Shown here: positions 1 through 64,000 of the stretch, piece after piece
Layout of the letters: each line of letters opens with the position of its first letter
How positions within the stretch are numbered: position 1 is the first letter of the stretch
Source: a candidate division FCPU426 bacterium
GTDB taxonomy: Bacteria > Oederibacteriota > Muellerivitia > Muellerivitales > Muellerivitaceae
Length of the DNA stretch: 64,000 bases
Direction of reading: 5' to 3'
Assembly: GCA_963771075.1 (NCBI GenBank)
Contig: CAVYSE010000011.1
Location: forward strand, 160,001-224,000
Program-made: the position numbers and the translations under genes
The notes under the pieces: generated by a model
The model's database searches: none
What the model was told of the DNA's origin: nothing
What the model saw: the letters and a program-made list of their open reading frames with translations, nothing else

Positions 1-1
1 C

Positions 2-115
2 AAGGAAGAAATTGAAACCTTGGCCTATTATAAGTGGTTGGAAAGGGGATGCCCTCAAGATGATCCGAATATTGATTGGCTCGCCGCAGAAAAAGAATTG
101 AATTCCAAATCTTGA
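2..115 (+). CDS. DUF2934-domain small protein, 3' part (truncated by window edge)
   Basis: Manual translation KEEIETLAYYKWLERGCPQDDPNIDWLAAEKEL* fits the DUF2934 pattern AY..W..RG.P.....DW..AE.EL; TGA at 113-115. Confidence 0.75.
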   Translation, partial: KEEIETLAYYKWLERGCPQDDPNIDWLAAEKELNSKS

Positions 116-243
116 TGGCAAAAAAGAATTGAGTTTGATTTTCAACGCTTGCGACAAAATCATTGTATGTTTTTAAGGCAATAAATTTTTTTAACTGATT
201 TAAATCATATTCCGAAGCAACTTAGAGTCGTATATTCACACTC

Positions 244-356
244 GGTAGGTGGTTCTTGAAATGGCACCAATGAGGTGCCAACGGGGTCAAACCCGGCGTG
301 GTAAGAAAAGAACCTCCTCCAAGACCCTGGGTGGCTCCCCTACCTGGGGTTTTTTA
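244..356 (+). ncRNA. Candidate structured small RNA (multi-stem junction plus terminator)
   Basis: Outer stem 244-257/308-320 encloses hairpins TGGCACC-aatga-GGTGCCA and CGGG-gtcaaa-CCCG; terminator follows; TATATT -10-like at 231-236; no + strand gene downstream. Confidence 0.4.
322..356 (+). terminator. Rho-independent terminator
   Basis: GC-rich stem (CCCTGGGTGG...CTACCTGGGG) followed by a T-run. Confidence 0.7.
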
Positions 357-402
357 TTTTCCGGGACTTTTTACGTTGGCTAGGTGCGAAATTAAAATGG
401 AA

Positions 403-1503
403 TCAGGCGGGCTGGTAAGCGCAAAAGGGGTCCGCTCCCATGATGTCGCCCGTTAATGCATAGGCTCTTGCTCTCGACCCGCCGCAATGGTACCGGTATT
501 CACACCGGCCGCATTTCCCTTTCAAAGAATCCGAATCTCTCAAGGTTTTAAACATCTCGTTTTCTTGGTAGATCTTGGAGAGGGGTTCAGTTTTGACGTT
601 CCCTCCGGGTATCGGAAGAAATCCGCTTGGGCAAATCTCGCCAATATGGGAGATAAACACGAAGCCGCGGCCATCATTTACGCCCAAGGCAGCCCGGATC
701 AGCCCAGGGCTTGTTCCGGCTTTCATTGCCTTTTCGAGTTCCTCCGGTTTCACCCCGGACCGTTGCAAAATGATGCGGCGGAAATGATGGGCTTCCGTTG
801 TTTTAATATCAAACCAACCTTCCTTCAAAATGTCATAAAGCTGGTTCAAAACAACCTCGGATTCGCCCGCCGTGAGGGCCTGTTTTTTATCAGCTCGGCC
901 TGTGGGGACGAGAAAGAAGACGGACCAACGCTCAATGGCATAATCGCGGATGACCTTGGCGATTTCCCAAATCTGGTCCTGATTATGCCGGGAGACGGTG
1001 GTGTTTACCTGAAGCTTGATTCCCAAGTCCTTAAGCCAGCCCATGGTTTCAACGCATCGGGCGAAAGTTCCCGGTATTCCGCGGAAGGTGTCGTGGGTGT
1101 TAGCGTCCGACCCGTCAATTGAGATGGAAACCCGGTTCAGGCCGGCTTTCTGCAACTCTTTCAATTTTTCAAGCGTAAGCAAGGGGGTGACCGAAGGTGC
1201 CAGCGCGAAGGTTAACTCCCGTTTCGAGCATTCCTGTATAAGCAAGGGAAGGTCATCCCTTTTTAGTGGGTCCCCGCCCGTGATCACAAAAAGGGGGATT
1301 TTCCATTCGGCGATTTGTCGGATGAGATCGAGGGCTTGGGGGGTGTCCAATTCCCCGGGGTAGGGTTTGGATTCGGCGCTGGCGCGGCAATGGACGCAGG
1401 CAAGGTCGCAGGCCCGGGTGGCCTCCCAAATGGCGATGAATGGTTTTTCCGAGTAACGATGGTTGGGTTTAGGACTAATGCCAACGTTAGGATGGTTATT
1501 CAT
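403..1503 (-). CDS. Radical SAM/SPASM protein, NirJ/AhbD-like (TIGR04053-type)
   Basis: CxxxCxxC (CDLACVHC), TGGDP, C-terminal SPASM motif CGRCEYRYHCGGSRARAYA...DPFC. Confidence 0.85.
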   Translation of the reverse strand: MNNHPNVGISPKPNHRYSEKPFIAIWEATRACDLACVHCRASAESKPYPGELDTPQALDLIRQIAEWKIPLFVITGGDPLKRDDLPLLIQECSKRELTFALAPSVTPLLTLEKLKELQKAGLNRVSISIDGSDANTHDTFRGIPGTFARCVETMGWLKDLGIKLQVNTTVSRHNQDQIWEIAKVIRDYAIERWSVFFLVPTGRADKKQALTAGESEVVLNQLYDILKEGWFDIKTTEAHHFRRIILQRSGVKPEELEKAMKAGTSPGLIRAALGVNDGRGFVFISHIGEICPSGFLPIPGGNVKTEPLSKIYQENEMFKTLRDSDSLKGKCGRCEYRYHCGGSRARAYALTGDIMGADPFCAYQPA

Positions 1504-1625
1504 TTTCTCCCCTTAAAATTGTTCAAGACCAGTTTGGTTGAATTCATCAGGCGAAAAACAAGGAAGACACCTACCAGAATTACTCGACCTTTACGCTATT
1601 GTATAGCCGTAATTGAATAGGGGTT

Positions 1626-1639
1626 ATGACAAGGGCCAT
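1626..1639 (-). promoter_or_regulatory. Crp/Fnr-type box ATGAC-AAGG-GCCAT (1 mismatch), upstream of radical SAM gene
   Basis: TACAAT -10 on - strand at 1603-1598, 29.5 bp from box centre. Confidence 0.7.
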
Positions 1640-1778
1640 CTTTCCTGGCACCTGCACGATAATTCCGTTTATTTTATAACTTCCACACTGGAACTCAATC
1701 GATGTTTGAGGTTATATCTATTCCTGGGTCTCCTTTACTCAAATGAAGTTGTGTTTCAGGTATTGCCGAAATGCGATT

Positions 1779-1792
1779 ATGACACCTCTCAT
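1779..1792 (+). promoter_or_regulatory. Crp/Fnr-type box ATGAC-ACCT-CTCAT (1 mismatch), upstream of hemerythrin
   Basis: TTATGACACCTCTCATAA; TAATAT -10 at 1815-1820, 29.5 bp from centre. Confidence 0.75.
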
Positions 1793-1877
1793 AACCGGGG
1801 TTTGATTTCTTGAATAATATCAGTCGTGGGCAGGCGGTAGGCCACAAATGGATGGAATTTAAAATCTAAGGGGAAAA

Positions 1878-2288
1878 ATGAGTTTGATCGATTGGAAGGA
1901 CAATTACAGTGTTGAGATCGTTGAAATAGACCATCAACATCAGGGTTTTTTCCGACTGATCAACGGTCTTTATGACGCCCTGATCGAGGAAAAAGAAAAG
2001 GATTCTTTAGGGGCGATCATCCTTGAGTTGGAAGCCTACGCGAAAAATCACTTCAAAACCGAAGAAGACTACTTTATCGAATGGGATTTTCCCGGTGCGG
2101 AAAAACACCGGTTGGAGCATGAGACCTTTACTCGAAACTTGGCCCGGTTTAAAGCCGGGTTCGAGTCGGGTGTCCAAATCGGCATTTCGGTTCAGTTATT
2201 GAGTTTTCTCAGTGCCTGGTTGAAAAACCATATTTTGGTCAGCGACCATCAATACGCCGATTTTATAAAGCAAAAAGCCGTGAAATAA
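1878..2288 (+). CDS. Bacteriohemerythrin
   Basis: W...YSV...ID.QH, HF..EE, H..EH, WL.NHI..SD di-iron motifs; RBS AAGGGG. Confidence 0.9.
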   Translation: MSLIDWKDNYSVEIVEIDHQHQGFFRLINGLYDALIEEKEKDSLGAIILELEAYAKNHFKTEEDYFIEWDFPGAEKHRLEHETFTRNLARFKAGFESGVQIGISVQLLSFLSAWLKNHILVSDHQYADFIKQKAVK

Positions 2289-2361
2289 ACCGGACCATTT
2301 ATTTCACTGAATTTCCATTGATTCCAGCGCGTAAATCCTCGCCATCGGCTTTAATGTTTTT

Positions 2362-3036
2362 ATGAACAGTCCCTCTGAATCACCCCTTTTGAATGTCCTT
2401 TTCGAGAATGAGGATCTCATTGCCGTCGATAAACCCGTCGGGCAAACGGTAATCCCGGCGCGGAATCAAAAGGATATCCTTCCTCCCCTTGTGGAAATGG
2501 TCTCAAAAAAAATAGGAAAAAAAGCCAATGTGGTTCACCGGTTGGACCAAGACACCAGCGGAATCGTGGTATTCGGGAAGAACGCCCAAACCCATCGGGA
2601 ACTCTGCCTTCTCTGGGAAAAAAGAGAAGTCGTTAAGTTATATAAGGCCCTAGTTTGGGGAAAGGTTTCTTCCGGGGAAGGAATAATCGATCATCCTTTG
2701 CGACCTTTTGGTTCGGGCCGTATGGGGGTCGATCCAAACGGAAAGAAAAGTCAAACCCGATATCGGTTACTTCAAAGGGGGACAGGGTCTTCCTTATTGG
2801 AGGTGGAGCCCTGGACCGGGCGACGACATCAAATAAGGGTCCATTTTTATCACTTAGGGTTCCCTGTGATGGGGGATCCGCTTTACGGTCAGGAAAGGCC
2901 GGTGGGAGGTGTGTCCCGGCTTATGCTTCATGCCTATCAGTTGGTCATCCCCCTTCGGGGCCAGACATTGACGATCAATTGCGAGCCAGGAAAAGATTTT
3001 GTCAAAATCTTAAATGAAAACACAGAAATGAAATAA
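2362..3036 (+). CDS. RluA-family RNA pseudouridine synthase
   Basis: VDKP, HRLDQDTSG catalytic motif, TGRRHQIRVH, GDPLYG, LHA. Confidence 0.92.
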   Translation: MNSPSESPLLNVLFENEDLIAVDKPVGQTVIPARNQKDILPPLVEMVSKKIGKKANVVHRLDQDTSGIVVFGKNAQTHRELCLLWEKREVVKLYKALVWGKVSSGEGIIDHPLRPFGSGRMGVDPNGKKSQTRYRLLQRGTGSSLLEVEPWTGRRHQIRVHFYHLGFPVMGDPLYGQERPVGGVSRLMLHAYQLVIPLRGQTLTINCEPGKDFVKILNENTEMK

Positions 3037-3128
3037 GCCTCCCCTTTTTATAATCAACCCCTTTGTAATCGAAAACCCTTGGTCAAACATACAAGAAGAT
3101 CTGCGGATGAACTATAAAAAGGGCCGTT

Positions 3129-3142
3129 ATGACTTAAGTCAT
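3129..3142 (+). promoter_or_regulatory. Crp/Fnr-type box ATGAC-TTAA-GTCAT, upstream of ric operon
   Basis: Perfect palindrome; TACCCT at 3165-3170, 29.5 bp from centre. Confidence 0.8.
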
Positions 3143-3229
3143 GAATCTTTGTGAGGCGACCCCCTACCCTAAAGTGTGTAAGGATCAGAACCGGACGGTT
3201 TGGGAACAGTCCCATCCCTAGGAGAATGA

Positions 3230-3967
3230 ATGAAAATCAGTCCCGATTGGACGGTTCGGGAAGTCGCTTCGCAAATCCAAGCTTCCATTCCGCTTTTTGA
3301 ATCGCTTCATATTGACTATTGTTGCAATGGCCAACAAACATTGAAAGAGGCCTGTGTTACTTTGGAAATCCCCGTGGAAAAAGTCTTGGATTCGCTAGAG
3401 CGCATGGTGAACAAAACCCCCTCCAATCCAGATGCGCCCAACCCATGGGCTAAAAAAAGTATTCCGGAGCTTATTGACCATATCCTGGAAATCCATCACC
3501 CATTCACGCGAGTCCAGCTCAATCGATTGATGAAATTGTCCGAAAAGGTTTCGCGCCTACATGCGGTCCGCCATCCCGAATTGATCCAATTGAACGGTTT
3601 GTTGGTCAAAATGGCCGAGGAGTTGGAAAGCCACATGGTGAAGGAAGAAGAAGTGGTTTTCCCCTGCCTCCGGAAACTTTGGGATTCGAGGCGAAAGAGA
3701 AAAAAATTGGAAAATCCTTTTTTCCAAGGGGGGCAGGAAGATCCGGTCCATGTACTCGTCTGGGAACATGGAATGACAGGGGAGGAATGGCAAGAAATCC
3801 ACCGTTTAACCAAAGATTACACCACGCCCGCGGATGCTTGCGTGTCCTATCGGTCCCTGTACCAGGGGTTGAAAGAGCTGGAGGATGATTTGCACCGGCA
3901 CATTCACCTGGAAAATAACATCCTATTTTACCGTCTCCAGCAATTGGGACTTTTGGGCTCCCTTTGA
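3230..3967 (+). CDS. ric: Iron-sulfur cluster repair di-iron protein (Ric/YtfE/ScdA)
   Basis: IDYCC N-terminal ScdA_N motif, LIDHI..HH, HM.KEE, PADAC..YR.LY..L..LE.DLH.HIHLENNILF. Confidence 0.92.
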   Translation: MKISPDWTVREVASQIQASIPLFESLHIDYCCNGQQTLKEACVTLEIPVEKVLDSLERMVNKTPSNPDAPNPWAKKSIPELIDHILEIHHPFTRVQLNRLMKLSEKVSRLHAVRHPELIQLNGLLVKMAEELESHMVKEEEVVFPCLRKLWDSRRKRKKLENPFFQGGQEDPVHVLVWEHGMTGEEWQEIHRLTKDYTTPADACVSYRSLYQGLKELEDDLHRHIHLENNILFYRLQQLGLLGSL

Positions 3968-4007
3968 TTCATCCGAAGCGACAACTCAAGAAAGGCTGCT
4001 TTTTCAA

Positions 4008-4787
4008 ATGATGACCATGAATCAAATGGACCTAAGGGGGATTGCCCACGGCTGGGAGCAAAAAATCCTTTCCGCTTTTGATGGTTTGAACGAGGGACAA
4101 GCGTTGGAAATCCTCGTGGATTGGGACCCAACCCCACTACATTTCCTGTTATTGAAGGAAAGAACCAGGCTTTTCCGATGGGAAAACCGGGAAAAAAAAC
4201 CGGATCATTGGAAGATCCGCCTCCTGCGAGTGGCGCATGGATTGGGGGAAGCCCCGGCCTCGGAACCGCCGGTTTTGACTCCCCGGCCTAACATCAGCCC
4301 GCGACCCGCCTGGATTGACGATTTGAACCCTTCCTGTGGACTTTTTTTGGACATTCGACCCCTTACTGAGAAAGGGCTGGACCCCTTTCAAATGATTGTC
4401 CAATCGGCGAAAGAGTTAAAACCCGGCCAACACCTGCACTTGGTCCAAAATGAGCAGCCGGAGTCTTTTATTTGTGCCCTGGGTCGGTTAGGGTATGAGG
4501 GGTTTGCCGAAATGAAAGGCGGGGTTTGGAACGCCTATTTCCGAAAGGGTAAGATTCCGCCCACCGGCCAACCGGTAATGGAACTGGATGTGAGACGGTT
4601 GACGCCGCCCCTTCCACTATTGAAGGTGCTGGAATCCCTTCCCTTGATCTCATCGGAAGGCGTTTTGAAGGTATTCTTCCCAAATCGCCCGGATAGTTTG
4701 ATCGAGAAACTCCAGGCGCATGGTTTTGAGGTGAAGTGGGAAGCTTCCGAGGGTGGGGCGTTTGTACTTTGGATATGGAAAAAATAA
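4008..4787 (+). CDS. DUF2249-repeat (SirA/TusA-like) protein
   Basis: Three repeats of (L/M)D(L/I/V)R...P...I.....L..G; follows ric; start moved to ATG 4008. Confidence 0.75.
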   Translation: MMTMNQMDLRGIAHGWEQKILSAFDGLNEGQALEILVDWDPTPLHFLLLKERTRLFRWENREKKPDHWKIRLLRVAHGLGEAPASEPPVLTPRPNISPRPAWIDDLNPSCGLFLDIRPLTEKGLDPFQMIVQSAKELKPGQHLHLVQNEQPESFICALGRLGYEGFAEMKGGVWNAYFRKGKIPPTGQPVMELDVRRLTPPLPLLKVLESLPLISSEGVLKVFFPNRPDSLIEKLQAHGFEVKWEASEGGAFVLWIWKK

Positions 4788-4886
4788 TCCAAAACCAGCG
4801 AAAGCTGAGTACCGATGTATGCCGGCGTGAATCGACGGGCCATGAACGGTCCTTGGATTCATGAACAATGTTGATTGGGAGCGACG

Positions 4887-6326
4887 ATGACAGAACCGAT
4901 GATTATTCAGGGAGGAATGGGCGCCGGGGTTTCCAATTGGGTCTTGGCCCGCGCGGTTTCCCAGACAGGCCAGATGGGGGTGGTTTCCGGAACCGCTTTG
5001 GATTCGATTATGGTCCGCCGGTTGCAAACCGGCGATATGGATGGAGCCATGCGACGGGCCCTGGTCGCCTTTCCCGACCCTGCCGTGGCCAAGCGCATTT
5101 TGGACCGTTATTTCATTCCCGGCGGCAAAAAAGATCATGAGCCTTTTCGATTGATCCCCATGTTCACCCTTACTCCGCCGAAAGAACTGGTGGAACTCAA
5201 TGTGGCCGCCAATTTCGCGGAAGTTTGGCTCGCGAAGGAAGGGCACTCGGGCAAGGTCGGCATCAATTTCCTTGAAAAGATTCAAATGCCCCTCCTTTCC
5301 TGCATCTATGGGGCCCTGTTGGCGAACGTGGATTATGTCCTCGTGGGCGCGGGCATTCCCCGGGCCATTCCGGCGATCCTCGATAAGTTGTCCCAGCATG
5401 AGGATGCCTCCATGAAGATCTATGTCCAGGGTGCCTCCGCTGAGGAGGAAAGCATCATGACCTTTCGCCCCCGGGATATCCTGTCGGAGATAGGCGAGGC
5501 GCTCAAGCGGCCCCGGTTTCTGGCCATCATCGCCTCGGAGGTCTTGGCCCTAACGCTTGCCAAGAAGTCCACGGGCAAGGTGGACGGCTTCGTAGTGGAA
5601 GGCCCCACGGCCGGGGGGCATAACGCCCCGCCTCGCGGGCCCCTCCAGCTCAATGACAGGGGAGAACCGCTTTATGGGGTCAAGGATGAGGTGGACCTGC
5701 AGAAGATCAAGGCCATCGGCCTTCCCTTTTGGGTGGCGGGTTCCATGGCCGACCCGGCTAAGCTCAACGCGGCTTTGGAAGCCGGTGCGGCGGGCCTGCA
5801 GGTGGGGTCCGTGTTCGCTTATTGCGAGGAATCAGGCCTCGCCGACTGGATCAAAAAAAAGGTGATCGAGGGTTTGCGGGCGGGATGGGTGCATGTTTTT
5901 ACCGACCCCAAGGCCTCCCCAACGGGTTTTCCCTTCAAGGTGGTGAATGTCCCTGGGACCAATTCCGAATTAGGGGATTATCAAAAGCGAAAACGTATCT
6001 GCGACCTGGGATACTTGCGGAGCCTTTATAAGCGGAAAGACGGAACTCCGGGTTACCGTTGCGCCAGCGAACCCCACGAAGCCTATCTGCAAAAGCAGGG
6101 TGAAATGGCCAACACGGAGGGTCGCAAATGCCTTTGCAACGGTTTAATGTCCAATATCGACTTGTCCCAATCCCAGAAGGATGGGAGCGTAGAACGGGCG
6201 CTCGTTACTTCCGGTGACGATGTGGGCAGGATCCTGAATTTCCTCAAGGGCGGCAAGGAATCCTATTCGGCCATCGAGGTGGTCGAGTATCTCCTGGGTT
6301 CCCGGATTCCCGCGGCGGCGGTTTAA
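4887..6326 (+). CDS. Nitronate monooxygenase / 2-nitropropane dioxygenase family flavoprotein
   Basis: PMIIQGGMG, VVEGPTAGGH, GLQVGS.F, Cys-rich C-terminus CDLGYLR..CASEP..CLCNGL. Confidence 0.85.
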   Translation: MTEPMIIQGGMGAGVSNWVLARAVSQTGQMGVVSGTALDSIMVRRLQTGDMDGAMRRALVAFPDPAVAKRILDRYFIPGGKKDHEPFRLIPMFTLTPPKELVELNVAANFAEVWLAKEGHSGKVGINFLEKIQMPLLSCIYGALLANVDYVLVGAGIPRAIPAILDKLSQHEDASMKIYVQGASAEEESIMTFRPRDILSEIGEALKRPRFLAIIASEVLALTLAKKSTGKVDGFVVEGPTAGGHNAPPRGPLQLNDRGEPLYGVKDEVDLQKIKAIGLPFWVAGSMADPAKLNAALEAGAAGLQVGSVFAYCEESGLADWIKKKVIEGLRAGWVHVFTDPKASPTGFPFKVVNVPGTNSELGDYQKRKRICDLGYLRSLYKRKDGTPGYRCASEPHEAYLQKQGEMANTEGRKCLCNGLMSNIDLSQSQKDGSVERALVTSGDDVGRILNFLKGGKESYSAIEVVEYLLGSRIPAAAV

Positions 6327-6364
6327 TCGGCCTTCTCCATGAGGGACTCAAAAGTGACTTAATT

Positions 6365-6378
6365 ATGACAGGGGTCAT
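6365..6378 (+). promoter_or_regulatory. Crp/Fnr-type box ATGAC-AGGG-GTCAT, upstream of phosphoribosyltransferase
   Basis: Exact match; CATAAT at 6401-6406, 29.5 bp from centre. Confidence 0.8.
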
Positions 6379-6509
6379 GTGGCGCCCCGGTACCGGGGAC
6401 CATAATCAAATCCAACTTCGCCGATTGGTTTTTGTAAGTTGAAGTTTTGCCCCGCGTCGAAACAATTTGGGGGGAACCTTTTAAGTCGCGTGTTGGGGAT
6501 CAAACGAAC

Positions 6510-7211
6510 ATGAAACTCAAATTAAAATCCAAGTTTCCCTTTCGGGACCGAGACCAAGCCGCCCGGATGCTTTGCGAGAAACTTTTCCATTATCGAGGGC
6601 TGAACCCGCTGGTCCTCGGCCTTTCTCCCGCGTCCGTGCCCATGGCCTGTCTCTTGGCCCGTTACCTGAAGGGTGAGGCGGATATTTTATTGGTCGAGAA
6701 GATTTATTCTCCCGAAAACCCCCATTTGGCGTTGGGAGTACTGGCGGAAGGCGGCGCTTTTACGCTCGCGCCCGGGGGAGGCCAAATGTGGGTTCCGCCC
6801 CATTTTCTGGAAGAAGAAATGCGCAAACTGTCCCACGGCCTTCAGGAACGCCGGAAATTATATACCCCCCAAAGGGCGCTCCTCTCCTGCGCGAACCGCG
6901 TCGTGATCCTGATCGACGATCTCGCCAAAACGGGGGTAAGCCTTTGGGCCGCCTATCGGGAGGTGGATGGCCGGCATCCCGCCCAGGTGGTGGTAACGGT
7001 CCCGGTGGCGACTCCCGCGGCCTTGGAACTGTTGCGACGGGAAACGGAAGAAGCCTTTGCCCTCTGGTCCGGCGATCAATGGTCTACCCCGTCGGAGATT
7101 TACGAAATCAACGTGAAGATCAGCGAAGAGGATGCCGCGGAATTCCTGCATCCCGTCGATCCGGACCTGTTGGTTTCCCGTGGACGAGCCCACTCGATTC
7201 CCGCCAACTAA
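6510..7211 (+). CDS. Phosphoribosyltransferase family protein
   Basis: FRDR..A..L, VILIDDLAKTG PRPP-binding-like motif, VPVA. Confidence 0.8.
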   Translation: MKLKLKSKFPFRDRDQAARMLCEKLFHYRGLNPLVLGLSPASVPMACLLARYLKGEADILLVEKIYSPENPHLALGVLAEGGAFTLAPGGGQMWVPPHFLEEEMRKLSHGLQERRKLYTPQRALLSCANRVVILIDDLAKTGVSLWAAYREVDGRHPAQVVVTVPVATPAALELLRRETEEAFALWSGDQWSTPSEIYEINVKISEEDAAEFLHPVDPDLLVSRGRAHSIPAN

Positions 7212-7261
7212 ACTCCTTGTGCCTATTTGGAAGCGCGCCCCTATAATGAGCCTTTCTTAAA

Positions 7262-8026
7262 TTGATAGGAGTGGTATCCCTTTTGTCCCCCTTCGTTTGG
7301 ATGCTCCTGAGCGTGATCGTGGTAAGCCTCCTATCCCTGATCGGGATATCCCTTTTCGCGCTCAGCCATAAAACTTTCCATGCCCTTGTCTTCGTCCTGG
7401 TGGCCTTGGCCGTGGGGGCCCTCTTTGGGGACGCCTTTATCCATCTTTTGCCCGAGGCCATGAGGGAATCCTCCCAAGCCCTGGACGCCTCCCTGACGGT
7501 CATCGGCGGCATCCTCCTCTTTTTCATTCTCGAGAATTTCCTCCACTGGCGCCATCAGCACTCGGACGAGCATGAGGAAATCCAACCTTACGGTTATTTA
7601 AACCTGACGGCGGACATGGCCCACAATTTTATCGATGGCCTCTTGATCGGGGGTTCCTACTTGGCGGGCATGAAGCTGGGAATGGCCTCAGCCCTGGCGG
7701 TGCTATTGCACGAGCTACCACACGAATTCAGCAATTTCGGAATCCTGGTGAAATCGGGGTTCTCCAAACAAAAGGCGATCTTTTTGAATTTCCTCACCGC
7801 CCTTACGGCCATCCTGGGCGGGCTGGCGGCCTGGTGGCTTGGGGGATCGGTGGCGGGATTTCTACGGGTCCTTTTGCCCCTGACCGCGGGGAGTTTTATC
7901 TATATCGCAGGAAGTGACCTGGTGCCCCAACTCCACAAGGACGTTAAAAGCGCCCGGGCCCTGGTCCAGTTCGTCGCCATCCTGACGGGCGTGGGGCTGA
8001 TGCTCCTTATCAAGTTGTTGGAATAA
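7262..8026 (+). CDS. ZIP family zinc/metal transporter
   Basis: HLLPEA, His-rich loop, HNFIDG, HELPHE, multiple TM segments. Confidence 0.9.
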   Translation: MIGVVSLLSPFVWMLLSVIVVSLLSLIGISLFALSHKTFHALVFVLVALAVGALFGDAFIHLLPEAMRESSQALDASLTVIGGILLFFILENFLHWRHQHSDEHEEIQPYGYLNLTADMAHNFIDGLLIGGSYLAGMKLGMASALAVLLHELPHEFSNFGILVKSGFSKQKAIFLNFLTALTAILGGLAAWWLGGSVAGFLRVLLPLTAGSFIYIAGSDLVPQLHKDVKSARALVQFVAILTGVGLMLLIKLLE

Positions 8027-8321
8027 ACCTGCCATTCCTCTTAATTTTCCATTCCATTTGGAAGGATCACTTGTGACGAAGTTACAAGTGGATTCAATCA
8101 ACTCAGGAGTAAATATTGACTAAATATGTGACCCTGCTTATGGCGTTTGGCGGGGGGCTCTCGGATAATTAATGGAATCAATTCCCGTTCTAAATTCACA
8201 TGAACGGGTCTTGGTTGTAGTTGGTTAACCAAAAACAGGTTCACTATTCTGTGAGCCGTTTCAATTTAATTTTCTTATCATGATTGTTTTACAAGGAAGC
8301 TATAGGGAATCTAATATCTCA

Positions 8322-10433
8322 TTAGTGTTTTTTAAGAATCTCGACAGCACAGACTTTAGCGTTTTGGACCTTCGTCTTAAATACGATACGGATATTTCCC
8401 AGGCCTTCGGGACGAATATGATCAAAGGTCTTCTCAATCCCGTGGTTCATAGTCCCTGCTTCCTTGAGGATGTCGAAATCCTTTAATACAATGTTACCGT
8501 TGATCTGGACGTCGAAGATCCTTTCACCCGGCTTTTTCACATAGGCCTCGGCGAATAAAAGGCGCACCTGGTATTCACCCGGCTGAACGGGCAAGACATA
8601 GCTGAAATCCGATCCCCAGCGTTCGGTCTGGTAAAGCTGGGAGTCTTTGTCGGCCGTCACCTGCGGTTCTGCCTCGACAGTTGTTCCGTCGAAAAAGCCT
8701 TGGTCCTTCGCCCAGTGATTTCCTGACGAATCCGTGAAATCCGTTCCTCCCGCCCGGATTCGCCATACCTCCTGGGCCGGCATGGGCGTGGGGGTGGGTC
8801 GGGGCGACAAGACGAGGGGAGCCGGAGCTTCGCCCGGTTTCATCTCGAACCATTCGTAATCCGCCCAATTTTGCGATTCTTTTCCGTTCGCGGTTGCATA
8901 AAGGCCGATAACCGTTCCCGTGAAACCGCCCGCCCTTTCCTTCGTCAGGTCCGCTGAGTCTGAGGCCGCCAAGGTTTCCCAGGTCTTTCCGTCGCTGGAC
9001 CAAGCGAACTGATACTGGCTTTCCTGCCCGGAGATTTCCAGGTACACCTTGCCCCCTGCGAAGGGTTTGCGAATGACTATCGCGCTGTAGGCCTTGACCC
9101 TGTTTCTCACGATGATTTCTGACTCCCCATCCTGGCGACTCACGGCGATCTCGTAATGGTTGTCGTCGTTCGAGCGCACTATCAGGCCCGCTTCCTCCCC
9201 ATCCTGGCTTGGCATGAATTCCATCGAACAACGGGCGGTGACCTTGAAATCGGGCTGTCTTTGGCCCGTAAAGGCGGGTTCATTCATTTTGTCGTCGAGG
9301 GAGGCTATCCCGGCGTGGAGGCTCAAGCAACCCTTGCGGCGGGTAAGGGAAATGTCCCGGGGGTCGATGTTTCGAACGTGTATCCATTCGGGCCCGAGTT
9401 TGTCCTTGACGAACAAGGTCCTTGCCGGAAGTACGGGGAATGGGTGGGGTTTCAGGTTCGGGGCGGGCATCTCCAGCTTCACATGGTGATCGCCGTTCAC
9501 CACCGGCCAGCCATCCTTCCAAATGACGGGGGCCAAGAAGGTTTCCCTTCCCAGGACGGAAATACCGGTTTGCGGTCTTACACCCAGGAAAACCGCCCAC
9601 CAAGATCCGTCGGACGCTTCCACTAAGTCGGCGTGGCCCGTGCATTGGATGGGGCTAGAGGGCTCGTCCCTTTCGGTCAGAATGGGGTTGTAGGGGCAGG
9701 GTTCAAAGGGGCCCCATGGGGATGAAGACCTTCCGATCATTTCCATATGTTGGTTCCCGGTGCCGCCTTCGGCCAGCATGAGGTAGTACTTGCCTTTGAT
9801 CTTGTAGAGGTGGGGGCCTTCGTTCCAGGATTCGGACAGGTCGTTGTAAATTTCCTTTTTGGGCAAGGCCAGCTTGCCGGTTTGGGGATCGAACTCGGAC
9901 TGCTTGATCCCCGCCTTCTCGCCACCGCCTTGCTGGGTGAAATAGGCCTTCCCATCGTCGTCGAAAAACATGGAACCGTCGATATCGTGGTCGTCCATCC
10001 AGAGGGGTTCCGACCAGGGACCGGCTGGGTCCTTGGCCGTAACGATGAAATTGCCGTCCCCGCTCACATTGGTGCAGGCCAGGTAGAAAGTCCCTTTCCA
10101 GAAACGGATGGTGGGGGCGTAAAGACCACCGTAATCCGTGGCGCCCTTCAGGGGCAATTGGCTGGGGCGGTTAAGGGCATTGCCGATGAGATCCCAATGG
10201 ACCAAGTCCCGGCTGTGGTAGATAGGAAGGCCGGGAAAATACTCGAAGGTGGAATTCACAAGGTAGAAGTCTTTGCCGTTCCGGCAGATGCTGGGGTCGG
10301 GATGAAAGCCCGTCAAAACGGGATTGCGATAGTAATCCATTGGTTTCTCCGCGTTGGAAGGTGAGATCCCCGCCCCGAATGTTAGGGCGGCCACGACTAG
10401 AATAAGGCCATAACGAAGAGCGGGTTGGGTCAT
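8322..10433 (-). CDS. Secreted GH43 xylosidase/arabinofuranosidase with C-terminal malectin domain
   Basis: Signal peptide; NPVLTGFHPDPSI, YAPTIR, EGPHLYK; GH43_C2; PTPTP linker; malectin motifs LYQTERWG, LLFAE, RIFDV. Confidence 0.88.
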   Translation of the reverse strand: MTQPALRYGLILVVAALTFGAGISPSNAEKPMDYYRNPVLTGFHPDPSICRNGKDFYLVNSTFEYFPGLPIYHSRDLVHWDLIGNALNRPSQLPLKGATDYGGLYAPTIRFWKGTFYLACTNVSGDGNFIVTAKDPAGPWSEPLWMDDHDIDGSMFFDDDGKAYFTQQGGGEKAGIKQSEFDPQTGKLALPKKEIYNDLSESWNEGPHLYKIKGKYYLMLAEGGTGNQHMEMIGRSSSPWGPFEPCPYNPILTERDEPSSPIQCTGHADLVEASDGSWWAVFLGVRPQTGISVLGRETFLAPVIWKDGWPVVNGDHHVKLEMPAPNLKPHPFPVLPARTLFVKDKLGPEWIHVRNIDPRDISLTRRKGCLSLHAGIASLDDKMNEPAFTGQRQPDFKVTARCSMEFMPSQDGEEAGLIVRSNDDNHYEIAVSRQDGESEIIVRNRVKAYSAIVIRKPFAGGKVYLEISGQESQYQFAWSSDGKTWETLAASDSADLTKERAGGFTGTVIGLYATANGKESQNWADYEWFEMKPGEAPAPLVLSPRPTPTPMPAQEVWRIRAGGTDFTDSSGNHWAKDQGFFDGTTVEAEPQVTADKDSQLYQTERWGSDFSYVLPVQPGEYQVRLLFAEAYVKKPGERIFDVQINGNIVLKDFDILKEAGTMNHGIEKTFDHIRPEGLGNIRIVFKTKVQNAKVCAVEILKKH

Positions 10434-10699
10434 TTATTGCTCCTTTTGGTTCATCATAACAAATAAGGAGAAGACTCGAATCCGCTTTAGCATGACTGAA
10501 TTTTTCATGTCACCTAACAAACCGGTGCAAGGATGATTCCTGCGGATAATACGAAATGAAAAGGTAAAACGGGAAACCGAAAAGACATTGGAAAACTAGA
10601 GCAAAAAAATCACCTGCCGTTAATAATGTCCGGGATAAATTTGGGGAAGTTTTTCAAGCGGGGAGAAAATCCGATATTTTTTCGCACGGGAGATTTTGG

Positions 10700-11248
10700 G
10701 TGAGAAAAACATTTTTGGTTTTGGGCTTATCGGCGCTTTTATTGACACCCCTGCTTTTTGTTAATTCAAGGATTTGCTTAGAAAAGAAGGGGATCAACAC
10801 GAGTTTTGCTGACTCCGGCCTCTCATGTGGGTTCACTCCGGTACCCGTGAAACCTTCGCCCGGGTCGCTTCCTTCCTATACGAATCCGGCCAACCAAGCC
10901 TTGCTGACCTCCGCGACGCCCCAAGCACAATCCGCTTTCAAACCCGGGCCCTTCATGGGAGAAACCCGAGCCTTGCGGACCATCGGAGACTGGCGCCTTT
11001 ACTATTTCAATGAAATCCCACCGGTCGATTTTGATAACTACATGGTCCTGCAGGCCTACCTGCCGGTGGCTTGCCCGCCCTCCTTGTCCGTCACGGCCAT
11101 TTGCGAGGGTCAGGACACCATTCAAGTTTCGTTGGTCGCAACCCTGCAAAGGGGAAACGATTGTCAGGATATTCGATACGATTGGGTTTCGGAGGCGGTG
11201 ACGCTTTCCGACAAACCGGTCACCTGGCAGATCGTGGCGACCCGGTAG
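10700..11248 (+). CDS. Hypothetical exported protein (PrcB C-terminal-like motif)
   Basis: N-terminal hydrophobic segment; PPVDFDNYMVL motif. Confidence 0.5.
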   Translation: MRKTFLVLGLSALLLTPLLFVNSRICLEKKGINTSFADSGLSCGFTPVPVKPSPGSLPSYTNPANQALLTSATPQAQSAFKPGPFMGETRALRTIGDWRLYYFNEIPPVDFDNYMVLQAYLPVACPPSLSVTAICEGQDTIQVSLVATLQRGNDCQDIRYDWVSEAVTLSDKPVTWQIVATR

Positions 11249-11272
11249 GTTCTACGATCGGTGGTTTTGAAA

Positions 11273-12316
11273 TCAGGGTTGCCGCTGGTTCTCCGACGAT
11301 TCCTTCCATAATTGCGCCAAGGCGCTGAAAAGACTCTTTCGGGTCGCTAACGGGTATATATTCCCCTCTGGCAATTCCTTCATGAGCTTTCTGTGGGCGG
11401 TACCAAGGTTGTGATAGGGCATGCCGGGGAAAAGATGATGGGTGGCGTGGAAGCGCAGGCCCACCGGGGCCCACAGGGGCGTAGTGAAAAAATTTCCAGG
11501 GATGTCAATGGAATCCAAAAACTGCTCCGAGAATTTCATTTCGCGATCCGGCTGGTTGCGGTAGCAATGGGCCACCAGGGTGCGCAGACCGTTGGTAAAT
11601 AGGATAAAGACCGCCGCCAGGTACCAAAGCAACAAAACTTTCCAGGGCCAAATTCCCGCGATCATGAGCGCCAACCCTGTCGCGGCGTAAGCGAAGGTCA
11701 TGAATTCCTGGGCCCACCAGATATATTTTTCTCGGCCCACGGGTGGAGGACGCTTATAACCCAGGTCCACCGCCAGGGAAGAAGCCAGCTCCCAAAGGGG
11801 TTTTCGAAGGGGCTGAATGACATAGGAAAGGGGGGTGAAGATGGAAAAGCGGATTAAGAAGAGCGCCGGGGCCAGGGTCATGGTGAACAAAAAGAGCGGG
11901 ATTCGGTAGGGTTTGGAGATGGCGAAGGGGAAGTATTCCTTGTCGTTGCGAGTGCCGTAATAGCTTTGCTTGTGGTGGTCGATATGGACTCCCATATAAA
12001 GTTCGGAAGGCACCATTAGGGGAAAACCGCATAAAAGGTTCCAAACGGTATGAAAAGCCTGGAAGGTCCCTTTCTTAAGGTGGGTTAGCTCGTGAACGAA
12101 AATGACCGCTCGGTAGAGGGAAATTCCCGCCAGTAATAGGGCCCCGATTTGTAGTGGAGAAAAGTTGGGTTGACGCACGGCGAAAATAAAAGATACCCAC
12201 CCCAAGAGGTCGTTGAATAGAAAGTCGGTCCAATAGATCACCGGGTTGGCGTCGAATAGGTCCTTACAAATTTTCTTGGCCTCGGCCATCGGAAACTCAG
12301 CGTTATAGGGTTTCAT
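11273..12316 (-). CDS. Membrane fatty acid desaturase family protein
   Basis: His boxes HELTH, HIDHH, HATHH; RBS AGAGGTG before ATG 12316. Confidence 0.85.
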   Translation of the reverse strand: MKPYNAEFPMAEAKKICKDLFDANPVIYWTDFLFNDLLGWVSFIFAVRQPNFSPLQIGALLLAGISLYRAVIFVHELTHLKKGTFQAFHTVWNLLCGFPLMVPSELYMGVHIDHHKQSYYGTRNDKEYFPFAISKPYRIPLFLFTMTLAPALFLIRFSIFTPLSYVIQPLRKPLWELASSLAVDLGYKRPPPVGREKYIWWAQEFMTFAYAATGLALMIAGIWPWKVLLLWYLAAVFILFTNGLRTLVAHCYRNQPDREMKFSEQFLDSIDIPGNFFTTPLWAPVGLRFHATHHLFPGMPYHNLGTAHRKLMKELPEGNIYPLATRKSLFSALAQLWKESSENQRQP

Positions 12317-12559
12317 GAAACACCTCTTTTTGGGGTGACGAATTTTTACATTCCCGGGATTAAAAATCCAATGCGACTGCTCGAATTTTTGAATAGTTTC
12401 CAAAAGTATCTGGAAGAGCGATTGTCGAGGAAATTATATTTTTTACGCATTGAATTCCCAAGTATGGGTCTATAATCTACAGCCAACTTTACCAGACCGG
12501 CGGAAAAGTCTTTATTTAGGACTTATTTCGCAAGTTATTTAGGGGAGGGCTTCCGCCGT

Positions 12560-13348
12560 ATGGGCTTGTTTCCAAGATTGTTTTTGATTTCTCTCTTCTG
12601 TGCCAATCGGGTATTTGCCGATACTGCTCCCTGGTTTCCCAAAAACATATCAGCGGATGGGGACCGGATCGACAACCTGGTCATATTCTCCTTTTGGGTG
12701 ACCGGAACCTTCTTTGCCATTGTCGTTCTAGCCTTGATCCTCTTTCCTCTTTTCTACCGGTCCCGTCCCGGGCACAAGGCTTTTTATACCCACGGTACGG
12801 GATTGTTCGAACGGATTGTCACCTTCGCCCTGGCTGCGACCGTTTTCGGCGTGATCGACCTGAACGTGATCCACCGTTCCAACGAGGATTACGACGTTCT
12901 TTACGGTAAGCAATACGACCGGGCACAGGCCTTGCGCGTGGAGGTTCAGGGCCGCCAGTTCGAGTGGCGCATCCGTTATTCCATCGACAACAAAACCTTC
13001 GGGACAGTCCAGGACATCACCACCTTAAACCAACTCCATATCCCGGTAAACCGGCCGGTGTTCGTACAGGTCACGTCCGGAGATGTCATCCATAGCTTTT
13101 ACCTTCCGAACCTCCGTATCCGACAAGACGCCATGCCGGGCCTAGTGACCCAGGTGGCCTTTGAGGCCAAGGAAAAAGGCCAGTTCACCCTCGCCTGTTC
13201 CGAGCTTTGCGGCCTGGGCCATTACCGGATGAAGGGTTACTTGACAGTGGAGGATGAGGCGGATTTTGATAAGTTTTTAGCCGATGCCGCCAAGGACCGG
13301 GACCCCGATCCCGCCAACAATTGGGGTTGGGCATGGGAGGAGAGATAA
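12560..13348 (+). CDS. coxB: Cytochrome c oxidase subunit II
   Basis: Two TM helices, DVIHSF, CuA motif CSELCGLGHYRM. Confidence 0.92.
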   Translation: MGLFPRLFLISLFCANRVFADTAPWFPKNISADGDRIDNLVIFSFWVTGTFFAIVVLALILFPLFYRSRPGHKAFYTHGTGLFERIVTFALAATVFGVIDLNVIHRSNEDYDVLYGKQYDRAQALRVEVQGRQFEWRIRYSIDNKTFGTVQDITTLNQLHIPVNRPVFVQVTSGDVIHSFYLPNLRIRQDAMPGLVTQVAFEAKEKGQFTLACSELCGLGHYRMKGYLTVEDEADFDKFLADAAKDRDPDPANNWGWAWEER

Positions 13349-13349
13349 C

Positions 13350-15071
13350 ATGAGCGATCACGCGCATTCCGAACCGACTTCCTTTTGGACGAAGTATATT
13401 TTCTCGCTGGACCACAAGGTCATTGGCCGGCAGTTCCTTTTTTACGGGTTGTTCTTCCTCCTGACCGGCGGCATTATGGCCTACCTGATCCGTTGGCAAG
13501 TCGCCAACCCCTGGACCCCCGCGCCGGTCTTCGGACCGCTGCTGTTCCCCAACTCGGGCGGGGCGGCTACTCCCGAGATCTACACCACCCTGATCACCCT
13601 GCACGGGACCATCATGATCTTCTTCGCCATCACTCCGATCGCCATCGGGGCACTGGGCAATTTTCTGATCCCGCTCCAGATCGGGGCGAGGGATATGGCC
13701 TTCCCCATCCTCAACATGCTTTCCTTTTGGCTGATGCCCATCGCCGGCGTACTTTTGATGATGTCCTACTTCGGTGAACAGACGGCCTCCGCCGGCTGGA
13801 CGGGCTATCCCCCTTTGAGTTCCGCCACCTATACGCCCGGCGCCGGTGAAACCCTCTGGGCCCTGGCGGTGGTGATCCTGGGAACTTCCTCCATCATGGG
13901 GGGGATCAATTACGTCACCACTTGCATTAATTTAAGGGCGAAGGGGATGACGATCTGGAAACTTCCCCTTTCGGTCTGGGGGCTCTTCCTCACCGCCGTC
14001 CTTAACCTGGCCTTCGTACCGGTCATCGCGGTGGGTTTGATCATGTTGATCTTCGACCGTACCTGCGGCACCCACTTTTTCACCGGGGTGGCCATCAATC
14101 CGGCCCAAGCCGGCCAGCCTCTTTTATACCAGCATATTTTCTGGGCCTTCGGGCATCCCGAAGTTTACATCCTGATCCTTCCCATCTGGGGCGTGGTGTC
14201 GGACGTTTTGGCGGTGTTCGCGCGAAAGCCGGCTTTCGGTTACAAGCTAACGGCCCTCTCCATGTTCGTCATCACCTGCCTAAGCACGGTGGTCTGGGGC
14301 CATCACATGTTCATATCCGGCATGAGCCCGGCCATGGGCAAAGCCTTCCAGTCCCTAACCATGCTGATTTCGATCCCCTCTTCCATTTTCTTCTTCAATT
14401 GGCTCGCGACCCTCTGGCGGGGAAACCTGCAATTCAAAACACCCATGCTTTTCGCGATGGGGGTCATTTTCGTATTCGCAATCGGCGGGTTAACAGGGAT
14501 CCTTTTGGCTTCCCGCACCATGGATATTTATTTCCACGGGACCTATTTCGTGGTGGCCCACTTCCACTACACGATGGCCATGTCGGTATTCCTGGGTTCC
14601 TTCTGCGCCATCTATTTCTGGTTCCCGAAAATGTTCGGGAGGATGATGAACGAGATTTTGGGGAAATTGCATTTCTGGATCACTTTTGTTTCGGTCAATG
14701 TGGTGTTCCTGGTTATGTTCCGGGTCGGGATGGCGGGCCTGATGCGACGGGTGGCGGACCCCTATGCCTACGAAGTGTTCAAACCCCTGCAGCCCTTGAA
14801 CCAGATCATCACCTACGGGGTCATGGTGATGGGTACGGCCCAATTGATCTTTATTTTCAATTTCTTTTTCAGCATGTTCTTCGGCAAGAAGGCCGAGGAT
14901 AACCCCTGGCATGCCGCCACATTGGAATGGACGGTCCCGTCGCCGCCCCCCCACGCGAATTTCGGGGAGGAACTGCCTGTCGTGATCAATGGACCCCATG
15001 AGTACGGCAACCCAGCCGTGAAAGGAAAGGATTTCCTGCTGCAAACAGAACCCGTGCCCGACGCGGGCTAA
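13350..15071 (+). CDS. coxA: Cytochrome c oxidase subunit I, A1 type
   Basis: DHKVIG, LHG, GARDMAFP, GWTGYPPLS, GHPEVYI, WGHHMF, AHFHY; ATG 13350 after GGAGG. Confidence 0.95.
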   Translation: MSDHAHSEPTSFWTKYIFSLDHKVIGRQFLFYGLFFLLTGGIMAYLIRWQVANPWTPAPVFGPLLFPNSGGAATPEIYTTLITLHGTIMIFFAITPIAIGALGNFLIPLQIGARDMAFPILNMLSFWLMPIAGVLLMMSYFGEQTASAGWTGYPPLSSATYTPGAGETLWALAVVILGTSSIMGGINYVTTCINLRAKGMTIWKLPLSVWGLFLTAVLNLAFVPVIAVGLIMLIFDRTCGTHFFTGVAINPAQAGQPLLYQHIFWAFGHPEVYILILPIWGVVSDVLAVFARKPAFGYKLTALSMFVITCLSTVVWGHHMFISGMSPAMGKAFQSLTMLISIPSSIFFFNWLATLWRGNLQFKTPMLFAMGVIFVFAIGGLTGILLASRTMDIYFHGTYFVVAHFHYTMAMSVFLGSFCAIYFWFPKMFGRMMNEILGKLHFWITFVSVNVVFLVMFRVGMAGLMRRVADPYAYEVFKPLQPLNQIITYGVMVMGTAQLIFIFNFFFSMFFGKKAEDNPWHAATLEWTVPSPPPHANFGEELPVVINGPHEYGNPAVKGKDFLLQTEPVPDAG

Positions 15072-15086
15072 AGACAAAGGCTTTTT

Positions 15087-15171
15087 CCACGAAGTTCACA
15101 ACGGGCACAAAGTAAAAAAATTATTTTGATAAAGCCAAGCATTTACTTTGTGGTCTTTGTGTACTTCGTGG
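15087..15171. repeat. Intergenic inverted repeat with 9-bp periodic arms
   Basis: Arms 15087-15116 and 15142-15171 match at 26/30; units CACGAAGTT/CACAACGGG/CACAAAGTA. Confidence 0.75.
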
Positions 15172-15197
15172 TGAGAAATGTTTTTTAAGGAGAAACA

Positions 15198-15782
15198 ATG
15201 AGTTCTGAAGCAATAAACGAAGAATCCTACACCGGATTTCCCACCGCCCGCATGGGCATGCTGATCTTTTTGATCTCTGAAAGCATGATGTTCGTAACGC
15301 TCATCTCGGGGTATCTGGTGCTTCGCGCCAGTCAAACCGCTTGGCCTCCTGCCAACCAACCCCATTTGAACGTGCTCTTGACCGGCATCAACACTTTTTT
15401 CCTGATCTCCTCCAGCGTAACCTTCCATTTTGCCGAGGTTTATTTTCGCAAAAGCCAAAAAGGAAAGTTCCTGGCCTGGCTTGGAGCGACCATCCTTCTG
15501 GGAACGACCTTCCTGACCATCCAGGCCTTCGAGTACAGCCGGCTCATGTTCGGGACTTTGAGCCTTTCTTCCTCTACCTACGGTTCGGTTTTCTTCTCCC
15601 TGACGGGGTTTCACGGGCTTCACGTGTTCGTCGGAATATGCCTCCTCAGCCTTATTTTTTGGCGTTTGTCAGCGAACAAGCTTTCCAAAACGGACCACCA
15701 CTTGGTGGATAACATCGGGCTTTACTGGCACTTCGTGGACGGGGTATGGATCGTTCTCTTTTCCGTGCTTTACCTTTGGTGA
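15198..15782 (+). CDS. coxC: Cytochrome c oxidase subunit III
   Basis: FLISE, NT.FLISSS, TGFHGLHV, LYWHFVD.VW. Confidence 0.92.
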   Translation: MSSEAINEESYTGFPTARMGMLIFLISESMMFVTLISGYLVLRASQTAWPPANQPHLNVLLTGINTFFLISSSVTFHFAEVYFRKSQKGKFLAWLGATILLGTTFLTIQAFEYSRLMFGTLSLSSSTYGSVFFSLTGFHGLHVFVGICLLSLIFWRLSANKLSKTDHHLVDNIGLYWHFVDGVWIVLFSVLYLW

Positions 15783-15816
15783 GAAGCTTTTCCATGGATA
15801 GGGTTATAATTTAAAG

Positions 15817-16110
15817 ATGATCACCAATCGAAAACATCCGAACCTTTTTTTTGATCATCCTCGAAAACTCAAGGGTTTAATCCTTATTCCATTTTGGGTC
15901 TGTTTAGTCCTGGCTTCGCCGTCGGCCCTTCAAGCTTGTCCTTTTTGCGCGGAAGCGGTCCGAAGGATTAACAACGGCCAACTGTTGGACAGCTATGTGG
16001 TGGCGTACGTGATATTGGCTTTTATGCCGCTGGTCCTCATCGGCCTCTTTGCTTTGACCCTTTTCCGGTTCCACCGCCGGAAAATCGCAGGACAAACCCC
16101 TCGCCATTAA
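15817..16110 (+). CDS. Small membrane protein with CxxC (ACPFC), cox-associated
   Basis: Signal-like segment, ACPFCAE, C-terminal TM helix; TATAAT 6 nt before ATG. Confidence 0.6.
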   Translation: MITNRKHPNLFFDHPRKLKGLILIPFWVCLVLASPSALQACPFCAEAVRRINNGQLLDSYVVAYVILAFMPLVLIGLFALTLFRFHRRKIAGQTPRH

Positions 16111-16634
16111 TCTTGTGGCGGGTGGAGGGTTCCGTCCTCGACCTCATGGAAATCTTCGAGTGTAAAGGTCAACAACCGGGTAAGTTGTTCCTTTTCTTTT
16201 TCACCCAACACCCTTTCCACCTCGGGGTAGAAGATTCGGTCTTCCCGGATTGAATGGTGTTCCAAATATTTCTTGAAATGGGCCTCATCGTCAAAGAGAG
16301 AAATGATTTCCTTCCAATTGGAGTCGCTTCGGCTCAGGCGGGACGCCCGAAGGTTTATCCGGTTAAGCCACTCCGTGATCTTTAAATGTTCCCCCGAGAA
16401 AATTTCCGCGTCTCCACCCCGGATTTGGGCGGCCCTTTGGCGGTAAAGGGGTAGCAAGATCTCATCCTCCTCTTTCATATGTTGCAAGAGTGCTTTTTCA
16501 AAAGACATCAGCATGCTCCGGGAACGGGTAAAATCTCCCTTCAACATGGCGACTTGGTGCTCGAAAAAGAGCTGGTCCAATTCATGATGAAGCTTGTTCA
16601 TGTCCTGGATGGATTTGGCGGGGTGGATTGGCAT
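16107..16634 (-). CDS. Hemerythrin HHE-domain protein
   Basis: H...., HMKEEDEILLP, EH, HSIREDRIFYP. Confidence 0.8.
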   Translation of the reverse strand: MPIHPAKSIQDMNKLHHELDQLFFEHQVAMLKGDFTRSRSMLMSFEKALLQHMKEEDEILLPLYRQRAAQIRGGDAEIFSGEHLKITEWLNRINLRASRLSRSDSNWKEIISLFDDEAHFKKYLEHHSIREDRIFYPEVERVLGEKEKEQLTRLLTFTLEDFHEVEDGTLHPPQD

Positions 16635-16638
16635 GTAT

Positions 16639-16902
16639 TTAGTCCTTGCGGGTCCGATGACGGGCCTTAATCCCAGTGGCTTTTTGTTTTTTTCTCGGGC
16701 TGGCAGCGGGAACAGCCTTGCCATGTTTTATAGGCCGACTGGAAATTTCTAAGGGCTTGGATTTCTCCAGTAAAACAGACTCGGAGTAAGCGAAGACGAC
16801 TTTCCCGCGCAGGATGCATCCCTTCATACCGGGATGGCATGTGGTTTTCACTCTTTGGCATTGGTAATCCCCCGTTTGATGGGGACAGGACCAACCGGAC
16901 AT
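16639..16902 (-). CDS. Small Cys4 hypothetical protein (C-x8-C-x6-C-x6-C)
   Basis: MSGWSCPHQTGDYQCQRVKTTCHPGMKGCILRGKV; packed between VIT1 and hemerythrin genes. Confidence 0.65.
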   Translation of the reverse strand: MSGWSCPHQTGDYQCQRVKTTCHPGMKGCILRGKVVFAYSESVLLEKSKPLEISSRPIKHGKAVPAASPRKKQKATGIKARHRTRKD

Positions 16903-16968
16903 GAGGAATCCTTTCACTTTATTCAGGAGAATTGTAGATTTAACTGCGAAAGGGAAGTATGAGCCAGC

Positions 16969-17679
16969 TCAACCCTTGACGAGGTGGGCCAAAGTAAAGG
17001 CTGCAAGGGCGGCCAAAAGACCCGTCAGGGTCACCGTGAAGGCACCCCGTAATGGCGGTTGGCTTGTCAAACGGGCTTTCCAATAACCGAAAAGTAGCAG
17101 ACAAACCACGGTAAGGAGGAAGGAATAGGCGAGCCCCTGGAGGGGGGTCGAGGTAAAAAGATAGGCTGAGAGAGGAACCAATCCGCCCACCGCATAGGAA
17201 AGTCCGATCCTCAAGGCGCTGGCATAGGCCTGTTTTGGGTCGGGTTTTTCCAGCCCCAATTCGAAGCGCATCATGAAGTCTACCCAAAGGTCCGGATTCT
17301 TGGAAAGGTCCAAGGCCACCTGATCCTGGGTTTCGCGGGTGATGCCGTAGTGACCCAGCAACTGCCTAATTTCCTCTTTTTCTTCCTGAGGAATTTCCCG
17401 GATTTCCATCTCCTCCCGCTTTAATTCCCCCTCGTAATGCTCGATTTCGGTTTTACCCGCTAAAAACCCTCCCAGTCCCATGGAAATGGTTCCGGCGATG
17501 ATTTCCACGACGCCCGCTAAAAGGATAAGGGAATTATAAGTGGCAAAACCAGATAAGCCCGCGGCCAGGGCGAATGGTACGGTCAAGCCGTCTGACAATC
17601 CAACGACCAGGTCTCGGAGAGCCTGGCTGGAACCGGAGTGTGTTTCATGATGGCCGTGATGGGGAATGGGTGTGGGCAT
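16969..17679 (-). CDS. VIT1/CCC1 family iron/manganese transporter
   Basis: RDLVVGLSDGL, AG.ISMGLGG, E..RE..EI, FMMRFELG; His-rich N-terminus. Confidence 0.9.
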   Translation of the reverse strand: MPTPIPHHGHHETHSGSSQALRDLVVGLSDGLTVPFALAAGLSGFATYNSLILLAGVVEIIAGTISMGLGGFLAGKTEIEHYEGELKREEMEIREIPQEEKEEIRQLLGHYGITRETQDQVALDLSKNPDLWVDFMMRFELGLEKPDPKQAYASALRIGLSYAVGGLVPLSAYLFTSTPLQGLAYSFLLTVVCLLLFGYWKARLTSQPPLRGAFTVTLTGLLAALAAFTLAHLVKG

Positions 17680-17798
17680 ATGGTTTATTTCGCTGGGTGG
17701 GAGTCTAATGGGTCGTGCAAAGAGGAGCAAGTCAGGGGATTATTTTTTAGGCTTTTTCCGCCCTTGGCGCTAAACTTTCATGGAAATAGGCGTAAATT

Positions 17799-17812
17799 AT
17801 GACAAGTGTCAT
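17799..17812. promoter_or_regulatory. Crp/Fnr-type box TTATGAC-AAGT-GTCATAA between divergent VIT1 and kinase genes
   Basis: Exact extended palindrome. Confidence 0.8.
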
Positions 17813-17900
17813 AACGCGAGAATTGTCATAAGCGTTATACAACTTCAAAGCATTCGACAGATATTAAAACACAATCTAAAAACGGGGAGAACGATTCTTA

Positions 17901-19247
17901 ATGAATAATGATTTTTCCGCCCAACGCTTACAGTGGTTCATTCATCTTCGATGGGCGGCGGTTTTCGGGGGAGGGCTGATCGTGGGAGTCGGGACTCGTG
18001 TGGGTCCCCTCCATTTTTCCCTTCTGACTCTGCTGGGCTCTCTCGCTTTTCTGGGTTTGTTGAACGCCGGATATCAATTTCTTTGGAGCCAATGGTGCAA
18101 AGATAACGCCAACCCGGAAAATCTGGAAAACCGAATCCGCAAGTTATTTCACATTCAAATGGTATTGGATTTCGCCGTTTTGACCTTCATGCTGGCGGTC
18201 AGTGGTGGGATTCAAAATCCTTTTTTTTTATTTTACCTTTTCCATTTGGCCATCAGCACGATCCTTTTTACCGTTTGGGAAAGCTTGGGATACGCGGTCG
18301 TAGCGGCCTTACTGCCCTGGCTCATCTTTTTGATGCAATCTCAATTACCCCAAATGAATTTGGAAGGAAATTCGGGTTTCGGGCTTTCCAGCGGAGGGGA
18401 ACTTTGGCCGGTTCTGACCGGGTATACGGTCACCGTCGCTGGCTTGTGGTTTTTCCTCACCCGGCTTGCTTCCGATCTTAGATCGAAGCAGAGATCTTTG
18501 GAAGAAATGGGCCAAAAGCTGTCCACGGCCAATGAAAATCTCAAAGAAGTGGACGTTTACAAGAATCAATTCCTTCGGCAAGTGGTTTTTCAATTGAAAG
18601 GCCCGGCAATCGATATGGATTTTGATCTTTCCGCGATCGAGCAATCCATGCCGAAGGCGACCGAAAAAACTGAAACGGCGATTAAAACGGCAAAAAAAAG
18701 AGTTTGGTCTTTGCTGGAACTCATTGATGATTTGGTTTGGTTATCGAAAACAAACGTGGAAGAAATGCCGTTCAAGAAAGAAAAAGTGGATGTTTATGAA
18801 GTGCTTTTGAAAAGGGTGCAACATCATGAGGCGGAAGCCCGACAAAAGGGTTTGGAACTCCAACTACATGGAGACCCTCAAATTCACCTAGAAGCGGATC
18901 GGGAGGCTCTGGACCGTGTGGTAGAAAATCTTTTATCCAATTCTCTGAAATATAGCGAGGAAGGGAAAAGCCCTATTTTGGTTGAGTTCAAACGGAATGG
19001 AGAATGGATGGTCCTGACCGTGGAGGATAAGGGGATCGGGATCCCGGCCAAACAGCAAAAACGCCTGTTCGAGCAATTTTTCCGGGCTACCAACGCTAAA
19101 AGCCGGGAAAAATTTGGCACTGGACTGGGATTGTCCATCGTTCGGGAAATCATTCAATGGCATGGCGGGAAGGTGTCGGTGGAAAGCGAACCCAAGAAGG
19201 GAACCCGCATTGAGACCTGGTGGCCCCTATTGCCGGATAAAAATTAA
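17901..19247 (+). CDS. Membrane sensor histidine kinase-like protein lacking the phospho-His
   Basis: TM region; H-box reads FLRQVVFQLKGP; intact N (NLLSNSLKY), G1 (DKGIGI), G2 (GTGLGL) boxes. Confidence 0.8.
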   Translation: MNNDFSAQRLQWFIHLRWAAVFGGGLIVGVGTRVGPLHFSLLTLLGSLAFLGLLNAGYQFLWSQWCKDNANPENLENRIRKLFHIQMVLDFAVLTFMLAVSGGIQNPFFLFYLFHLAISTILFTVWESLGYAVVAALLPWLIFLMQSQLPQMNLEGNSGFGLSSGGELWPVLTGYTVTVAGLWFFLTRLASDLRSKQRSLEEMGQKLSTANENLKEVDVYKNQFLRQVVFQLKGPAIDMDFDLSAIEQSMPKATEKTETAIKTAKKRVWSLLELIDDLVWLSKTNVEEMPFKKEKVDVYEVLLKRVQHHEAEARQKGLELQLHGDPQIHLEADREALDRVVENLLSNSLKYSEEGKSPILVEFKRNGEWMVLTVEDKGIGIPAKQQKRLFEQFFRATNAKSREKFGTGLGLSIVREIIQWHGGKVSVESEPKKGTRIETWWPLLPDKN

Positions 19248-19268
19248 TCCGATCAGGTCGACGGCCCG

Positions 19269-19751
19269 CTAATGTTCGATGGCCTTAACTTCGATAGGTT
19301 GGGAAAGATGGGCGGTTAAATATCGGGTGGAAATCAAGCCCAATTTTGTCCCGTTCGCACCGAAGGCGAAAAGCTGGCAACGTCCCCCCTTCGCCGGGCT
19401 GAATTCCACGGTGGCATTGGCCTTGGCAGTCGGAGTCTCACGGGTCGCGAACTGTCCCAACTTCATGTTTTCCAAAATCAACCGGAACCCTTGAAGGTCC
19501 TTGAGTGGATATATTTCCAGATCTTGTTGGGCAAGAAATTGCCGAGCTTCAAGGCAAAAGTTCCTCGAGAAGAGCCAAAGACTGTCCCATTCAGTGACTT
19601 TTCCTTCTTCTTCCAGGGATTGAGAAATGAAGATGTCTTCGATGTCTTCGTGCAAAAGACGCGAGGCCACCGAAAGGATTCCGGTCAATCGTTCCATTCC
19701 TTGAAAGTCTAAACCCATGAATTGCGCATACTCCATAAATGTTTCACGCAT
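19269..19751 (-). CDS. Hypothetical protein
   Basis: 160-aa ORF, RBS-like GGAAGGA, no recognised motif. Confidence 0.6.
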   Translation of the reverse strand: MRETFMEYAQFMGLDFQGMERLTGILSVASRLLHEDIEDIFISQSLEEEGKVTEWDSLWLFSRNFCLEARQFLAQQDLEIYPLKDLQGFRLILENMKLGQFATRETPTAKANATVEFSPAKGGRCQLFAFGANGTKLGLISTRYLTAHLSQPIEVKAIEH

Positions 19752-19814
19752 ATAACTTTCCTTCCGTGTAAGAACATGGTGAAATCATATAAATCGCCGG
19801 AGAAAGGGGAAGGT

Positions 19815-19828
19815 ATGACCCTTGTCAT
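19815..19828. promoter_or_regulatory. Crp/Fnr-type box ATGAC-CCTT-GTCAT
   Basis: Exact match in the divergent region between the hypothetical gene and acs. Confidence 0.75.
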
Positions 19829-20074
19829 AACCACTCAAGGGATCTTCTCCACCCCCGAGTGGAGGGTTTCCTGGTAATTTTTTATCTTGCTATTTAAAGG
19901 AGAAATACCTTTTCCACTGGTTTTGTTGAAAAAGCGTTATTCGAAAATTTGAAGAGAATTGATCCGGAATAGAACCGTTGAACAATGAGGGGTTTAAAAG
20001 AGTCGATAAGGTTGCAGGCCATTTGTCGTGGCAATCATTTTCCTTTGGCGCATCGTTTGTCGAAGAAAATTTGG

Positions 20075-20088
20075 ATGACCAACGTCAT
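20075..20088 (+). promoter_or_regulatory. Crp/Fnr-type box ATGAC-CAAC-GTCAT upstream of acs
   Basis: Exact match about 65 bp before acs ATG. Confidence 0.75.
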
Positions 20089-20152
20089 AGACAAAGGATT
20101 GGGTAGGCGACAAACTACCACGAATTTATTTTTTTATTTCCAGGGAGGAAAT

Positions 20153-22135
20153 ATGGCACCCGAAAAGCAATCCATCACTTCTTTGCAGAAGGATTCCGCA
20201 GTGACATTCCCGCCTCCGGCCTCGGTGGCCTCCAAGGCATTTATCGGATCCTTCCAAAAGTACCAGGAAATGTATGACCGCTCCGTGAAGGATTCCCACA
20301 AGTTTTGGCTTGAACAAGCCACGAATGAACTGGTTTGGTTCAAGAAACCCACGAAAACACTGGAGTGGACTTGGGACACCTCCAAAAGGAAAATTCAGCA
20401 TTCCTGGTTTTCGGATGGCGAGTTGAATTTATCGGTGAACTGTTTGGACCGTCACCTAGCCAAGAACGGAAATAAGATCGCTATCCTTTGGCAGGGCGAA
20501 AAGGATGAGGAAGTCCGTAAAATCACCTATTCTCAATTGCATGAGATGGTTTGTCGGTTCGCCAACGTGCTGCTTGCTAAGGGGGTCAAGAAAGGGGATC
20601 GGATCTGTGTTTATATGCCGATGATCCCCGAGGCGGCGGTGGCCTTGCTCGCTTGCGCCCGAATCGGTGCCATCCACTCCTTCGTTTTCGGCGGTTTTAG
20701 CGCGGAGGCGTTGAAAACCCGCATTCAGGATTCCCAAAATGTGTTGGCCATCACCACGGACGTGAGCTACCGATCTGGAAAAGCAATCGGATTGAAGAAT
20801 ATTCTTGATGAGGCCCTCAAGGAATGCCCTACCATCAAGAACGTCATTGTCTACAAGAGGGGTGACGGAAAGGTCAACATGCAGGCCGGCCGGGACAGCT
20901 GGTGGGATGAGGAGACCCAAAAGGCCAGTCCCAAGCATGAGGCCCAGCCGATGAACGCGGAAGACCCGCTTTTTATCCTGTATACCTCTGGATCCACTGG
21001 AAAACCGAAAGGGGTCCTTCACACGACCGGCGGTTATATCTTACACGCCGCCCTGAGCCACCGCCTCATTTTCGACTGCCATCCCGAGGACACCTATTGG
21101 TGCACTGCCGACATCGGTTGGGTCACGGGCCACAGTTACATCGTCTATGGCCCCCTGGCCAACGGCGTCACATCGATCATGTTTGAGGGAGTACCCACCT
21201 ACCCAGATTCTGGTAGGTTCTGGCAAGTGATCGCCAAACATAAAGTCACCATCTTTTATACCGCGCCCACCGCGATCCGTTCCCTGATGCGAGAAGGGGA
21301 AGAATGGCCGAAAAAGCACGACTTGAGCTCCTTGCGCATCCTGGGCTCGGTCGGTGAACCAATCAATCCCGAGGCATGGTTGTGGTATCACAGGAACATT
21401 GGCCAAAGCCGCTGTCCTATCGTCGATACCTGGTGGCAGACGGAAACGGGTGGTATTTTGATCACCCCACTTCCGGGTGCCCATACTTTAAAACCTGGGA
21501 GCGCCTCTCTTCCCTTTTTCGGGGTGGAGCCCATCGTAGTGGATAATGACGGGAAAGAATGCGCCAGAAACGAAGGCGGAAAACTGTGCATTAAGAAGCC
21601 CTGGCCGGGCATGGCCCGCACCATGTGGGGGGATCACGAACGTTTCATCGACACCTATTTCACCGCTTTCCCCAACCTTTATTACACAGGGGACGGTTGC
21701 CGCGTCGATCAGGACGGAGATTACTGGCTCATGGGCCGGGTGGATGATGTGGTGAACATCTCTGGACACCGTATCGGGACGGCGGAAGTGGAAAGCGCGC
21801 TTGTTTCCCATCCCAAGGTTTCGGAAGCGGCGGTGGTGGGCTATCCCCACGACATCAAAGGATCGGCCCTTTACGCTTACGTGACCGTGAAGGAGGGCGT
21901 GACGCCGTCAGATGAGCTGAAGAAAGAACTGGTTCAGCATGTGCGCAAGGAAATCGGTCCCATTGCCCAACCGGACAAGATCCAGTTCGCGGAGGCGATG
22001 CCCAAGACCCGCAGCGGCAAAATCATGCGCCGGATCTTGAGGAAAATAGCAGAGAATGAAACGGGTAATCTGGGCGATATTTCCACCCTGGCCGACCCGT
22101 CCGTCGTGGAAAGGCTGATCCAAGGAAAGCAATAA
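20153..22135 (+). CDS. acs: AMP-forming acetyl-CoA synthetase
   Basis: [31 protein letters not shown] with acetylation-site Lys; RBS GGGAGG before ATG 20153. Confidence 0.97.
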
Positions 22136-22162
22136 ACACTATTTAGGAAGTTGTCAGAAAAT

Positions 22163-22202
22163 AAAAAAAGCAGGCTGGTTTAAAAACCAGCCTGCTTTTT
22201 TT
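22163..22202. terminator. Bidirectional rho-independent terminator
   Basis: A7-GCAGGCTGGTT-loop-AACCAGCCTGC-T7 between convergent genes. Confidence 0.9.
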
Positions 22203-22211
22203 GACTAAACC

Positions 22212-23246
22212 CTACTTGAACTTGGCCATGTCCAGATGGGACTGCACAAACTGGGTGATCATCGCGACCTTGCCCGGGTCCTGGTGGGTCAAGAGGGGTT
22301 CCAAACCGTCCAGTTGCTTGGCGGTATGGAAAGTATCGGTGGAAACCAATAAAAGCGGTATATTGCGCTGGTTGGCCAAGGAAAGCACATCCGGCGAGGG
22401 AAGGATATTGTTCGTTAGGATCACTCCGGAGGTGCCTCCCTCCAGGGCGGCCAGGATCATATCGCTCCGGTCCCCGCTGGTAACGACCAATTTTTTATCC
22501 TTATTGAAGAGGGTAAGCCTCCTGGCGCTGTCCACGGACATGGCTCCAATAATGATGTGGCCCACCTCATTGCCCAATCCTCCTTCTCCGGCGAGGGTTT
22601 TCGAGAAAAGCACCTCGGACAGGTAGGCCATAGTGAAATGGTTCAGTTCGGGTTTCAAAGGCAAGATCCCCAGGATGGGAATACCCAACTGGTTGATCTG
22701 GGGCAAATAGGTCGTTTTGAAATCCTCCAGGTCGTGCACCTTGTTGAGGATGACGCCCTTAAAACGAACGTCCTGGATCGGCAGGCATTTTTTGATGCAG
22801 ACCAGGTCGTCCGCGATGGAACCCTCCGAACCGCTCACCACGAGGATCAACTCCCCGCCGAGGGCTTTGGCGACGGAGACGGCGTCCAGGTGCACGGACA
22901 TTCCGTAATTCAAGTGCATGCCGCCTTCCACGAAAAGTAGTTCCTTCCCGGCCCCGGCGTGGGTGGCCACCTCGCGCAGTTTTTCAGTGGTGGTCGCCGC
23001 GTCGTATTTGTATTTCAACTTGGCGTGCTCGAAGCCGATGGAGATGTCTTCCGGGTTTTCATGAAGGTTCCAGAGGTGGGTCAGCAGGGCGGAATCGTAG
23101 TCCCAAAGGCGTTTTTTGTGATAGATCAACCGGTCGCCGAAGGGTTTCATGTAACCGGACTGTTGTCCTAGCGCGGCGGCAAGGCCGATGATCACTCCCG
23201 TTTTGCCGGAACTTTTGCTGCTTGATCCAATGACGAGTGTTTTCAT
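22212..23246 (-). CDS. Phosphotransacetylase N-terminal-like protein (BioD/AAA_26 + DRTGG), no PTA catalytic domain
   Basis: SSGKT P-loop, YMKP.G, VEG, VILNK, TSGDRSD. Confidence 0.85.
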   Translation of the reverse strand: MKTLVIGSSSKSSGKTGVIIGLAAALGQQSGYMKPFGDRLIYHKKRLWDYDSALLTHLWNLHENPEDISIGFEHAKLKYKYDAATTTEKLREVATHAGAGKELLFVEGGMHLNYGMSVHLDAVSVAKALGGELILVVSGSEGSIADDLVCIKKCLPIQDVRFKGVILNKVHDLEDFKTTYLPQINQLGIPILGILPLKPELNHFTMAYLSEVLFSKTLAGEGGLGNEVGHIIIGAMSVDSARRLTLFNKDKKLVVTSGDRSDMILAALEGGTSGVILTNNILPSPDVLSLANQRNIPLLLVSTDTFHTAKQLDGLEPLLTHQDPGKVAMITQFVQSHLDMAKFK

Positions 23247-25372
23247 TTCTTTTGGGCCCTTTCCGAGAGCAAAACTCTCACATCCAAAGCTTTAACACCT
23301 TTTCCCTGTTCGTAAACAACCAGGGGATTGATCTCAATGTCGGAAATTTTCTCGCATTTCCGAACCAACGAACCGAGTTTGATGATGGCGTCCACGACGC
23401 CATCCATGTCTTTTTTGTCCTCTCCCCGAACCCCAAGGAGCAGGGGATAGATCTTGGTTTCTTTGATCATGGCCAGGACATCCGATTTGGAGAAGGGAAC
23501 GGACCGGAAGGAAACGTCTTTCATTACCTCGACGTAAACCCCGCCCATGCCGCACATCACGATGGGGCCGAAAGAACGGTCCCGCCGGGCACCCACGATG
23601 GTTTCCGTACCTTTTTTCACCATCTCGTTGACTTCAACGCCTTCGATCACCGCGTTGGGATTGTGTTTTCGGCAGTTAAAGAGGATGGCTTCGTAGGCAT
23701 CCATCACCTCTTGCTGGTTTTCCAGGTCCAAGGCGACGCCGCCGACGTCGCTTTTATGAAGGATATCCCGGGAAACCACCTTCATGACCACCGGGTATCC
23801 GATTTTTTCAGCCGATTTAACCGCTTCTTCCAGGGTGCGGGCAATCGAGTTTTTGGGCATGGGAACCCCGCAAAGTTCCATGATCTTCTGTCCCTCGTGG
23901 GCCAATAAAAAAGACCGGCCGTCCGCGGCCGCCTTGTCCAATACGGCATTGACCGCGTCCACCGGGATGTCGTGCTCCACGGGAAAGCCAGGGGGAGACA
24001 GGTTATGCCGGTACTGGGTCATTAAGGCCCCCAAGCAGGAAACGGCCGAATAGGTATCCTCAAAAACGGGCGCATTATCCTGCCGCAGTGAGAGAATGGC
24101 CCGCTCGGTGGGTTCGCCCCCGAAAAGAGAGAACACGATCGGCTTCCCGCCATCGCGGTAACGGACCGTATTCTCGCGGATCATGGTGGCCAGGTTGTCC
24201 ACGTCAAAAACCGCCGTCTCACAATAGAGGGCAATGACAGCGTGGATGTTTTCCAGCCTCAAGGCCGCGGCCAAGGCGCCGTCGTAGTCGGAGGACCGGG
24301 CCTGACCCGTCAGGTCGATGGGATTCTTGATGGACCCAAATTCCGGAACTTCCTTGGCGAAGGCTTTTTTCATCAGTTCCACGTCGTCGTAAAGCGGGAC
24401 CTGGTATTTTTCGCAGGCGTCGGTGGCCATGACCCCGATACCGCCTCCGTTTGTGATGATGACCGTATTCTCGCCCCGGGGCGCGGAACTGGACGTGAAA
24501 CTTTTGCACCAGTTAAAGGCATCCTGGAAATTCTCAGCCCTCAAGACCCCGCATTGCTTGACAATGTTATCGAGGATCTCGTCCGAACCGGCCAGGGCGC
24601 CGGTGTGCGAGGCGGCCGCCATGGCGCCCCTTTTGGAACGTCCGGATTTGATCATGATGACGGGCTTCTTCCGGGTCACCCGGTTAATGGTGGAGATCAT
24701 CCGCTCCCCGTCCTTGATGCCCTCGGTATAAAGCATGATGACCTTGGTCTGGGGATCGTCCACCAAATATTCCAAAAGATCGGCCTCGGTGATATCCGCC
24801 TTGTTGCCCACGGAAGACATGGTAGAAAGCCCGATGTGGGCCACCGCCGTCTTGCCGATCATGCCGATACCCAGCGCGCCGCTCTGGGTGATGATGGCCA
24901 CGTGGCCTTTCTGGATCTGGGGTCCAAAGGTGGCGTTCAGGTCGGCGTTGGCCGAGTAGATACCGAAGATGTTGGGCCCCATGACCCGCATGCCATGATC
25001 CAGGGCGAAGGACACCAGGGCTTTTTCTTCGGCCACGTTGCCCGTCTCGGAAAAACCGGAGGTGATGACGGGCAGGAACTTGACGCCGTTGGCCGCGCAT
25101 TCCTTGACCGAATCCATGACGAACTTGGCCGGGACCGAGATGCAGGCCAGTCGATGGGCTCCTCTATCTCCGCGAAGGCTTTTCGCCATGGTCAGTCCCA
25201 AGCACCTCCCCGCCCTTGGGGTTGATGGGATACACCTTGCCCTTGATAGCCGCCGGAAAAATATTCTCCACGATCTTGTAACCCACCTTGTCGGGGCTGG
25301 CGGAAGCGCCCACCACGGCCACCGAGCGGGGCTCGAATAGGTATTTGATGTCAGGTCGATTAGGTTGTTCAA
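23243..25372 (-). CDS. ADP-forming acetate-CoA ligase (alpha-beta fusion), 5' end disrupted by indels
   Basis: FEPRSVAVVGAS in one frame; GPNIFG, QSGALG, SHTGALAG phospho-His, NPIDLTG and ATP-grasp YPVVMK..HKSDVGGV in another. Confidence 0.85.
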   Translation of the reverse strand: MNNLIDLTSNTYSSPARWPWWALPPAPTRWVTRSWRIFFRRLSRARCIPSTPRAGRCLGLTMAKSLRGDRGAHRLACISVPAKFVMDSVKECAANGVKFLPVITSGFSETGNVAEEKALVSFALDHGMRVMGPNIFGIYSANADLNATFGPQIQKGHVAIITQSGALGIGMIGKTAVAHIGLSTMSSVGNKADITEADLLEYLVDDPQTKVIMLYTEGIKDGERMISTINRVTRKKPVIMIKSGRSKRGAMAAASHTGALAGSDEILDNIVKQCGVLRAENFQDAFNWCKSFTSSSAPRGENTVIITNGGGIGVMATDACEKYQVPLYDDVELMKKAFAKEVPEFGSIKNPIDLTGQARSSDYDGALAAALRLENIHAVIALYCETAVFDVDNLATMIRENTVRYRDGGKPIVFSLFGGEPTERAILSLRQDNAPVFEDTYSAVSCLGALMTQYRHNLSPPGFPVEHDIPVDAVNAVLDKAAADGRSFLLAHEGQKIMELCGVPMPKNSIARTLEEAVKSAEKIGYPVVMKVVSRDILHKSDVGGVALDLENQQEVMDAYEAILFNCRKHNPNAVIEGVEVNEMVKKGTETIVGARRDRSFGPIVMCGMGGVYVEVMKDVSFRSVPFSKSDVLAMIKETKIYPLLLGVRGEDKKDMDGVVDAIIKLGSLVRKCEKISDIEINPLVVYEQGKGVKALDVRVLLSERAQKK

Positions 25373-25379
25373 CGGTTCC

Positions 25380-27246
25380 TCCGCGGAAGGTCATTTTCAG
25401 CTCAACCACATTCGTGTTCGTGCGCTTCTGCAAGTCAAATCCTTGATTCTCGAAAAGATGCAGCATGGCGGTGTTTTCCTGAAGGACCTCGGCGGTGAAC
25501 CCGAAGAGCCCCTGCTTCTTCGCCAACATGGTCAGGTAGGAAAGAAGCTCCGTTCCGACCCCCTTGTTATGATAATCGTCCTTCACGACGAAGGCGACTT
25601 CGGCGGAATGCTGGTTTTCCTGGATGCCGTATTGCCCCACCCCGATGATCTCCTCCCGCCCCTGGTCCTCCGCGAAAGCCAGGATGACCATTTCCTTGCT
25701 ATAGTCGATCACGACGAATTCCTGAAGCCTTTCGTGGGGCATGTCCTTACGCACCGACATGAATCGTCGGGACATGCTCTGGTCGGACAGGGAATAGAAA
25801 AAATCCTTAAGGCCGGGTTCGTCATTGATCTTGACGGGGCGCATCAAAAGCCGCAGGCCGGATTCGGTCGTCCGGCGGGTCTCCAGGGACTCCGGGTACT
25901 CTCCGCGTTTTCCAGGGAATAAAGGCCTGGTCCTTGTAAATCAAATGGTTCTTCTTCGCTTCCTCCAGCAACCAGGGCCGGAACTTTGGGTGGGCGATAG
26001 AAATGATGTCCATTGCCCTTTCTCGCAGGTTCTTTCCGTGAAGATAGGCGATCCCATATTCGGTCACCAGGTAATGAATGTCGCCTCGGGTAAGGGAAAT
26101 ACCGGCCCCTTCATGGAGGAAAGGCACAATCCTGGAAACCTGTTCGTTATCCGCAGTGGATTGCAGGGTCAGGATGGTTTTCCCTCCTGGCGCGAGCACG
26201 GCGCCCCGCATGAAATCCGCCTGGCCCCCGATTCCACTGAAAAACAAGTGGTCCAGGGATTCGGCGGTAGATTGGCCGGTCAAATCGACCGACAGGGCGC
26301 TGTTAATGGCGGTCATATTGTGATTGCTCGCGATGATCAGTGGATTGTTGGTGTAATCAATGGGCCGGAATTCGACGGAAGGATTGTCATGGATGAATTC
26401 GTAGGTTTCCTGGGTTCCCATGCAAAAGCTGGCGATGGTCTTGCCGGGGTTAAGGTTTTTCCTGGAGTTGTCGATCACGCCTTCCTTCATCAGTGCCACG
26501 ATTCCGTCCGAGAGCAGCTCGGTATGCACTCCCAAGTGCTTTTTATGCCTTAAATTAGCCAAGATGGCGTTGGGGATACTGCCGTAACCCACCTGCAGGG
26601 TATCTCCGTCCTGAACGAAACGGGCGATATATTTCCCGATACGGTTGGCGATCTCGTCGGAAACTTTCGGTTCGTACTCCAGCAGCGGCTCGTCGTGGTG
26701 GACAATGAAATCCACGTCATCGGCGTGAAGGAAGGTGTCGCCATGCACACGAGGCATATGGCTGTTCGCCTGGGCGATCACGATACGGGCGTTGGCTACC
26801 GCCGCCTTAGTGATATCGACGCTGACCCCCAGGCTCATGTAGCCATGCTGGTCCGGCATGCTGGTTTGGATCAGAGCCACATCCACTGGTACCAACTTCC
26901 GGTTGAATAGATCGGGCACTTGGGAAAGAAACAGGGGCGAATAGTCGGCCAGACCCTGGTTGACCGCCTCCCGGGTGTTATCGCCTATGAAAAAAGAATT
27001 GTGGCGGAAGTTTTGCTTGAATTTCTTGTCGGTGTAGGGTGCGAGGCCTAAGGTCCAGACGTGGATGACTTCGGTGTCAAAAAAGGCCTTGGGATGGTCT
27101 TCGATATATTTGATCAGGGCCCCGACCAGGTACTGGGGTTCGCCACAGCCGGTGCCGATATAGATCCGGTCGCCGGGATGGATATGACTGAAAACCTCGT
27201 ATTCAGTGGCAAATTTGGAAGGATAATTTTTTCTTAACGATTCCAT
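25380..27246 (-). CDS. Acetyl-CoA hydrolase/CoA-transferase fused to GNAT acetyltransferase (frameshift at ~25916)
   Basis: GTGCGEP, GYGSIP, HTE, SGIGGQADF, VTEYG; removing one base restores IPGKRGEYPESLE...LMRPVK into the GNAT (KGVGTELL). Confidence 0.85.
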
Positions 27247-27395
27247 TTGGTTTTCATTCCATTCGCAAAACCGGGCGCTTACCGGGCTTTGGAGAACCAT
27301 CCGCCGGCCAAGAATCACCGAAGAGAAAGTAGGGCCGGAGACCGCTTAACCCTTTCAAGGACGCGTTGATTATAAGTTAATGACCCTTTCATGCT

Positions 27396-27409
27396 ATGAC
27401 TCAAGTCAT
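27396..27409 (-). promoter_or_regulatory. Crp/Fnr-type box TATGAC-TCAA-GTCATA upstream of the CoA-transferase-GNAT operon
   Basis: Exact match; TATAAT on - strand at 27374-27369. Confidence 0.8.
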
Positions 27410-27597
27410 ATCATGAAGGGGCGGGGTTAATTTTTTCCCAAAGGACGAAATTATTAACAACACTCATTTCATTATTGGATAATTGTCCGGACAAAAACAA
27501 TTGAACTTGGTGAAATTACCTTAACTTGACTTAGCCAAAGGACAAAATTAACATGCATTATTATTTTCATTTTTTTTAGTTTTTTAAAAGGCCAAGA

Positions 27598-28551
27598 GTG
27601 AACGGATCCAAGCCTTCCCTCGGAATTGTGTATGACGAGCTTTGCCTGAAGCATCTGCAGGATGCTGACCATCCCGAATCCCCTCGCCGGCTTCTCGCTA
27701 TTCAAAACGCTTTGGATCAAGCGGGACTTTTGAAACGAGCCCTGGCGATTCCATGCCGTAGAGCGACCGATGAAGAATTGAACTTGGTCCACCGGGCTGA
27801 ATACATTGAAAAAGTCAAATCGATTTGCAGGAACGCCCCGGCCCAATTGGGTCCGGATGTTTTTATTTCCACCCCCGAAAGCCTGGATGCGGCGCTTCTC
27901 TCGGCGGGCGGCGGGTTTGAGGCGGTCGACGCGATCATGAACCAAAAGGTGACCCGGGTGTTCTGCAATACCCGTCCTCCAGGCCACCATGCCTTGCCCA
28001 ACCAGGCCATGGGATTTTGTGTTTTCAATAATATCGCGCTCTGCGCCCGGTATGCCCAAACAAGGCATAAACTCAATAAAATCCTCATTGTCGATTGGGA
28101 TGTGCATCACGGGAACGGAACGCAGGATATTTTTTACGAGGATCCGGACGTATTTTATTTCAGCAGCCACCGGTTCCCCTTTTATCCCGGGACAGGGGCC
28201 CGTATCGAGACGGGAGAGTGGCCAGGGAAGGGCTCGACCCTGAATGTTCCATTTCCGCCGGAGTCGGGGGACGAGGAATATCTGGGGAGTTATAAAAGAC
28301 TGCTATTGCCTGCGGCCCTTGAATTTAAACCGGACCTGATCCTGATCAGCTGCGGTTTTGACGCCCATGGCCGTGATCCTTTGGGGGGGATGAACCTCAC
28401 CGAAAAAGCATACGCCCACTTGACCGATCTGGTGGTTGGAATCGCTAACCAAACTTGCGGAGGAAAGATCGTTTCCTTCCTCGAGGGCGGTTACGATCTG
28501 GAAGCCCTTGGGTTGTGCGCGGTGGAGCATGTTCGCCAGTTGATGGCGTGA
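27598..28551 (+). CDS. Zn-dependent histone deacetylase family (AcuC/AphA-like) lysine deacetylase
   Basis: HPESPRR, RPPGHHA, GFC.FNN, DWDVHHGNGTQ, GFDAH..DPL, LEGGY. Confidence 0.93.
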   Translation: MNGSKPSLGIVYDELCLKHLQDADHPESPRRLLAIQNALDQAGLLKRALAIPCRRATDEELNLVHRAEYIEKVKSICRNAPAQLGPDVFISTPESLDAALLSAGGGFEAVDAIMNQKVTRVFCNTRPPGHHALPNQAMGFCVFNNIALCARYAQTRHKLNKILIVDWDVHHGNGTQDIFYEDPDVFYFSSHRFPFYPGTGARIETGEWPGKGSTLNVPFPPESGDEEYLGSYKRLLLPAALEFKPDLILISCGFDAHGRDPLGGMNLTEKAYAHLTDLVVGIANQTCGGKIVSFLEGGYDLEALGLCAVEHVRQLMA

Positions 28552-28695
28552 TTCAATTTTTGGTTTTCACTTTGCAGAAATAGAAGCGCCTTTCTCTTTT
28601 CCATGACTGTCTCCTAAATTTCCATTTTAAATGTTTTTGTCCTCCTGTTTATTTACGCTGTGACTTTGAATGATTTATTGTCACAAATGTTTAAC

Positions 28696-28709
28696 ATGAC
28701 AACTGTCAT
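28696..28709 (+). promoter_or_regulatory. Crp/Fnr-type box ATGAC-AACT-GTCAT upstream of porin-satP
   Basis: Exact match; TAAAAT at 28732-28737, 29.5 bp from centre. Confidence 0.8.
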
Positions 28710-28832
28710 AATAACTTCACCCCGCTGGTCCTAAAATCGCTTCTCGTTGATTCTTTTCCCACGACAATCAATTGACCTCCCGGATTTTGTCGGTTCGCGA
28801 GAGCGAAAAAAACTTTCAAGGAGAAAGAAAAT

Positions 28833-30065
28833 ATGAAAAGGTTTTTGTTTTTTTCGATTTTGACTTCCCTGTTTCTGGCGGGATGGGGTACTAAGGTTTT
28901 CGCCCAAGCTACCGAAGTTAAGAATCAGGGAACCCCGGCGGTGACTCCTGAGGCGACGATGGCCGTACCCGCCTCTCCGGTTATAACGGTGGGTGGCTTG
29001 GTGGATGCGTACTATACCTACAACTTCACCAACTCCAGCAAAAACATGAACGGCCACGGAAACGTTGGATACAGCTATGACAACCTTAACGCCGTAGGTT
29101 TGAACAACGTCGACGATGTTTTCTCCCTGGGCGTGGCGGAATTGATCGTGAAGATGAAGCAGGGCGACGTCAGCGGGATCGTGGCGATATGGACACAGAT
29201 GGAAGCGGGCAACTCCGTTATGAACATCTTGGTGGCCAACGCGACCTACTCCCCCGGGCAATTCGCCTTCATGGCCGGCCGTTTCGGTGATTTTATGGGG
29301 AACGAGGCGTTCGATACCAACATGAACTGGAACTACAGCCATTCGCTCATGTACAACGATACCCTGCCCTTGTGGCTTCAGGGTGTTAGCGCCGCCTATA
29401 TGCCTTCCGATTCCTTCAAGGTCACGGCTTACGCGACGGAAGGATGGATCAACGACCCGGGTAATATGAACGATTATGGGAAAACCTACGGGTTGGCGAT
29501 TAACATCAAACCCGATGAGGTTTGGGGCGTGAAGTTGAACGGAATTGCCGGGCCGAACGAAGGGTATTACTCGAGCGTCACGAATCCGGGGGACTCCCTT
29601 TACGTGGGCGAACTCATCCTCAAGTGCACGGCGACCCAAGACTTTTCATGGGCCCTGGATGCCGAGTATGGCGGGTTGGACCCTGTGGCCGAGGATCATT
29701 TGGCCAGCTTGAGCAGTGAGACCTTCTGGGGCGCGGCCCTTTACGGCAGATACAACATCGCGGCGGACTGGAACATTGGACTTCGTCTGGAAGAATTGGA
29801 ATCGAGCAATAGCTGGCTTTATAACGGCATGATTCCTTCGGTCACACCTTATGTGGAAACCCGAGAAGCCACTTTGACGCTATCCAACCAAGTCACGAAA
29901 AACCTGTTGCTCCGCCTGGAAGGCCGTTACGACATGGCCTTGACCGGCGGAACGATGGATGCGGCCGAGACCACCTCTCCCACGGGCGGGGTTTACGTTG
30001 GGCCTTACGCGGGCGGGTCCGGCGATCAATTGACGACCACCGCCAGCGCGGTGTTGAGCTTCTAA
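28833..30065 (+). CDS. Outer-membrane beta-barrel porin (BBP2/OmpL-like)
   Basis: Signal peptide, G.VDAYY.YNF, GRF....G.E, NYSHS, LRLEGRYD, C-terminal Phe. Confidence 0.75.
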   Translation: MKRFLFFSILTSLFLAGWGTKVFAQATEVKNQGTPAVTPEATMAVPASPVITVGGLVDAYYTYNFTNSSKNMNGHGNVGYSYDNLNAVGLNNVDDVFSLGVAELIVKMKQGDVSGIVAIWTQMEAGNSVMNILVANATYSPGQFAFMAGRFGDFMGNEAFDTNMNWNYSHSLMYNDTLPLWLQGVSAAYMPSDSFKVTAYATEGWINDPGNMNDYGKTYGLAINIKPDEVWGVKLNGIAGPNEGYYSSVTNPGDSLYVGELILKCTATQDFSWALDAEYGGLDPVAEDHLASLSSETFWGAALYGRYNIAADWNIGLRLEELESSNSWLYNGMIPSVTPYVETREATLTLSNQVTKNLLLRLEGRYDMALTGGTMDAAETTSPTGGVYVGPYAGGSGDQLTTTASAVLSF

Positions 30066-30090
30066 TCGAGCCTTAAGGGAACATTTTTCC

Positions 30091-30155
30091 AAAGGCTGAA
30101 ACCTCTATTTGACGCCGTGTTTTAATTTCTCTGAGGTTTCAGCCTTTTATTTTTT
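30091..30155 (+). terminator. Long hairpin plus T-tract between porin and satP
   Basis: AAAGGCTGAAACCTC (30091-30105) pairs perfectly with GAGGTTTCAGCCTTT (30133-30147), then TATTTTTT. Confidence 0.6.
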
Positions 30156-30209
30156 GACGGTTGATCGGATGGGCTTGTGCGTATTCATCTAATAAAGGAG
30201 GCAGGAACA

Positions 30210-30809
30210 ATGACGACTCAAAGTGAACCCATGAAGCTTGCGGACACTACTGCTAATCCGGCACCCTTGGGCTTGTTGGGCTTCGGGATGACGACCGTGT
30301 TGTTAAACTTCCACAACGCGGGGTTTTATGCTCTGGATTCGATGGTCTTGGCTATGGGCATTTTTTACGGCGGCTTAGCCCAGGTGATCGCAGGGGTCCA
30401 AGAATGGAAAAAGAACAACACCTTCGGCGCCACGGCCTTTACTTCCTACGGGATGTTCTGGCTGACCTTGGTGGCTCTGCTGACCCTGCCCAAGCTGACG
30501 TTCCTGGGTTGGGCTGGCCCGGATGCCAACTCCTTCTCGGTTTACCTGGCTCTCTGGGGTATCTTTACATTGGTTATGTTCGTGGGAACTTTAAAACTCA
30601 ACCGCGCTCTACAGGTTGTTTTCGGATCGCTCGTTATTCTTTTCTTCATGCTTTCCGCCGGCAAGGCAATGGGAAGCGAGGATATCATCCACATCGCCGG
30701 GTATGAGGGTATATTCTGCGGGGCATCGGCGATCTATACCGGGCTGGCCCAGGTCCTCAACGAGGTTTACGGAAAAGTGGTTTGGCCGCTGGGACCCGTG
30801 AAGAAATAG
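30210..30809 (+). CDS. satP: Acetate uptake channel SatP (GPR1/FUN34/YaaH)
   Basis: ANPAPLGLLGF, FYGGLAQ, NTFGATAFTSYG.FW; RBS AAGGAGG. Confidence 0.93.
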   Translation: MTTQSEPMKLADTTANPAPLGLLGFGMTTVLLNFHNAGFYALDSMVLAMGIFYGGLAQVIAGVQEWKKNNTFGATAFTSYGMFWLTLVALLTLPKLTFLGWAGPDANSFSVYLALWGIFTLVMFVGTLKLNRALQVVFGSLVILFFMLSAGKAMGSEDIIHIAGYEGIFCGASAIYTGLAQVLNEVYGKVVWPLGPVKK

Positions 30810-30869
30810 TCGGACAAAGTTAAACGGCTATTAGGACTCATTTTAAATTATTTTAGTTTTATGTTTATG

Positions 30870-30896
30870 AAACCCGCCCCAATGGGCGGGTTTTTT
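30870..30896 (+). terminator. Rho-independent terminator after satP
   Basis: CCCGCCC-caat-GGGCGGG-T6. Confidence 0.85.
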
Positions 30897-30971
30897 GTTA
30901 ATTACCATGAAAAGATTATAGAAATAAGCCAAATTTCTTCTTTTTACTCTTTGGAAATCCTCTTTATTTTC

Positions 30972-30985
30972 ATGACTGAAATCAT
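30972..30985 (+). promoter_or_regulatory. Crp/Fnr-type box ATGAC-TGAA-ATCAT (1 mismatch), upstream of the Crp/Fnr gene
   Basis: Near-consensus site; possible autoregulation. Confidence 0.6.
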
Positions 30986-31104
30986 AGAAATAACGGGCTC
31001 GATTTTTGTCGTAATCCATTATGTTTCTTCGGCCCTATACCTTGCCCTTTAGTTGGCATGTCGTTACAATTTATAAAAGGAGTTGAAAAGGGGAGGAATG
31101 CGCA

Positions 31105-31803
31105 ATGCTTCATTCACAAACATCGCCCGGCAAACAACCTAACATGGTTGGCCGCTCCTTTATTTCCTCCCTGGAAGTTTTCAAAAAGATCCCATCTTCC
31201 CACCTGCTTGAACTCGAAAAGAAAATGGTTGAGCGCAAGTATGCCAAGGGTGAATCCCTTTTCCTCGAAGGCGACCCGGCAGAATACGTCTGGTTTGTCA
31301 AGGAAGGCCATGTCAAGGCCGTTATCCATACCGCCAATGGGCGGGATTTGACCCTCTGTATGGTGGGGGCGAATAGTCTTTTCGGGACCTGCTGCTGTTT
31401 CGGAGGGGGAGAATATCCCTGTCACAGCGTGGCGGAAACTGAAACCACAGTCGTGGCCCTTCCCATGCAGGAGTTCATCAATCTTTTGGATAAATACCCG
31501 GAAGTTGGTAAGTCCATCGTTTTCCACCTTTCCAAACGCTTACGCCAGGCCAAAGATATGCAGACCTTTGACCAGGAAAGCGTGGAAAAACGGATTCTTC
31601 ACCTTCTCGTGAACCTTGTGGCTGAATTCGGCAACACCATCCCCTTGACCCGGCGTGAGATCGCGGAAATGACTGGAACAACGGTGGAAACTTGTATCCG
31701 AACCTTTTCCAATCTTGAAAAGGAAGGGTTGGTTTCCAGCGCTAGGGGAAAGATTACAGTAAAAAGCGTACAAGATTTGATCGATCGGCAGGAGGAACTT
31801 TAA
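31105..31803 (+). CDS. Crp/Fnr family transcriptional regulator, Cys-rich
   Basis: cNMP-like domain (Y.KGE.LF.EGD, G.VK), LCM..GTCCC..PCH, HTH LTRREIAEMTGTTVETCIR. Confidence 0.93.
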   Translation: MLHSQTSPGKQPNMVGRSFISSLEVFKKIPSSHLLELEKKMVERKYAKGESLFLEGDPAEYVWFVKEGHVKAVIHTANGRDLTLCMVGANSLFGTCCCFGGGEYPCHSVAETETTVVALPMQEFINLLDKYPEVGKSIVFHLSKRLRQAKDMQTFDQESVEKRILHLLVNLVAEFGNTIPLTRREIAEMTGTTVETCIRTFSNLEKEGLVSSARGKITVKSVQDLIDRQEEL

Positions 31804-31830
31804 AAATATTGTATTGAAGCAATATTCCTT

Positions 31831-31863
31831 AAAAAAAACCGCCCCTGAAGGAGCGGTTTTTTT
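31831..31863. terminator. Bidirectional terminator
   Basis: A8-CCGC..CC-tgaa-GG..GCGG-T7. Confidence 0.8.
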
Positions 31864-31892
31864 GTTTTTGAACGATTTTGAGCTTAGAACAA

Positions 31893-32234
31893 CTACCGAT
31901 TGGAAGTTGCTTTCATCGAATCGGTTTTGCGTGAAAGAATTAGCAAATGGATTTCGTGGTCTCGGGTTCCCTCCAGAATGACCTGAACCGATTCCATTGA
32001 GGACCAAGGGGCGAAATAAAGCTTGTTTTCACCTTCCTTATCCCGCGGAATTTCCCTTAACGAGATCGTATCTACCTTTTCCAGAAAAAAACGGCCCCAA
32101 AGCCAGAGACCGGTATCGTCTTTCTGAGAAACCTGGCCGCGAAAAATGGTGTTCTCCGACTTATTTCCGGTTTTGGTGAATGCGTCTTTCCACAAAATCC
32201 GAACATGATGACCGGCGAGTTGATATTCATCCAT
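31893..32234 (-). CDS. Hypothetical protein, possible Sm/LSm-like fold
   Basis: L.G..VRI...F.G.V...DD.GL.L and F.PW..M..V patterns. Confidence 0.55.
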   Translation of the reverse strand: MDEYQLAGHHVRILWKDAFTKTGNKSENTIFRGQVSQKDDTGLWLWGRFFLEKVDTISLREIPRDKEGENKLYFAPWSSMESVQVILEGTRDHEIHLLILSRKTDSMKATSNR

Positions 32235-32438
32235 GGTGTTGTTTCATCCGGTTATTAGTTGATTTAGACCCGAGTCCAAACGGTCTATGGGTAAATTATG
32301 CCACGAGGTTAGGTTTTTGGGCCGATGTTTCTTTTGAAATTGTTGAATGGTAGTGAGGCGCGAATAGTTGACGAATTTCTATTTGATGTAACGCTCAAAC
32401 TTGAAAACCCCAGCCCTTAACGAAACAATGTAACCGTT

Positions 32439-33290
32439 TCAACTTAATTTCCCAGTCTGGTAGTCCATGAAAGCCTGCTTCAGTTCCCCCATTGTGTTCA
32501 TGACGAAGGGCCCCCCACGGACGATTGGTTCTTCGATCTTCTGCGCGCTGGCGAAGAGGAAATGAACTGCATTCTTGGTGGCGGATTGAACTTGCACCCA
32601 GGTTCCCGGCCCGAAAATTCCAAGATGGGCTTTTGGAACGGACTGGTTGTTTTTTTGACCGCCCGTTTGTGCCTGACCCTCAATGACGTATAAAAAGGCA
32701 TTTTGATTTTCGGGAATTGGAAGGGAAAAGACCGAACCTGGCTCCAGTTTGATATCCAAATAAGTAAAAGGGATGAAGGATTGGGCTGGACTTTTAAACC
32801 CGCCGTATTCACCGGCCAAGACCTTGACCCTTACCCCATTTCCGTCAACCATCGGCAATAACTCTTTACCGATGTCCTGGTAGCGCGGGTTTGTCATTTT
32901 CTGTTTGGCGGGAAGGTTCAGCCACAACTGAAATCCCCAAGCCAAACCATCGGTTTGTTCAGGCATTTCGCTATGAATTAGGCCGCGGCCGGCGGTCATC
33001 CATTGGATAGAACCGGCGGTTAAATGGCCTTCGTGCCCCTTGGAGTCGCGGTGCGTGAAGGCCCCCGCCATCATATAGGTGACGGTCTCGAACCCACGGT
33101 GGGGGTGGTTGGGAAATCCAGCTCTGTAATCATCCGGATTGTCATTCTTGAATTCATCCAGCAAGAGAAAAGGGTCCAAATGGTCCAATTCTCGGGTGCC
33201 GATGATGCGCTTTAGCTTGACCCCGGCGCCATCCGAGGTGGGGATTCCTGCGTGGATTTGAACAATGTCTCGAATTAGAGTTTCTTTCAT
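32439..33290 (-). CDS. Pirin family protein
   Basis: DPFLLLD, HPHRGFETVTY, WMTAG.G..HSE, FQLW.NLP, GPFVMNT. Confidence 0.93.
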   Translation of the reverse strand: MKETLIRDIVQIHAGIPTSDGAGVKLKRIIGTRELDHLDPFLLLDEFKNDNPDDYRAGFPNHPHRGFETVTYMMAGAFTHRDSKGHEGHLTAGSIQWMTAGRGLIHSEMPEQTDGLAWGFQLWLNLPAKQKMTNPRYQDIGKELLPMVDGNGVRVKVLAGEYGGFKSPAQSFIPFTYLDIKLEPGSVFSLPIPENQNAFLYVIEGQAQTGGQKNNQSVPKAHLGIFGPGTWVQVQSATKNAVHFLFASAQKIEEPIVRGGPFVMNTMGELKQAFMDYQTGKLS

Positions 33291-33479
33291 TCGTTAGCTC
33301 CCTTGGACCACAACATTAGGAAAAGAAAATAAATAAAGCCAGTAGTTACCGGTTGACCACTTGTTCGAAGGAGGGAAAGGGTAAATAGTACCCAATGGAT
33401 TTATAAGACCCGGTATGAAACCCAAATTTGAAGCTGTGGATCCATATTTCCTTCTTATTTTAGGGCATATGGGATTGGC

Positions 33480-35297
33480 ATGGCGGTTGCTGTGGTAATG
33501 GATATGAACAGCGGTGCCCTTATTGCCCATCCTAAGCCGCTCCTAGAACACTTCGCGTGGTTGCGGTATTTCCGTTTGCCTTCTTTAAATTCCAAAAACA
33601 CCAAAAAGGACGCCTTGGTCAGTTTGAGGGCCCTCTTTTTATTAGTGATGCTGGTCCTGCTGTTCTTTAGCCCGAACCCGAGGTTAGGTTCAAACGAACT
33701 CGCTTTAGAAATCTATCTCGGTCTTTTTGGTTTATCGGTATTTGGAATGTTTTTTGTCAAAAAAGAATGGCTGGAACTTAAATTCACCCTTCCCGCCATT
33801 TTTTTGATGGATACCTTTTTTATAACAATCGGGTTGTATTTGGTGGGGTTGGCCGATAGCGACCTATTTTTGGTCTTTTTCACCACTGTTTTCATCTCAG
33901 CCCTCTCCCAGGATGTGAAAAGCGTTTGCTTGGTGGCCGGTGTTTCCTGCCTGCTTTATGGTTTCCTTGAGTTCCGTGAAACGGGTAATTTTTGGATCAG
34001 CGACACGAATTTCCTGGTTCGTTTTCCTTTTTTGATCGTGGCGGCGACGATGAGCGGTTTTTTGGCCATGGATACCAAGCGCCATAAGGAAGAAACTTCC
34101 CGTCTCCAAGTCATGAACCGGTTTCTCGCGGAACAGGCGGATGTTTCCACCCTGAAACTCTTTGAGACGAACCAAAAGATGAAAAGTTTGCTCGAGTATC
34201 ACCATTGTGTACTCTTCTCAATTAAGACGGGGATTATCGTGGTCCAGAAAGATGGGAGGGTGCGAACCTTTAATTCGGGGGCCCGCCAGATCACGGGATG
34301 CGTTGAGGCCGAAATGGCCGATATTTGTCTGGACCAATTTCCTGAGAATTTGAAGCCGGTTTCCCGAGCCCTTCAAAGAACCTTGATCGAAGAAAAGTCG
34401 TTTGTCATGGAAAACCTGGATCTCAAAAGTACCCGGTCCGAAATCGTGCCCGTGAACCTGGAGACCTCGCTTCTGCGGGATGGGACGGGTCAAATTATAG
34501 GCGCCATCGCGACCCTCAAGGATATATCCCTTCTGAACCAACTGGAAAGGCAGTTGGTTCGAAGCGAACGGTTTTCGGCATTGGGTGAGATGGCGGCGGG
34601 CATGGCCCATGAGATCAAAAACCCCCTTAATTCAGTCCAGGGTTTTTCAAAACGCCTCTCCGCCAAGATCTCCGATCCCAGTCTGAAGAAATACGCGGAT
34701 ATCATCGCGGAAGAAGTGGGCCGGATGGACAACATCGTAAACGAAATATTGGATTTCAGCCGCACCGATACGCTTCACCGATCCTGGGTGGATTTACATC
34801 AGATGATGCGCGAAACGGTGGCGTTTTTAGGGGAAAAAATCGAAAAGGCCAATGTGGTCGTCAAAGAGGAATTTCTTCAAGACCTACCCCAGGTGGAAGC
34901 GGACCTGCCCAAAATCAGGCAAGTGGTCTTGAATTTGATCCTGAACGCCGTTCAAGCCATGCCCCAAGGCGGAACCCTGACCTTAAAAACGAAATTTTTG
35001 GATGGGTTCATTCCCAAAGGCGAGGTGAAAGTGAGTAAAGATTTGGCTTATCAACAGTTGTTTTTACAGGAAAAAATGGTGGTTCTAACGGTCCAAGACA
35101 CGGGTTGCGGCATACCCGCTGAGAATTTAGCCAAAGTTTTCCAACCCTTTTTTACCACCAAGATCACGGGTACCGGATTGGGATTGAGCGTGTGCCATAA
35201 GCTTGTCGCGGCGCATGGAGGGACGTTGGACGTAGAAAGCACGGTAGGGGTGGGGACGTCGTTTTCAATTTATTTGCCGGTTCATCAGGAGGAGTAA
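33480..35297 (+). CDS. Membrane PAS sensor histidine kinase (start uncertain)
   Basis: TM region, PAS, LGEMAAGMAHEIKNPL, NLILNA, DTGCG, GTGLGL. Confidence 0.9.
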   Translation: MAVAVVMDMNSGALIAHPKPLLEHFAWLRYFRLPSLNSKNTKKDALVSLRALFLLVMLVLLFFSPNPRLGSNELALEIYLGLFGLSVFGMFFVKKEWLELKFTLPAIFLMDTFFITIGLYLVGLADSDLFLVFFTTVFISALSQDVKSVCLVAGVSCLLYGFLEFRETGNFWISDTNFLVRFPFLIVAATMSGFLAMDTKRHKEETSRLQVMNRFLAEQADVSTLKLFETNQKMKSLLEYHHCVLFSIKTGIIVVQKDGRVRTFNSGARQITGCVEAEMADICLDQFPENLKPVSRALQRTLIEEKSFVMENLDLKSTRSEIVPVNLETSLLRDGTGQIIGAIATLKDISLLNQLERQLVRSERFSALGEMAAGMAHEIKNPLNSVQGFSKRLSAKISDPSLKKYADIIAEEVGRMDNIVNEILDFSRTDTLHRSWVDLHQMMRETVAFLGEKIEKANVVVKEEFLQDLPQVEADLPKIRQVVLNLILNAVQAMPQGGTLTLKTKFLDGFIPKGEVKVSKDLAYQQLFLQEKMVVLTVQDTGCGIPAENLAKVFQPFFTTKITGTGLGLSVCHKLVAAHGGTLDVESTVGVGTSFSIYLPVHQEE

Positions 35298-35300
35298 GCC

Positions 35301-35693
35301 ATGGATAAAAGACAAATATCAATATTGGTGGCCGAGGATGAAGACAACGCCCGTTTGCTTTATTTTGACGAACTCTCGGATGAGGGATACCGCGTCTACC
35401 CCGCCATGAATGGCCTTCAAGCCTTGGGCCTGCTGGAAGATAACAAGATCGATTTGGTCGTCACCGATATCAAAATGCCGGACATGCATGCCTTGGAGAT
35501 GATCCCCTGGATCCGGGCTGAATACCCCGGATTGCCGGTCATCGTGGTTTCGGCTTTCAAGGGCATGGAAAATGACTTCAATTTGAAAGAAAATTTCATC
35601 GATGGCTTTTTCGCAAAACCAGTGAATATGGAAGCGCTGAAAAGGAAAATAGAAGAAATCTTGACCAGCCGTTTGGCGCACCATGCCGCGTAA
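35301..35693 (+). CDS. Single-domain response regulator
   Basis: VAEDE, TDIKMP, VSA, KP. Confidence 0.9.
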   Translation: MDKRQISILVAEDEDNARLLYFDELSDEGYRVYPAMNGLQALGLLEDNKIDLVVTDIKMPDMHALEMIPWIRAEYPGLPVIVVSAFKGMENDFNLKENFIDGFFAKPVNMEALKRKIEEILTSRLAHHAA

Positions 35694-35974
35694 ATGAACC
35701 TTCATAAATGGTTTCAACCTGGGTTGGGGCATGATTGCATGAGTTCTGTTTTATTGATGTCCTCCATCATCTGAAATTGTGCGGCAGTCCTTCCATTTTG
35801 TGGTCCTACTCAAAGATGTTTTTTCCATTTGAGAATTATTTACACAGCTCCTCCGAACCTTTTTAATAGGATCAACACATTTTCTTTTGCAGCCAAAGGG
35901 AGTGTTAGAATAGGAAAACCCAATACGCTCCGATTGGGACCGGCGACCCAGCGGCTCAAGAAAAGGCGTATACG

Positions 35975-38900
35975 ATGAAACCCGTCCCTGGCGACTCCAA
36001 CCCAGATTCCGAAGAGAAACGATTGCTTCTCATTTGCCATGAGGATCTAATCGCCTCGCGTATCCTTAAAATCCTTGAAAAGATTTCTGTGGAGCCATAC
36101 GCCGTTGAGCGAGCGATGATTTTCGGACAGGTTTTCAAGGCGGTGGCAAACCCAAGTTTCCACATTTGTTTGATCGTGGAAAGCACCGACCCGAATCAAG
36201 CCCTTAGTTTTTTGCATACCTCCCTGTTGAAACAACGCGACATTCCAATAATCCTCCTGAGCCATATGGACCCGGACGCGGGGACGGTGGAAGCGTTCCG
36301 ACTCGGGGCCGCCGATTTCATTTCGTTGAATCAATTAGACGCGACGGTTTTGGAGCGCTCCCTCCGCTACGCCCTCGAACGCAAAAGGGCGAGAGATGCC
36401 GTCCGTGAGAGTGAGGATTTTTTTCGCGTCGTCATCGAGAATAATCAAGACGGCATCTCGGTCATCGACCCGAATGGAAAAGTCCGCTATACCAGTTCTT
36501 CCTTGTCGAGGATATTGGGTTATAGCCCCGAGGAAAGGATCGGTAAATATACGTTCGATGTTTTGCACCCCGATGACATGAATTGGATCCAAGAAGCGTT
36601 CAAGGGGTTGTTGCAAAATCCGGGAAGTGTTCAAAAGGGACAAGTTCGCGCGCGACACAAAGACGGCGCTTGGCGTTATTTGGACTTGGCCGCGAAAAGC
36701 CATTATTTTTCCCAGTATTCCTCCCTCGCCGTGGTTTTGAATTACCGGGATGTGACCGACCGGGTCAAAGCCCAACAGGTCACGGAACGGCTGGCCTCTA
36801 TTGTCGATTCCTCCCATGACGCCATTTATACCCTTTCCCGGGAAGGCGTCATATTCAGCTGGAATCCGAGGGCCCGGGAAATCTATGGATTTCCGCCCGA
36901 GGAAATCAGCGGCCGGCATTTTTCGCTCATCATGGATCAGGATGAAAGCAACCGTTTTCAAACAACGCTGGAAGAAGTTTTTGAAGGCCGGGGACCGAAT
37001 TCTTTTCAAACAACCCACCGCTCAAAGGTCGGGAAACTCATTTCTGTTTCCTTGGTCCTTTCCCCGATTAGGGATTCCAAGGGACAAATTAACCGGGTTT
37101 CAGTTATCGCACGGGATATTTCACCCGAATACAAGTTAATGGAAATCGGGAAACGGCTTTCCAGCCTTCTCGAGAACGCGCCCACCGCCATTTACAGCGG
37201 GGACAAAGAAGGCGTTATCACGATGTGGAGCCGGGGAGCGGAGAAAATATTCGGTTATAAAGCGGAGGAAATGATCGGCCAAAAAACCGATATTTTGGAA
37301 GTGCCCGAAAATCCGGGCGAGATTGCGAAGTTACGAAAAGAAGTGAACGATGGAAAGGCTCATATCCATTATGAGACCGTACGCCGTCGTAAAGACGGAA
37401 GCCGGGTCAACATGATATTCCAGATATTCCCGGCTTTGGATGCCAATGGAAAAAATGTCGGAGTAACCGCGATTGGGGAGGACGTTACTTCCCGAATGAT
37501 AGCGGAACGGGCTTTAAATGAAAGCGAGGCCCGTCTTCGTGATATTTTTGAAAAGAGCCCCTTGGGAATGGCCTTGACGACCACCAGCGGTCTATTGAGG
37601 ATCGTCAACCCGAAGTTTTGCCAGATGCTTGGATATGAACCTTCCGAATTGATCGATCGGCCCATTATGGAGATCAGTTACCCCCAAGACCTGCCGAGAG
37701 AAGTGGAGGGGATGAGAAATTTAATCCAAGGAAAAATCGGTTACTTGGAATTGGATAAAAGATACCTCCATAAAAGGGGGCATTGGATATGGACCCATCT
37801 GGTCGCTTCCATGTTAACCCCCGAAAAAAGCGAGGATAACCTGGTATTGGGAATGGTGGAGGATATCACGGACCGGGTCTTCGCGAAGAGGGCTTTGGAG
37901 GAAAGCGAGGCCCGATTCAAGCAGATATTTCATGAAAGCCCCATTGGTATGGGTTTGGTGCGGCAGGACGGCATCGTTTTGATGATCAATCCGAAGTTCT
38001 GCCAGCTTCTGGGATATAACGAGTCCGAATTGATCGGCCGAAATTATTTTGAGTTCATTTCGCCGGACGAACTAAAAGAAGCCAAGGATAACCTGGCGGC
38101 CATGTACCGGGGAGACCGGCATTCCTATTCGGTTGAACGGCGGTACCGCCGCAGGGATGGCCAATGGTTTTGGGGCCATATGGAAGTGACCAGGATGAAA
38201 ACAGCCGAAGGCGCCCCGCTTTTGGCTTTCGGAATGTTGGAAGACATCAGCGAACGCAAGAAATCGCAGGAAACAAGGGAGTTCCTGGTCAATGTACTCG
38301 AAAACACCGGGGAAGCCGTCATCACCGCCGACTTGAACGGGACCTTGCTTAGCTGGAACAAGGCAGCGGAAACCCTTTACGGATTCACGGCGGCGGAGGC
38401 GATAGGCAAAAAAGCCCGGGATCTCATGCCGGAAGGAAAAGCGCGGGAAATTCAAGCGTTAATGGATCGGTTCATTCAGGGGGAGAAAATTAAGAACCAT
38501 GAAATGATCCGCTTAAAGAATAACGGGGAGCCTTTTTACGCCTCCATCACCTTTTCATTGTTAAAGGACGAAAGGGGCGCCAAAAAGGGCATTACCATGG
38601 TCATCCGGGACGTCAGTGAAATGAAAAAGGCCCGTAAGTCCCAAGACCGATTGGCGAACATCCTTGAACATTCCTATGACGCCATCCTTGGCATCGATAT
38701 GGAAGGCGTGATCACCCATTGGAATATAGGCGCCGAGACAATGTTCGGATACACCGCCTCGGAAGCGCACGGCCAAAACATCCAATTGCTGGTCCCGGAG
38801 GAATATCGGTCGGAAACACGTTATTTGATGGAAAAAGCGGTCAAGGGGGAGTCGGTCGGAAATTTCGAGACCGTGCGGAGAAGAAAAAACGGTTCCCTGA

Positions 38901-40525
38901 TCGACGTGTCCCTCAATGTCTCGCCTTTCAAAGATGACTCAGGGAAGGTCACGGCGGTTTCGGCGATATTACGGGACATCACGGAAACGAAAAAGGCGCG
39001 GGAAACGCGGGAGCGTTTGGCGGATATTTTGGAAAACAGCCCCATTGCCATCACCACGACCAATCTGGAAAGGAAGTTCATTCAATTCAACCATGCGGCT
39101 GAAAACCTTTATGGGTATAAAGCGGAGGAGATGTTGGGGAAAACCCATCGGACCCTGGTGCCGGAGGATCATTGGCAGCAACATTTAGAGGTCCGGGAAA
39201 ATGTGCTCCAAGGGCAATCCGTCGTTCATTTTGAGTCGGTCCGGCGGAGAAAGGACGGGCAACCGATCGCGGTTTCAAGCACCCTTATTCCCTACCGGGA
39301 TAGTGAAGGGAAAATCATGGGAGTCACGGCGATGTCGGTCGACATCACGGAACAAAAAAAAGCCGCGGAGACGCTGAATCGAAAGGAAGAGCAGATCAAA
39401 CTGGCCCAGAAAATGGAAGCCATCGGCCGATTGGCGGGGGGAGTCGCCCATGACTTCAACAACCTATTGAGCATTATCGGGGGTAACGCCAACTTTGTCC
39501 TGGATGACCCTGCCTTTGAAGGACCCCACCGGGAAGAATTGGAAGAAATCAAGAAAGCCGTCCAGCAGGGGTCCGATTTAACCCGCCAACTGCTCTTGTT
39601 GGGGCAAAAGCAAATCTCCCAGGCCCAACCTATCCAACTCAACGATCTTTGCCGGGAAATGATGAAAATGTCCAAGCGGTTAGTGGACGCGTCCATCGAA
39701 ATCACACTCGACCTGGAAAAGGACCTGCACCCCATCTTCGCGGACCTGATCCAGATCCAGCAGGTGATCCTAAACCTGGTGTTGAACGCCCGGGACGCCA
39801 TGCCGCGGGGCGGGAACCTGAGGATCCAAACCCGAAACGAGGTTTCGGAAGGCCAGCCATTTCTTTCGGAATACGCCTCCTGGGTCAAGTTGACCGTCAC
39901 GGACACGGGAGTCGGGATGGATGCCCAGGTTCAAAAACATATCTTTGAACCCTTTTATACCACGAAGGGTGCGAAAGGAACCGGGTTGGGATTGACGACT
40001 GTTTATGGAATCGTGAAGCAATGGAAGGGACAGGTTCAAATCGAAAGCGCGGTGGGCCAGGGAACTTCTTTTTTCATATATTTCCCGGCTCATGAATCCG
40101 TGGAGAAACAACCGGGTTTATCCCGACAGGTTTCCCTGATACCGAATGGTTCCGAAACCATCCTGGTGGTCGAGGACGAGCCCTCGGTCCGTCAGATCGT
40201 GGTCAAGAGTCTTCGAAAATGGGGATATAAGGTTCTGGAAGCGGAAAATGGGGTGGACGCAGTTCGGGAAAGTTGGAATTATAAAGGGGAAATCCACCTG
40301 CTTTTAACCGATACCGTCATGCCTAAAATGGACGGGTTTCAGCTCGCGGAAGAATTAAGAAACACCAGGCCGCGGATGAAGGTGCTTTTCATGTCGGGAT
40401 ACCCGCGGGATATCCTTTCCAGCAAAGGGATATTGAACCCGGACATCTTTTTAGTGAGAAAACCATTCGCGAAAGATGAGCTTGCCCAACAAATACGGCA
40501 ATTGTTGGACCAAAAGAAAAAATAA
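35975..40525 (+). CDS. Cytoplasmic hybrid histidine kinase: degenerate REC + 8 PAS + HisKA/HATPase + REC
   Basis: Eight PAS/PAC repeats ending in D(I/V)(T/S); GRLAGGVAHDFNNLL; GTGLGL; C-terminal VVEDE..TDTVMP..KPF. Confidence 0.92.
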   Translation: MKPVPGDSNPDSEEKRLLLICHEDLIASRILKILEKISVEPYAVERAMIFGQVFKAVANPSFHICLIVESTDPNQALSFLHTSLLKQRDIPIILLSHMDPDAGTVEAFRLGAADFISLNQLDATVLERSLRYALERKRARDAVRESEDFFRVVIENNQDGISVIDPNGKVRYTSSSLSRILGYSPEERIGKYTFDVLHPDDMNWIQEAFKGLLQNPGSVQKGQVRARHKDGAWRYLDLAAKSHYFSQYSSLAVVLNYRDVTDRVKAQQVTERLASIVDSSHDAIYTLSREGVIFSWNPRAREIYGFPPEEISGRHFSLIMDQDESNRFQTTLEEVFEGRGPNSFQTTHRSKVGKLISVSLVLSPIRDSKGQINRVSVIARDISPEYKLMEIGKRLSSLLENAPTAIYSGDKEGVITMWSRGAEKIFGYKAEEMIGQKTDILEVPENPGEIAKLRKEVNDGKAHIHYETVRRRKDGSRVNMIFQIFPALDANGKNVGVTAIGEDVTSRMIAERALNESEARLRDIFEKSPLGMALTTTSGLLRIVNPKFCQMLGYEPSELIDRPIMEISYPQDLPREVEGMRNLIQGKIGYLELDKRYLHKRGHWIWTHLVASMLTPEKSEDNLVLGMVEDITDRVFAKRALEESEARFKQIFHESPIGMGLVRQDGIVLMINPKFCQLLGYNESELIGRNYFEFISPDELKEAKDNLAAMYRGDRHSYSVERRYRRRDGQWFWGHMEVTRMKTAEGAPLLAFGMLEDISERKKSQETREFLVNVLENTGEAVITADLNGTLLSWNKAAETLYGFTAAEAIGKKARDLMPEGKAREIQALMDRFIQGEKIKNHEMIRLKNNGEPFYASITFSLLKDERGAKKGITMVIRDVSEMKKARKSQDRLANILEHSYDAILGIDMEGVITHWNIGAETMFGYTASEAHGQNIQLLVPEEYRSETRYLMEKAVKGESVGNFETVRRRKNGSLIDVSLNVSPFKDDSGKVTAVSAILRDITETKKARETRERLADILENSPIAITTTNLERKFIQFNHAAENLYGYKAEEMLGKTHRTLVPEDHWQQHLEVRENVLQGQSVVHFESVRRRKDGQPIAVSSTLIPYRDSEGKIMGVTAMSVDITEQKKAAETLNRKEEQIKLAQKMEAIGRLAGGVAHDFNNLLSIIGGNANFVLDDPAFEGPHREELEEIKKAVQQGSDLTRQLLLLGQKQISQAQPIQLNDLCREMMKMSKRLVDASIEITLDLEKDLHPIFADLIQIQQVILNLVLNARDAMPRGGNLRIQTRNEVSEGQPFLSEYASWVKLTVTDTGVGMDAQVQKHIFEPFYTTKGAKGTGLGLTTVYGIVKQWKGQVQIESAVGQGTSFFIYFPAHESVEKQPGLSRQVSLIPNGSETILVVEDEPSVRQIVVKSLRKWGYKVLEAENGVDAVRESWNYKGEIHLLLTDTVMPKMDGFQLAEELRNTRPRMKVLFMSGYPRDILSSKGILNPDIFLVRKPFAKDELAQQIRQLLDQKKK

Positions 40526-40550
40526 ATAAAGCTCCCGAATTCCCTGTGAA

Positions 40551-41903
40551 TTAAACCTGGTCTTTCTTCAAACCGTAACGTTTCAACTGGTTAAAGAGGG
40601 TTTTACGGGTAATGCCCAGTAAATCGGCGGCCTTGGATTTATTCCCCTTGGTCATGGTCAGGGCCCGTTGAATATTCAAAATATCCGATTCCTTCTGTTT
40701 CAACACGGGTTTATCCAAGGAGGGGAAGGGTTTTACCTCCCGAACTTCTTTCGGCAAGTCTCTCAGGGTCAAGCCGCCTCCCTTGGCCATTACCACCATG
40801 CGTTCAATCAGGTGTTTGAGTTCACGAACGTTTCCGGGCCAGGAATAGGCTTGCAGGGCCGAAAGGATATCCTTGTTTAGGAGGCTTAGGTTTTTATTGA
40901 AGGCCCGGCAGGCCTCCTGGTGGAAAAATTGAGCCAATTGGGCGATATCTTCCGACCGGTTGCGCAGCGGGGGGATTTCCAAGGGAACCACATTCAAGCG
41001 ATAAAACAAATCGGCCCGGAACCGGCCTTCTTTGACCTCGTTCTCCAGGTTGCGGTGGGTCGCGGTAATGATGCGGACGTCAAAGGGGATTTCTTTCACG
41101 CCGCCTAGCCTGCGGGAGGTCTTTTGCTCCAATACCTTCAGTAATTTGGTCTGAACCGCCTGGGTGAGCTCACCAATTTCATCCAGGAAAAGACTGCCCC
41201 CGTTGGCGATCTCGAACAAACCCTGTTTCTGCCTGCGGGCATCGGTGAAAGCACCCTGCTCATAACCGAAAAGCTCGGATTCCAGAATCGTTTCCGGCAA
41301 GGCTCCGCAATGGATTTCCACAAAGGGCCTGGAGGCGCGGGAAGAAAAGGAATGGACCAACCGGGCCACATGCTCCTTTCCCGTTCCCGTCTCCCCCAGG
41401 ATCAAAACCGTAATTTGGTCCTGCTGGGCGACCTGCGTTATGGAGGTATAAAGTTTTTGCATTTCCGGGTTGGAGAGGAAAAGGTAATCCTTGCGGTACA
41501 TTTCCAACTGGTTTTTCTTGAGTCCCTCGATTTGGGTGATCAGGCCCCGCTTCTCGGCGATGTGTTTCGTGATGAGTTTGAGTTTTTGGTGATCGATGGG
41601 TTTCTCGAGATAATCCTCCGCGCCAAGCTTCATGGCCTGAACGGCCGAGTCCACCGTACCCCCTCCGGTGATGATGACGACGGAGCAAGCGCTATAGGCC
41701 TGGTTCAGCTTTTCCAACACTTCCATGCCGTTGACGTCGGGCAGGTGAATGTCCAAAAGAAGCATGTCAGGCTGGATGATCTTATGCTTTTCGATCCCCT
41801 CGGACGCGGTATAGGCGGGATAAACCTCGTGGCCTTCTTGGGTCAATATTTTGGAAAGGATTTTGACGAGGGATTCTTCATCGTCCAAGATCAGAATTTT
41901 CAA
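40551..41903 (-). CDS. Sigma-54-dependent NtrC-family response regulator
   Basis: REC, GETGTGKE, ESELFG, GAFTDA, FLDEIG, WPGNVREL, Fis HTH. Confidence 0.95.
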   Translation of the reverse strand: MKILILDDEESLVKILSKILTQEGHEVYPAYTASEGIEKHKIIQPDMLLLDIHLPDVNGMEVLEKLNQAYSACSVVIITGGGTVDSAVQAMKLGAEDYLEKPIDHQKLKLITKHIAEKRGLITQIEGLKKNQLEMYRKDYLFLSNPEMQKLYTSITQVAQQDQITVLILGETGTGKEHVARLVHSFSSRASRPFVEIHCGALPETILESELFGYEQGAFTDARRQKQGLFEIANGGSLFLDEIGELTQAVQTKLLKVLEQKTSRRLGGVKEIPFDVRIITATHRNLENEVKEGRFRADLFYRLNVVPLEIPPLRNRSEDIAQLAQFFHQEACRAFNKNLSLLNKDILSALQAYSWPGNVRELKHLIERMVVMAKGGGLTLRDLPKEVREVKPFPSLDKPVLKQKESDILNIQRALTMTKGNKSKAADLLGITRKTLFNQLKRYGLKKDQV

Positions 41904-42015
41904 GGTTGAGCCTGCTTGTGTGAAATTGTGTTTATAGCTTATGCATAGTTTAACGTTGGATTATTTAGCAATAGATGAAAAATTTTAATTCGCGATTCGA
42001 GTGTCATGGTCAATT

Positions 42016-42079
42016 GGGTAATAAATACTCACTCGGAAAAGGAATACCCTCCAATAAATCGGGTAGTGAAGAAATACCC
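42016..42079. promoter_or_regulatory. Three putative enhancer (UAS) boxes, GGGTA-N5-TACCC-like
   Basis: GGGTA-ATAAA-TACTC (42016), GGAAA-AGGAA-TACCC (42035), AGTGA-AGAAA-TACCC (42065). Confidence 0.5.
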
Positions 42080-42098
42080 TTTGAAACGGGGCCATCTA

Positions 42099-42115
42099 TT
42101 GGCATGCCCCATGCT
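42099..42115 (+). promoter_or_regulatory. Sigma-54 (-24/-12) promoter
   Basis: TTGGCATGCCCCATGCT: GG-N10-GC, next to a divergent bEBP gene. Confidence 0.7.
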
Positions 42116-42183
42116 TTATCTATGACGAAGGGTGGGAAACGGGACTCGCAGGAAAGGCGTTTCGCACGGCAAAGGGGGCTGAC

Positions 42184-43314
42184 ATGAAGAAAACGCGAAA
42201 ATTAATTGAAGTGACCATCCTGATTCTCGTTTCGGCGATGGTTTCGGGAGCCCGTGCGGGCCAACCCCAATCCGGCGAGGAGTTCAAGGGACTCCTGCCC
42301 GCCAAAGCCATCCTGCTTACCCAAGCTTCTTATGACCTTCGCCAAACCGGGTCGGCGGACCACCTGGTCTATTACTTGGCCGGGAAAACCTGGGGAATGG
42401 CGGTCATCAGCCGAGAGAATACACTCCTTTTTAAATATGAAAAAACCAATGTGGACCATTTGTATTTTCAGGGCAAACAGAATCCGGGAGTGGTTTTCCT
42501 GGACGAGGTCAGCAAGAAGCCATTTCTGGTCTATAACAATTACTCGGATGCCATCCACTCCGAATACCACATCTTTCGATGGGCGGGATCTTCCTTTGAG
42601 GAAGTGAACCATCCACGGTGGGGGGACAATCCCCAAATCCAGGAGTTGGATAATCAAGTCGTGGTCGTCACCGATAATTTTGGAAATGGCGTACCCTCGG
42701 TTTACCAATACCGGCAGGGAGGGGTCGTCGAGGCCAACCGGGATTTTCCGTTCTTTTTCGAAGCCGCAGTGAAAGAGGCTTGGAAGGCCCTGGAAGATCC
42801 GGTCCTGGGCATCTTGCCGGGAGCCATGGCGGCGAAAGCGGCCTATTTGCCCGCTTTCCTTTACTCGGGGAAAGAGTCGGACGGGCTCAGATACGCCGAC
42901 CGGCTCCTTCAATCGGGGCCTTCCGAGTTGACCGCGTCGGTATTGGCCGGAATCCACATGGGCAAAGGGAACCTATGGATGGCGATGGGGAAGGAAGAAG
43001 AGGGGATGAACGAATTCCAATTGGCGGACCGGTTGGAACATGGCGCTAAAAGCGCGGATGGCGCCGGAGCCTTTATCAAGATGGCCCTCTTTTTTGAATC
43101 CCAAGGCGATCTTCATCGCGAAGCGCTGGCCTATGAAAAGGCATTGAACCGTTTGGGCCAAAGGGATCGGGCGCAAGCGGAGCAATTAAGGGAAAAGGTG
43201 TCACGGTTGTTGGAAATAATGGACGCAAAAGGAGTGAAAGAAAGCCAAGGGACCCAGATTGATCTGGGCCACCCCTTGACGGTGACGACCTCCCGCAGGG
43301 GAGGAATCCAATAG
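42184..43314 (+). CDS. Exported hypothetical protein with C-terminal TPR-like helices
   Basis: Signal peptide; H..KG.L.M..G..EE....F..A and A..YEKAL patterns. Confidence 0.6.
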   Translation: MKKTRKLIEVTILILVSAMVSGARAGQPQSGEEFKGLLPAKAILLTQASYDLRQTGSADHLVYYLAGKTWGMAVISRENTLLFKYEKTNVDHLYFQGKQNPGVVFLDEVSKKPFLVYNNYSDAIHSEYHIFRWAGSSFEEVNHPRWGDNPQIQELDNQVVVVTDNFGNGVPSVYQYRQGGVVEANRDFPFFFEAAVKEAWKALEDPVLGILPGAMAAKAAYLPAFLYSGKESDGLRYADRLLQSGPSELTASVLAGIHMGKGNLWMAMGKEEEGMNEFQLADRLEHGAKSADGAGAFIKMALFFESQGDLHREALAYEKALNRLGQRDRAQAEQLREKVSRLLEIMDAKGVKESQGTQIDLGHPLTVTTSRRGGIQ

Positions 43315-43343
43315 ATCGATGGATTTAAAATTTCAGGAAGGGT

Positions 43344-43377
43344 AGAAGGAGGCGGGACGAAATCCCCCTCCTTTTTT
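43344..43377 (+). terminator. Rho-independent terminator
   Basis: GGAGG-C-GGGA...TCCC-CCTCC-T6. Confidence 0.6.
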
Positions 43378-43427
43378 ATGTGGGTAGAAACATGGCGCGG
43401 GGGGAAGTTCAACCCGGTTTATCCTCT

Positions 43428-43775
43428 TTAAAGGATTTCCCTCAAACGGTCCGCGGGGCGGGCCAGGATGGCCTTCGCTCCCTTTTCCACAATGGGTCGT
43501 TGGATCAATTCCGGATGTTTCTCCATGAGGTCCAGGTAATCCTCCTCGGAAAGTTCTTTTTTGGAAAGACCGAGGGTTTTGTAAATTTCCTCCTTCGTCC
43601 GAAGAAGCTCCCGGGCCGGTATTTCCATTTTTCTCAGAAGTTCCTTCAACTTGGTTTTGGGGATAGGCTCCAGGAAATAATTCACCGAATCGAAATCCAC
43701 GCCGCTTTCCTGAAGTGCGTTATAGACCTGGCGGCAGGTGGTGCAGGTGGGTTTTTGATAAATCGTGATTTTCAT
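43428..43775 (-). CDS. ArsC/Spx family protein
   Basis: Y.KPTCTTCR, HPELIQRPIV, ARP. Confidence 0.88.
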   Translation of the reverse strand: MKITIYQKPTCTTCRQVYNALQESGVDFDSVNYFLEPIPKTKLKELLRKMEIPARELLRTKEEIYKTLGLSKKELSEEDYLDLMEKHPELIQRPIVEKGAKAILARPADRLREIL

Positions 43776-43821
43776 GGTTCCTTCCGGGTTCGGTGGATGG
43801 GCAAGGCCCTACAACGGGAGT

Positions 43822-44676
43822 TTAACGGGCCCAGCAAAACCAAATCAAGGAGGCAAGGGCTAGGCAGTAGATGCCGAAATAACTCCACTTTCCCTTTTCC
43901 AGCCAGCTGGAAAGCCAGCGGAGGGCCAAAAGCCCGGCTCCGAAACTGAAGATCAATCCCAAAACGTCCTGGGCCAGCAGATGGGATAGGCTTTCCGTTC
44001 CCGGGCCGGAAAGGGCGTGCGATTTAATGAGGCGCCATAACTCTTTCCCCAAGGCGAAGGGCGTGATGGCTACCGCCAGGGCGAAGCTGTACTCCTCGGC
44101 CTTGCGCCGGTTCAAGCCCAGCATGAACCCGGTGGAAATGGTGGCGCCGGAACGGGACAGGCCCCGGAAGGGCAGGCAGAGCCCCTGCACCAGGCCGATC
44201 CAAATCGACTCCTTCGGACCCAGTTTTCCCCCTTCGCCCTCGGGCGGTACCCGCAGGGAAGCCGCGAGGATGAGAAGGCCCGCCGAGGCCAGCGCGGCGG
44301 AAACCAGCTTCAGGTTCCCGAAAAGCATTTCAATCTCGGCGCTTGGCGTGGACCGAAGCATCCACTTTTCAATGACCTTCATCAGGATAAAGCCCAGGAC
44401 CAGGGTGACACCCGTGGCGAGGAGAACCTGTTTGAAGAAGGCCGTTCTTTTTTCAGGGGAAAGGAAATAATGGATCCGCCAATCCTTCCAGAAATAAACC
44501 AGCACCGCGAACATGGTTCCCGTATGAAGCATGACCAGCAAAAGGGTCATGGCGGGACGGGCGGGGTCCAGGCCCAACAGCTTTTCCGCCAAAATGACAT
44601 GGGCGGAGGAGGAAACGGGTAAAAGCTCCGTCAGGCCCTGGACAATGGCCAAGACGATGATCGCCAAAAAACTCAC
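43822..44676 (-). CDS. uppP: Undecaprenyl-diphosphate phosphatase
   Basis: VQGLTELLPVSSSAH, GLSRSGATI, EYSF. Confidence 0.9.
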   Translation of the reverse strand: MSFLAIIVLAIVQGLTELLPVSSSAHVILAEKLLGLDPARPAMTLLLVMLHTGTMFAVLVYFWKDWRIHYFLSPEKRTAFFKQVLLATGVTLVLGFILMKVIEKWMLRSTPSAEIEMLFGNLKLVSAALASAGLLILAASLRVPPEGEGGKLGPKESIWIGLVQGLCLPFRGLSRSGATISTGFMLGLNRRKAEEYSFALAVAITPFALGKELWRLIKSHALSGPGTESLSHLLAQDVLGLIFSFGAGLLALRWLSSWLEKGKWSYFGIYCLALASLIWFCWAR

Positions 44677-44712
44677 GGAAAGACTCCTTTGTCCTGGAAA
44701 ATGGGGCGGCTT

Positions 44713-45201
44713 TTACCGGGTGGGGGTCAACAAGGCTTCCTGTCGCCGCTGGGCGGTGGTATGGGGGAAGAGGGTGCCGGGAACGTTGTAACGGTCCAGG
44801 ATCATGTAAGCGTCGTAAATTTTACCGGAACCATTTTGATTAAAGCATTGGATGGTGTATTGAATGCCGGGAATATAGTTGGGATCGTTCGGAGCCACCC
44901 CGCCTTGCGGGGGTTGGGTGCCCGTACTCTTGTTCGCCACCTTGGTGACTGAGAAATAACGGTAGGTGTGGCCATAACAAATTTCAGCGGCCCGGTAAAG
45001 CGCCGCGAATTTGACGAAATCCATCTGCCGCGATTGGGCCACAAAGACCACCTCGAAAACCCCGCCGCCCAAATCCTTATCCGAGTATCCGCCTCCGTAA
45101 ATATTGGCCTTTTCATAATTGGTCATGGGAGCGACGCAGCCTGAAACCATCAGGACACCCAACAGGATAGAGAAGGGGTGGCGGATAATTTTGAAATTCA
45201 T
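44713..45201 (-). CDS. Putative lipoprotein
   Basis: Lipobox VSGC; GYSD..., ALYRAAE. Confidence 0.7.
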   Translation of the reverse strand: MNFKIIRHPFSILLGVLMVSGCVAPMTNYEKANIYGGGYSDKDLGGGVFEVVFVAQSRQMDFVKFAALYRAAEICYGHTYRYFSVTKVANKSTGTQPPQGGVAPNDPNYIPGIQYTIQCFNQNGSGKIYDAYMILDRYNVPGTLFPHTTAQRRQEALLTPTR

Positions 45202-45470
45202 GATTTTCTCCTTAAATAAAAGGGTAAGCATAAAGCCGAGTGTTGAAAAGGTTGGCCAAACGGGGCCTTTTCAAAAAAGGGGTTGGGACCCGCCAGGGAT
45301 TATAAGGGGTTTCGATCTTTTTGGAATCAGGGGAAAGGGCTCTCCGTTGTTTTTCCAACCCTATTCCTCCTTATATTTCCAAAGGCGCAGTGAAACAATA
45401 AGACTTACAATCCAATCCGTTTCTTGCGCTGGTTCGTCTAAACTCACATGCGGATGGTCAGGAGGGCGCT

Positions 45471-46355
45471 TTGAATCATGGGACTAAAATTTTCGCGCTT
45501 TTGTTTTGGGTTCCACTTCTATGCTGGGCGGTTCCCGGAACGTTGGAAAACCTAAACTATAAGGTAACCCTTTCCGAAACCACACCCGGCGTGGACGACA
45601 GCCTCGTTCCCGGAGTCGATCCCCTGATTAACGTCAATGTCCAGGACAAGGTGCACGGATCGGGAACCCAATTTCCCCTGAAGGTATACGCGATCCAGGA
45701 ATATTTCTTCAGCGACAATCTGCTCAACCTGATCACCCGAAACACGCCCAAGAGCTCAATGGCCAAGCCCCTCTATGGCTTTTTGCAGTTGAACCTGGAT
45801 GCCCCCAACGACTCCAGGCAGTACAACGCGATCCGTAAGTATTATTTTTCGACCGATAACCGGGCGCTGGTGGCTTCCTTCGCGGAGGGGACAGATAGCG
45901 GCCCTGGCAGCCAGGCGCTGGGCCTCATCCGCTGGGGGGACAAACCGGCTTCCTTGGGTTGGATCTATTCCAACACTTCCCAGGTTAACCTGCTCAAGTC
46001 CTATGGGGTTCAGGATGGGAGAATTCCCCAGCTGGAGGGAGAGGCGGGTTGGACCGCCGATTCCTTGACGGCCGCCTTCATGGTTTCCTTTTCCGGAGGC
46101 CAGGCTAGTCCGGATTCGGCCACGCCGGACCCGGCGAGCAAGACCTATTATCTGGTGAGGGCGGACTTGGGGGACAACGGGATCAAGGTCGCGGCGGCCC
46201 CGGTCGATGGGGCCGCCCTGCGTCTTCAAGACGGCGGGACGGTCGACAAGGTTTCCTGTATGGGGGACCAGGCCACGGTCACGGTCATTTCCGCCGATGG
46301 AACCGACACCCGCCAGGTTCAAATTCCGTTGCCGGTGATGCGCTCAAACGAATAA
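45471..46355 (+). CDS. Exported hypothetical protein
   Basis: Signal peptide, RBS AGGAGG, TTG start. Confidence 0.65.
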   Translation: MNHGTKIFALLFWVPLLCWAVPGTLENLNYKVTLSETTPGVDDSLVPGVDPLINVNVQDKVHGSGTQFPLKVYAIQEYFFSDNLLNLITRNTPKSSMAKPLYGFLQLNLDAPNDSRQYNAIRKYYFSTDNRALVASFAEGTDSGPGSQALGLIRWGDKPASLGWIYSNTSQVNLLKSYGVQDGRIPQLEGEAGWTADSLTAAFMVSFSGGQASPDSATPDPASKTYYLVRADLGDNGIKVAAAPVDGAALRLQDGGTVDKVSCMGDQATVTVISADGTDTRQVQIPLPVMRSNE

Positions 46356-46475
46356 CAACCAATCAGGTATTATTCGCCAAGACCGCCCCAGGTTGGATGG
46401 ATCCAGGAATGCCGAACCCCTTTGAACCTGTTTTCCTAGGTGAATTTCGCGCATTCGCGGTAATCAATCCCGAAA

Positions 46476-47969
46476 CTATTTCTTCGGCAGTTCGGAATAC
46501 CGAACCGCCAGGATCTGACTGGGCGGCCCCTCTTTTCCATCCTTCGACAAGGGGATCAAGATGAAATGGTAGGTCTGGTCGTGTCGGAGATTGGCCAGGC
46601 TGATCTGGTTATCGGCGATGGGTTCATCGGGCAGCTTTTTTTCCGGCGTCCCGTTTTCATCCACCAGGTAAAGGTTGAAGCCGGACACATAGGCCGGATC
46701 GATCGGGTCCCACGTCAGTTCGATTTCTTGGCCGTCCCTCACCGCTTTGAACCCGGTCGGGGCGGTGAGCTGGGGTTCCTCGGGAACCGCGGTGATATGA
46801 CGGAGGGGGCTTTCTTTGCCGGTGGCGCTGACGGTCGAAACCGCGAATTCGTAATCCTCCCCGACTTTCATGTGTTTTAGGTCCACCGAGGTTTCAGCCT
46901 GGGGGTGAGCCGTCAAAAGATCAAAGGTCTCCGAACCGGGGCGCTTGATGTAAACCCGATATCCCTGTATCTCCACGAAGGAAGGGGCGTCCCAACTGAG
47001 AAGCAGTCCGTCGTTCGAGGGGTTGACCTGCAGGTTGACGGGCCCGGGGGTCTCCGCGTCCCCTCCAGGACCAAACCAGGTCATTAGGGAGAGCCGCTGG
47101 GTGTCGCCCAAAACACTCAAAGGTTCATAAGCGTAGTCCAGCTGGAAGCCCCAGTATTTGACGCCCGCCCCGAAGGCCATGCCCTCCTCTTCGGAGTTAC
47201 CCACAAAACCCGCCCGGAGGGCGAAGAGGCTTTGGTACCAATATTCCGCGCCCCATCCCAATTGCAGGGCCTGGGTGTTCAGGCTGTAATCCCCGTCCAT
47301 GGCCAGGTCGATCGTGTGCAAGGGTGAGGAAAGGCATCTCCAGGCCACACCCAACCGGGCCAGGGTGGGAGTGGCGCTTTGCTCGTTGAGGATCTGGATC
47401 GCGCCGATGTTTTGCATCGAGGCGCCGAGAACAAGACCGGGCCAGACCTGGAAGCGCGTTCCCAGGTCCCCCAAAAACCCCGTGCCCTGCGCATCGCCGA
47501 TCTGCCGCAGGATGAGTTTGAGAGTTCCTCCCAGTTGGAAGGGGCCGACCGTCCTGGCGTAAGCCCCGAGAAAGGCCATGTCCGAGTAGGTTCCCAGGGG
47601 AGCGTTGGGATCGGGGGTGCTGTTGAAGGGCTGGGTTTGGGAGTCCAGGAAACCCAGGGCGACTGCTCCCGGCTGACCTAGGGGGTAGGCGGCGCCAATG
47701 AAGTCATAGGAAATATCCGAGACGTACTGGTAGCGGTCGTAGCCGATCTCGGGCGACTGGATCTGGGCCAGCCCCGCGGGGTTGAAATTAAGGGCGTTGA
47801 TATCGTCCGCGAGCGCGGTGAAGGCCTGGCCCACGCCAGCGGGCCGGGCGCCGGGCACGACTAATAGAAAATCGGCCCCGGACGTGAGTTGGGAAGCGGT
47901 TTGCCCCGGACAGGGGGCCGCGAGTAGGGCGATCAGGCCGAGCGGAGGTAGCAGGGATCTTAAGTTCAC
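46476..47969 (-). CDS. PorV/PorQ (UPF0164)-family beta-barrel with two C-terminal fibronectin III domains
   Basis: GADFL...GAR..G.G.AF.A.ADD..A..FNPAGL, GAEY, LRAG, LDYAY; two LSW/LTW..Y..Y FN3 repeats. Confidence 0.8.
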   Translation of the reverse strand: MNLRSLLPPLGLIALLAAPCPGQTASQLTSGADFLLVVPGARPAGVGQAFTALADDINALNFNPAGLAQIQSPEIGYDRYQYVSDISYDFIGAAYPLGQPGAVALGFLDSQTQPFNSTPDPNAPLGTYSDMAFLGAYARTVGPFQLGGTLKLILRQIGDAQGTGFLGDLGTRFQVWPGLVLGASMQNIGAIQILNEQSATPTLARLGVAWRCLSSPLHTIDLAMDGDYSLNTQALQLGWGAEYWYQSLFALRAGFVGNSEEEGMAFGAGVKYWGFQLDYAYEPLSVLGDTQRLSLMTWFGPGGDAETPGPVNLQVNPSNDGLLLSWDAPSFVEIQGYRVYIKRPGSETFDLLTAHPQAETSVDLKHMKVGEDYEFAVSTVSATGKESPLRHITAVPEEPQLTAPTGFKAVRDGQEIELTWDPIDPAYVSGFNLYLVDENGTPEKKLPDEPIADNQISLANLRHDQTYHFILIPLSKDGKEGPPSQILAVRYSELPKK

Positions 47970-50248
47970 CGACGGTAAGCCAGCACTTTCCTGGTTTGGG
48001 TGGAGAAGGGGGTCTTGAGGGTGATGAGGTAGAGTCCGGTTTCCACGGGTTGGCCATTGTCATCCCGACCGTCCCACTTCAAATAGCCCGAACCGTTCAG
48101 GTTTCCATTGTAAAGGGTTCGAACCAGGTTTCCCGAGATGGTATAAACCTTCACCTCCGCTTGGCTTTCACCGTTGAGGACGTAGGAAATTTCGAGTGGG
48201 GAAGCGGTCAAAATATTGAAGTTATTGGTCGTCAGAAAAAAACCGGCCGGGGTGGTGGTGGCCGTCGGGGTAAAGCTGGGAGTGGGGGTGTAGGTGATCG
48301 TGGGGGAATTGGTGATGGTGGGAGTCAGGGTGACCGTGGGCGTAATCGTGATGGTGGGAGTCAGTGTGATCGTCGGGGTGAGGGTGATGGTAAGGGTAGG
48401 CGTGTAGGTGGGAGCCAAGCCAGCCAAGTCGTTGACCAGGTTCGTCCCGGTGGGACTGCCCCAACCGGTCGCCAGGTCGAATCCGCTCACGGCGGTATAG
48501 GGACCCGATTTGGAAGGCCAAAAGTAAAAATTGTTGCTTCCATCCTTAATGTCGTGGAAATCATTGGCGTAGGACACCGGGCTTTGGCCGATGGCGTAAA
48601 CGGCTGGATTGATATAACCGATGTTTTTTCCAGCGGCCGCGGCCTGCTGGTTCGCGACAGCCAGGAAGGCCGCCCAAAGGGGCGAGGCGCAGCTGGTTCC
48701 CACGAAGGGTCCGGTAGCGCCGTTTTCCGAATAGACCATGACGTTGTAAGCCACCATGGAAATGTCGGGAAAGTTCCGTGCCGTGGTGGATCCGCCATTG
48801 GTGGTCATGGAAACGTGGGATTGATAAGAGGGAATGGATAAATAAAGGGTTCCGGAGGAAAAGCAAATCCCCCCACCGCCCGCCAAATTGCCGGTTGAAC
48901 CGGACGTACATTTGATGCTGGAGTCATAGCCGTCATTCCAAGTCGTTTCAGAGGCCCAGGTAGGAGTGGAACCGGTGGTGGTGACCATGGTGCCGCCCAC
49001 CAAGGCCTCATATTGGCTTTGATAAAGGCTTGGGTCATCCGCCACGGTGTTGTTGGCCGAATCTCCGCAGGAGTCACCGGGAAAGCCGGTGGAGACATAG
49101 GAGCCATAATCTCCCGCGGCCTCGAAATAAGCCTGGCCCTTGGCGGCCAGCTCGTTGAACAGGGTGGCGATGTTGGAATCCCCATAGCCGCCCCAGGAAC
49201 TGCTGATTTGTTTGCAAGTGCCGTCGCTCAGGATCTTGGCGAGATTATCAGTGGCTCCCGTCGTGGTATTGTCATCCGGGGAGGCCTCATAAACCACCAC
49301 CTGCGCCCCCGGCGCCATGGAGATGACCATCTCGATATCCAGCGAGACTTCATCCGTGTCCGAGGCGTAGACCGGGGTTCCGTGAAAGCTGTTGAAAGGG
49401 TCCGTCACGACCACTTTCGGGGTGGGTGCGGTAAAGGAAGGAGCGGAGTTATTCTCGTAGCTGGTGATATCCGACTGATAAAAACCGTCATACTCAAACA
49501 GAGCCACCGATTGTCCCGCGCCATATGTCGTCGAGCCTGGAAGATAAATATCCCGAAAGTCCCGGCCTTGATAAGCCCCCCCGGCGCCCGTGCCCGACTT
49601 GAACCCGCCCCAGGTTCCCGTCTTTCCCGGTTTGGACATTCTTTTCAGTTTGGGGAATAACTTGTGATAGTTATTCAAGCCTGTGATGTGTTGGATGGGA
49701 ATCGCCAGGTCGGGGGTGGGATCGGTGTCGTTGGCGTAAAAGCGGCTCCCGTCCGGCCTTTGGTAATAATTCAGGTTTACATGGAGGGCTTTTCGGATAT
49801 CCGCCGCCCTTCCCGTGACGTCCAGAATTTGCCGATGGGAATAGGTTCCTGTCACGGTCAAGCCTTGGGATTGGAAAAAACCGATTACCGCCTGGTAGTC
49901 GGATTCGGAGGGCCCAAATCGCGCTGTCAGTTCATCGTTGGTCAGAAAATGTCGGTAAAGCGGATCGGATGGGTCATAAAGCCGGGTTAGGAGAGTGTCC
50001 AGGTCCTGGGGATTCCTGAGGGGAAAACCGATGGCCAGATGGAGGACCGCTCCATCCTCCACCGCGCTCAGCTTGGGCAGGCTGGAAATCTCCTCCAGTA
50101 CGTGGCCCGACAAGGCGGGTCCCCCCCACAGTTGAAACGGCATGGCGAGAAGAAGCGCTCCCCAGAGGATGTGGACGAAGGGGGGGGGAAAGGAGGAGGG
50201 GCCGGACAAATTGCTTTTAGGTTTTAAGGTTACGAACATTCTCCCCAT
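47966..50248 (-). CDS. S53 (sedolisin/kumamolisin) peptidase with P/T linker and FlgD/T9SS-like C-terminal domain
   Basis: Pro-domain, E..LD (DEVSLDIE), AAGD, PDIS, GTSCASP, GFDL.TGWGSP; WDGRDDNG..V..GLY, TRKVLAYRR. Confidence 0.9.
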   Translation of the reverse strand: MGRMFVTLKPKSNLSGPSSFPPPFVHILWGALLLAMPFQLWGGPALSGHVLEEISSLPKLSAVEDGAVLHLAIGFPLRNPQDLDTLLTRLYDPSDPLYRHFLTNDELTARFGPSESDYQAVIGFFQSQGLTVTGTYSHRQILDVTGRAADIRKALHVNLNYYQRPDGSRFYANDTDPTPDLAIPIQHITGLNNYHKLFPKLKRMSKPGKTGTWGGFKSGTGAGGAYQGRDFRDIYLPGSTTYGAGQSVALFEYDGFYQSDITSYENNSAPSFTAPTPKVVVTDPFNSFHGTPVYASDTDEVSLDIEMVISMAPGAQVVVYEASPDDNTTTGATDNLAKILSDGTCKQISSSWGGYGDSNIATLFNELAAKGQAYFEAAGDYGSYVSTGFPGDSCGDSANNTVADDPSLYQSQYEALVGGTMVTTTGSTPTWASETTWNDGYDSSIKCTSGSTGNLAGGGGICFSSGTLYLSIPSYQSHVSMTTNGGSTTARNFPDISMVAYNVMVYSENGATGPFVGTSCASPLWAAFLAVANQQAAAAGKNIGYINPAVYAIGQSPVSYANDFHDIKDGSNNFYFWPSKSGPYTAVSGFDLATGWGSPTGTNLVNDLAGLAPTYTPTLTITLTPTITLTPTITITPTVTLTPTITNSPTITYTPTPSFTPTATTTPAGFFLTTNNFNILTASPLEISYVLNGESQAEVKVYTISGNLVRTLYNGNLNGSGYLKWDGRDDNGQPVETGLYLITLKTPFSTQTRKVLAYRR
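48251..48410 (-). repeat. Thr/Pro tandem linker (T-x-T-P-T units) in the S53 gene
   Basis: TPTLTITLTPTITLTPTITITPTVTLTPT... Confidence 0.8.
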
Positions 50249-50427
50249 CCTCCCCCAAAAAGTAGTCTTTTAGCCGATAGCCCGCTTGCTTGATTTAAAG
50301 AATACCTTAAAGAAGGGGCGGTTGTTCTTTTTGAATAGTTAAATAACAAATATTTTCAGGTTTTTTACACTTTAAGGGACGGTTTTTTCAAGGGATTTCG
50401 GTAAGGGGAAATCAATGGGAACGAGGC

Positions 50428-52574
50428 CTATATCTTCCATTTGAGGCTGGCCCGCAGGGCCAGGGGCTCCACCGGGTGGAACATGTTGTCATACACTCCT
50501 TGCGATGGTTCCCCCGGCAACCGGCTTATGTCCCAATAGGTGATGTCGTCGGATTGGGCATTGAAGAGGTTGAAAATCGCGATCGCCAGGGTAGCGTCGC
50601 CATGGGTGTATTCGGCCCCAGCGTTGACCAGCGACGTGTCATGGGAATAATGGTCGCCTGTCTCGTCCGATCCCAGGAACCGGGGCCCAAAATAGCGCAG
50701 GCGTATCTCGAATTTGAAGTCTCGGGGAGCCTTCACGCAAAGCCCGGCGCTGGCCACATCGGCCACCGCCTCAGGGACGTTGGTGCCGTAGGTGGCGGTA
50801 TCGAAGTAATGGGCCTGGCTGGTGGAAAGGTCCGCGTCCAGGATCAGCCAATCGAGAGGCCGCCAGTCGTTGGCCCATTCGATCCCGATGCGGCGGGTTG
50901 CTCCGGAGGCGTCTGTGGTGCCGTCATCCCCGTTAAAAACCAGTTCCGAATCCAGGTCCAGCATCCAGAGGGAAACGGTGCTCCTCAAGTTGGGGATGGA
51001 CTCGCACCTTATGCCGAACTCGGCGCCCCGGGACTGCACCAAGGGCGGGTAGAGGGCCGCGTCGTTTGCCTGTGTCACGGGCCCTCCGTTTTGTGTGGTC
51101 ACGTCCCAGTTCTTAACCGTGCCCCGCGCGTCGTTGGAATGGTAGTCGAAGCCGCCGCTTAAGTAGAACTCGGTCTCGCCCCAGGGGCCGAAAACCAGGC
51201 TTCCCTTGGGGCTCAAGAGCGCCCCCGTGGCCAGGCCTGAGTTGCCCGGCACGTTGGCATTGATGTTGTACCGTACCGCGTCGCCCCGCAGCCCTAAGGT
51301 GGACCGGAACCAATCGCTCCAATGGGTGAGGTTGGAAACGTAAAGGCCGCCACTGAGCAAATTCACCTGGTCGTCCGAATCCGTGGAGAACCGGACCCGG
51401 TTCTCGGTGTTGTAAAGCCCGATATGGAGGAAGTCATTGCGGATTTGGAACCCGGCGGTCGTGCGGGAATCGGCGCCAAATAGTTCGTGGCTCCAAGCCT
51501 GAACCACTTGTCCGCCCAGGATGTTGCGATCATCATATTGCTCGAACTGGTCGCCCTGTACCGGGTTGTTGTAGTAGAGGGAAAAGTTGCTGAAAAGGTC
51601 GAGATAGCTCCTGACGTAATAGGCCTGCACGGTGGTGCCCGCCGAGGGGCTGTTGTCCCGCCATTCACCCGAGAGGCTCAGACGGTAGCTTTTCCCTCCA
51701 TCAGTGGGGCTGAAGCTCCCAAACCGGTCGATCTTCCCTTCCTCGACGGCCCTTGCCGGGATCTGGTTGGTAGCATTCCAATCACCCTCGTAACCCAGGG
51801 CGGTCAAATCCCATCCCTTTTGGGCGTCCCCCGAACCGTAACGAAGAAGGCCGTTGTATTTACGGTAGTTTTCCGGAACATCCCAGGGCCCGTCCATATG
51901 CTCGGTTTCCATGGCGTAAACTAGGTTGTCAGACCCGAAGCTGGAGCTGTCCGCCGCCACGGCGCGCTGGTATCCGAAATATCCCGAGGTGACGTCGGCC
52001 AAGCCGTGGGGGAGACTGCGGAAGGTTCGAATCTGCGCAGCGCCCGCCGAGGAAAAATCCCCATCCTCAGCGTAATAGGGGCCCTTCTGGTAATTTACAC
52101 TCTCGACCAGTTCAGGGATCATGAAATTAAGGTCCATGTAACCCTGCCCATGGGCCTGGGTGGGTAGGTTGGCTGGCATCCCGTCGATCCAGGTGGCGAA
52201 GTCGGTGCCGTGGTCCAGGTTGAAACCGCGCAGGAAGTACTGGTTGGCCTTGCCGTCGCCCGAGTGCTGGGTGACGATCATGCCCGGCACGTTTTCCATC
52301 ATCTCGCCGGGCCGAAGGAGCGGGCGATTGGCCAGGTCGTCCTGCCCCACGAAGCCCTCGCTGGCGGTGTCGGCCGTGCCGACGAGGTTCAAGGATTTGC
52401 CGATCACCAAAACCTCGGGCAATTGCACGACAGGTTGGGTCGAAACCGGAGTGGCATCAGGGCTGGGGGTGGGAGTAAGGGTTTGGGAGCATGCCGGCCA
52501 ACCTAGGCCTAAAAAAAGAGAATCAACGATCCTTTCGCAAATAAAGTGAAATCACGCGTCGCTTGAAAACCCAT
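50428..52574 (-). CDS. TonB-dependent receptor (probable Ni uptake), frameshift in T7 tract of the signal peptide
   Basis: PG..VTQHSG.GKANQYFLRGFNLDHGTDF, KGPY, NLFN; ATG 52574 joins the main ORF if T7 at 52511-52517 is T8. Confidence 0.85.
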
Positions 52575-52588
52575 CGCGCTTCTCTTTG

Positions 52589-52615
52589 GTATTAAAATTA
52601 TTAAAAACGTAATAC
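52589..52615. promoter_or_regulatory. NikR operator-like palindrome GTATTA-N15-TAATAC
   Basis: Perfect half-sites with AT-rich spacer, just upstream of receptor ATG, within the nikR cluster. Confidence 0.8.
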
Positions 52616-52631
52616 TACTTAAGCAAAAAAA

Positions 52632-53672
52632 TTAAGCCTCGGTCTTCTCGAAACCTTGGAACCGGTAGATCAGTATCGATAAAAGCCACCCCACTACAAA
52701 AACCCCTACGACCACGAAACCAAAGTTGGTGAGGTCGTCGTTCAAGGACTCGATGAGGCCAAAAGCCCCGCCATGAAGGTTGAGCTTGTCGGCGATGAGC
52801 CCCAGGGCCTCCAGGGAGCCGATCAGGAGCGCCACCAGCACCGAGAGGGAAGTGAGGGTCAGGTTGTACCAGAGCTTCCTCAAGGGGTGCACGAAGGCCC
52901 AGCCATAGACCCCCGTCATGATGACGCTGTCGGACGTATCCACCAGCGACATGCCCGCGGTGAACAGGACGGGAAATATCATGGTGCTCCCGAAGGAGAA
53001 CCCCTGGGCGGCCTGGGAAGCCGCGATGCCCAAAAGGCCGATTTCGGTGGCCGTGTCAAACCCCAGCCCGAACAGGAAACCCACCAGGTACATGTGGCGG
53101 CTTTCGGAGACGCTGTTCAGGAAGGGCTTGAAGATGCGCGACAGGAAACCCCGGTCCCAGAGCAGGCCGTCGAGTTCCTCCGCGTCGCTGGACTCGCCCC
53201 TTTGCTCCCGCCGGAAGGCCCGCCAGATGCTCTTGAGCACGAAAAGGTTGGCCAGCCCGATGGCGACCAGGAAGAAGGCAGAGACCGCCGTGCCCAAGAC
53301 GCCCCCGATGGCCCGAAAATGTTCCAGGCGGTCATGGGAGAGCCCGATGGCGGCGGCTAGGGCCGCCGAGGCCAGGAGGACAATGGTCGAATGCCCCAGC
53401 GAAAAGAAAAAACCGACCGAGATGGGCCGCCGACCCTCCTGCATGATCTTGCGCACGACGTTGTCGATGGCCGCGATGTGGTCCGCGTCCACCGCGTGGC
53501 GAAGGCCGAAAAGGTAGGCCAGGAAGGCCGTGCCCAATAAAGCCGGGCTGTGGGCGAAGGCCGTGAAGGCCCAGGCCCAGGCCCCCAAGTTGAAGACCCC
53601 GAGCCAAAAATAGAGCGTAGTGGTCTTGGCCCGGGTGTCCTGGGGTTGGTCATCGAATAAGTTGAAAAACAT
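52632..53672 (-). CDS. HoxN/HupN/NixA-family nickel/cobalt permease (NiCoT)
   Basis: GLRHAVDADHIAAID, FSLGHS, GFLFGLGFDTATE. Confidence 0.93.
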   Translation of the reverse strand: MFFNLFDDQPQDTRAKTTTLYFWLGVFNLGAWAWAFTAFAHSPALLGTAFLAYLFGLRHAVDADHIAAIDNVVRKIMQEGRRPISVGFFFSLGHSTIVLLASAALAAAIGLSHDRLEHFRAIGGVLGTAVSAFFLVAIGLANLFVLKSIWRAFRREQRGESSDAEELDGLLWDRGFLSRIFKPFLNSVSESRHMYLVGFLFGLGFDTATEIGLLGIAASQAAQGFSFGSTMIFPVLFTAGMSLVDTSDSVIMTGVYGWAFVHPLRKLWYNLTLTSLSVLVALLIGSLEALGLIADKLNLHGGAFGLIESLNDDLTNFGFVVVGVFVVGWLLSILIYRFQGFEKTEA

Positions 53673-53709
53673 GTTTTGTTTCCTGTTGGGGGATCCTTGG
53701 GAGAGGAAC

Positions 53710-54126
53710 TTATCCCAATTCCTTCCCGGTGGTTCCCAGGGATAGGGTGGCGTGAAGCACGCCCTTTTCCTGGCGCATGTGATCGAACAGGTGGCGGATG
53801 TCGTCCGCTTGGCCCCTGATCATGATCATTTCCGCGCATAGCTTTTCATCCAGGTGCACATGGGTGGAAGCCAGTACCTGGGCCGGGTGATGGTGTTGCA
53901 TCTCGATCAGCTTTTCGGACAGCTGTCGCTTATGGTGGTCGTAAAGCAGGGACACGGTGCCCAAGGCCTCGCCTTTGCCTTCCCATTCCTGGTCGACTTG
54001 ATGGCCCCGGATCAGATCCCGGATGAATTCGGAACGGTTGGCGTAGTTCTTTTCCTTGATCAGGCGCTCAAATTTTTGGGCCAGGGATTTTTCGATGGAA
54101 AAGCTAAAACGGTGTAGATTCGCCAT
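53710..54126 (-). CDS. nikR: Nickel-responsive regulator NikR
   Basis: RFSFS..NRSEFIRDLIR ribbon-helix-helix; YDHH, QH, HVHL..C.E; RBS GGAGG. Confidence 0.95.
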   Translation of the reverse strand: MANLHRFSFSIEKSLAQKFERLIKEKNYANRSEFIRDLIRGHQVDQEWEGKGEALGTVSLLYDHHKRQLSEKLIEMQHHHPAQVLASTHVHLDEKLCAEMIMIRGQADDIRHLFDHMRQEKGVLHATLSLGTTGKELG

Positions 54127-54182
54127 GGAATGCCTCCGAAGAACTCGCACTCAAGATTAAGGGTTGAGCCTTTCGGATGAGC

Positions 54183-54196
54183 ATGACCGTAGTCAT
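54183..54196 (-). promoter_or_regulatory. Crp/Fnr-type box ATGAC-CGTA-GTCAT upstream of nikR
   Basis: Exact match; TAATCT on - strand at 54159-54154. Confidence 0.7.
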
Positions 54197-54218
54197 ACGA
54201 TTAATTTATTTTTCATAC
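54192..54218 (-). promoter_or_regulatory. NikR operator-like GTATGA-N15-TATGAC, overlapping the Crp/Fnr box
   Basis: GTATGA half-site as in the E. coli nik operator; same 15-bp spacer as 52589-52615. Confidence 0.65.
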
Positions 54219-54246
54219 TTTTTTGTATGGGGTTATTTGACAATTT

Positions 54247-55200
54247 TTAAAAACCGTAAAAATTCAGGGAAGTGCCAAGGTCGAAACCCGTGAAGTCGAG
54301 GGTGGCGTAATGCTCACCGCTGGCGGCTTGGATGTTGGAAACCGGGTCGATATCCACCACGCCCTGGGTGTTCGCGGCCAGTCCGAACTGCCCTTGGGTC
54401 GCGCCGGAATCCAGCAAGGTTCCCTGCAGGTTGGATAAGCGCGCGTACCTGCCCCGGGCGATGAGGGATAAGCCCAGGCTGGGCCCCAAGGCGAATTCCC
54501 GGCCGATTCCAACCTGAAAACCCACAGTCGCCGATGCCAGGTTCCCGGACCAGACATCCGTGGGGTCGCCTCCGGTGTTGGTGTTGCTTCCGAAAAGGTT
54601 GGCGCTGGTAGTGGTTTGGCTGACCCGTACATTGGCCAGGTATAGGCCCGTACCGGCGGTAAGGAAAAACCGTCCGCCTTCATCGGGAAGGAAATAATAG
54701 TAATCCAGCGTAATAGGAATGACGGTGGGAAGCACCGTTAAGCTTTCGGTATCGGGGTTCGAGGGACCGTTGGGATAGGTGAGCTGGCCCAAAGTTTGGT
54801 TGTTTTGAAGGTAATGGACTCCCAAGGCGATGCCGTCGCGGGTGTCCAGGAGCAAGCCCATCTCAAAACCCAAATCCAACCCGTCGTGGCTGGCGGTGAC
54901 GGTTCCGGTGTATGCCCCCAATCCCGCGGGGTTCACGTAAGACTGGCTGTTGATCGGTCCCACACTATTGACCAGGTCTCCTTGGAGGGAATAGTTATAC
55001 CCGGCCTCGAAGCGGGTCCATATCCGGGCGTGGTCAATGGGAGGCAGATGATCTGAAAAGGCAGGGTTGGATATGGCGGAAACCGCCAAGCTATCGGCAG
55101 CCGAAAGGGTGGGAACTGGCGTGGCCGTGGGTTCCGGCTCCTCCGCCCATAGACAACCGCATAAACCGAGGGCCAGCGATAGAAGAATGGTTTTATCCAT
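54247..55200 (-). CDS. Outer-membrane beta-barrel hypothetical protein
   Basis: Signal peptide, PTATP linker, amphipathic strands, C-terminal F. Confidence 0.65.
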   Translation of the reverse strand: MDKTILLSLALGLCGCLWAEEPEPTATPVPTLSAADSLAVSAISNPAFSDHLPPIDHARIWTRFEAGYNYSLQGDLVNSVGPINSQSYVNPAGLGAYTGTVTASHDGLDLGFEMGLLLDTRDGIALGVHYLQNNQTLGQLTYPNGPSNPDTESLTVLPTVIPITLDYYYFLPDEGGRFFLTAGTGLYLANVRVSQTTTSANLFGSNTNTGGDPTDVWSGNLASATVGFQVGIGREFALGPSLGLSLIARGRYARLSNLQGTLLDSGATQGQFGLAANTQGVVDIDPVSNIQAASGEHYATLDFTGFDLGTSLNFYGF

Positions 55201-55211
55201 AAAAATCCCCA

Positions 55212-57215
55212 TTAAAAGCTCACCGTCGTGCCGATCTCAAAATACCGCCCCGGCATCAGCAAGCCCTGCAGGGTGGCGTACTGTTCGTTCAGGATATTCT
55301 TGAGCGACAGGAAAACCTTTTGGTTCGGGGCGAGATTAGTTTTGAAATCCGCGTTCAGGATGGTATAGGAGGAAGCGACAATCAGGGTCGGGTTGTCCTG
55401 AAAGCCCGTATAGATGGCCGGATCTCGGTCCACGAACTGGCCGTCAAGATGGATCTCCGTGTTTTGGGGAAACTTCAAGGCAATTCCACCCACCGCCTTT
55501 TGCCGCATGCGGGCGGGAATGAGTTCGTTGGTTTGTGTGTTCCGGGAATCCACGAACGTATAACTGGCATAGGGGGAAAGCCAGGAAGACAAGTCGAGGT
55601 TGAGGCTTGTCTCAAAGCCCAACACCCGGGCCTGGGGCACGTTGGTGAAAGACCAATAGGGCGCGTTTTCCAACAGAAGGGGTGAATAAAACTGGATTTC
55701 GGCGGGAATAATGAGATTGTTATAAAAACTGGCGAAGCCGCTGATCTTGAACGAGACATGGTTCCAGCCCCAATCGGTTCCCGCCTCGAGATTGACCGAA
55801 CTTTCCGGCTGGAGATTCGGGTTGCCCGTTTCCCCATCGCCAAGTTCGACGGGAAGATCCAAGAGTGAATAATCAATTTCGGGGTGGTAAAGTTCGTCAA
55901 AATCCGGATAGCGGTAGCCCGTTCCCGCCCCAAAATAAACATCCTTTTCAGAAGTGAATTGGTATCTCACGGTTCCCTCGGGGTTGAATACCGCCAAGCC
56001 ATAGCTGTTGTACCAATCCAGCCTTCCGCTGTAGCGAAAAGAAAGGGATTGGGTAAAGTCCAACTGGCCTTTGCCGGAAAAGGAAGTCACGTCGTTTGAA
56101 CGCACACCATCCCCCAAACTCTCGGTGCCTTGTAGGTTCTCGCTCCGGAACTCAAACCCGAAGGTGAGGGAATGGAACCAGCTGTCCCATTGGGCGGAGC
56201 CGGTGGCCAGGAAGTCGTAGGTGTTGTAGGTATTCTCGTCCACGGGAGGAACACCGGAGGCGTTGTCGGCTCCCAATGGGCTGAGACGGTAAACGTAGGA
56301 GTAGTTGTAGGAAAAGGCCGGGTTGAAGCTCCATTCCCCGAGGGCGCGTTGGTCGCTGGCCGAGACGACGAAGGCCTGTTTTTTCTCGCGGTCGTCCGTG
56401 TCAAAGACGCCCGTGTCCAGGGCCGCCAGGCTGTCCCCGTTGGGCGCGCCTCCGTTTTTGTAAACGTAATTCGCCGTCAGGGTCAATTGGTCCGCGCCCA
56501 GGCGGAGGCGCGAGGAATGGTCCACCTCCCAGTTGACCAGGTCGGTATTGGCGGTGTAGCCGTTGGTATTGAACCCATTGCCGCTGAGGGAGCCCTGCCA
56601 GGGGCCTAATTTCCAGTCCCCCGTGGATGCGTGGGCCTGATAGGTGCCGAAATCCCCCACGGAGGTTCCGAAACTGCCGCCCTGGCTTTGGACGTGGGTG
56701 ATGATGTTGATGACCCCGCCCGTGGCGTCCGGGCCGTAGGCGAGGGCCTCCGGCCCCTTGATGATCTCGATGCGCTCGATATCCTCCGTCGGGATCATGG
56801 CCAGGTCGAACCCCTGGTTGGTCCTTTGCCCGTTCAGCAAGACCAGGGTTTGGTTGGTCGCGGAGCCGCGGATGCTGATATTGGCGAAACTTTTGGCGAT
56901 GCCCAATCCCTCGGTCTCCAGGCCGGCTTGGCTGTCCAGGAGGTCCGCCAGGCGGCTGTCGGCCTTGAGGGAATCCAGGCTGGGGCCTTCCAACACGTCG
57001 CCTGGAGCCTTATTCGCGTAAACCTCGATCTCGTTCATGGTGTAAATGGGGACTGGGGGGGTGACAAGGGGGGTAGGGGAAGACGTGGAAAAAATAGGGG
57101 TTGGGGTGGGAACGGAACTTTGACCTTGGACAACGGATGTGGACAAAGAGATAACAACCAAAAGAATAATAAATTTAATGTCTTTGAATGTTTGAAAAGC
57201 CATGAAATCGTTCAT
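55212..57215 (-). CDS. TonB-dependent receptor (BtuB-like architecture)
   Basis: SIRGS, VLLNG, IERIEIIKGP..YG..A.GGVINIIT, GNPNLQPE, NILNEQY..PGR, terminal F. Confidence 0.88.
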   Translation of the reverse strand: MNDFMAFQTFKDIKFIILLVVISLSTSVVQGQSSVPTPTPIFSTSSPTPLVTPPVPIYTMNEIEVYANKAPGDVLEGPSLDSLKADSRLADLLDSQAGLETEGLGIAKSFANISIRGSATNQTLVLLNGQRTNQGFDLAMIPTEDIERIEIIKGPEALAYGPDATGGVINIITHVQSQGGSFGTSVGDFGTYQAHASTGDWKLGPWQGSLSGNGFNTNGYTANTDLVNWEVDHSSRLRLGADQLTLTANYVYKNGGAPNGDSLAALDTGVFDTDDREKKQAFVVSASDQRALGEWSFNPAFSYNYSYVYRLSPLGADNASGVPPVDENTYNTYDFLATGSAQWDSWFHSLTFGFEFRSENLQGTESLGDGVRSNDVTSFSGKGQLDFTQSLSFRYSGRLDWYNSYGLAVFNPEGTVRYQFTSEKDVYFGAGTGYRYPDFDELYHPEIDYSLLDLPVELGDGETGNPNLQPESSVNLEAGTDWGWNHVSFKISGFASFYNNLIIPAEIQFYSPLLLENAPYWSFTNVPQARVLGFETSLNLDLSSWLSPYASYTFVDSRNTQTNELIPARMRQKAVGGIALKFPQNTEIHLDGQFVDRDPAIYTGFQDNPTLIVASSYTILNADFKTNLAPNQKVFLSLKNILNEQYATLQGLLMPGRYFEIGTTVSF

Positions 57216-57225
57216 TTAAGGAAAG

Positions 57226-57729
57226 CTAGATTACCAACCCCATCCGGTAATCGTCCATGACAAACCCGCCGCCGATGTCGGTTACGACCGGCTCCAGTAT
57301 CTTGAACCCTAAGGCCTGGTAGACCTTGACCGAGGGGTTTTGCTTGTGGACGGTCAGGGTGATCCGCCCCAGATCCCGGCTGCGAGCCAGGGTTTTCACG
57401 AATTCCAAGGCGGCCCGCGCGAAACCTTTTCCCCGATGGATTCGCAAAAGGTAAAACTTACTTAAAAACAGCTCATCCGGGCGGTAGTAAATCGAAAGAT
57501 AGCCGGCGTTTTCCCCCTCGTTGATCTGAAGTAAAAAATACTGGGCTCCTTCCCGCATTTGTTCCTCGATCGCGTGGGCGGCCTGGAATTGGTGGAGCAT
57601 GTATTCCACATGGGTTTCCCCAATGATGGGAGCGTAATGTTCCCGCCAGATGGGAAGGGCCAAGGCCTCGACCGCGTGGCAATCCGCGTGGGTTTTTACC
57701 GGTACGTAATGAAGGGTATCCAAATTCAT
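57226..57729 (-). CDS. GNAT family N-acetyltransferase
   Basis: IWREHY, LSKFY, RGKGF, LTV, Y..LGF, MDDY.M. Confidence 0.88.
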   Translation of the reverse strand: MNLDTLHYVPVKTHADCHAVEALALPIWREHYAPIIGETHVEYMLHQFQAAHAIEEQMREGAQYFLLQINEGENAGYLSIYYRPDELFLSKFYLLRIHRGKGFARAALEFVKTLARSRDLGRITLTVHKQNPSVKVYQALGFKILEPVVTDIGGGFVMDDYRMGLVI

Positions 57730-57992
57730 AGATCGATTGTACAGGGTAGAATGGGGTGGAAAGGGCTAGAAAAAAAGACGAGTGGAAGGGCTCCGCTTTT
57801 CAAGATTATTTCCTGAATGGACTCGGGTAAAAACCGGGATATTGCCTGGGCCTTATCCGCAAATGGGGGTGCATTGAATTCTCAAGCCAAAGTGGGGTTT
57901 TTAAACGCTCCCATTTATAATGTCTTCCAGTCGGTTTGGGGGTTTGGAAAGAGGCTTCCGGCCCGAATATCGCCGACCCGGAGCCCCCCTGA

Positions 57993-60900
57993 ATGTCCCA
58001 TGATCACGAAATATCCCCACTGAACCGGGTTGTCTTCCGACTGGGTGCCTTATTTCTCGTTCTTCTTTTGTCCCCACACCTTTGGGCACAGTCCGCTTCC
58101 GTCACCCTGACCGTTAACTCCGCCACCACCCTGACGTCCTTTTATCCTATCAGCATCTTTGGAGCCAACGCGGCCTATTGGATATCCCAAACGGACAATG
58201 CCAACGTCCAGCCCCTGGTCCAAGGGGCGGGGAACTATTTCATCCGCTACCCAGGGGGGTCCTCTTCCGACGATTACCACTGGAACGGGACCGGAGCGGG
58301 GCCCAACAACGGTTATGACGCCAACGACTACTGGGTTCCCAGTGGTTCCAGTTATACTCCCGGCTTTCAGGATTACGACATCTACACCGGCACCACCTCC
58401 ACCAATTACGGCGTGCCATCCAACCTCACCGACGGGGACACCTCGACCGCCTGGCTCTCCAACGCGGACACGGATTTCCCCAGCCACCAATGGGCGGAAC
58501 TGGACCTGACGGGAAATGGTAGCGCGGGTTTTCCCGCGAACGCGGTCACCCACCTCAGCGCGGTCACAATTGTATGGGGGACGCCGTCCGCCGCGACTTT
58601 TCAAATCCAATATTGGAACGGGCCGAACGGGTATCCGGAACCCTATATGCGGTCCCCGGAGTACGGGGCGTCCGGGTGGGCGACGGTTTCCGCGGGCACG
58701 GTCATTGGAACGGGGGACGGAACCACCCAAGGAGTGACGTTCTCAACCGTTTCGGCGGAGAATATCCGAATACTCTTGCTTTCCAGCACAGCGGGCGCAA
58801 GTGGGGCCTATTCCATCGCCGAAATTTACGTTTACGGCCCGGGCGGCCAGGTGAGCCGAAACATCGACGCGGTGGACGGAAATAACGTGCCGACTCAAAC
58901 CTGTTGTGTGGTTTCCAGCATGGACCCGGCCAGCTCCTTCGACGATTCTTCTCAACCGCCCCAGGGTACAGATTTCGAGTCCTTCATGACCTACATCCAT
59001 TCCTTCTCGCCCAACGCTATTCCCCTCATCACGGTCAATTTCGGGACCGGAACCGCCTCCGAGGCGGCCTCCTGGGTCCAGTACGCCAACAAGACGGCCC
59101 ACCCGAATTTCCCGGGCGGGTACGGGATCAAGTACTGGCAGATCGGCAACGAGATGGAGGGGGCCTGGGAAACGGGGGGGCCTATCAACACCCGGGATTA
59201 CGTGCGGCGTTATATCGAGTACTTCACCGCCATGAAGGCGGTGGACCCATCCATCGCCATTACCGGGCCGGTGGCGGGAAGTTTTTTCGATTCCTCCGAC
59301 CTATACGACGGCAACGGCGTGGTCCAGGACTTCGTGAGCATCGGCGCGGCGGCGGGCGTGAGCCTCTTTGGAAACCCCAACGCTTTTCTCAACGCCATCG
59401 ACTACCATTGGTACCCCAATTATGGCGGTTATTCCTCGGCCCAGGCCCTGACCAGCACGGGCAGCCTGGACCTATTGCCCGCGGCCCTGCAGGGTTATTT
59501 CACTAGCGCGGGAGTGACCGGGGGGGGCCAAATCCCTGTCATTATGTCGGAATATAACGCCGACCCAAGCGATGAGAATTTCCAGGTGCAGTTGGGCGAC
59601 GGCCTTTTCGTGGCCGACGCCCTGGGTCATTTCATCAATGCTTTCGGGCCCGTGGGGTTTTGCAACCTCTGGGCCACCCTGAACGGGGGGGACGCCACGT
59701 CAAGCCCTACGGGCGGGGACTTGGGATACCTTAACGTGGCGAACGACGGCTACCAGTACCAGCCCCGGGCCGATTATTGGACCATGAAAATGATGACCAA
59801 CGACTGGGCGATCCCCGGCGACTCCAACAGCCACAAGCTGGTGCAGGTTTCCACAAACAACGCTCCCGATACTCTCCTAGCCGCCTACGCGGACTACCGG
59901 CCCGACGGGGTGCTCTCCCTGGCAGTGGTGAACAAGGACGCTGCGACGACCTTTAACGCCGTGGTCACCCTGGCCGCACCCTTCACGGCCAACGGCACGG
60001 CAGCCGCGTGGAGCTTCAATTCATCCAATTACCAGTGGGTTACCGCCGGGTCCCCGCCTTACCACGCCGCGCCCGACTTCGGGCCTTCCCCCCTGACCGT
60101 GACCGGCACGGGCAAGGCGTTCCCCGTGACCTTCCAGCCCTATTCTTTCACCGTCCTGCAATTCACCAACTCGGGACTGCCGACGAATACCGCAACCCCT
60201 TCCCCCACCGTCACCCTCACCCCCACGCCGACCCCGACCCCCAACTACGGGCCCTTTGCCTTGGTCGATAATTTCGAGGACCTGACCCGGGACGGACCCC
60301 GGCCCCCGGAGCGCACCAACCTTTGGAACGGCCCTTGGGACACCTACATGGATACCCTGGGGACCGACGTTACGGTGCAATACGGGGTGGCGCCTGGAAC
60401 GGCGGGTACTCATTTCGCGGCGAAAGTCTCCGGGATGGTTTACACCAACCAGCCCACCAGCGGCCCCGTCACGAACGGATGGTCCGTCTATTCGACCACG
60501 CTGAGCCAATGGCCCCTGCTGGTTTACGACTTGAGCGGCAGCGGCATCGTGGGGCTGGAATTCTGGTTCTACGGCGACGGGGCCACCTACCGGGCGGAAG
60601 TGCGCAGCCAGGCTGTCGCCGACGGTGACTACTACGGGGTGAACATTACCCCCGCCAAGAACCAATGGAGCTTCTACCAGATCCCCTTCACCCAGATGAC
60701 GCGGCAGGCTTGGGGAACCCAGACGGGGCTTCCCGCTACTTTCGCCGGAACGGACGCCACGGGTATCCAGTTCGTGACCCAGGATTACGGCCCCTTTTCC
60801 TACGAGGTCGATGAAATCGGATTTTATTCCGCCTCGGGCTTGTCCCCGACCGTGACCCCCTCCTCCACCCCGACCAACCTGAACGGTTTCACCTCCACGG

Positions 60901-63044
60901 TCACGGCCAGCCCAACGGTCACCCCGACTCCGACCTTGACCGCCAGTCCCACGCCCTCCGCCACCTTCCCCCCCTGCGGCACCGGCCTCTACCCAAGTTA
61001 CACCTTTGATACCGGAACCGAGTGCTGGGAGACCTGGGGCGGGCCGGTGGGATCGGTCTTCCAATGGGATTCCGCGGACGGGCACACGAGCCCCGGGTGC
61101 TTGGAAGCTATTTTCCCCTTCGCGAGCGGTAGCGTCAGTCAACCCATCCTGTACCTGGATTTCTCCTCCACGCCCATCAGCGTACCGGCGGGAAGCACCA
61201 TCAACCTCTGGTACAAGGCCTCCAGCACTACGGGTACCGCGCAAGTGTTCGACTCTAGCATCACCCAGGGCTCTGGCGGCCCGGTCTCCTGGGTTTGGAA
61301 CACGGGGGCCTGGCAGGGCAACCTCGCCACTTCCTGGACCCAGTTGAGTTTTACCTTGAACCCGGCCAACCCCAACGAGGTGCAGCAGATCGGGTTCCAG
61401 GTGCCCACGTCGGCCGGGCAGATCACCTCGCCGGTGACGGTCTGGATCGACGACGTGACGTTTAGCCTGGCCCCGGCGGCCACTTCCACCGCCACACCCA
61501 CGGTCACGGCCAGCCCCACTCGCACCTGGACCCCAACCCCCTCCTCCACCAACCAAGGGGGATTTACCTCGACCATCACCCAAACCCCGACCATTACGCA
61601 AACGCCCACAGCGACCCTATCCCCCACCCCGACCGCCACGGGCCAAATCGCCAGCCTTTGCGGTCAAAACCAGATGGTAACGGTCGGCTCCTACGTGGTG
61701 GAGACGGATTATTGGAACTACACCAACTGCCCCGGCGCCCAATGTATGACCGTCAACAGCGCGACCGGGGCCTTCGCCGTGACCGAAGGGCCCAATTGCG
61801 GCACGAACGTGGCCAGCTACCCCAACGTCCTTTACGGCTGCTCTTTCGGCGAGTGCAGCCCCGGCGGCTCCCTGCCCCTGCCGGTTTCCCTCCTGTCCTG
61901 CGTGACCAGCAGTTGGAACTTCAGCGTTGGAGGGAACCCCGCGACCGATTCCTGGGATGTGGCCTATGACATCTGGTTCTGCCCCACCGCGACCTGTGGG
62001 TCCGGGGGTTTCACCGGCGGTACCGAACTGATGATCTGGCTTAATTACGCGAACGCCGCGGGTTGGCAGAACCATATCGCCGCGGGGGTGCCCCTGAGCG
62101 GAAGCGATTGGGAAGTTTGGCAGGCCGTCCAAGGCACCTTCCCGGCCACCTGGACCTACCTGGCCTATTTGGCGGACACCCAGGTCACCTCCGTCTCCAA
62201 CCTGAACCTGGAAGCTTTTTTCCAGGACGCTTTGAACCGGGGCTATATCCAGCAGAACTGGTACCTTTATGCGGTTCAGGCGGGGGATGAAATCCGTTCG
62301 GGGGGGATGCCCTTCCTCAGCAACAGCTTCTCCGTCTCGGTCAACAACGGGTGCGGGACCCTTACCCCGACTCGCACGGCCACGGTCACGCCCACCTGGA
62401 CCTGGAGCACCACCCCCACCTGGACCCCTTCCCCCACCTCCAGCCCCAGCCGAACCCCCTCGCTCACCGCGACCTATTCGCCGACGGCCACCCTTGCCTT
62501 CACCCTCACCTCAATACCGTCTAATACCATAACCTCCACGCCTTCCCCGTCCCCATCTCCCACTCCGACCTCCACGGCAACGATCACGCCCACCGGGACA
62601 GTCCCGTCTTCCGCCACCCCAACTCCGATCGGTACCTTTACCTCCACGCCCTCCCCAACCCAAAGCCTTTCCCCCACCCAGAGCCCCCAATTCACGCCGT
62701 CCTTTACCCCCTCACCCCTTCCCACAGGTACCCCCACGATTTTGCCGAGCAACGGAGGGGTCTCTTTCAGCTTGCCCTATCCCAACCCGGTCAGGGACGA
62801 ACCCCAAGTGGCTTTCTCGGTACAGGCGCCCGGGACCGCGAGGGTGACGTGGGATGTTTTCACGGTGTCACTCCGGAAGGTGGCGAGCGGAACCCAGGGG
62901 ATCACCAACGGCGGAACCCTCGTATGGAAATTGGGGGATGACGCCGGGACCCCGGTGTCCGACGGGTTGTATTATTTGAGGGTAAGGGTGACCAGCGGAA
63001 ATGAATCGACGTCCCAGATCTGGAAAGTCCTTGTGTTGCGGTAA
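57993..63044 (+). CDS. Secreted multimodular glycosidase: clan-A-like GH with inserted discoidin domain + CBM11-like + CBM-like + GH12 + C-terminal sorting-like domain
   Basis: RYPGG, WQIGNE, SEYN; LTDGDTSTAW; VDNFED..WFYGDG..IPF; SYPN, VAYDIW, TELMIWL, AGDE; P/T linkers; YPNP...GLYY...KVLVLR. Confidence 0.8.
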   Translation: MSHDHEISPLNRVVFRLGALFLVLLLSPHLWAQSASVTLTVNSATTLTSFYPISIFGANAAYWISQTDNANVQPLVQGAGNYFIRYPGGSSSDDYHWNGTGAGPNNGYDANDYWVPSGSSYTPGFQDYDIYTGTTSTNYGVPSNLTDGDTSTAWLSNADTDFPSHQWAELDLTGNGSAGFPANAVTHLSAVTIVWGTPSAATFQIQYWNGPNGYPEPYMRSPEYGASGWATVSAGTVIGTGDGTTQGVTFSTVSAENIRILLLSSTAGASGAYSIAEIYVYGPGGQVSRNIDAVDGNNVPTQTCCVVSSMDPASSFDDSSQPPQGTDFESFMTYIHSFSPNAIPLITVNFGTGTASEAASWVQYANKTAHPNFPGGYGIKYWQIGNEMEGAWETGGPINTRDYVRRYIEYFTAMKAVDPSIAITGPVAGSFFDSSDLYDGNGVVQDFVSIGAAAGVSLFGNPNAFLNAIDYHWYPNYGGYSSAQALTSTGSLDLLPAALQGYFTSAGVTGGGQIPVIMSEYNADPSDENFQVQLGDGLFVADALGHFINAFGPVGFCNLWATLNGGDATSSPTGGDLGYLNVANDGYQYQPRADYWTMKMMTNDWAIPGDSNSHKLVQVSTNNAPDTLLAAYADYRPDGVLSLAVVNKDAATTFNAVVTLAAPFTANGTAAAWSFNSSNYQWVTAGSPPYHAAPDFGPSPLTVTGTGKAFPVTFQPYSFTVLQFTNSGLPTNTATPSPTVTLTPTPTPTPNYGPFALVDNFEDLTRDGPRPPERTNLWNGPWDTYMDTLGTDVTVQYGVAPGTAGTHFAAKVSGMVYTNQPTSGPVTNGWSVYSTTLSQWPLLVYDLSGSGIVGLEFWFYGDGATYRAEVRSQAVADGDYYGVNITPAKNQWSFYQIPFTQMTRQAWGTQTGLPATFAGTDATGIQFVTQDYGPFSYEVDEIGFYSASGLSPTVTPSSTPTNLNGFTSTVTASPTVTPTPTLTASPTPSATFPPCGTGLYPSYTFDTGTECWETWGGPVGSVFQWDSADGHTSPGCLEAIFPFASGSVSQPILYLDFSSTPISVPAGSTINLWYKASSTTGTAQVFDSSITQGSGGPVSWVWNTGAWQGNLATSWTQLSFTLNPANPNEVQQIGFQVPTSAGQITSPVTVWIDDVTFSLAPAATSTATPTVTASPTRTWTPTPSSTNQGGFTSTITQTPTITQTPTATLSPTPTATGQIASLCGQNQMVTVGSYVVETDYWNYTNCPGAQCMTVNSATGAFAVTEGPNCGTNVASYPNVLYGCSFGECSPGGSLPLPVSLLSCVTSSWNFSVGGNPATDSWDVAYDIWFCPTATCGSGGFTGGTELMIWLNYANAAGWQNHIAAGVPLSGSDWEVWQAVQGTFPATWTYLAYLADTQVTSVSNLNLEAFFQDALNRGYIQQNWYLYAVQAGDEIRSGGMPFLSNSFSVSVNNGCGTLTPTRTATVTPTWTWSTTPTWTPSPTSSPSRTPSLTATYSPTATLAFTLTSIPSNTITSTPSPSPSPTPTSTATITPTGTVPSSATPTPIGTFTSTPSPTQSLSPTQSPQFTPSFTPSPLPTGTPTILPSNGGVSFSLPYPNPVRDEPQVAFSVQAPGTARVTWDVFTVSLRKVASGTQGITNGGTLVWKLGDDAGTPVSDGLYYLRVRVTSGNESTSQIWKVLVLR

Positions 63045-63047
63045 GGA

Positions 63048-63398
63048 TCAGGCTCGGGGGATCGACTGTTTTTTCATCACGGCCATTTGCTCGGCGTAGG
63101 CCTGCAGGTTCGTGGCGCGGATTTCTTTCAGACATGCCGAGCGGTCGGATTTGAAGAGAAAACCGAAGATCGTCGAGATGAAATTATTGAATTTGCGGCA
63201 GTCCTTGGCATCGGGGAATTCCAGGCATTGGGCGCAAGTGGAAATACCCTTCTTGTTGGCGCATTTCTTCACCTGGCACCAGGAATTCGACTCGCTCTTC
63301 TGACAGCCGGAGCATTTTTCTTTCAGGTAAGAACCGCAGGCCCCGCAGTAGAGCCCACAGCAGGCGACCAGGGAGGGATCGGCCGTGATTTCGCGCAT
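63048..63398 (-). CDS. DUF3795-like Cys-rich protein
   Basis: CGLYCGAC, CSGC, C.VKKC, CAQC.EFP..C. Confidence 0.75.
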   Translation of the reverse strand: MREITADPSLVACCGLYCGACGSYLKEKCSGCQKSESNSWCQVKKCANKKGISTCAQCLEFPDAKDCRKFNNFISTIFGFLFKSDRSACLKEIRATNLQAYAEQMAVMKKQSIPRA

Positions 63399-63472
63399 GG
63401 AAAAACCTCGAATTTGGGATAAACCACTATAAAACCCCGGAGGGCAGGGGGAATATGATTCAAACTATAGAC

Positions 63473-64000
63473 TTACGGCTTCGTGAAATAACCTGAAAGG
63501 AGGACCCCTATTTCTTCCCTTTCCTCTTCATTCAGCCGGTACTCCAGGGCCGGGGCCAGTTCCTCCACTTGCTGAGGCGAGCGCACCCCCACGATGGCGC
63601 CCGTGACCTCGTTCCGGCGCAAGACCCAGGCCAGGGCTGCTACCCCGGCCTGGTATCCGTGACGGGCGGCGATCTTCGAGAAAGCAGTTTGAAGATTTAA
63701 GTTTTTCGTGAGCTTGGGTTCTTGGAAATGATCGCTATTTCGCCGCCAATCGCCTGGCGCCAGGTTCTGGATCTTTTCCCGAGTCATGCGGCCGCTCAAG
63801 AGCCCCGCTTGCATGGGCGAATAGACGATGACACCAATATTATTTTTGGCGCAGAAGGGAAGCACCTCCTCCTCCACGTCCCGTCGGATGGCCGAATAGG
63901 GGGGTTGGAGCGAGGTCACGGGGGCGATGGCCTGGGCCCGTTTTATTTGGGAGGGGGAGAAATTCGAGACAGCGATCCAGCGGACCTTGCCGGCTTTTTG
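63473..64000 (-). CDS. Aldo/keto reductase, 3' part (truncated by window edge)
   Basis: GKVRWIAVSNF, LQPPYS, YSPM..GLL.G, ALAWVL, IVG. Confidence 0.88.
   Translation of the reverse strand, partial: QKAGKVRWIAVSNFSPSQIKRAQAIAPVTSLQPPYSAIRRDVEEEVLPFCAKNNIGVIVYSPMQAGLLSGRMTREKIQNLAPGDWRRNSDHFQEPKLTKNLNLQTAFSKIAARHGYQAGVAALAWVLRRNEVTGAIVGVRSPQQVEELAPALEYRLNEEEREEIGVLLSGYFTKP

Follow-up and report, generated by a model that had tools for sequence, protein, structure and literature searches.

A palindromic box and its candidate Crp/Fnr reader suggest a low-oxygen regulon in a candidate division FCPU426 bacterium

Box sites and genes in the window

The window, by which we mean the whole 64,000-nucleotide stretch of DNA analyzed here, contains a gene for a Crp/Fnr regulator and eight exact copies of the palindrome ATGAC-N4-GTCAT, compared to a mean of 0.02 and a maximum of 1 in shuffled sequences. 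A first-pass annotation had listed these and three one-mismatch copies; all 11 were verified and are intergenic by independent gene calls (Table 1). It missed a 12th box, with one mismatch, at 38591 within a hybrid kinase gene (one-mismatch copies in shuffles: mean 1.10, maximum 4). Its gene labels were right, but judged by the position of the -10 element, the direction was wrong at two sites: the box at 17799 serves the kinase-like gene and not VIT1, and that at 27396 serves the CoA-transferase operon and not the deacetylase. VIT1 and the deacetylase were rejected as direct class II targets, as no -10 element faces either gene.

Table 1. Boxes and associated genes, with positions counted from the first letter of the window
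Feature	Positions	Strand	Assignment	-10 element and remarks
Box, one mismatch	1626..1639		Radical SAM gene	TACAAT, 1598-1603, minus strand
TIGR04053 radical SAM/SPASM protein	403..1503	-		Related to AhbD haem b synthase
Box, one mismatch	1779..1792		Bacteriohemerythrin	TAATAT, 1815-1820
Bacteriohemerythrin	1878..2288	+
Exact box	3129..3142		ric-DUF2249-NMO	Weak, 3165-3170; spacer TTAA
ric (Fe-S repair), DUF2249 protein, nitronate monooxygenase-like gene	3230..6326	+
Exact box	6365..6378		PRTase-ZIP	CATAAT, 6401-6406; 8/11 genomes in fetched regions
Phosphoribosyltransferase-like gene and ZIP transporter	6510..8026	+
Exact box	17799..17812		RegB-like kinase	About 17836-17841, toward the kinase; none toward VIT1
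Membrane kinase-like protein	17901..19247	+		RegB-like membrane domain
Exact box	19815..19828		Hypothetical gene	Weak, 19786-19791, minus strand; 5/5 genomes in fetched regions
Hypothetical protein	19269..19751	-		No family match
Exact box	20075..20088		acs	Weak, 20111-20116
Acetyl-CoA synthetase (acs)	20153..22135	+
Exact box	27396..27409		CoA-transferase-GNAT, acetate-CoA ligase, DRTGG operon	TATAAT, 27369-27374, toward the operon
CoA-transferase, GNAT, ADP-forming acetate-CoA ligase, DRTGG protein	22212..27300	-		GNAT in a separate frame here
Exact box	28696..28709		porin-satP	TAAAAT, 28732-28737; among fetched regions, genes in this genome only
BBP2 porin and acetate transporter SatP	28833..30809	+
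Box, one mismatch	30972..30985		Precedes Crp/Fnr gene	No class II -10 in either direction
Crp/Fnr regulator, 232 aa	31105..31803	+
Exact box	54183..54196		nikR-nixA-TonB receptor	Borderline, 54156-54161, minus strand
nikR, nixA-type nickel transporter, TonB-dependent receptor	50428..54126	-

Distribution of the box

The box has the consensus YATGAC-N4-GTCATR, with A at the first half-site position in 297 of 298 half-sites, a figure that partly reflects construction of the matrix. Across the whole genome there are 26 exact copies, 12 of them intergenic (8 in the window) where 0.44 would be expected; other spacer lengths give 0 to 2 intergenic copies. The 14 coding copies also exceed expectation (3.4), because a single site within the IS110 transposase, which is present in eight copies, accounts for 8 of them.

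We compared counts in family genomes to those of a same-phase 7-base spacer; a reverse-pattern control was discarded as too lenient, since the reversed words are rarer. The 21 genomes carrying the regulator's clade had 244 boxes versus 99 controls, and the 3 genomes lacking it had 14 versus 12. Four genomes with the clade showed little or no excess (boxes/controls: G008, 5/7; G013, 5/5; G023, 9/12; G010, 4/1), and G025 has a four-cysteine homologue, yet no excess (2 versus 2). G017, which is 82% complete and in which no clade member was found, has two AT-rich, seemingly intergenic boxes.

The regulator and its promoters

The protein encoded at 31105-31803 matches PF00027 and PF13545 above cut-off, placing it in the Crp/Fnr superfamily (beta-roll plus HTH), and its fold matches GlxR, CRP, and FNR in structure comparison (TM ~0.8 to FNR). 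The recognition helix reads V194-E-T-C-I-R199 (31684-31701); Ile198 is found in 121 of 122 homologues and Cys197 in 83. A V-E-x-x-x-R helix suits a T/A-TGA half-site by the position 180/181 rule (PMC1274295).

The box lies upstream of all 15 orthologues of the regulator gene and of 1 of 17 paralogues, the two groups being drawn from a quick tree that we use descriptively. In other phyla, 12 exact boxes were counted over 60 loci that share this helix, versus 0 to 4 at other spacers, and a -10 element stands at +23 for 29 of 38 sites. It is thus very probable from these patterns that the box is bound by this regulator or by its paralogue on contig C21, which has the same helix. The box is also enriched near cysteine-less relatives in Nitrospirota and in genome G009 (85% complete; 18 versus 5), where only cysteine-poor forms were seen, so it does not require the cysteines described below. 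The correspondence V-E-T-[CS]-I-R to TATGAY-N4-RTCATA spans this uncultured family and Nitrospirota-type genomes; regulons may therefore be predictable where FNR and CRP matrices fail.

Of 149 box-gene pairs, 59 have a TAnnnT -10 hexamer that begins 23 nt past the box, and the next best offset has 10. With this genome left out, the spacing persists in 53 of 133 pairs, versus roughly one per other offset. A generic promoter scan gave 1 site versus 2.1 in shuffles. The 23-nt spacing puts the box centre at -41.5 of the predicted starts, the class II activator position of Crp/Fnr proteins, and -41.5 is the usual class II position of FNR (PMC7349173). The box is thus likely a class II activator site for the 31105-31803 protein, and there is a strong probability that binding to it activates the genes. 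The -41.5 geometry, the 15 orthologues, and the co-occurrence of box and clade sustain the original proposal of a Crp/Fnr-type regulon with this box, for which this protein is the most likely reader.

Conserved and local targets

The best-conserved target is the RegB-like kinase gene, boxed before 16 of 20 orthologues, and the box precedes 13 of 18 orthologues of the haem-type radical SAM gene. For acs and nixA, whose orthologue sets were picked by protein and not by box, the box was found before 4 of 24 and at 3 of 9 loci, respectively, with all three boxed nixA loci in this genus. The acetate and nickel arms are local recruits, not core regulon, and the coupling of both to the other targets in the first-pass annotation is not conserved. 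The nickel arm is in keeping with two [NiFe]-hydrogenase operons, Hox and group 3b, that are boxed here and at 5/5 relatives' loci checked. Among targets, acs and ric are atypical for an anaerobic regulon.

Further boxed targets, relatives included, were bd oxidase, c-type cytochromes, Zn-ADH, SDRs, PEP synthase, HSP20, and P-type ATPases. Respiration and fermentation account for most of the conserved targets, and this is likely a low-oxygen regulon and not a NO-acetate-nickel regulon. With relatives taken into account, the target set, which had been called unfamiliar, looks like that of an ordinary low-oxygen regulon of the FNR/FixK type.

Nitric oxide genes have a different address. In this genome, GTGAC-TTAA-GT(C/T)A(C/T) stands before both qNor and a second ric, and this ric lies divergent from the gene of another Crp, with helix R-E-V-V-S-R. 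Of 7 family genomes read, 6 have a GTGAC-TTAA-like box upstream of qNor, and in G023 qNor has an ATGAC box. A search for hcp (PF03063) found none in this genome and hits in 2 of 15 family genomes. NO stress thus appears to be handled mostly by the second Crp with its own box, and the NO theme originally given to the regulon is thereby weakened. The box at 3129 has the TTAA spacer of the NO-type box and may therefore be read by both regulators.

The cysteine pocket and the RegB-like kinase

Four cysteines (Cys85, Cys96, Cys97, and Cys106; 31357-31422) fall in the cNMP pocket of the regulator and are invariant in 122/122 sequences, although these share at least 56% identity, so the invariance is partly kinship. 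There is no cysteine before residue 85 and none after 197. In alignment, the cysteines fall on the cAMP cassette of GlxR. Where GlxR has Glu and Arg, the regulator has Thr95 and Tyr104; neither Glu nor Arg occurs at these positions in any of the 122 sequences, unlike what CRP needs to bind cAMP. Residues 96 to 101 have pLDDT <50 in a cofactor-free model. Adjacent cysteines, here C96-C97, are unusual as two ligands of one cluster. On balance, an Fe-S cluster held by C85/C96/C97/C106 is plausible as the cofactor, by a slight preference, and the signal is probably O2 or redox and not NO.

In the kinase-like protein, GGIQNPF (18204-18224) lies in the membrane domain, Phe230 occupies the phospho-acceptor His position, and the ATP-binding domain is intact. 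For the membrane domain, only RegB-family models match (E 1.6e-9 and 1.1e-6), far below family cut-offs. The phospho-His is kept in 3 of 20 orthologues (absent from 17) and 2 of 34 database homologues. At the GGxxNPF and RegB positions, these 34 homologues have Asn in 34, the TM1 Arg (Arg31 of RegB) in 32, Phe in 2 (mostly Leu), and Gln in none, with the Gln placed by spacing. The gene lies within a few genes of crp in most loci and was found in 19 of 21 genomes with the regulator clade and 0 of 3 without; no RegA-type partner was seen nearby. That the best-kept target is a quinone-motif kinase without histidine suggests a signaling mode lacking phosphotransfer. The first-pass annotation noted neither the cysteine-lined pocket nor the His-less, RegB-like nature of this kinase.

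Discussion

Taken together, we consider it moderately probable that box and regulator form a low-oxygen switch in which class II activation depends on an Fe-S cluster in a cAMP-type pocket. Once O2 falls, the holo dimer would bind the box at -41.5 and recruit RNA polymerase; O2 would destroy the cluster and turn the target set off. Genes switched on at low O2 would serve O2-independent haem synthesis, O2-binding and Fe-S repair proteins, high-affinity oxidases, and alcohol and acyl-CoA turnover, and in this genus also the two hydrogenase operons and their nickel supply. This lineage likely alternates between respiring and metabolizing H2, alcohol, and acetate. A fuller version, which we regard as doubtful, would combine the pocket cluster with a His-less RegB-like target that feeds the quinone-pool state back without phosphotransfer.

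Alternatively, the same regulator and sites might work through other chemistry, such as haem, zinc, another metal, or disulfides, or through control by the quinone-reading, His-less kinase; we hold this group of readings to be unlikely. C96 lies near what we take to be the position of the CooA haem ligand, but one haem ligand fits four invariant cysteines less well than a cluster does. Cys197 recalls the redox-active Cys183 of FixK2, as given in part of a structural review (PMC12937710). Kinase control would suit a gene that is the most conserved target, close to crp in most loci, and found only in genomes with the clade. RegB Gln38 is not kept, however, and ordinary phosphotransfer to the regulator is ruled out by the loss of the His in 17/20 orthologues and the lack of a receiver domain in Crp/Fnr proteins.

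Less probable still is a nitric oxide regulon of the HcpR/DNR kind with acetate and nickel genes under the same control, a reading partly put forward in the first-pass annotation. It would account for the presence among targets of ric, of hemerythrins, and of a nitronate monooxygenase-like gene, for the ATGAC-boxed qNor in G023, and for the closest printed box being that of HcpR1; reactivity toward NO is also a property of Fe-S regulators such as FNR (PMC4601167). Against this, qNor and the second ric stand under a different box, the latter divergent from the second Crp, hcp was not found in this genome, and conserved targets are mostly respiratory or fermentative.

It is very improbable that a DosR/NarL-type response regulator reads the box, even though the PRTase, HSP20, P-type ATPase, and AAA_33 targets presumably resemble DosR regulon members. 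The GAC-N4-GTC core does recur in the printed motif TTSGGGACTWWAGTCCCSAA (PMC2275270), but the outer bases differ from GGGAC-N4-GTCCC, and DevR/DosR, according to part of PMC3177182, needs tandem boxes, whereas those here are mostly single at -41.5. Both LuxR-type genes of the genome lie on contigs C17 and C3, away from boxes, and the box tracks crp orthologues and helix type across phyla. Chance or repeated mobile sequence, to which the single IS110 site (8 of 26 copies) and a 4-base spacer favored in coding DNA (99 control copies in 21 genomes) might point, is refuted by the 12 intergenic copies versus 0.44, varied flanks and spacers, fixed -10 spacing, and conservation before orthologues.

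Comparison with known systems

The regulon itself, on the preferred reading, belongs to a well-known type in which low-oxygen genes are turned on by an FNR-style class II activator. A literature search on the exact motif spellings matched only the short word TATGAC (RegPrecise, figures, and supplements, outside that search, may hold the motif), and one on the box or the four-cysteine pocket found no paper. The box differs from those of CRP and FNR, as first proposed, but its closest printed counterpart had gone uncited: the HcpR1 box wyTTGACnnnnGTCAArw of Geobacter, Desulfuromonas, Desulfotalea, and cyanobacteria (PMC1274295, PMC545781). The two share the Crp/Fnr family, a TGAC-N4-GTCA core, a non-Arg residue at helix position 180, and Glu181; they differ by one base per half-site, the outer base being A/T here (ATGAC) and T/A there (TTGAC). 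Here there is also no hcp, targets are broadly respiratory and fermentative, and four cysteines line the pocket.

E. coli or Aliivibrio fischeri FNR has the same fold, V-E-T-x-x-R helix, -41.5 site, low-oxygen-type targets, and four conserved cysteines. Its cysteines (Cys20/23/29/122) lie at the N-terminal loop and not in the cNMP pocket, the Ser of its ExxSR helix is Ile here, and its box is TTGAT-N4-ATCAA; the regulator scores 44.6 bits on the FNR model NF008365, below the cut-off of 228. The CRP helix is R-E-x-x-x-R, whereas the helix here starts with Val, and the CRP box has TGTGA. FixK2 of Bradyrhizobium, a microoxic activator of the same family, likewise has a cysteine in the DNA-binding domain (Cys183; Cys197 here), but it has no cluster ligands and its outer box bases differ.

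The kinase-like protein shares GGxxNP, the TM1 Arg, and the ATP-binding domain with RegB/PrrB/ActS but has lost Gln38 and mostly the phospho-His; the pseudokinase DivL is a comparable system.

Bacillus subtilis Fnr senses O2 through a C-terminal [4Fe-4S] cluster, placed unlike that of E. coli FNR, and in its model the N-terminal cavity is filled by salt bridges, according to part of a 2026 structural review (PMC12937710). The regulator described here has no C-terminal cysteine cluster, and its candidate ligands lie in the N-terminal cavity. The same part of the review gives N-terminal and C-terminal Fe-S clusters as the only ones in the Crp/Fnr family. If true, a cluster held within the cAMP pocket would be a third Crp/Fnr architecture for Fe-S and a separate route to O2 sensing, in one small soluble protein.

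Distribution of the box

The palindrome ATGAC-N4-GTCAT was found by pattern search at eight exact positions in the window (mean of 0.02 in shuffled sequences) and at 12 when one mismatch was allowed (mean of 1.10). The first-pass annotation had listed 11 boxes, eight exact and three with one mismatch, and all of them were recovered; the twelfth copy, at 38591, lies in coding DNA. Across the genome (G000), 26 exact boxes were counted, split into intergenic and coding copies with our own calls from a simple gene caller (3,725 genes, 81% coding). Twelve were intergenic, versus 0.44 expected, while other spacers of 0 to 12 bases gave 0 to 2 intergenic copies, and the window, at 1.5% of the genome, carries 8 of these 12. 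The flanking bases widen the consensus to YATGAC-N4-GTCATR. Coding copies numbered 14, versus 3.4 expected, and 8 of these are one site repeated in eight IS110 transposase copies; as no good -10 element follows the box there, these are probably incidental.

Features and their coordinates (window positions unless a G000 contig is given)
Feature	Location	Strand	Observation
Box	1626		One mismatch; -10 directed to radical SAM gene
Box	1779		One mismatch; -10 directed to hemerythrin gene
Box	17799		Exact; -10 directed to kinase gene
Box	19815		Exact; -10 directed to hypothetical gene
Box	27396		Exact; -10 directed to CoA-transferase operon
Boxes	3129, 6365, 20075, 28696, 54183		Exact
Box	30972		One mismatch
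Crp/Fnr gene	31105-31803	+	232 aa
Kinase gene	17901-19247	+
Hairpin region	116-403		GC-rich, past radical SAM gene; best box-like site upstream only 1.3 bits, regulator control unsupported by the matrix
CoA-transferase and GNAT	25377-27300	-	Two frames, change near 25894-25922; one 631-aa protein in relative G014
Region containing nikR-nixA	46000-64000		GC 57-61%, vs 51-53% in the remainder of the window
qNor locus	C1:28428-30757		Box similar to GTGAC-TTAA-GTCAC upstream
IS110 transposase	C3:100231-101253		One of eight near-identical copies, exact box within each ORF
C21 paralogue locus (L175)	C21:58256-62905		Neighbours: two receiver proteins, PAS kinase, sigma-54 activator
Second Crp/second ric pair	C26:49816-51319		GTGAC-TTAA-GTCAC in between
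Hydrogenase operons (L174)	C28:372001-381358		Outside the window

Promoter geometry

We compiled 149 distinct box-gene pairs (score of at least 15 bits, box 25 to 140 bases from the start), drawing on the window and on regions fetched from some 20 relatives; these regions were picked for having boxes and not for promoters. A TAnnnT hexamer started 23 bases past the box end in 59 of these pairs (the runner-up offset had 10), and with G000 left out in 53 of 133, at about one per other offset. An approximate -10 matrix gave scores of at least 3 at offsets 22 to 24 in 89 of the 149 (control windows: mean, 6.6; maximum, 15). If the hexamer is taken as -12 to -7, the box centre falls at -41.5, the usual position of an FNR class II site according to PMC7349173. 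By this geometry, the box is a predicted class II Crp/Fnr activator site. Within the window, such a hexamer lies in one direction from seven boxes, is weak at three, and is missing at the box upstream of crp; the -10 position thus assigned a direction to five boxes (see table).

Candidate reader of the box

The adjacent gene encodes a Crp/Fnr protein whose predicted structure matches GlxR, mycobacterial CRP, and A. fischeri FNR with a TM score of ~0.8. A box of at least 11 bits lies within 330 bases upstream of 15/15 of its orthologues (at least 68% identity, G000 included; 14/15 at 12 bits) and of 1/17 paralogues. Autoregulation is likely but not uniform, because the -10 faces crp in relatives G004, G005, G007, G012, G020, and G021 and a divergent acyl-CoA ligase/GNAT gene in G001, G002, G003, and G018.

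The recognition helix reads V194-E-T-C-I-R199. By a rule in PMC1274295, helices that keep Glu but do not start with Arg go with an FNR-like TGA core, and the HcpR1 box given there, wyTTGACnnnnGTCAArw, is the nearest printed motif that we found. As a separate check, 60 loci fetched by the same helix pattern, mostly from Nitrospirota and Nitrospinota, held 12 exact boxes versus 0 to 4 at six other spacers; ATGAY-N4-RTCAT occurred there at 38 sites, with 29 -10 matches at offset 23. The G000 paralogue on contig C21 has the helix V-E-T-S-I-R and could read the same sites. A DosR-type regulator, whose motif in PMC2275270 shares GAC-N4-GTC with the box, is a weaker candidate, as both LuxR genes of G000 are located elsewhere, away from boxes. 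The adjacent Crp/Fnr protein is the likely reader of the boxes at low oxygen.

In 40 relatives, the 4-base spacer was compared with a 7-base spacer of equal codon phase, as tallies of nonindependent related genomes and not as a statistical test. There were 244 versus 99 copies in the 21 family genomes that carry a homologue of this Crp/Fnr clade, 14 versus 12 in the three without, and 36 versus 30 in the 16 genomes outside the family. G019, the sole near-complete genome (97%) without the clade, has two copies, both within long ORFs; in G017 (82% complete, also without it), two AT-rich copies among the four of seven inspected are apparently intergenic. No excess was seen in G008, G013, G023, or G025, the last of which has a four-cysteine homologue, and G010 gave only 4 versus 1. 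An excess was also seen in G006, G022, and G009, which have paralogue-type proteins only.

Putative regulon

For orthologue sets picked by protein search and not by box, a box preceded 16/20 orthologues of the kinase, 13/18 radical SAM genes, 10/30 ric loci (one counted twice), 4/24 acs genes (one of the four weak; four further acs genes had no upstream DNA), and 3/9 nixA loci, all three within the genus of G000. Counts from box-selected regions add the PRTase (8/11), a second hemerythrin family (7/11), YceI (7/10), Zn-ADH (5/5), and an AAA_33 protein (4/4), with two SDR families and cytochrome c also recurrent and bd oxidase, PEPCK, HSP20, nitroreductase, and qNor among the single cases. In G000, exact boxes lie upstream of an acyl-CoA dehydrogenase/ETF operon and an FAD-linked oxidase gene. 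Three weaker boxes lie between divergent Hox-type and group 3b-type [NiFe]-hydrogenase operons, and matching loci were boxed in 5/5 relatives checked, which would give a reason for the nickel link. The CoA-transferase/GNAT break in the window could stem from a frameshift or from an assembly error, or the gene may be split.

Nitric oxide appears to be handled separately. In G000, GTGACTTAAGTTAT lies upstream of qNor, and GTGACTTAAGTCAC lies upstream of both a second ric and a divergent Crp gene, the product of which has the helix R-E-V-V-S-R; hcp was not found in this genome. Of seven family genomes read, six have a TGAC-TTAA-GT(C/T)A box of this kind ahead of qNor. This second Crp and its box likely form an NO regulon of their own, conserved in the family. 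The TTAA spacer is rare, occurring in 3/149 ATGAC boxes, two of which precede the window ric and the G023 qNor, so the ric site may be common to both regulators. In another family of the phylum, box-like sites precede hcp genes (loci L212 in G034 and L213 in G027), and the Crp there has a TTIET[AT]IR helix without the pocket cysteines.

Thus, of the regulon first proposed for NO/O2 stress, acetate, and nickel, the Crp/Fnr type stands; NO stress would fall mostly to the second Crp, with another box before qNor and the second ric, and the acetate and nickel genes, given their counts, would be local additions. Haem-copper oxidase family genes occur in 14/15 family genomes, which makes it likely that these organisms encounter oxygen. 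The target set reads as a putative low-oxygen regulon of the FNR/FixK type.

A cysteine-lined pocket and a His-less kinase

The main interest of this system would lie in a predicted cysteine-lined pocket sensor and its candidate partner, a His-less RegB-like protein. Cys85, Cys96, Cys97, and Cys106 are invariant in an alignment of 122/122 sequences (the query, the C21 paralogue, which duplicates one match, and the best 120 of 245 matches), and Cys98 is present in 91. By alignment, the four map in or around the phosphate-binding cassette of GlxR, with Thr95 and Tyr104 standing where GlxR has its cAMP-binding Glu and Arg; residues 96 to 101 are poorly predicted in the cofactor-free model. Of 124 short proteins from the best 150 representatives, 8 have all four and several others have different cysteine-rich pockets; the four are absent from Nitrospirota relatives and some paralogues. 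Two such other pockets, F-G-x-[LF]-C-R ... Y-P-C-[TS]-A (distant Crp/Fnr proteins P0175, P0193, P0202, P0204, P0221, P0279, and P0303) and F-C-C-[LI]-P (P0173, P0181, P0195, and P0216), mark candidate metal-sensing subfamilies.

In a 2026 review of eleven structures (PMC12937710), Crp/Fnr clusters are N-terminal (Gram-negative FNR) or C-terminal (Gram-positive FNR), and the cavity holds a ligand or salt bridges; that the cavity here may hold an Fe-S cluster is our own proposal. Haem, zinc, or disulfide chemistry could also be what the cysteines serve. Our literature search, with RegPrecise, supplements, and figures outside its scope, found no account of this box or the four-cysteine pocket.

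The kinase orthologue was found in 19 of the 21 family genomes that have the Crp clade and in none of the three that lack it. The receiver/PAS kinase/sigma-54 cassette seen beside the C21 paralogue adjoins it in several relatives and is a possible signalling partner. In alignments with the ordinary kinases of G000, Phe230 falls at the phospho-His position, and that His is present in only 3/20 orthologues, two of which are the most divergent and unboxed (L208 in G013 and L209 in G010). The G013 copy is flanked by a receiver gene and by a Crp gene lacking these pocket cysteines, an arrangement that may be older. Residues 1 to 200 matched RegB-family models only, plus PilS-like membrane domains. 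GGxxNP is kept in 20/20 orthologues, and the TM1 Arg is also retained; in contrast, Gln38 of RegB is not kept and Phe112 mostly not, as judged from the RegB residues given in PMC3000548. The protein is probably a pseudokinase, like DivL, which is named as one in PMC12471899.
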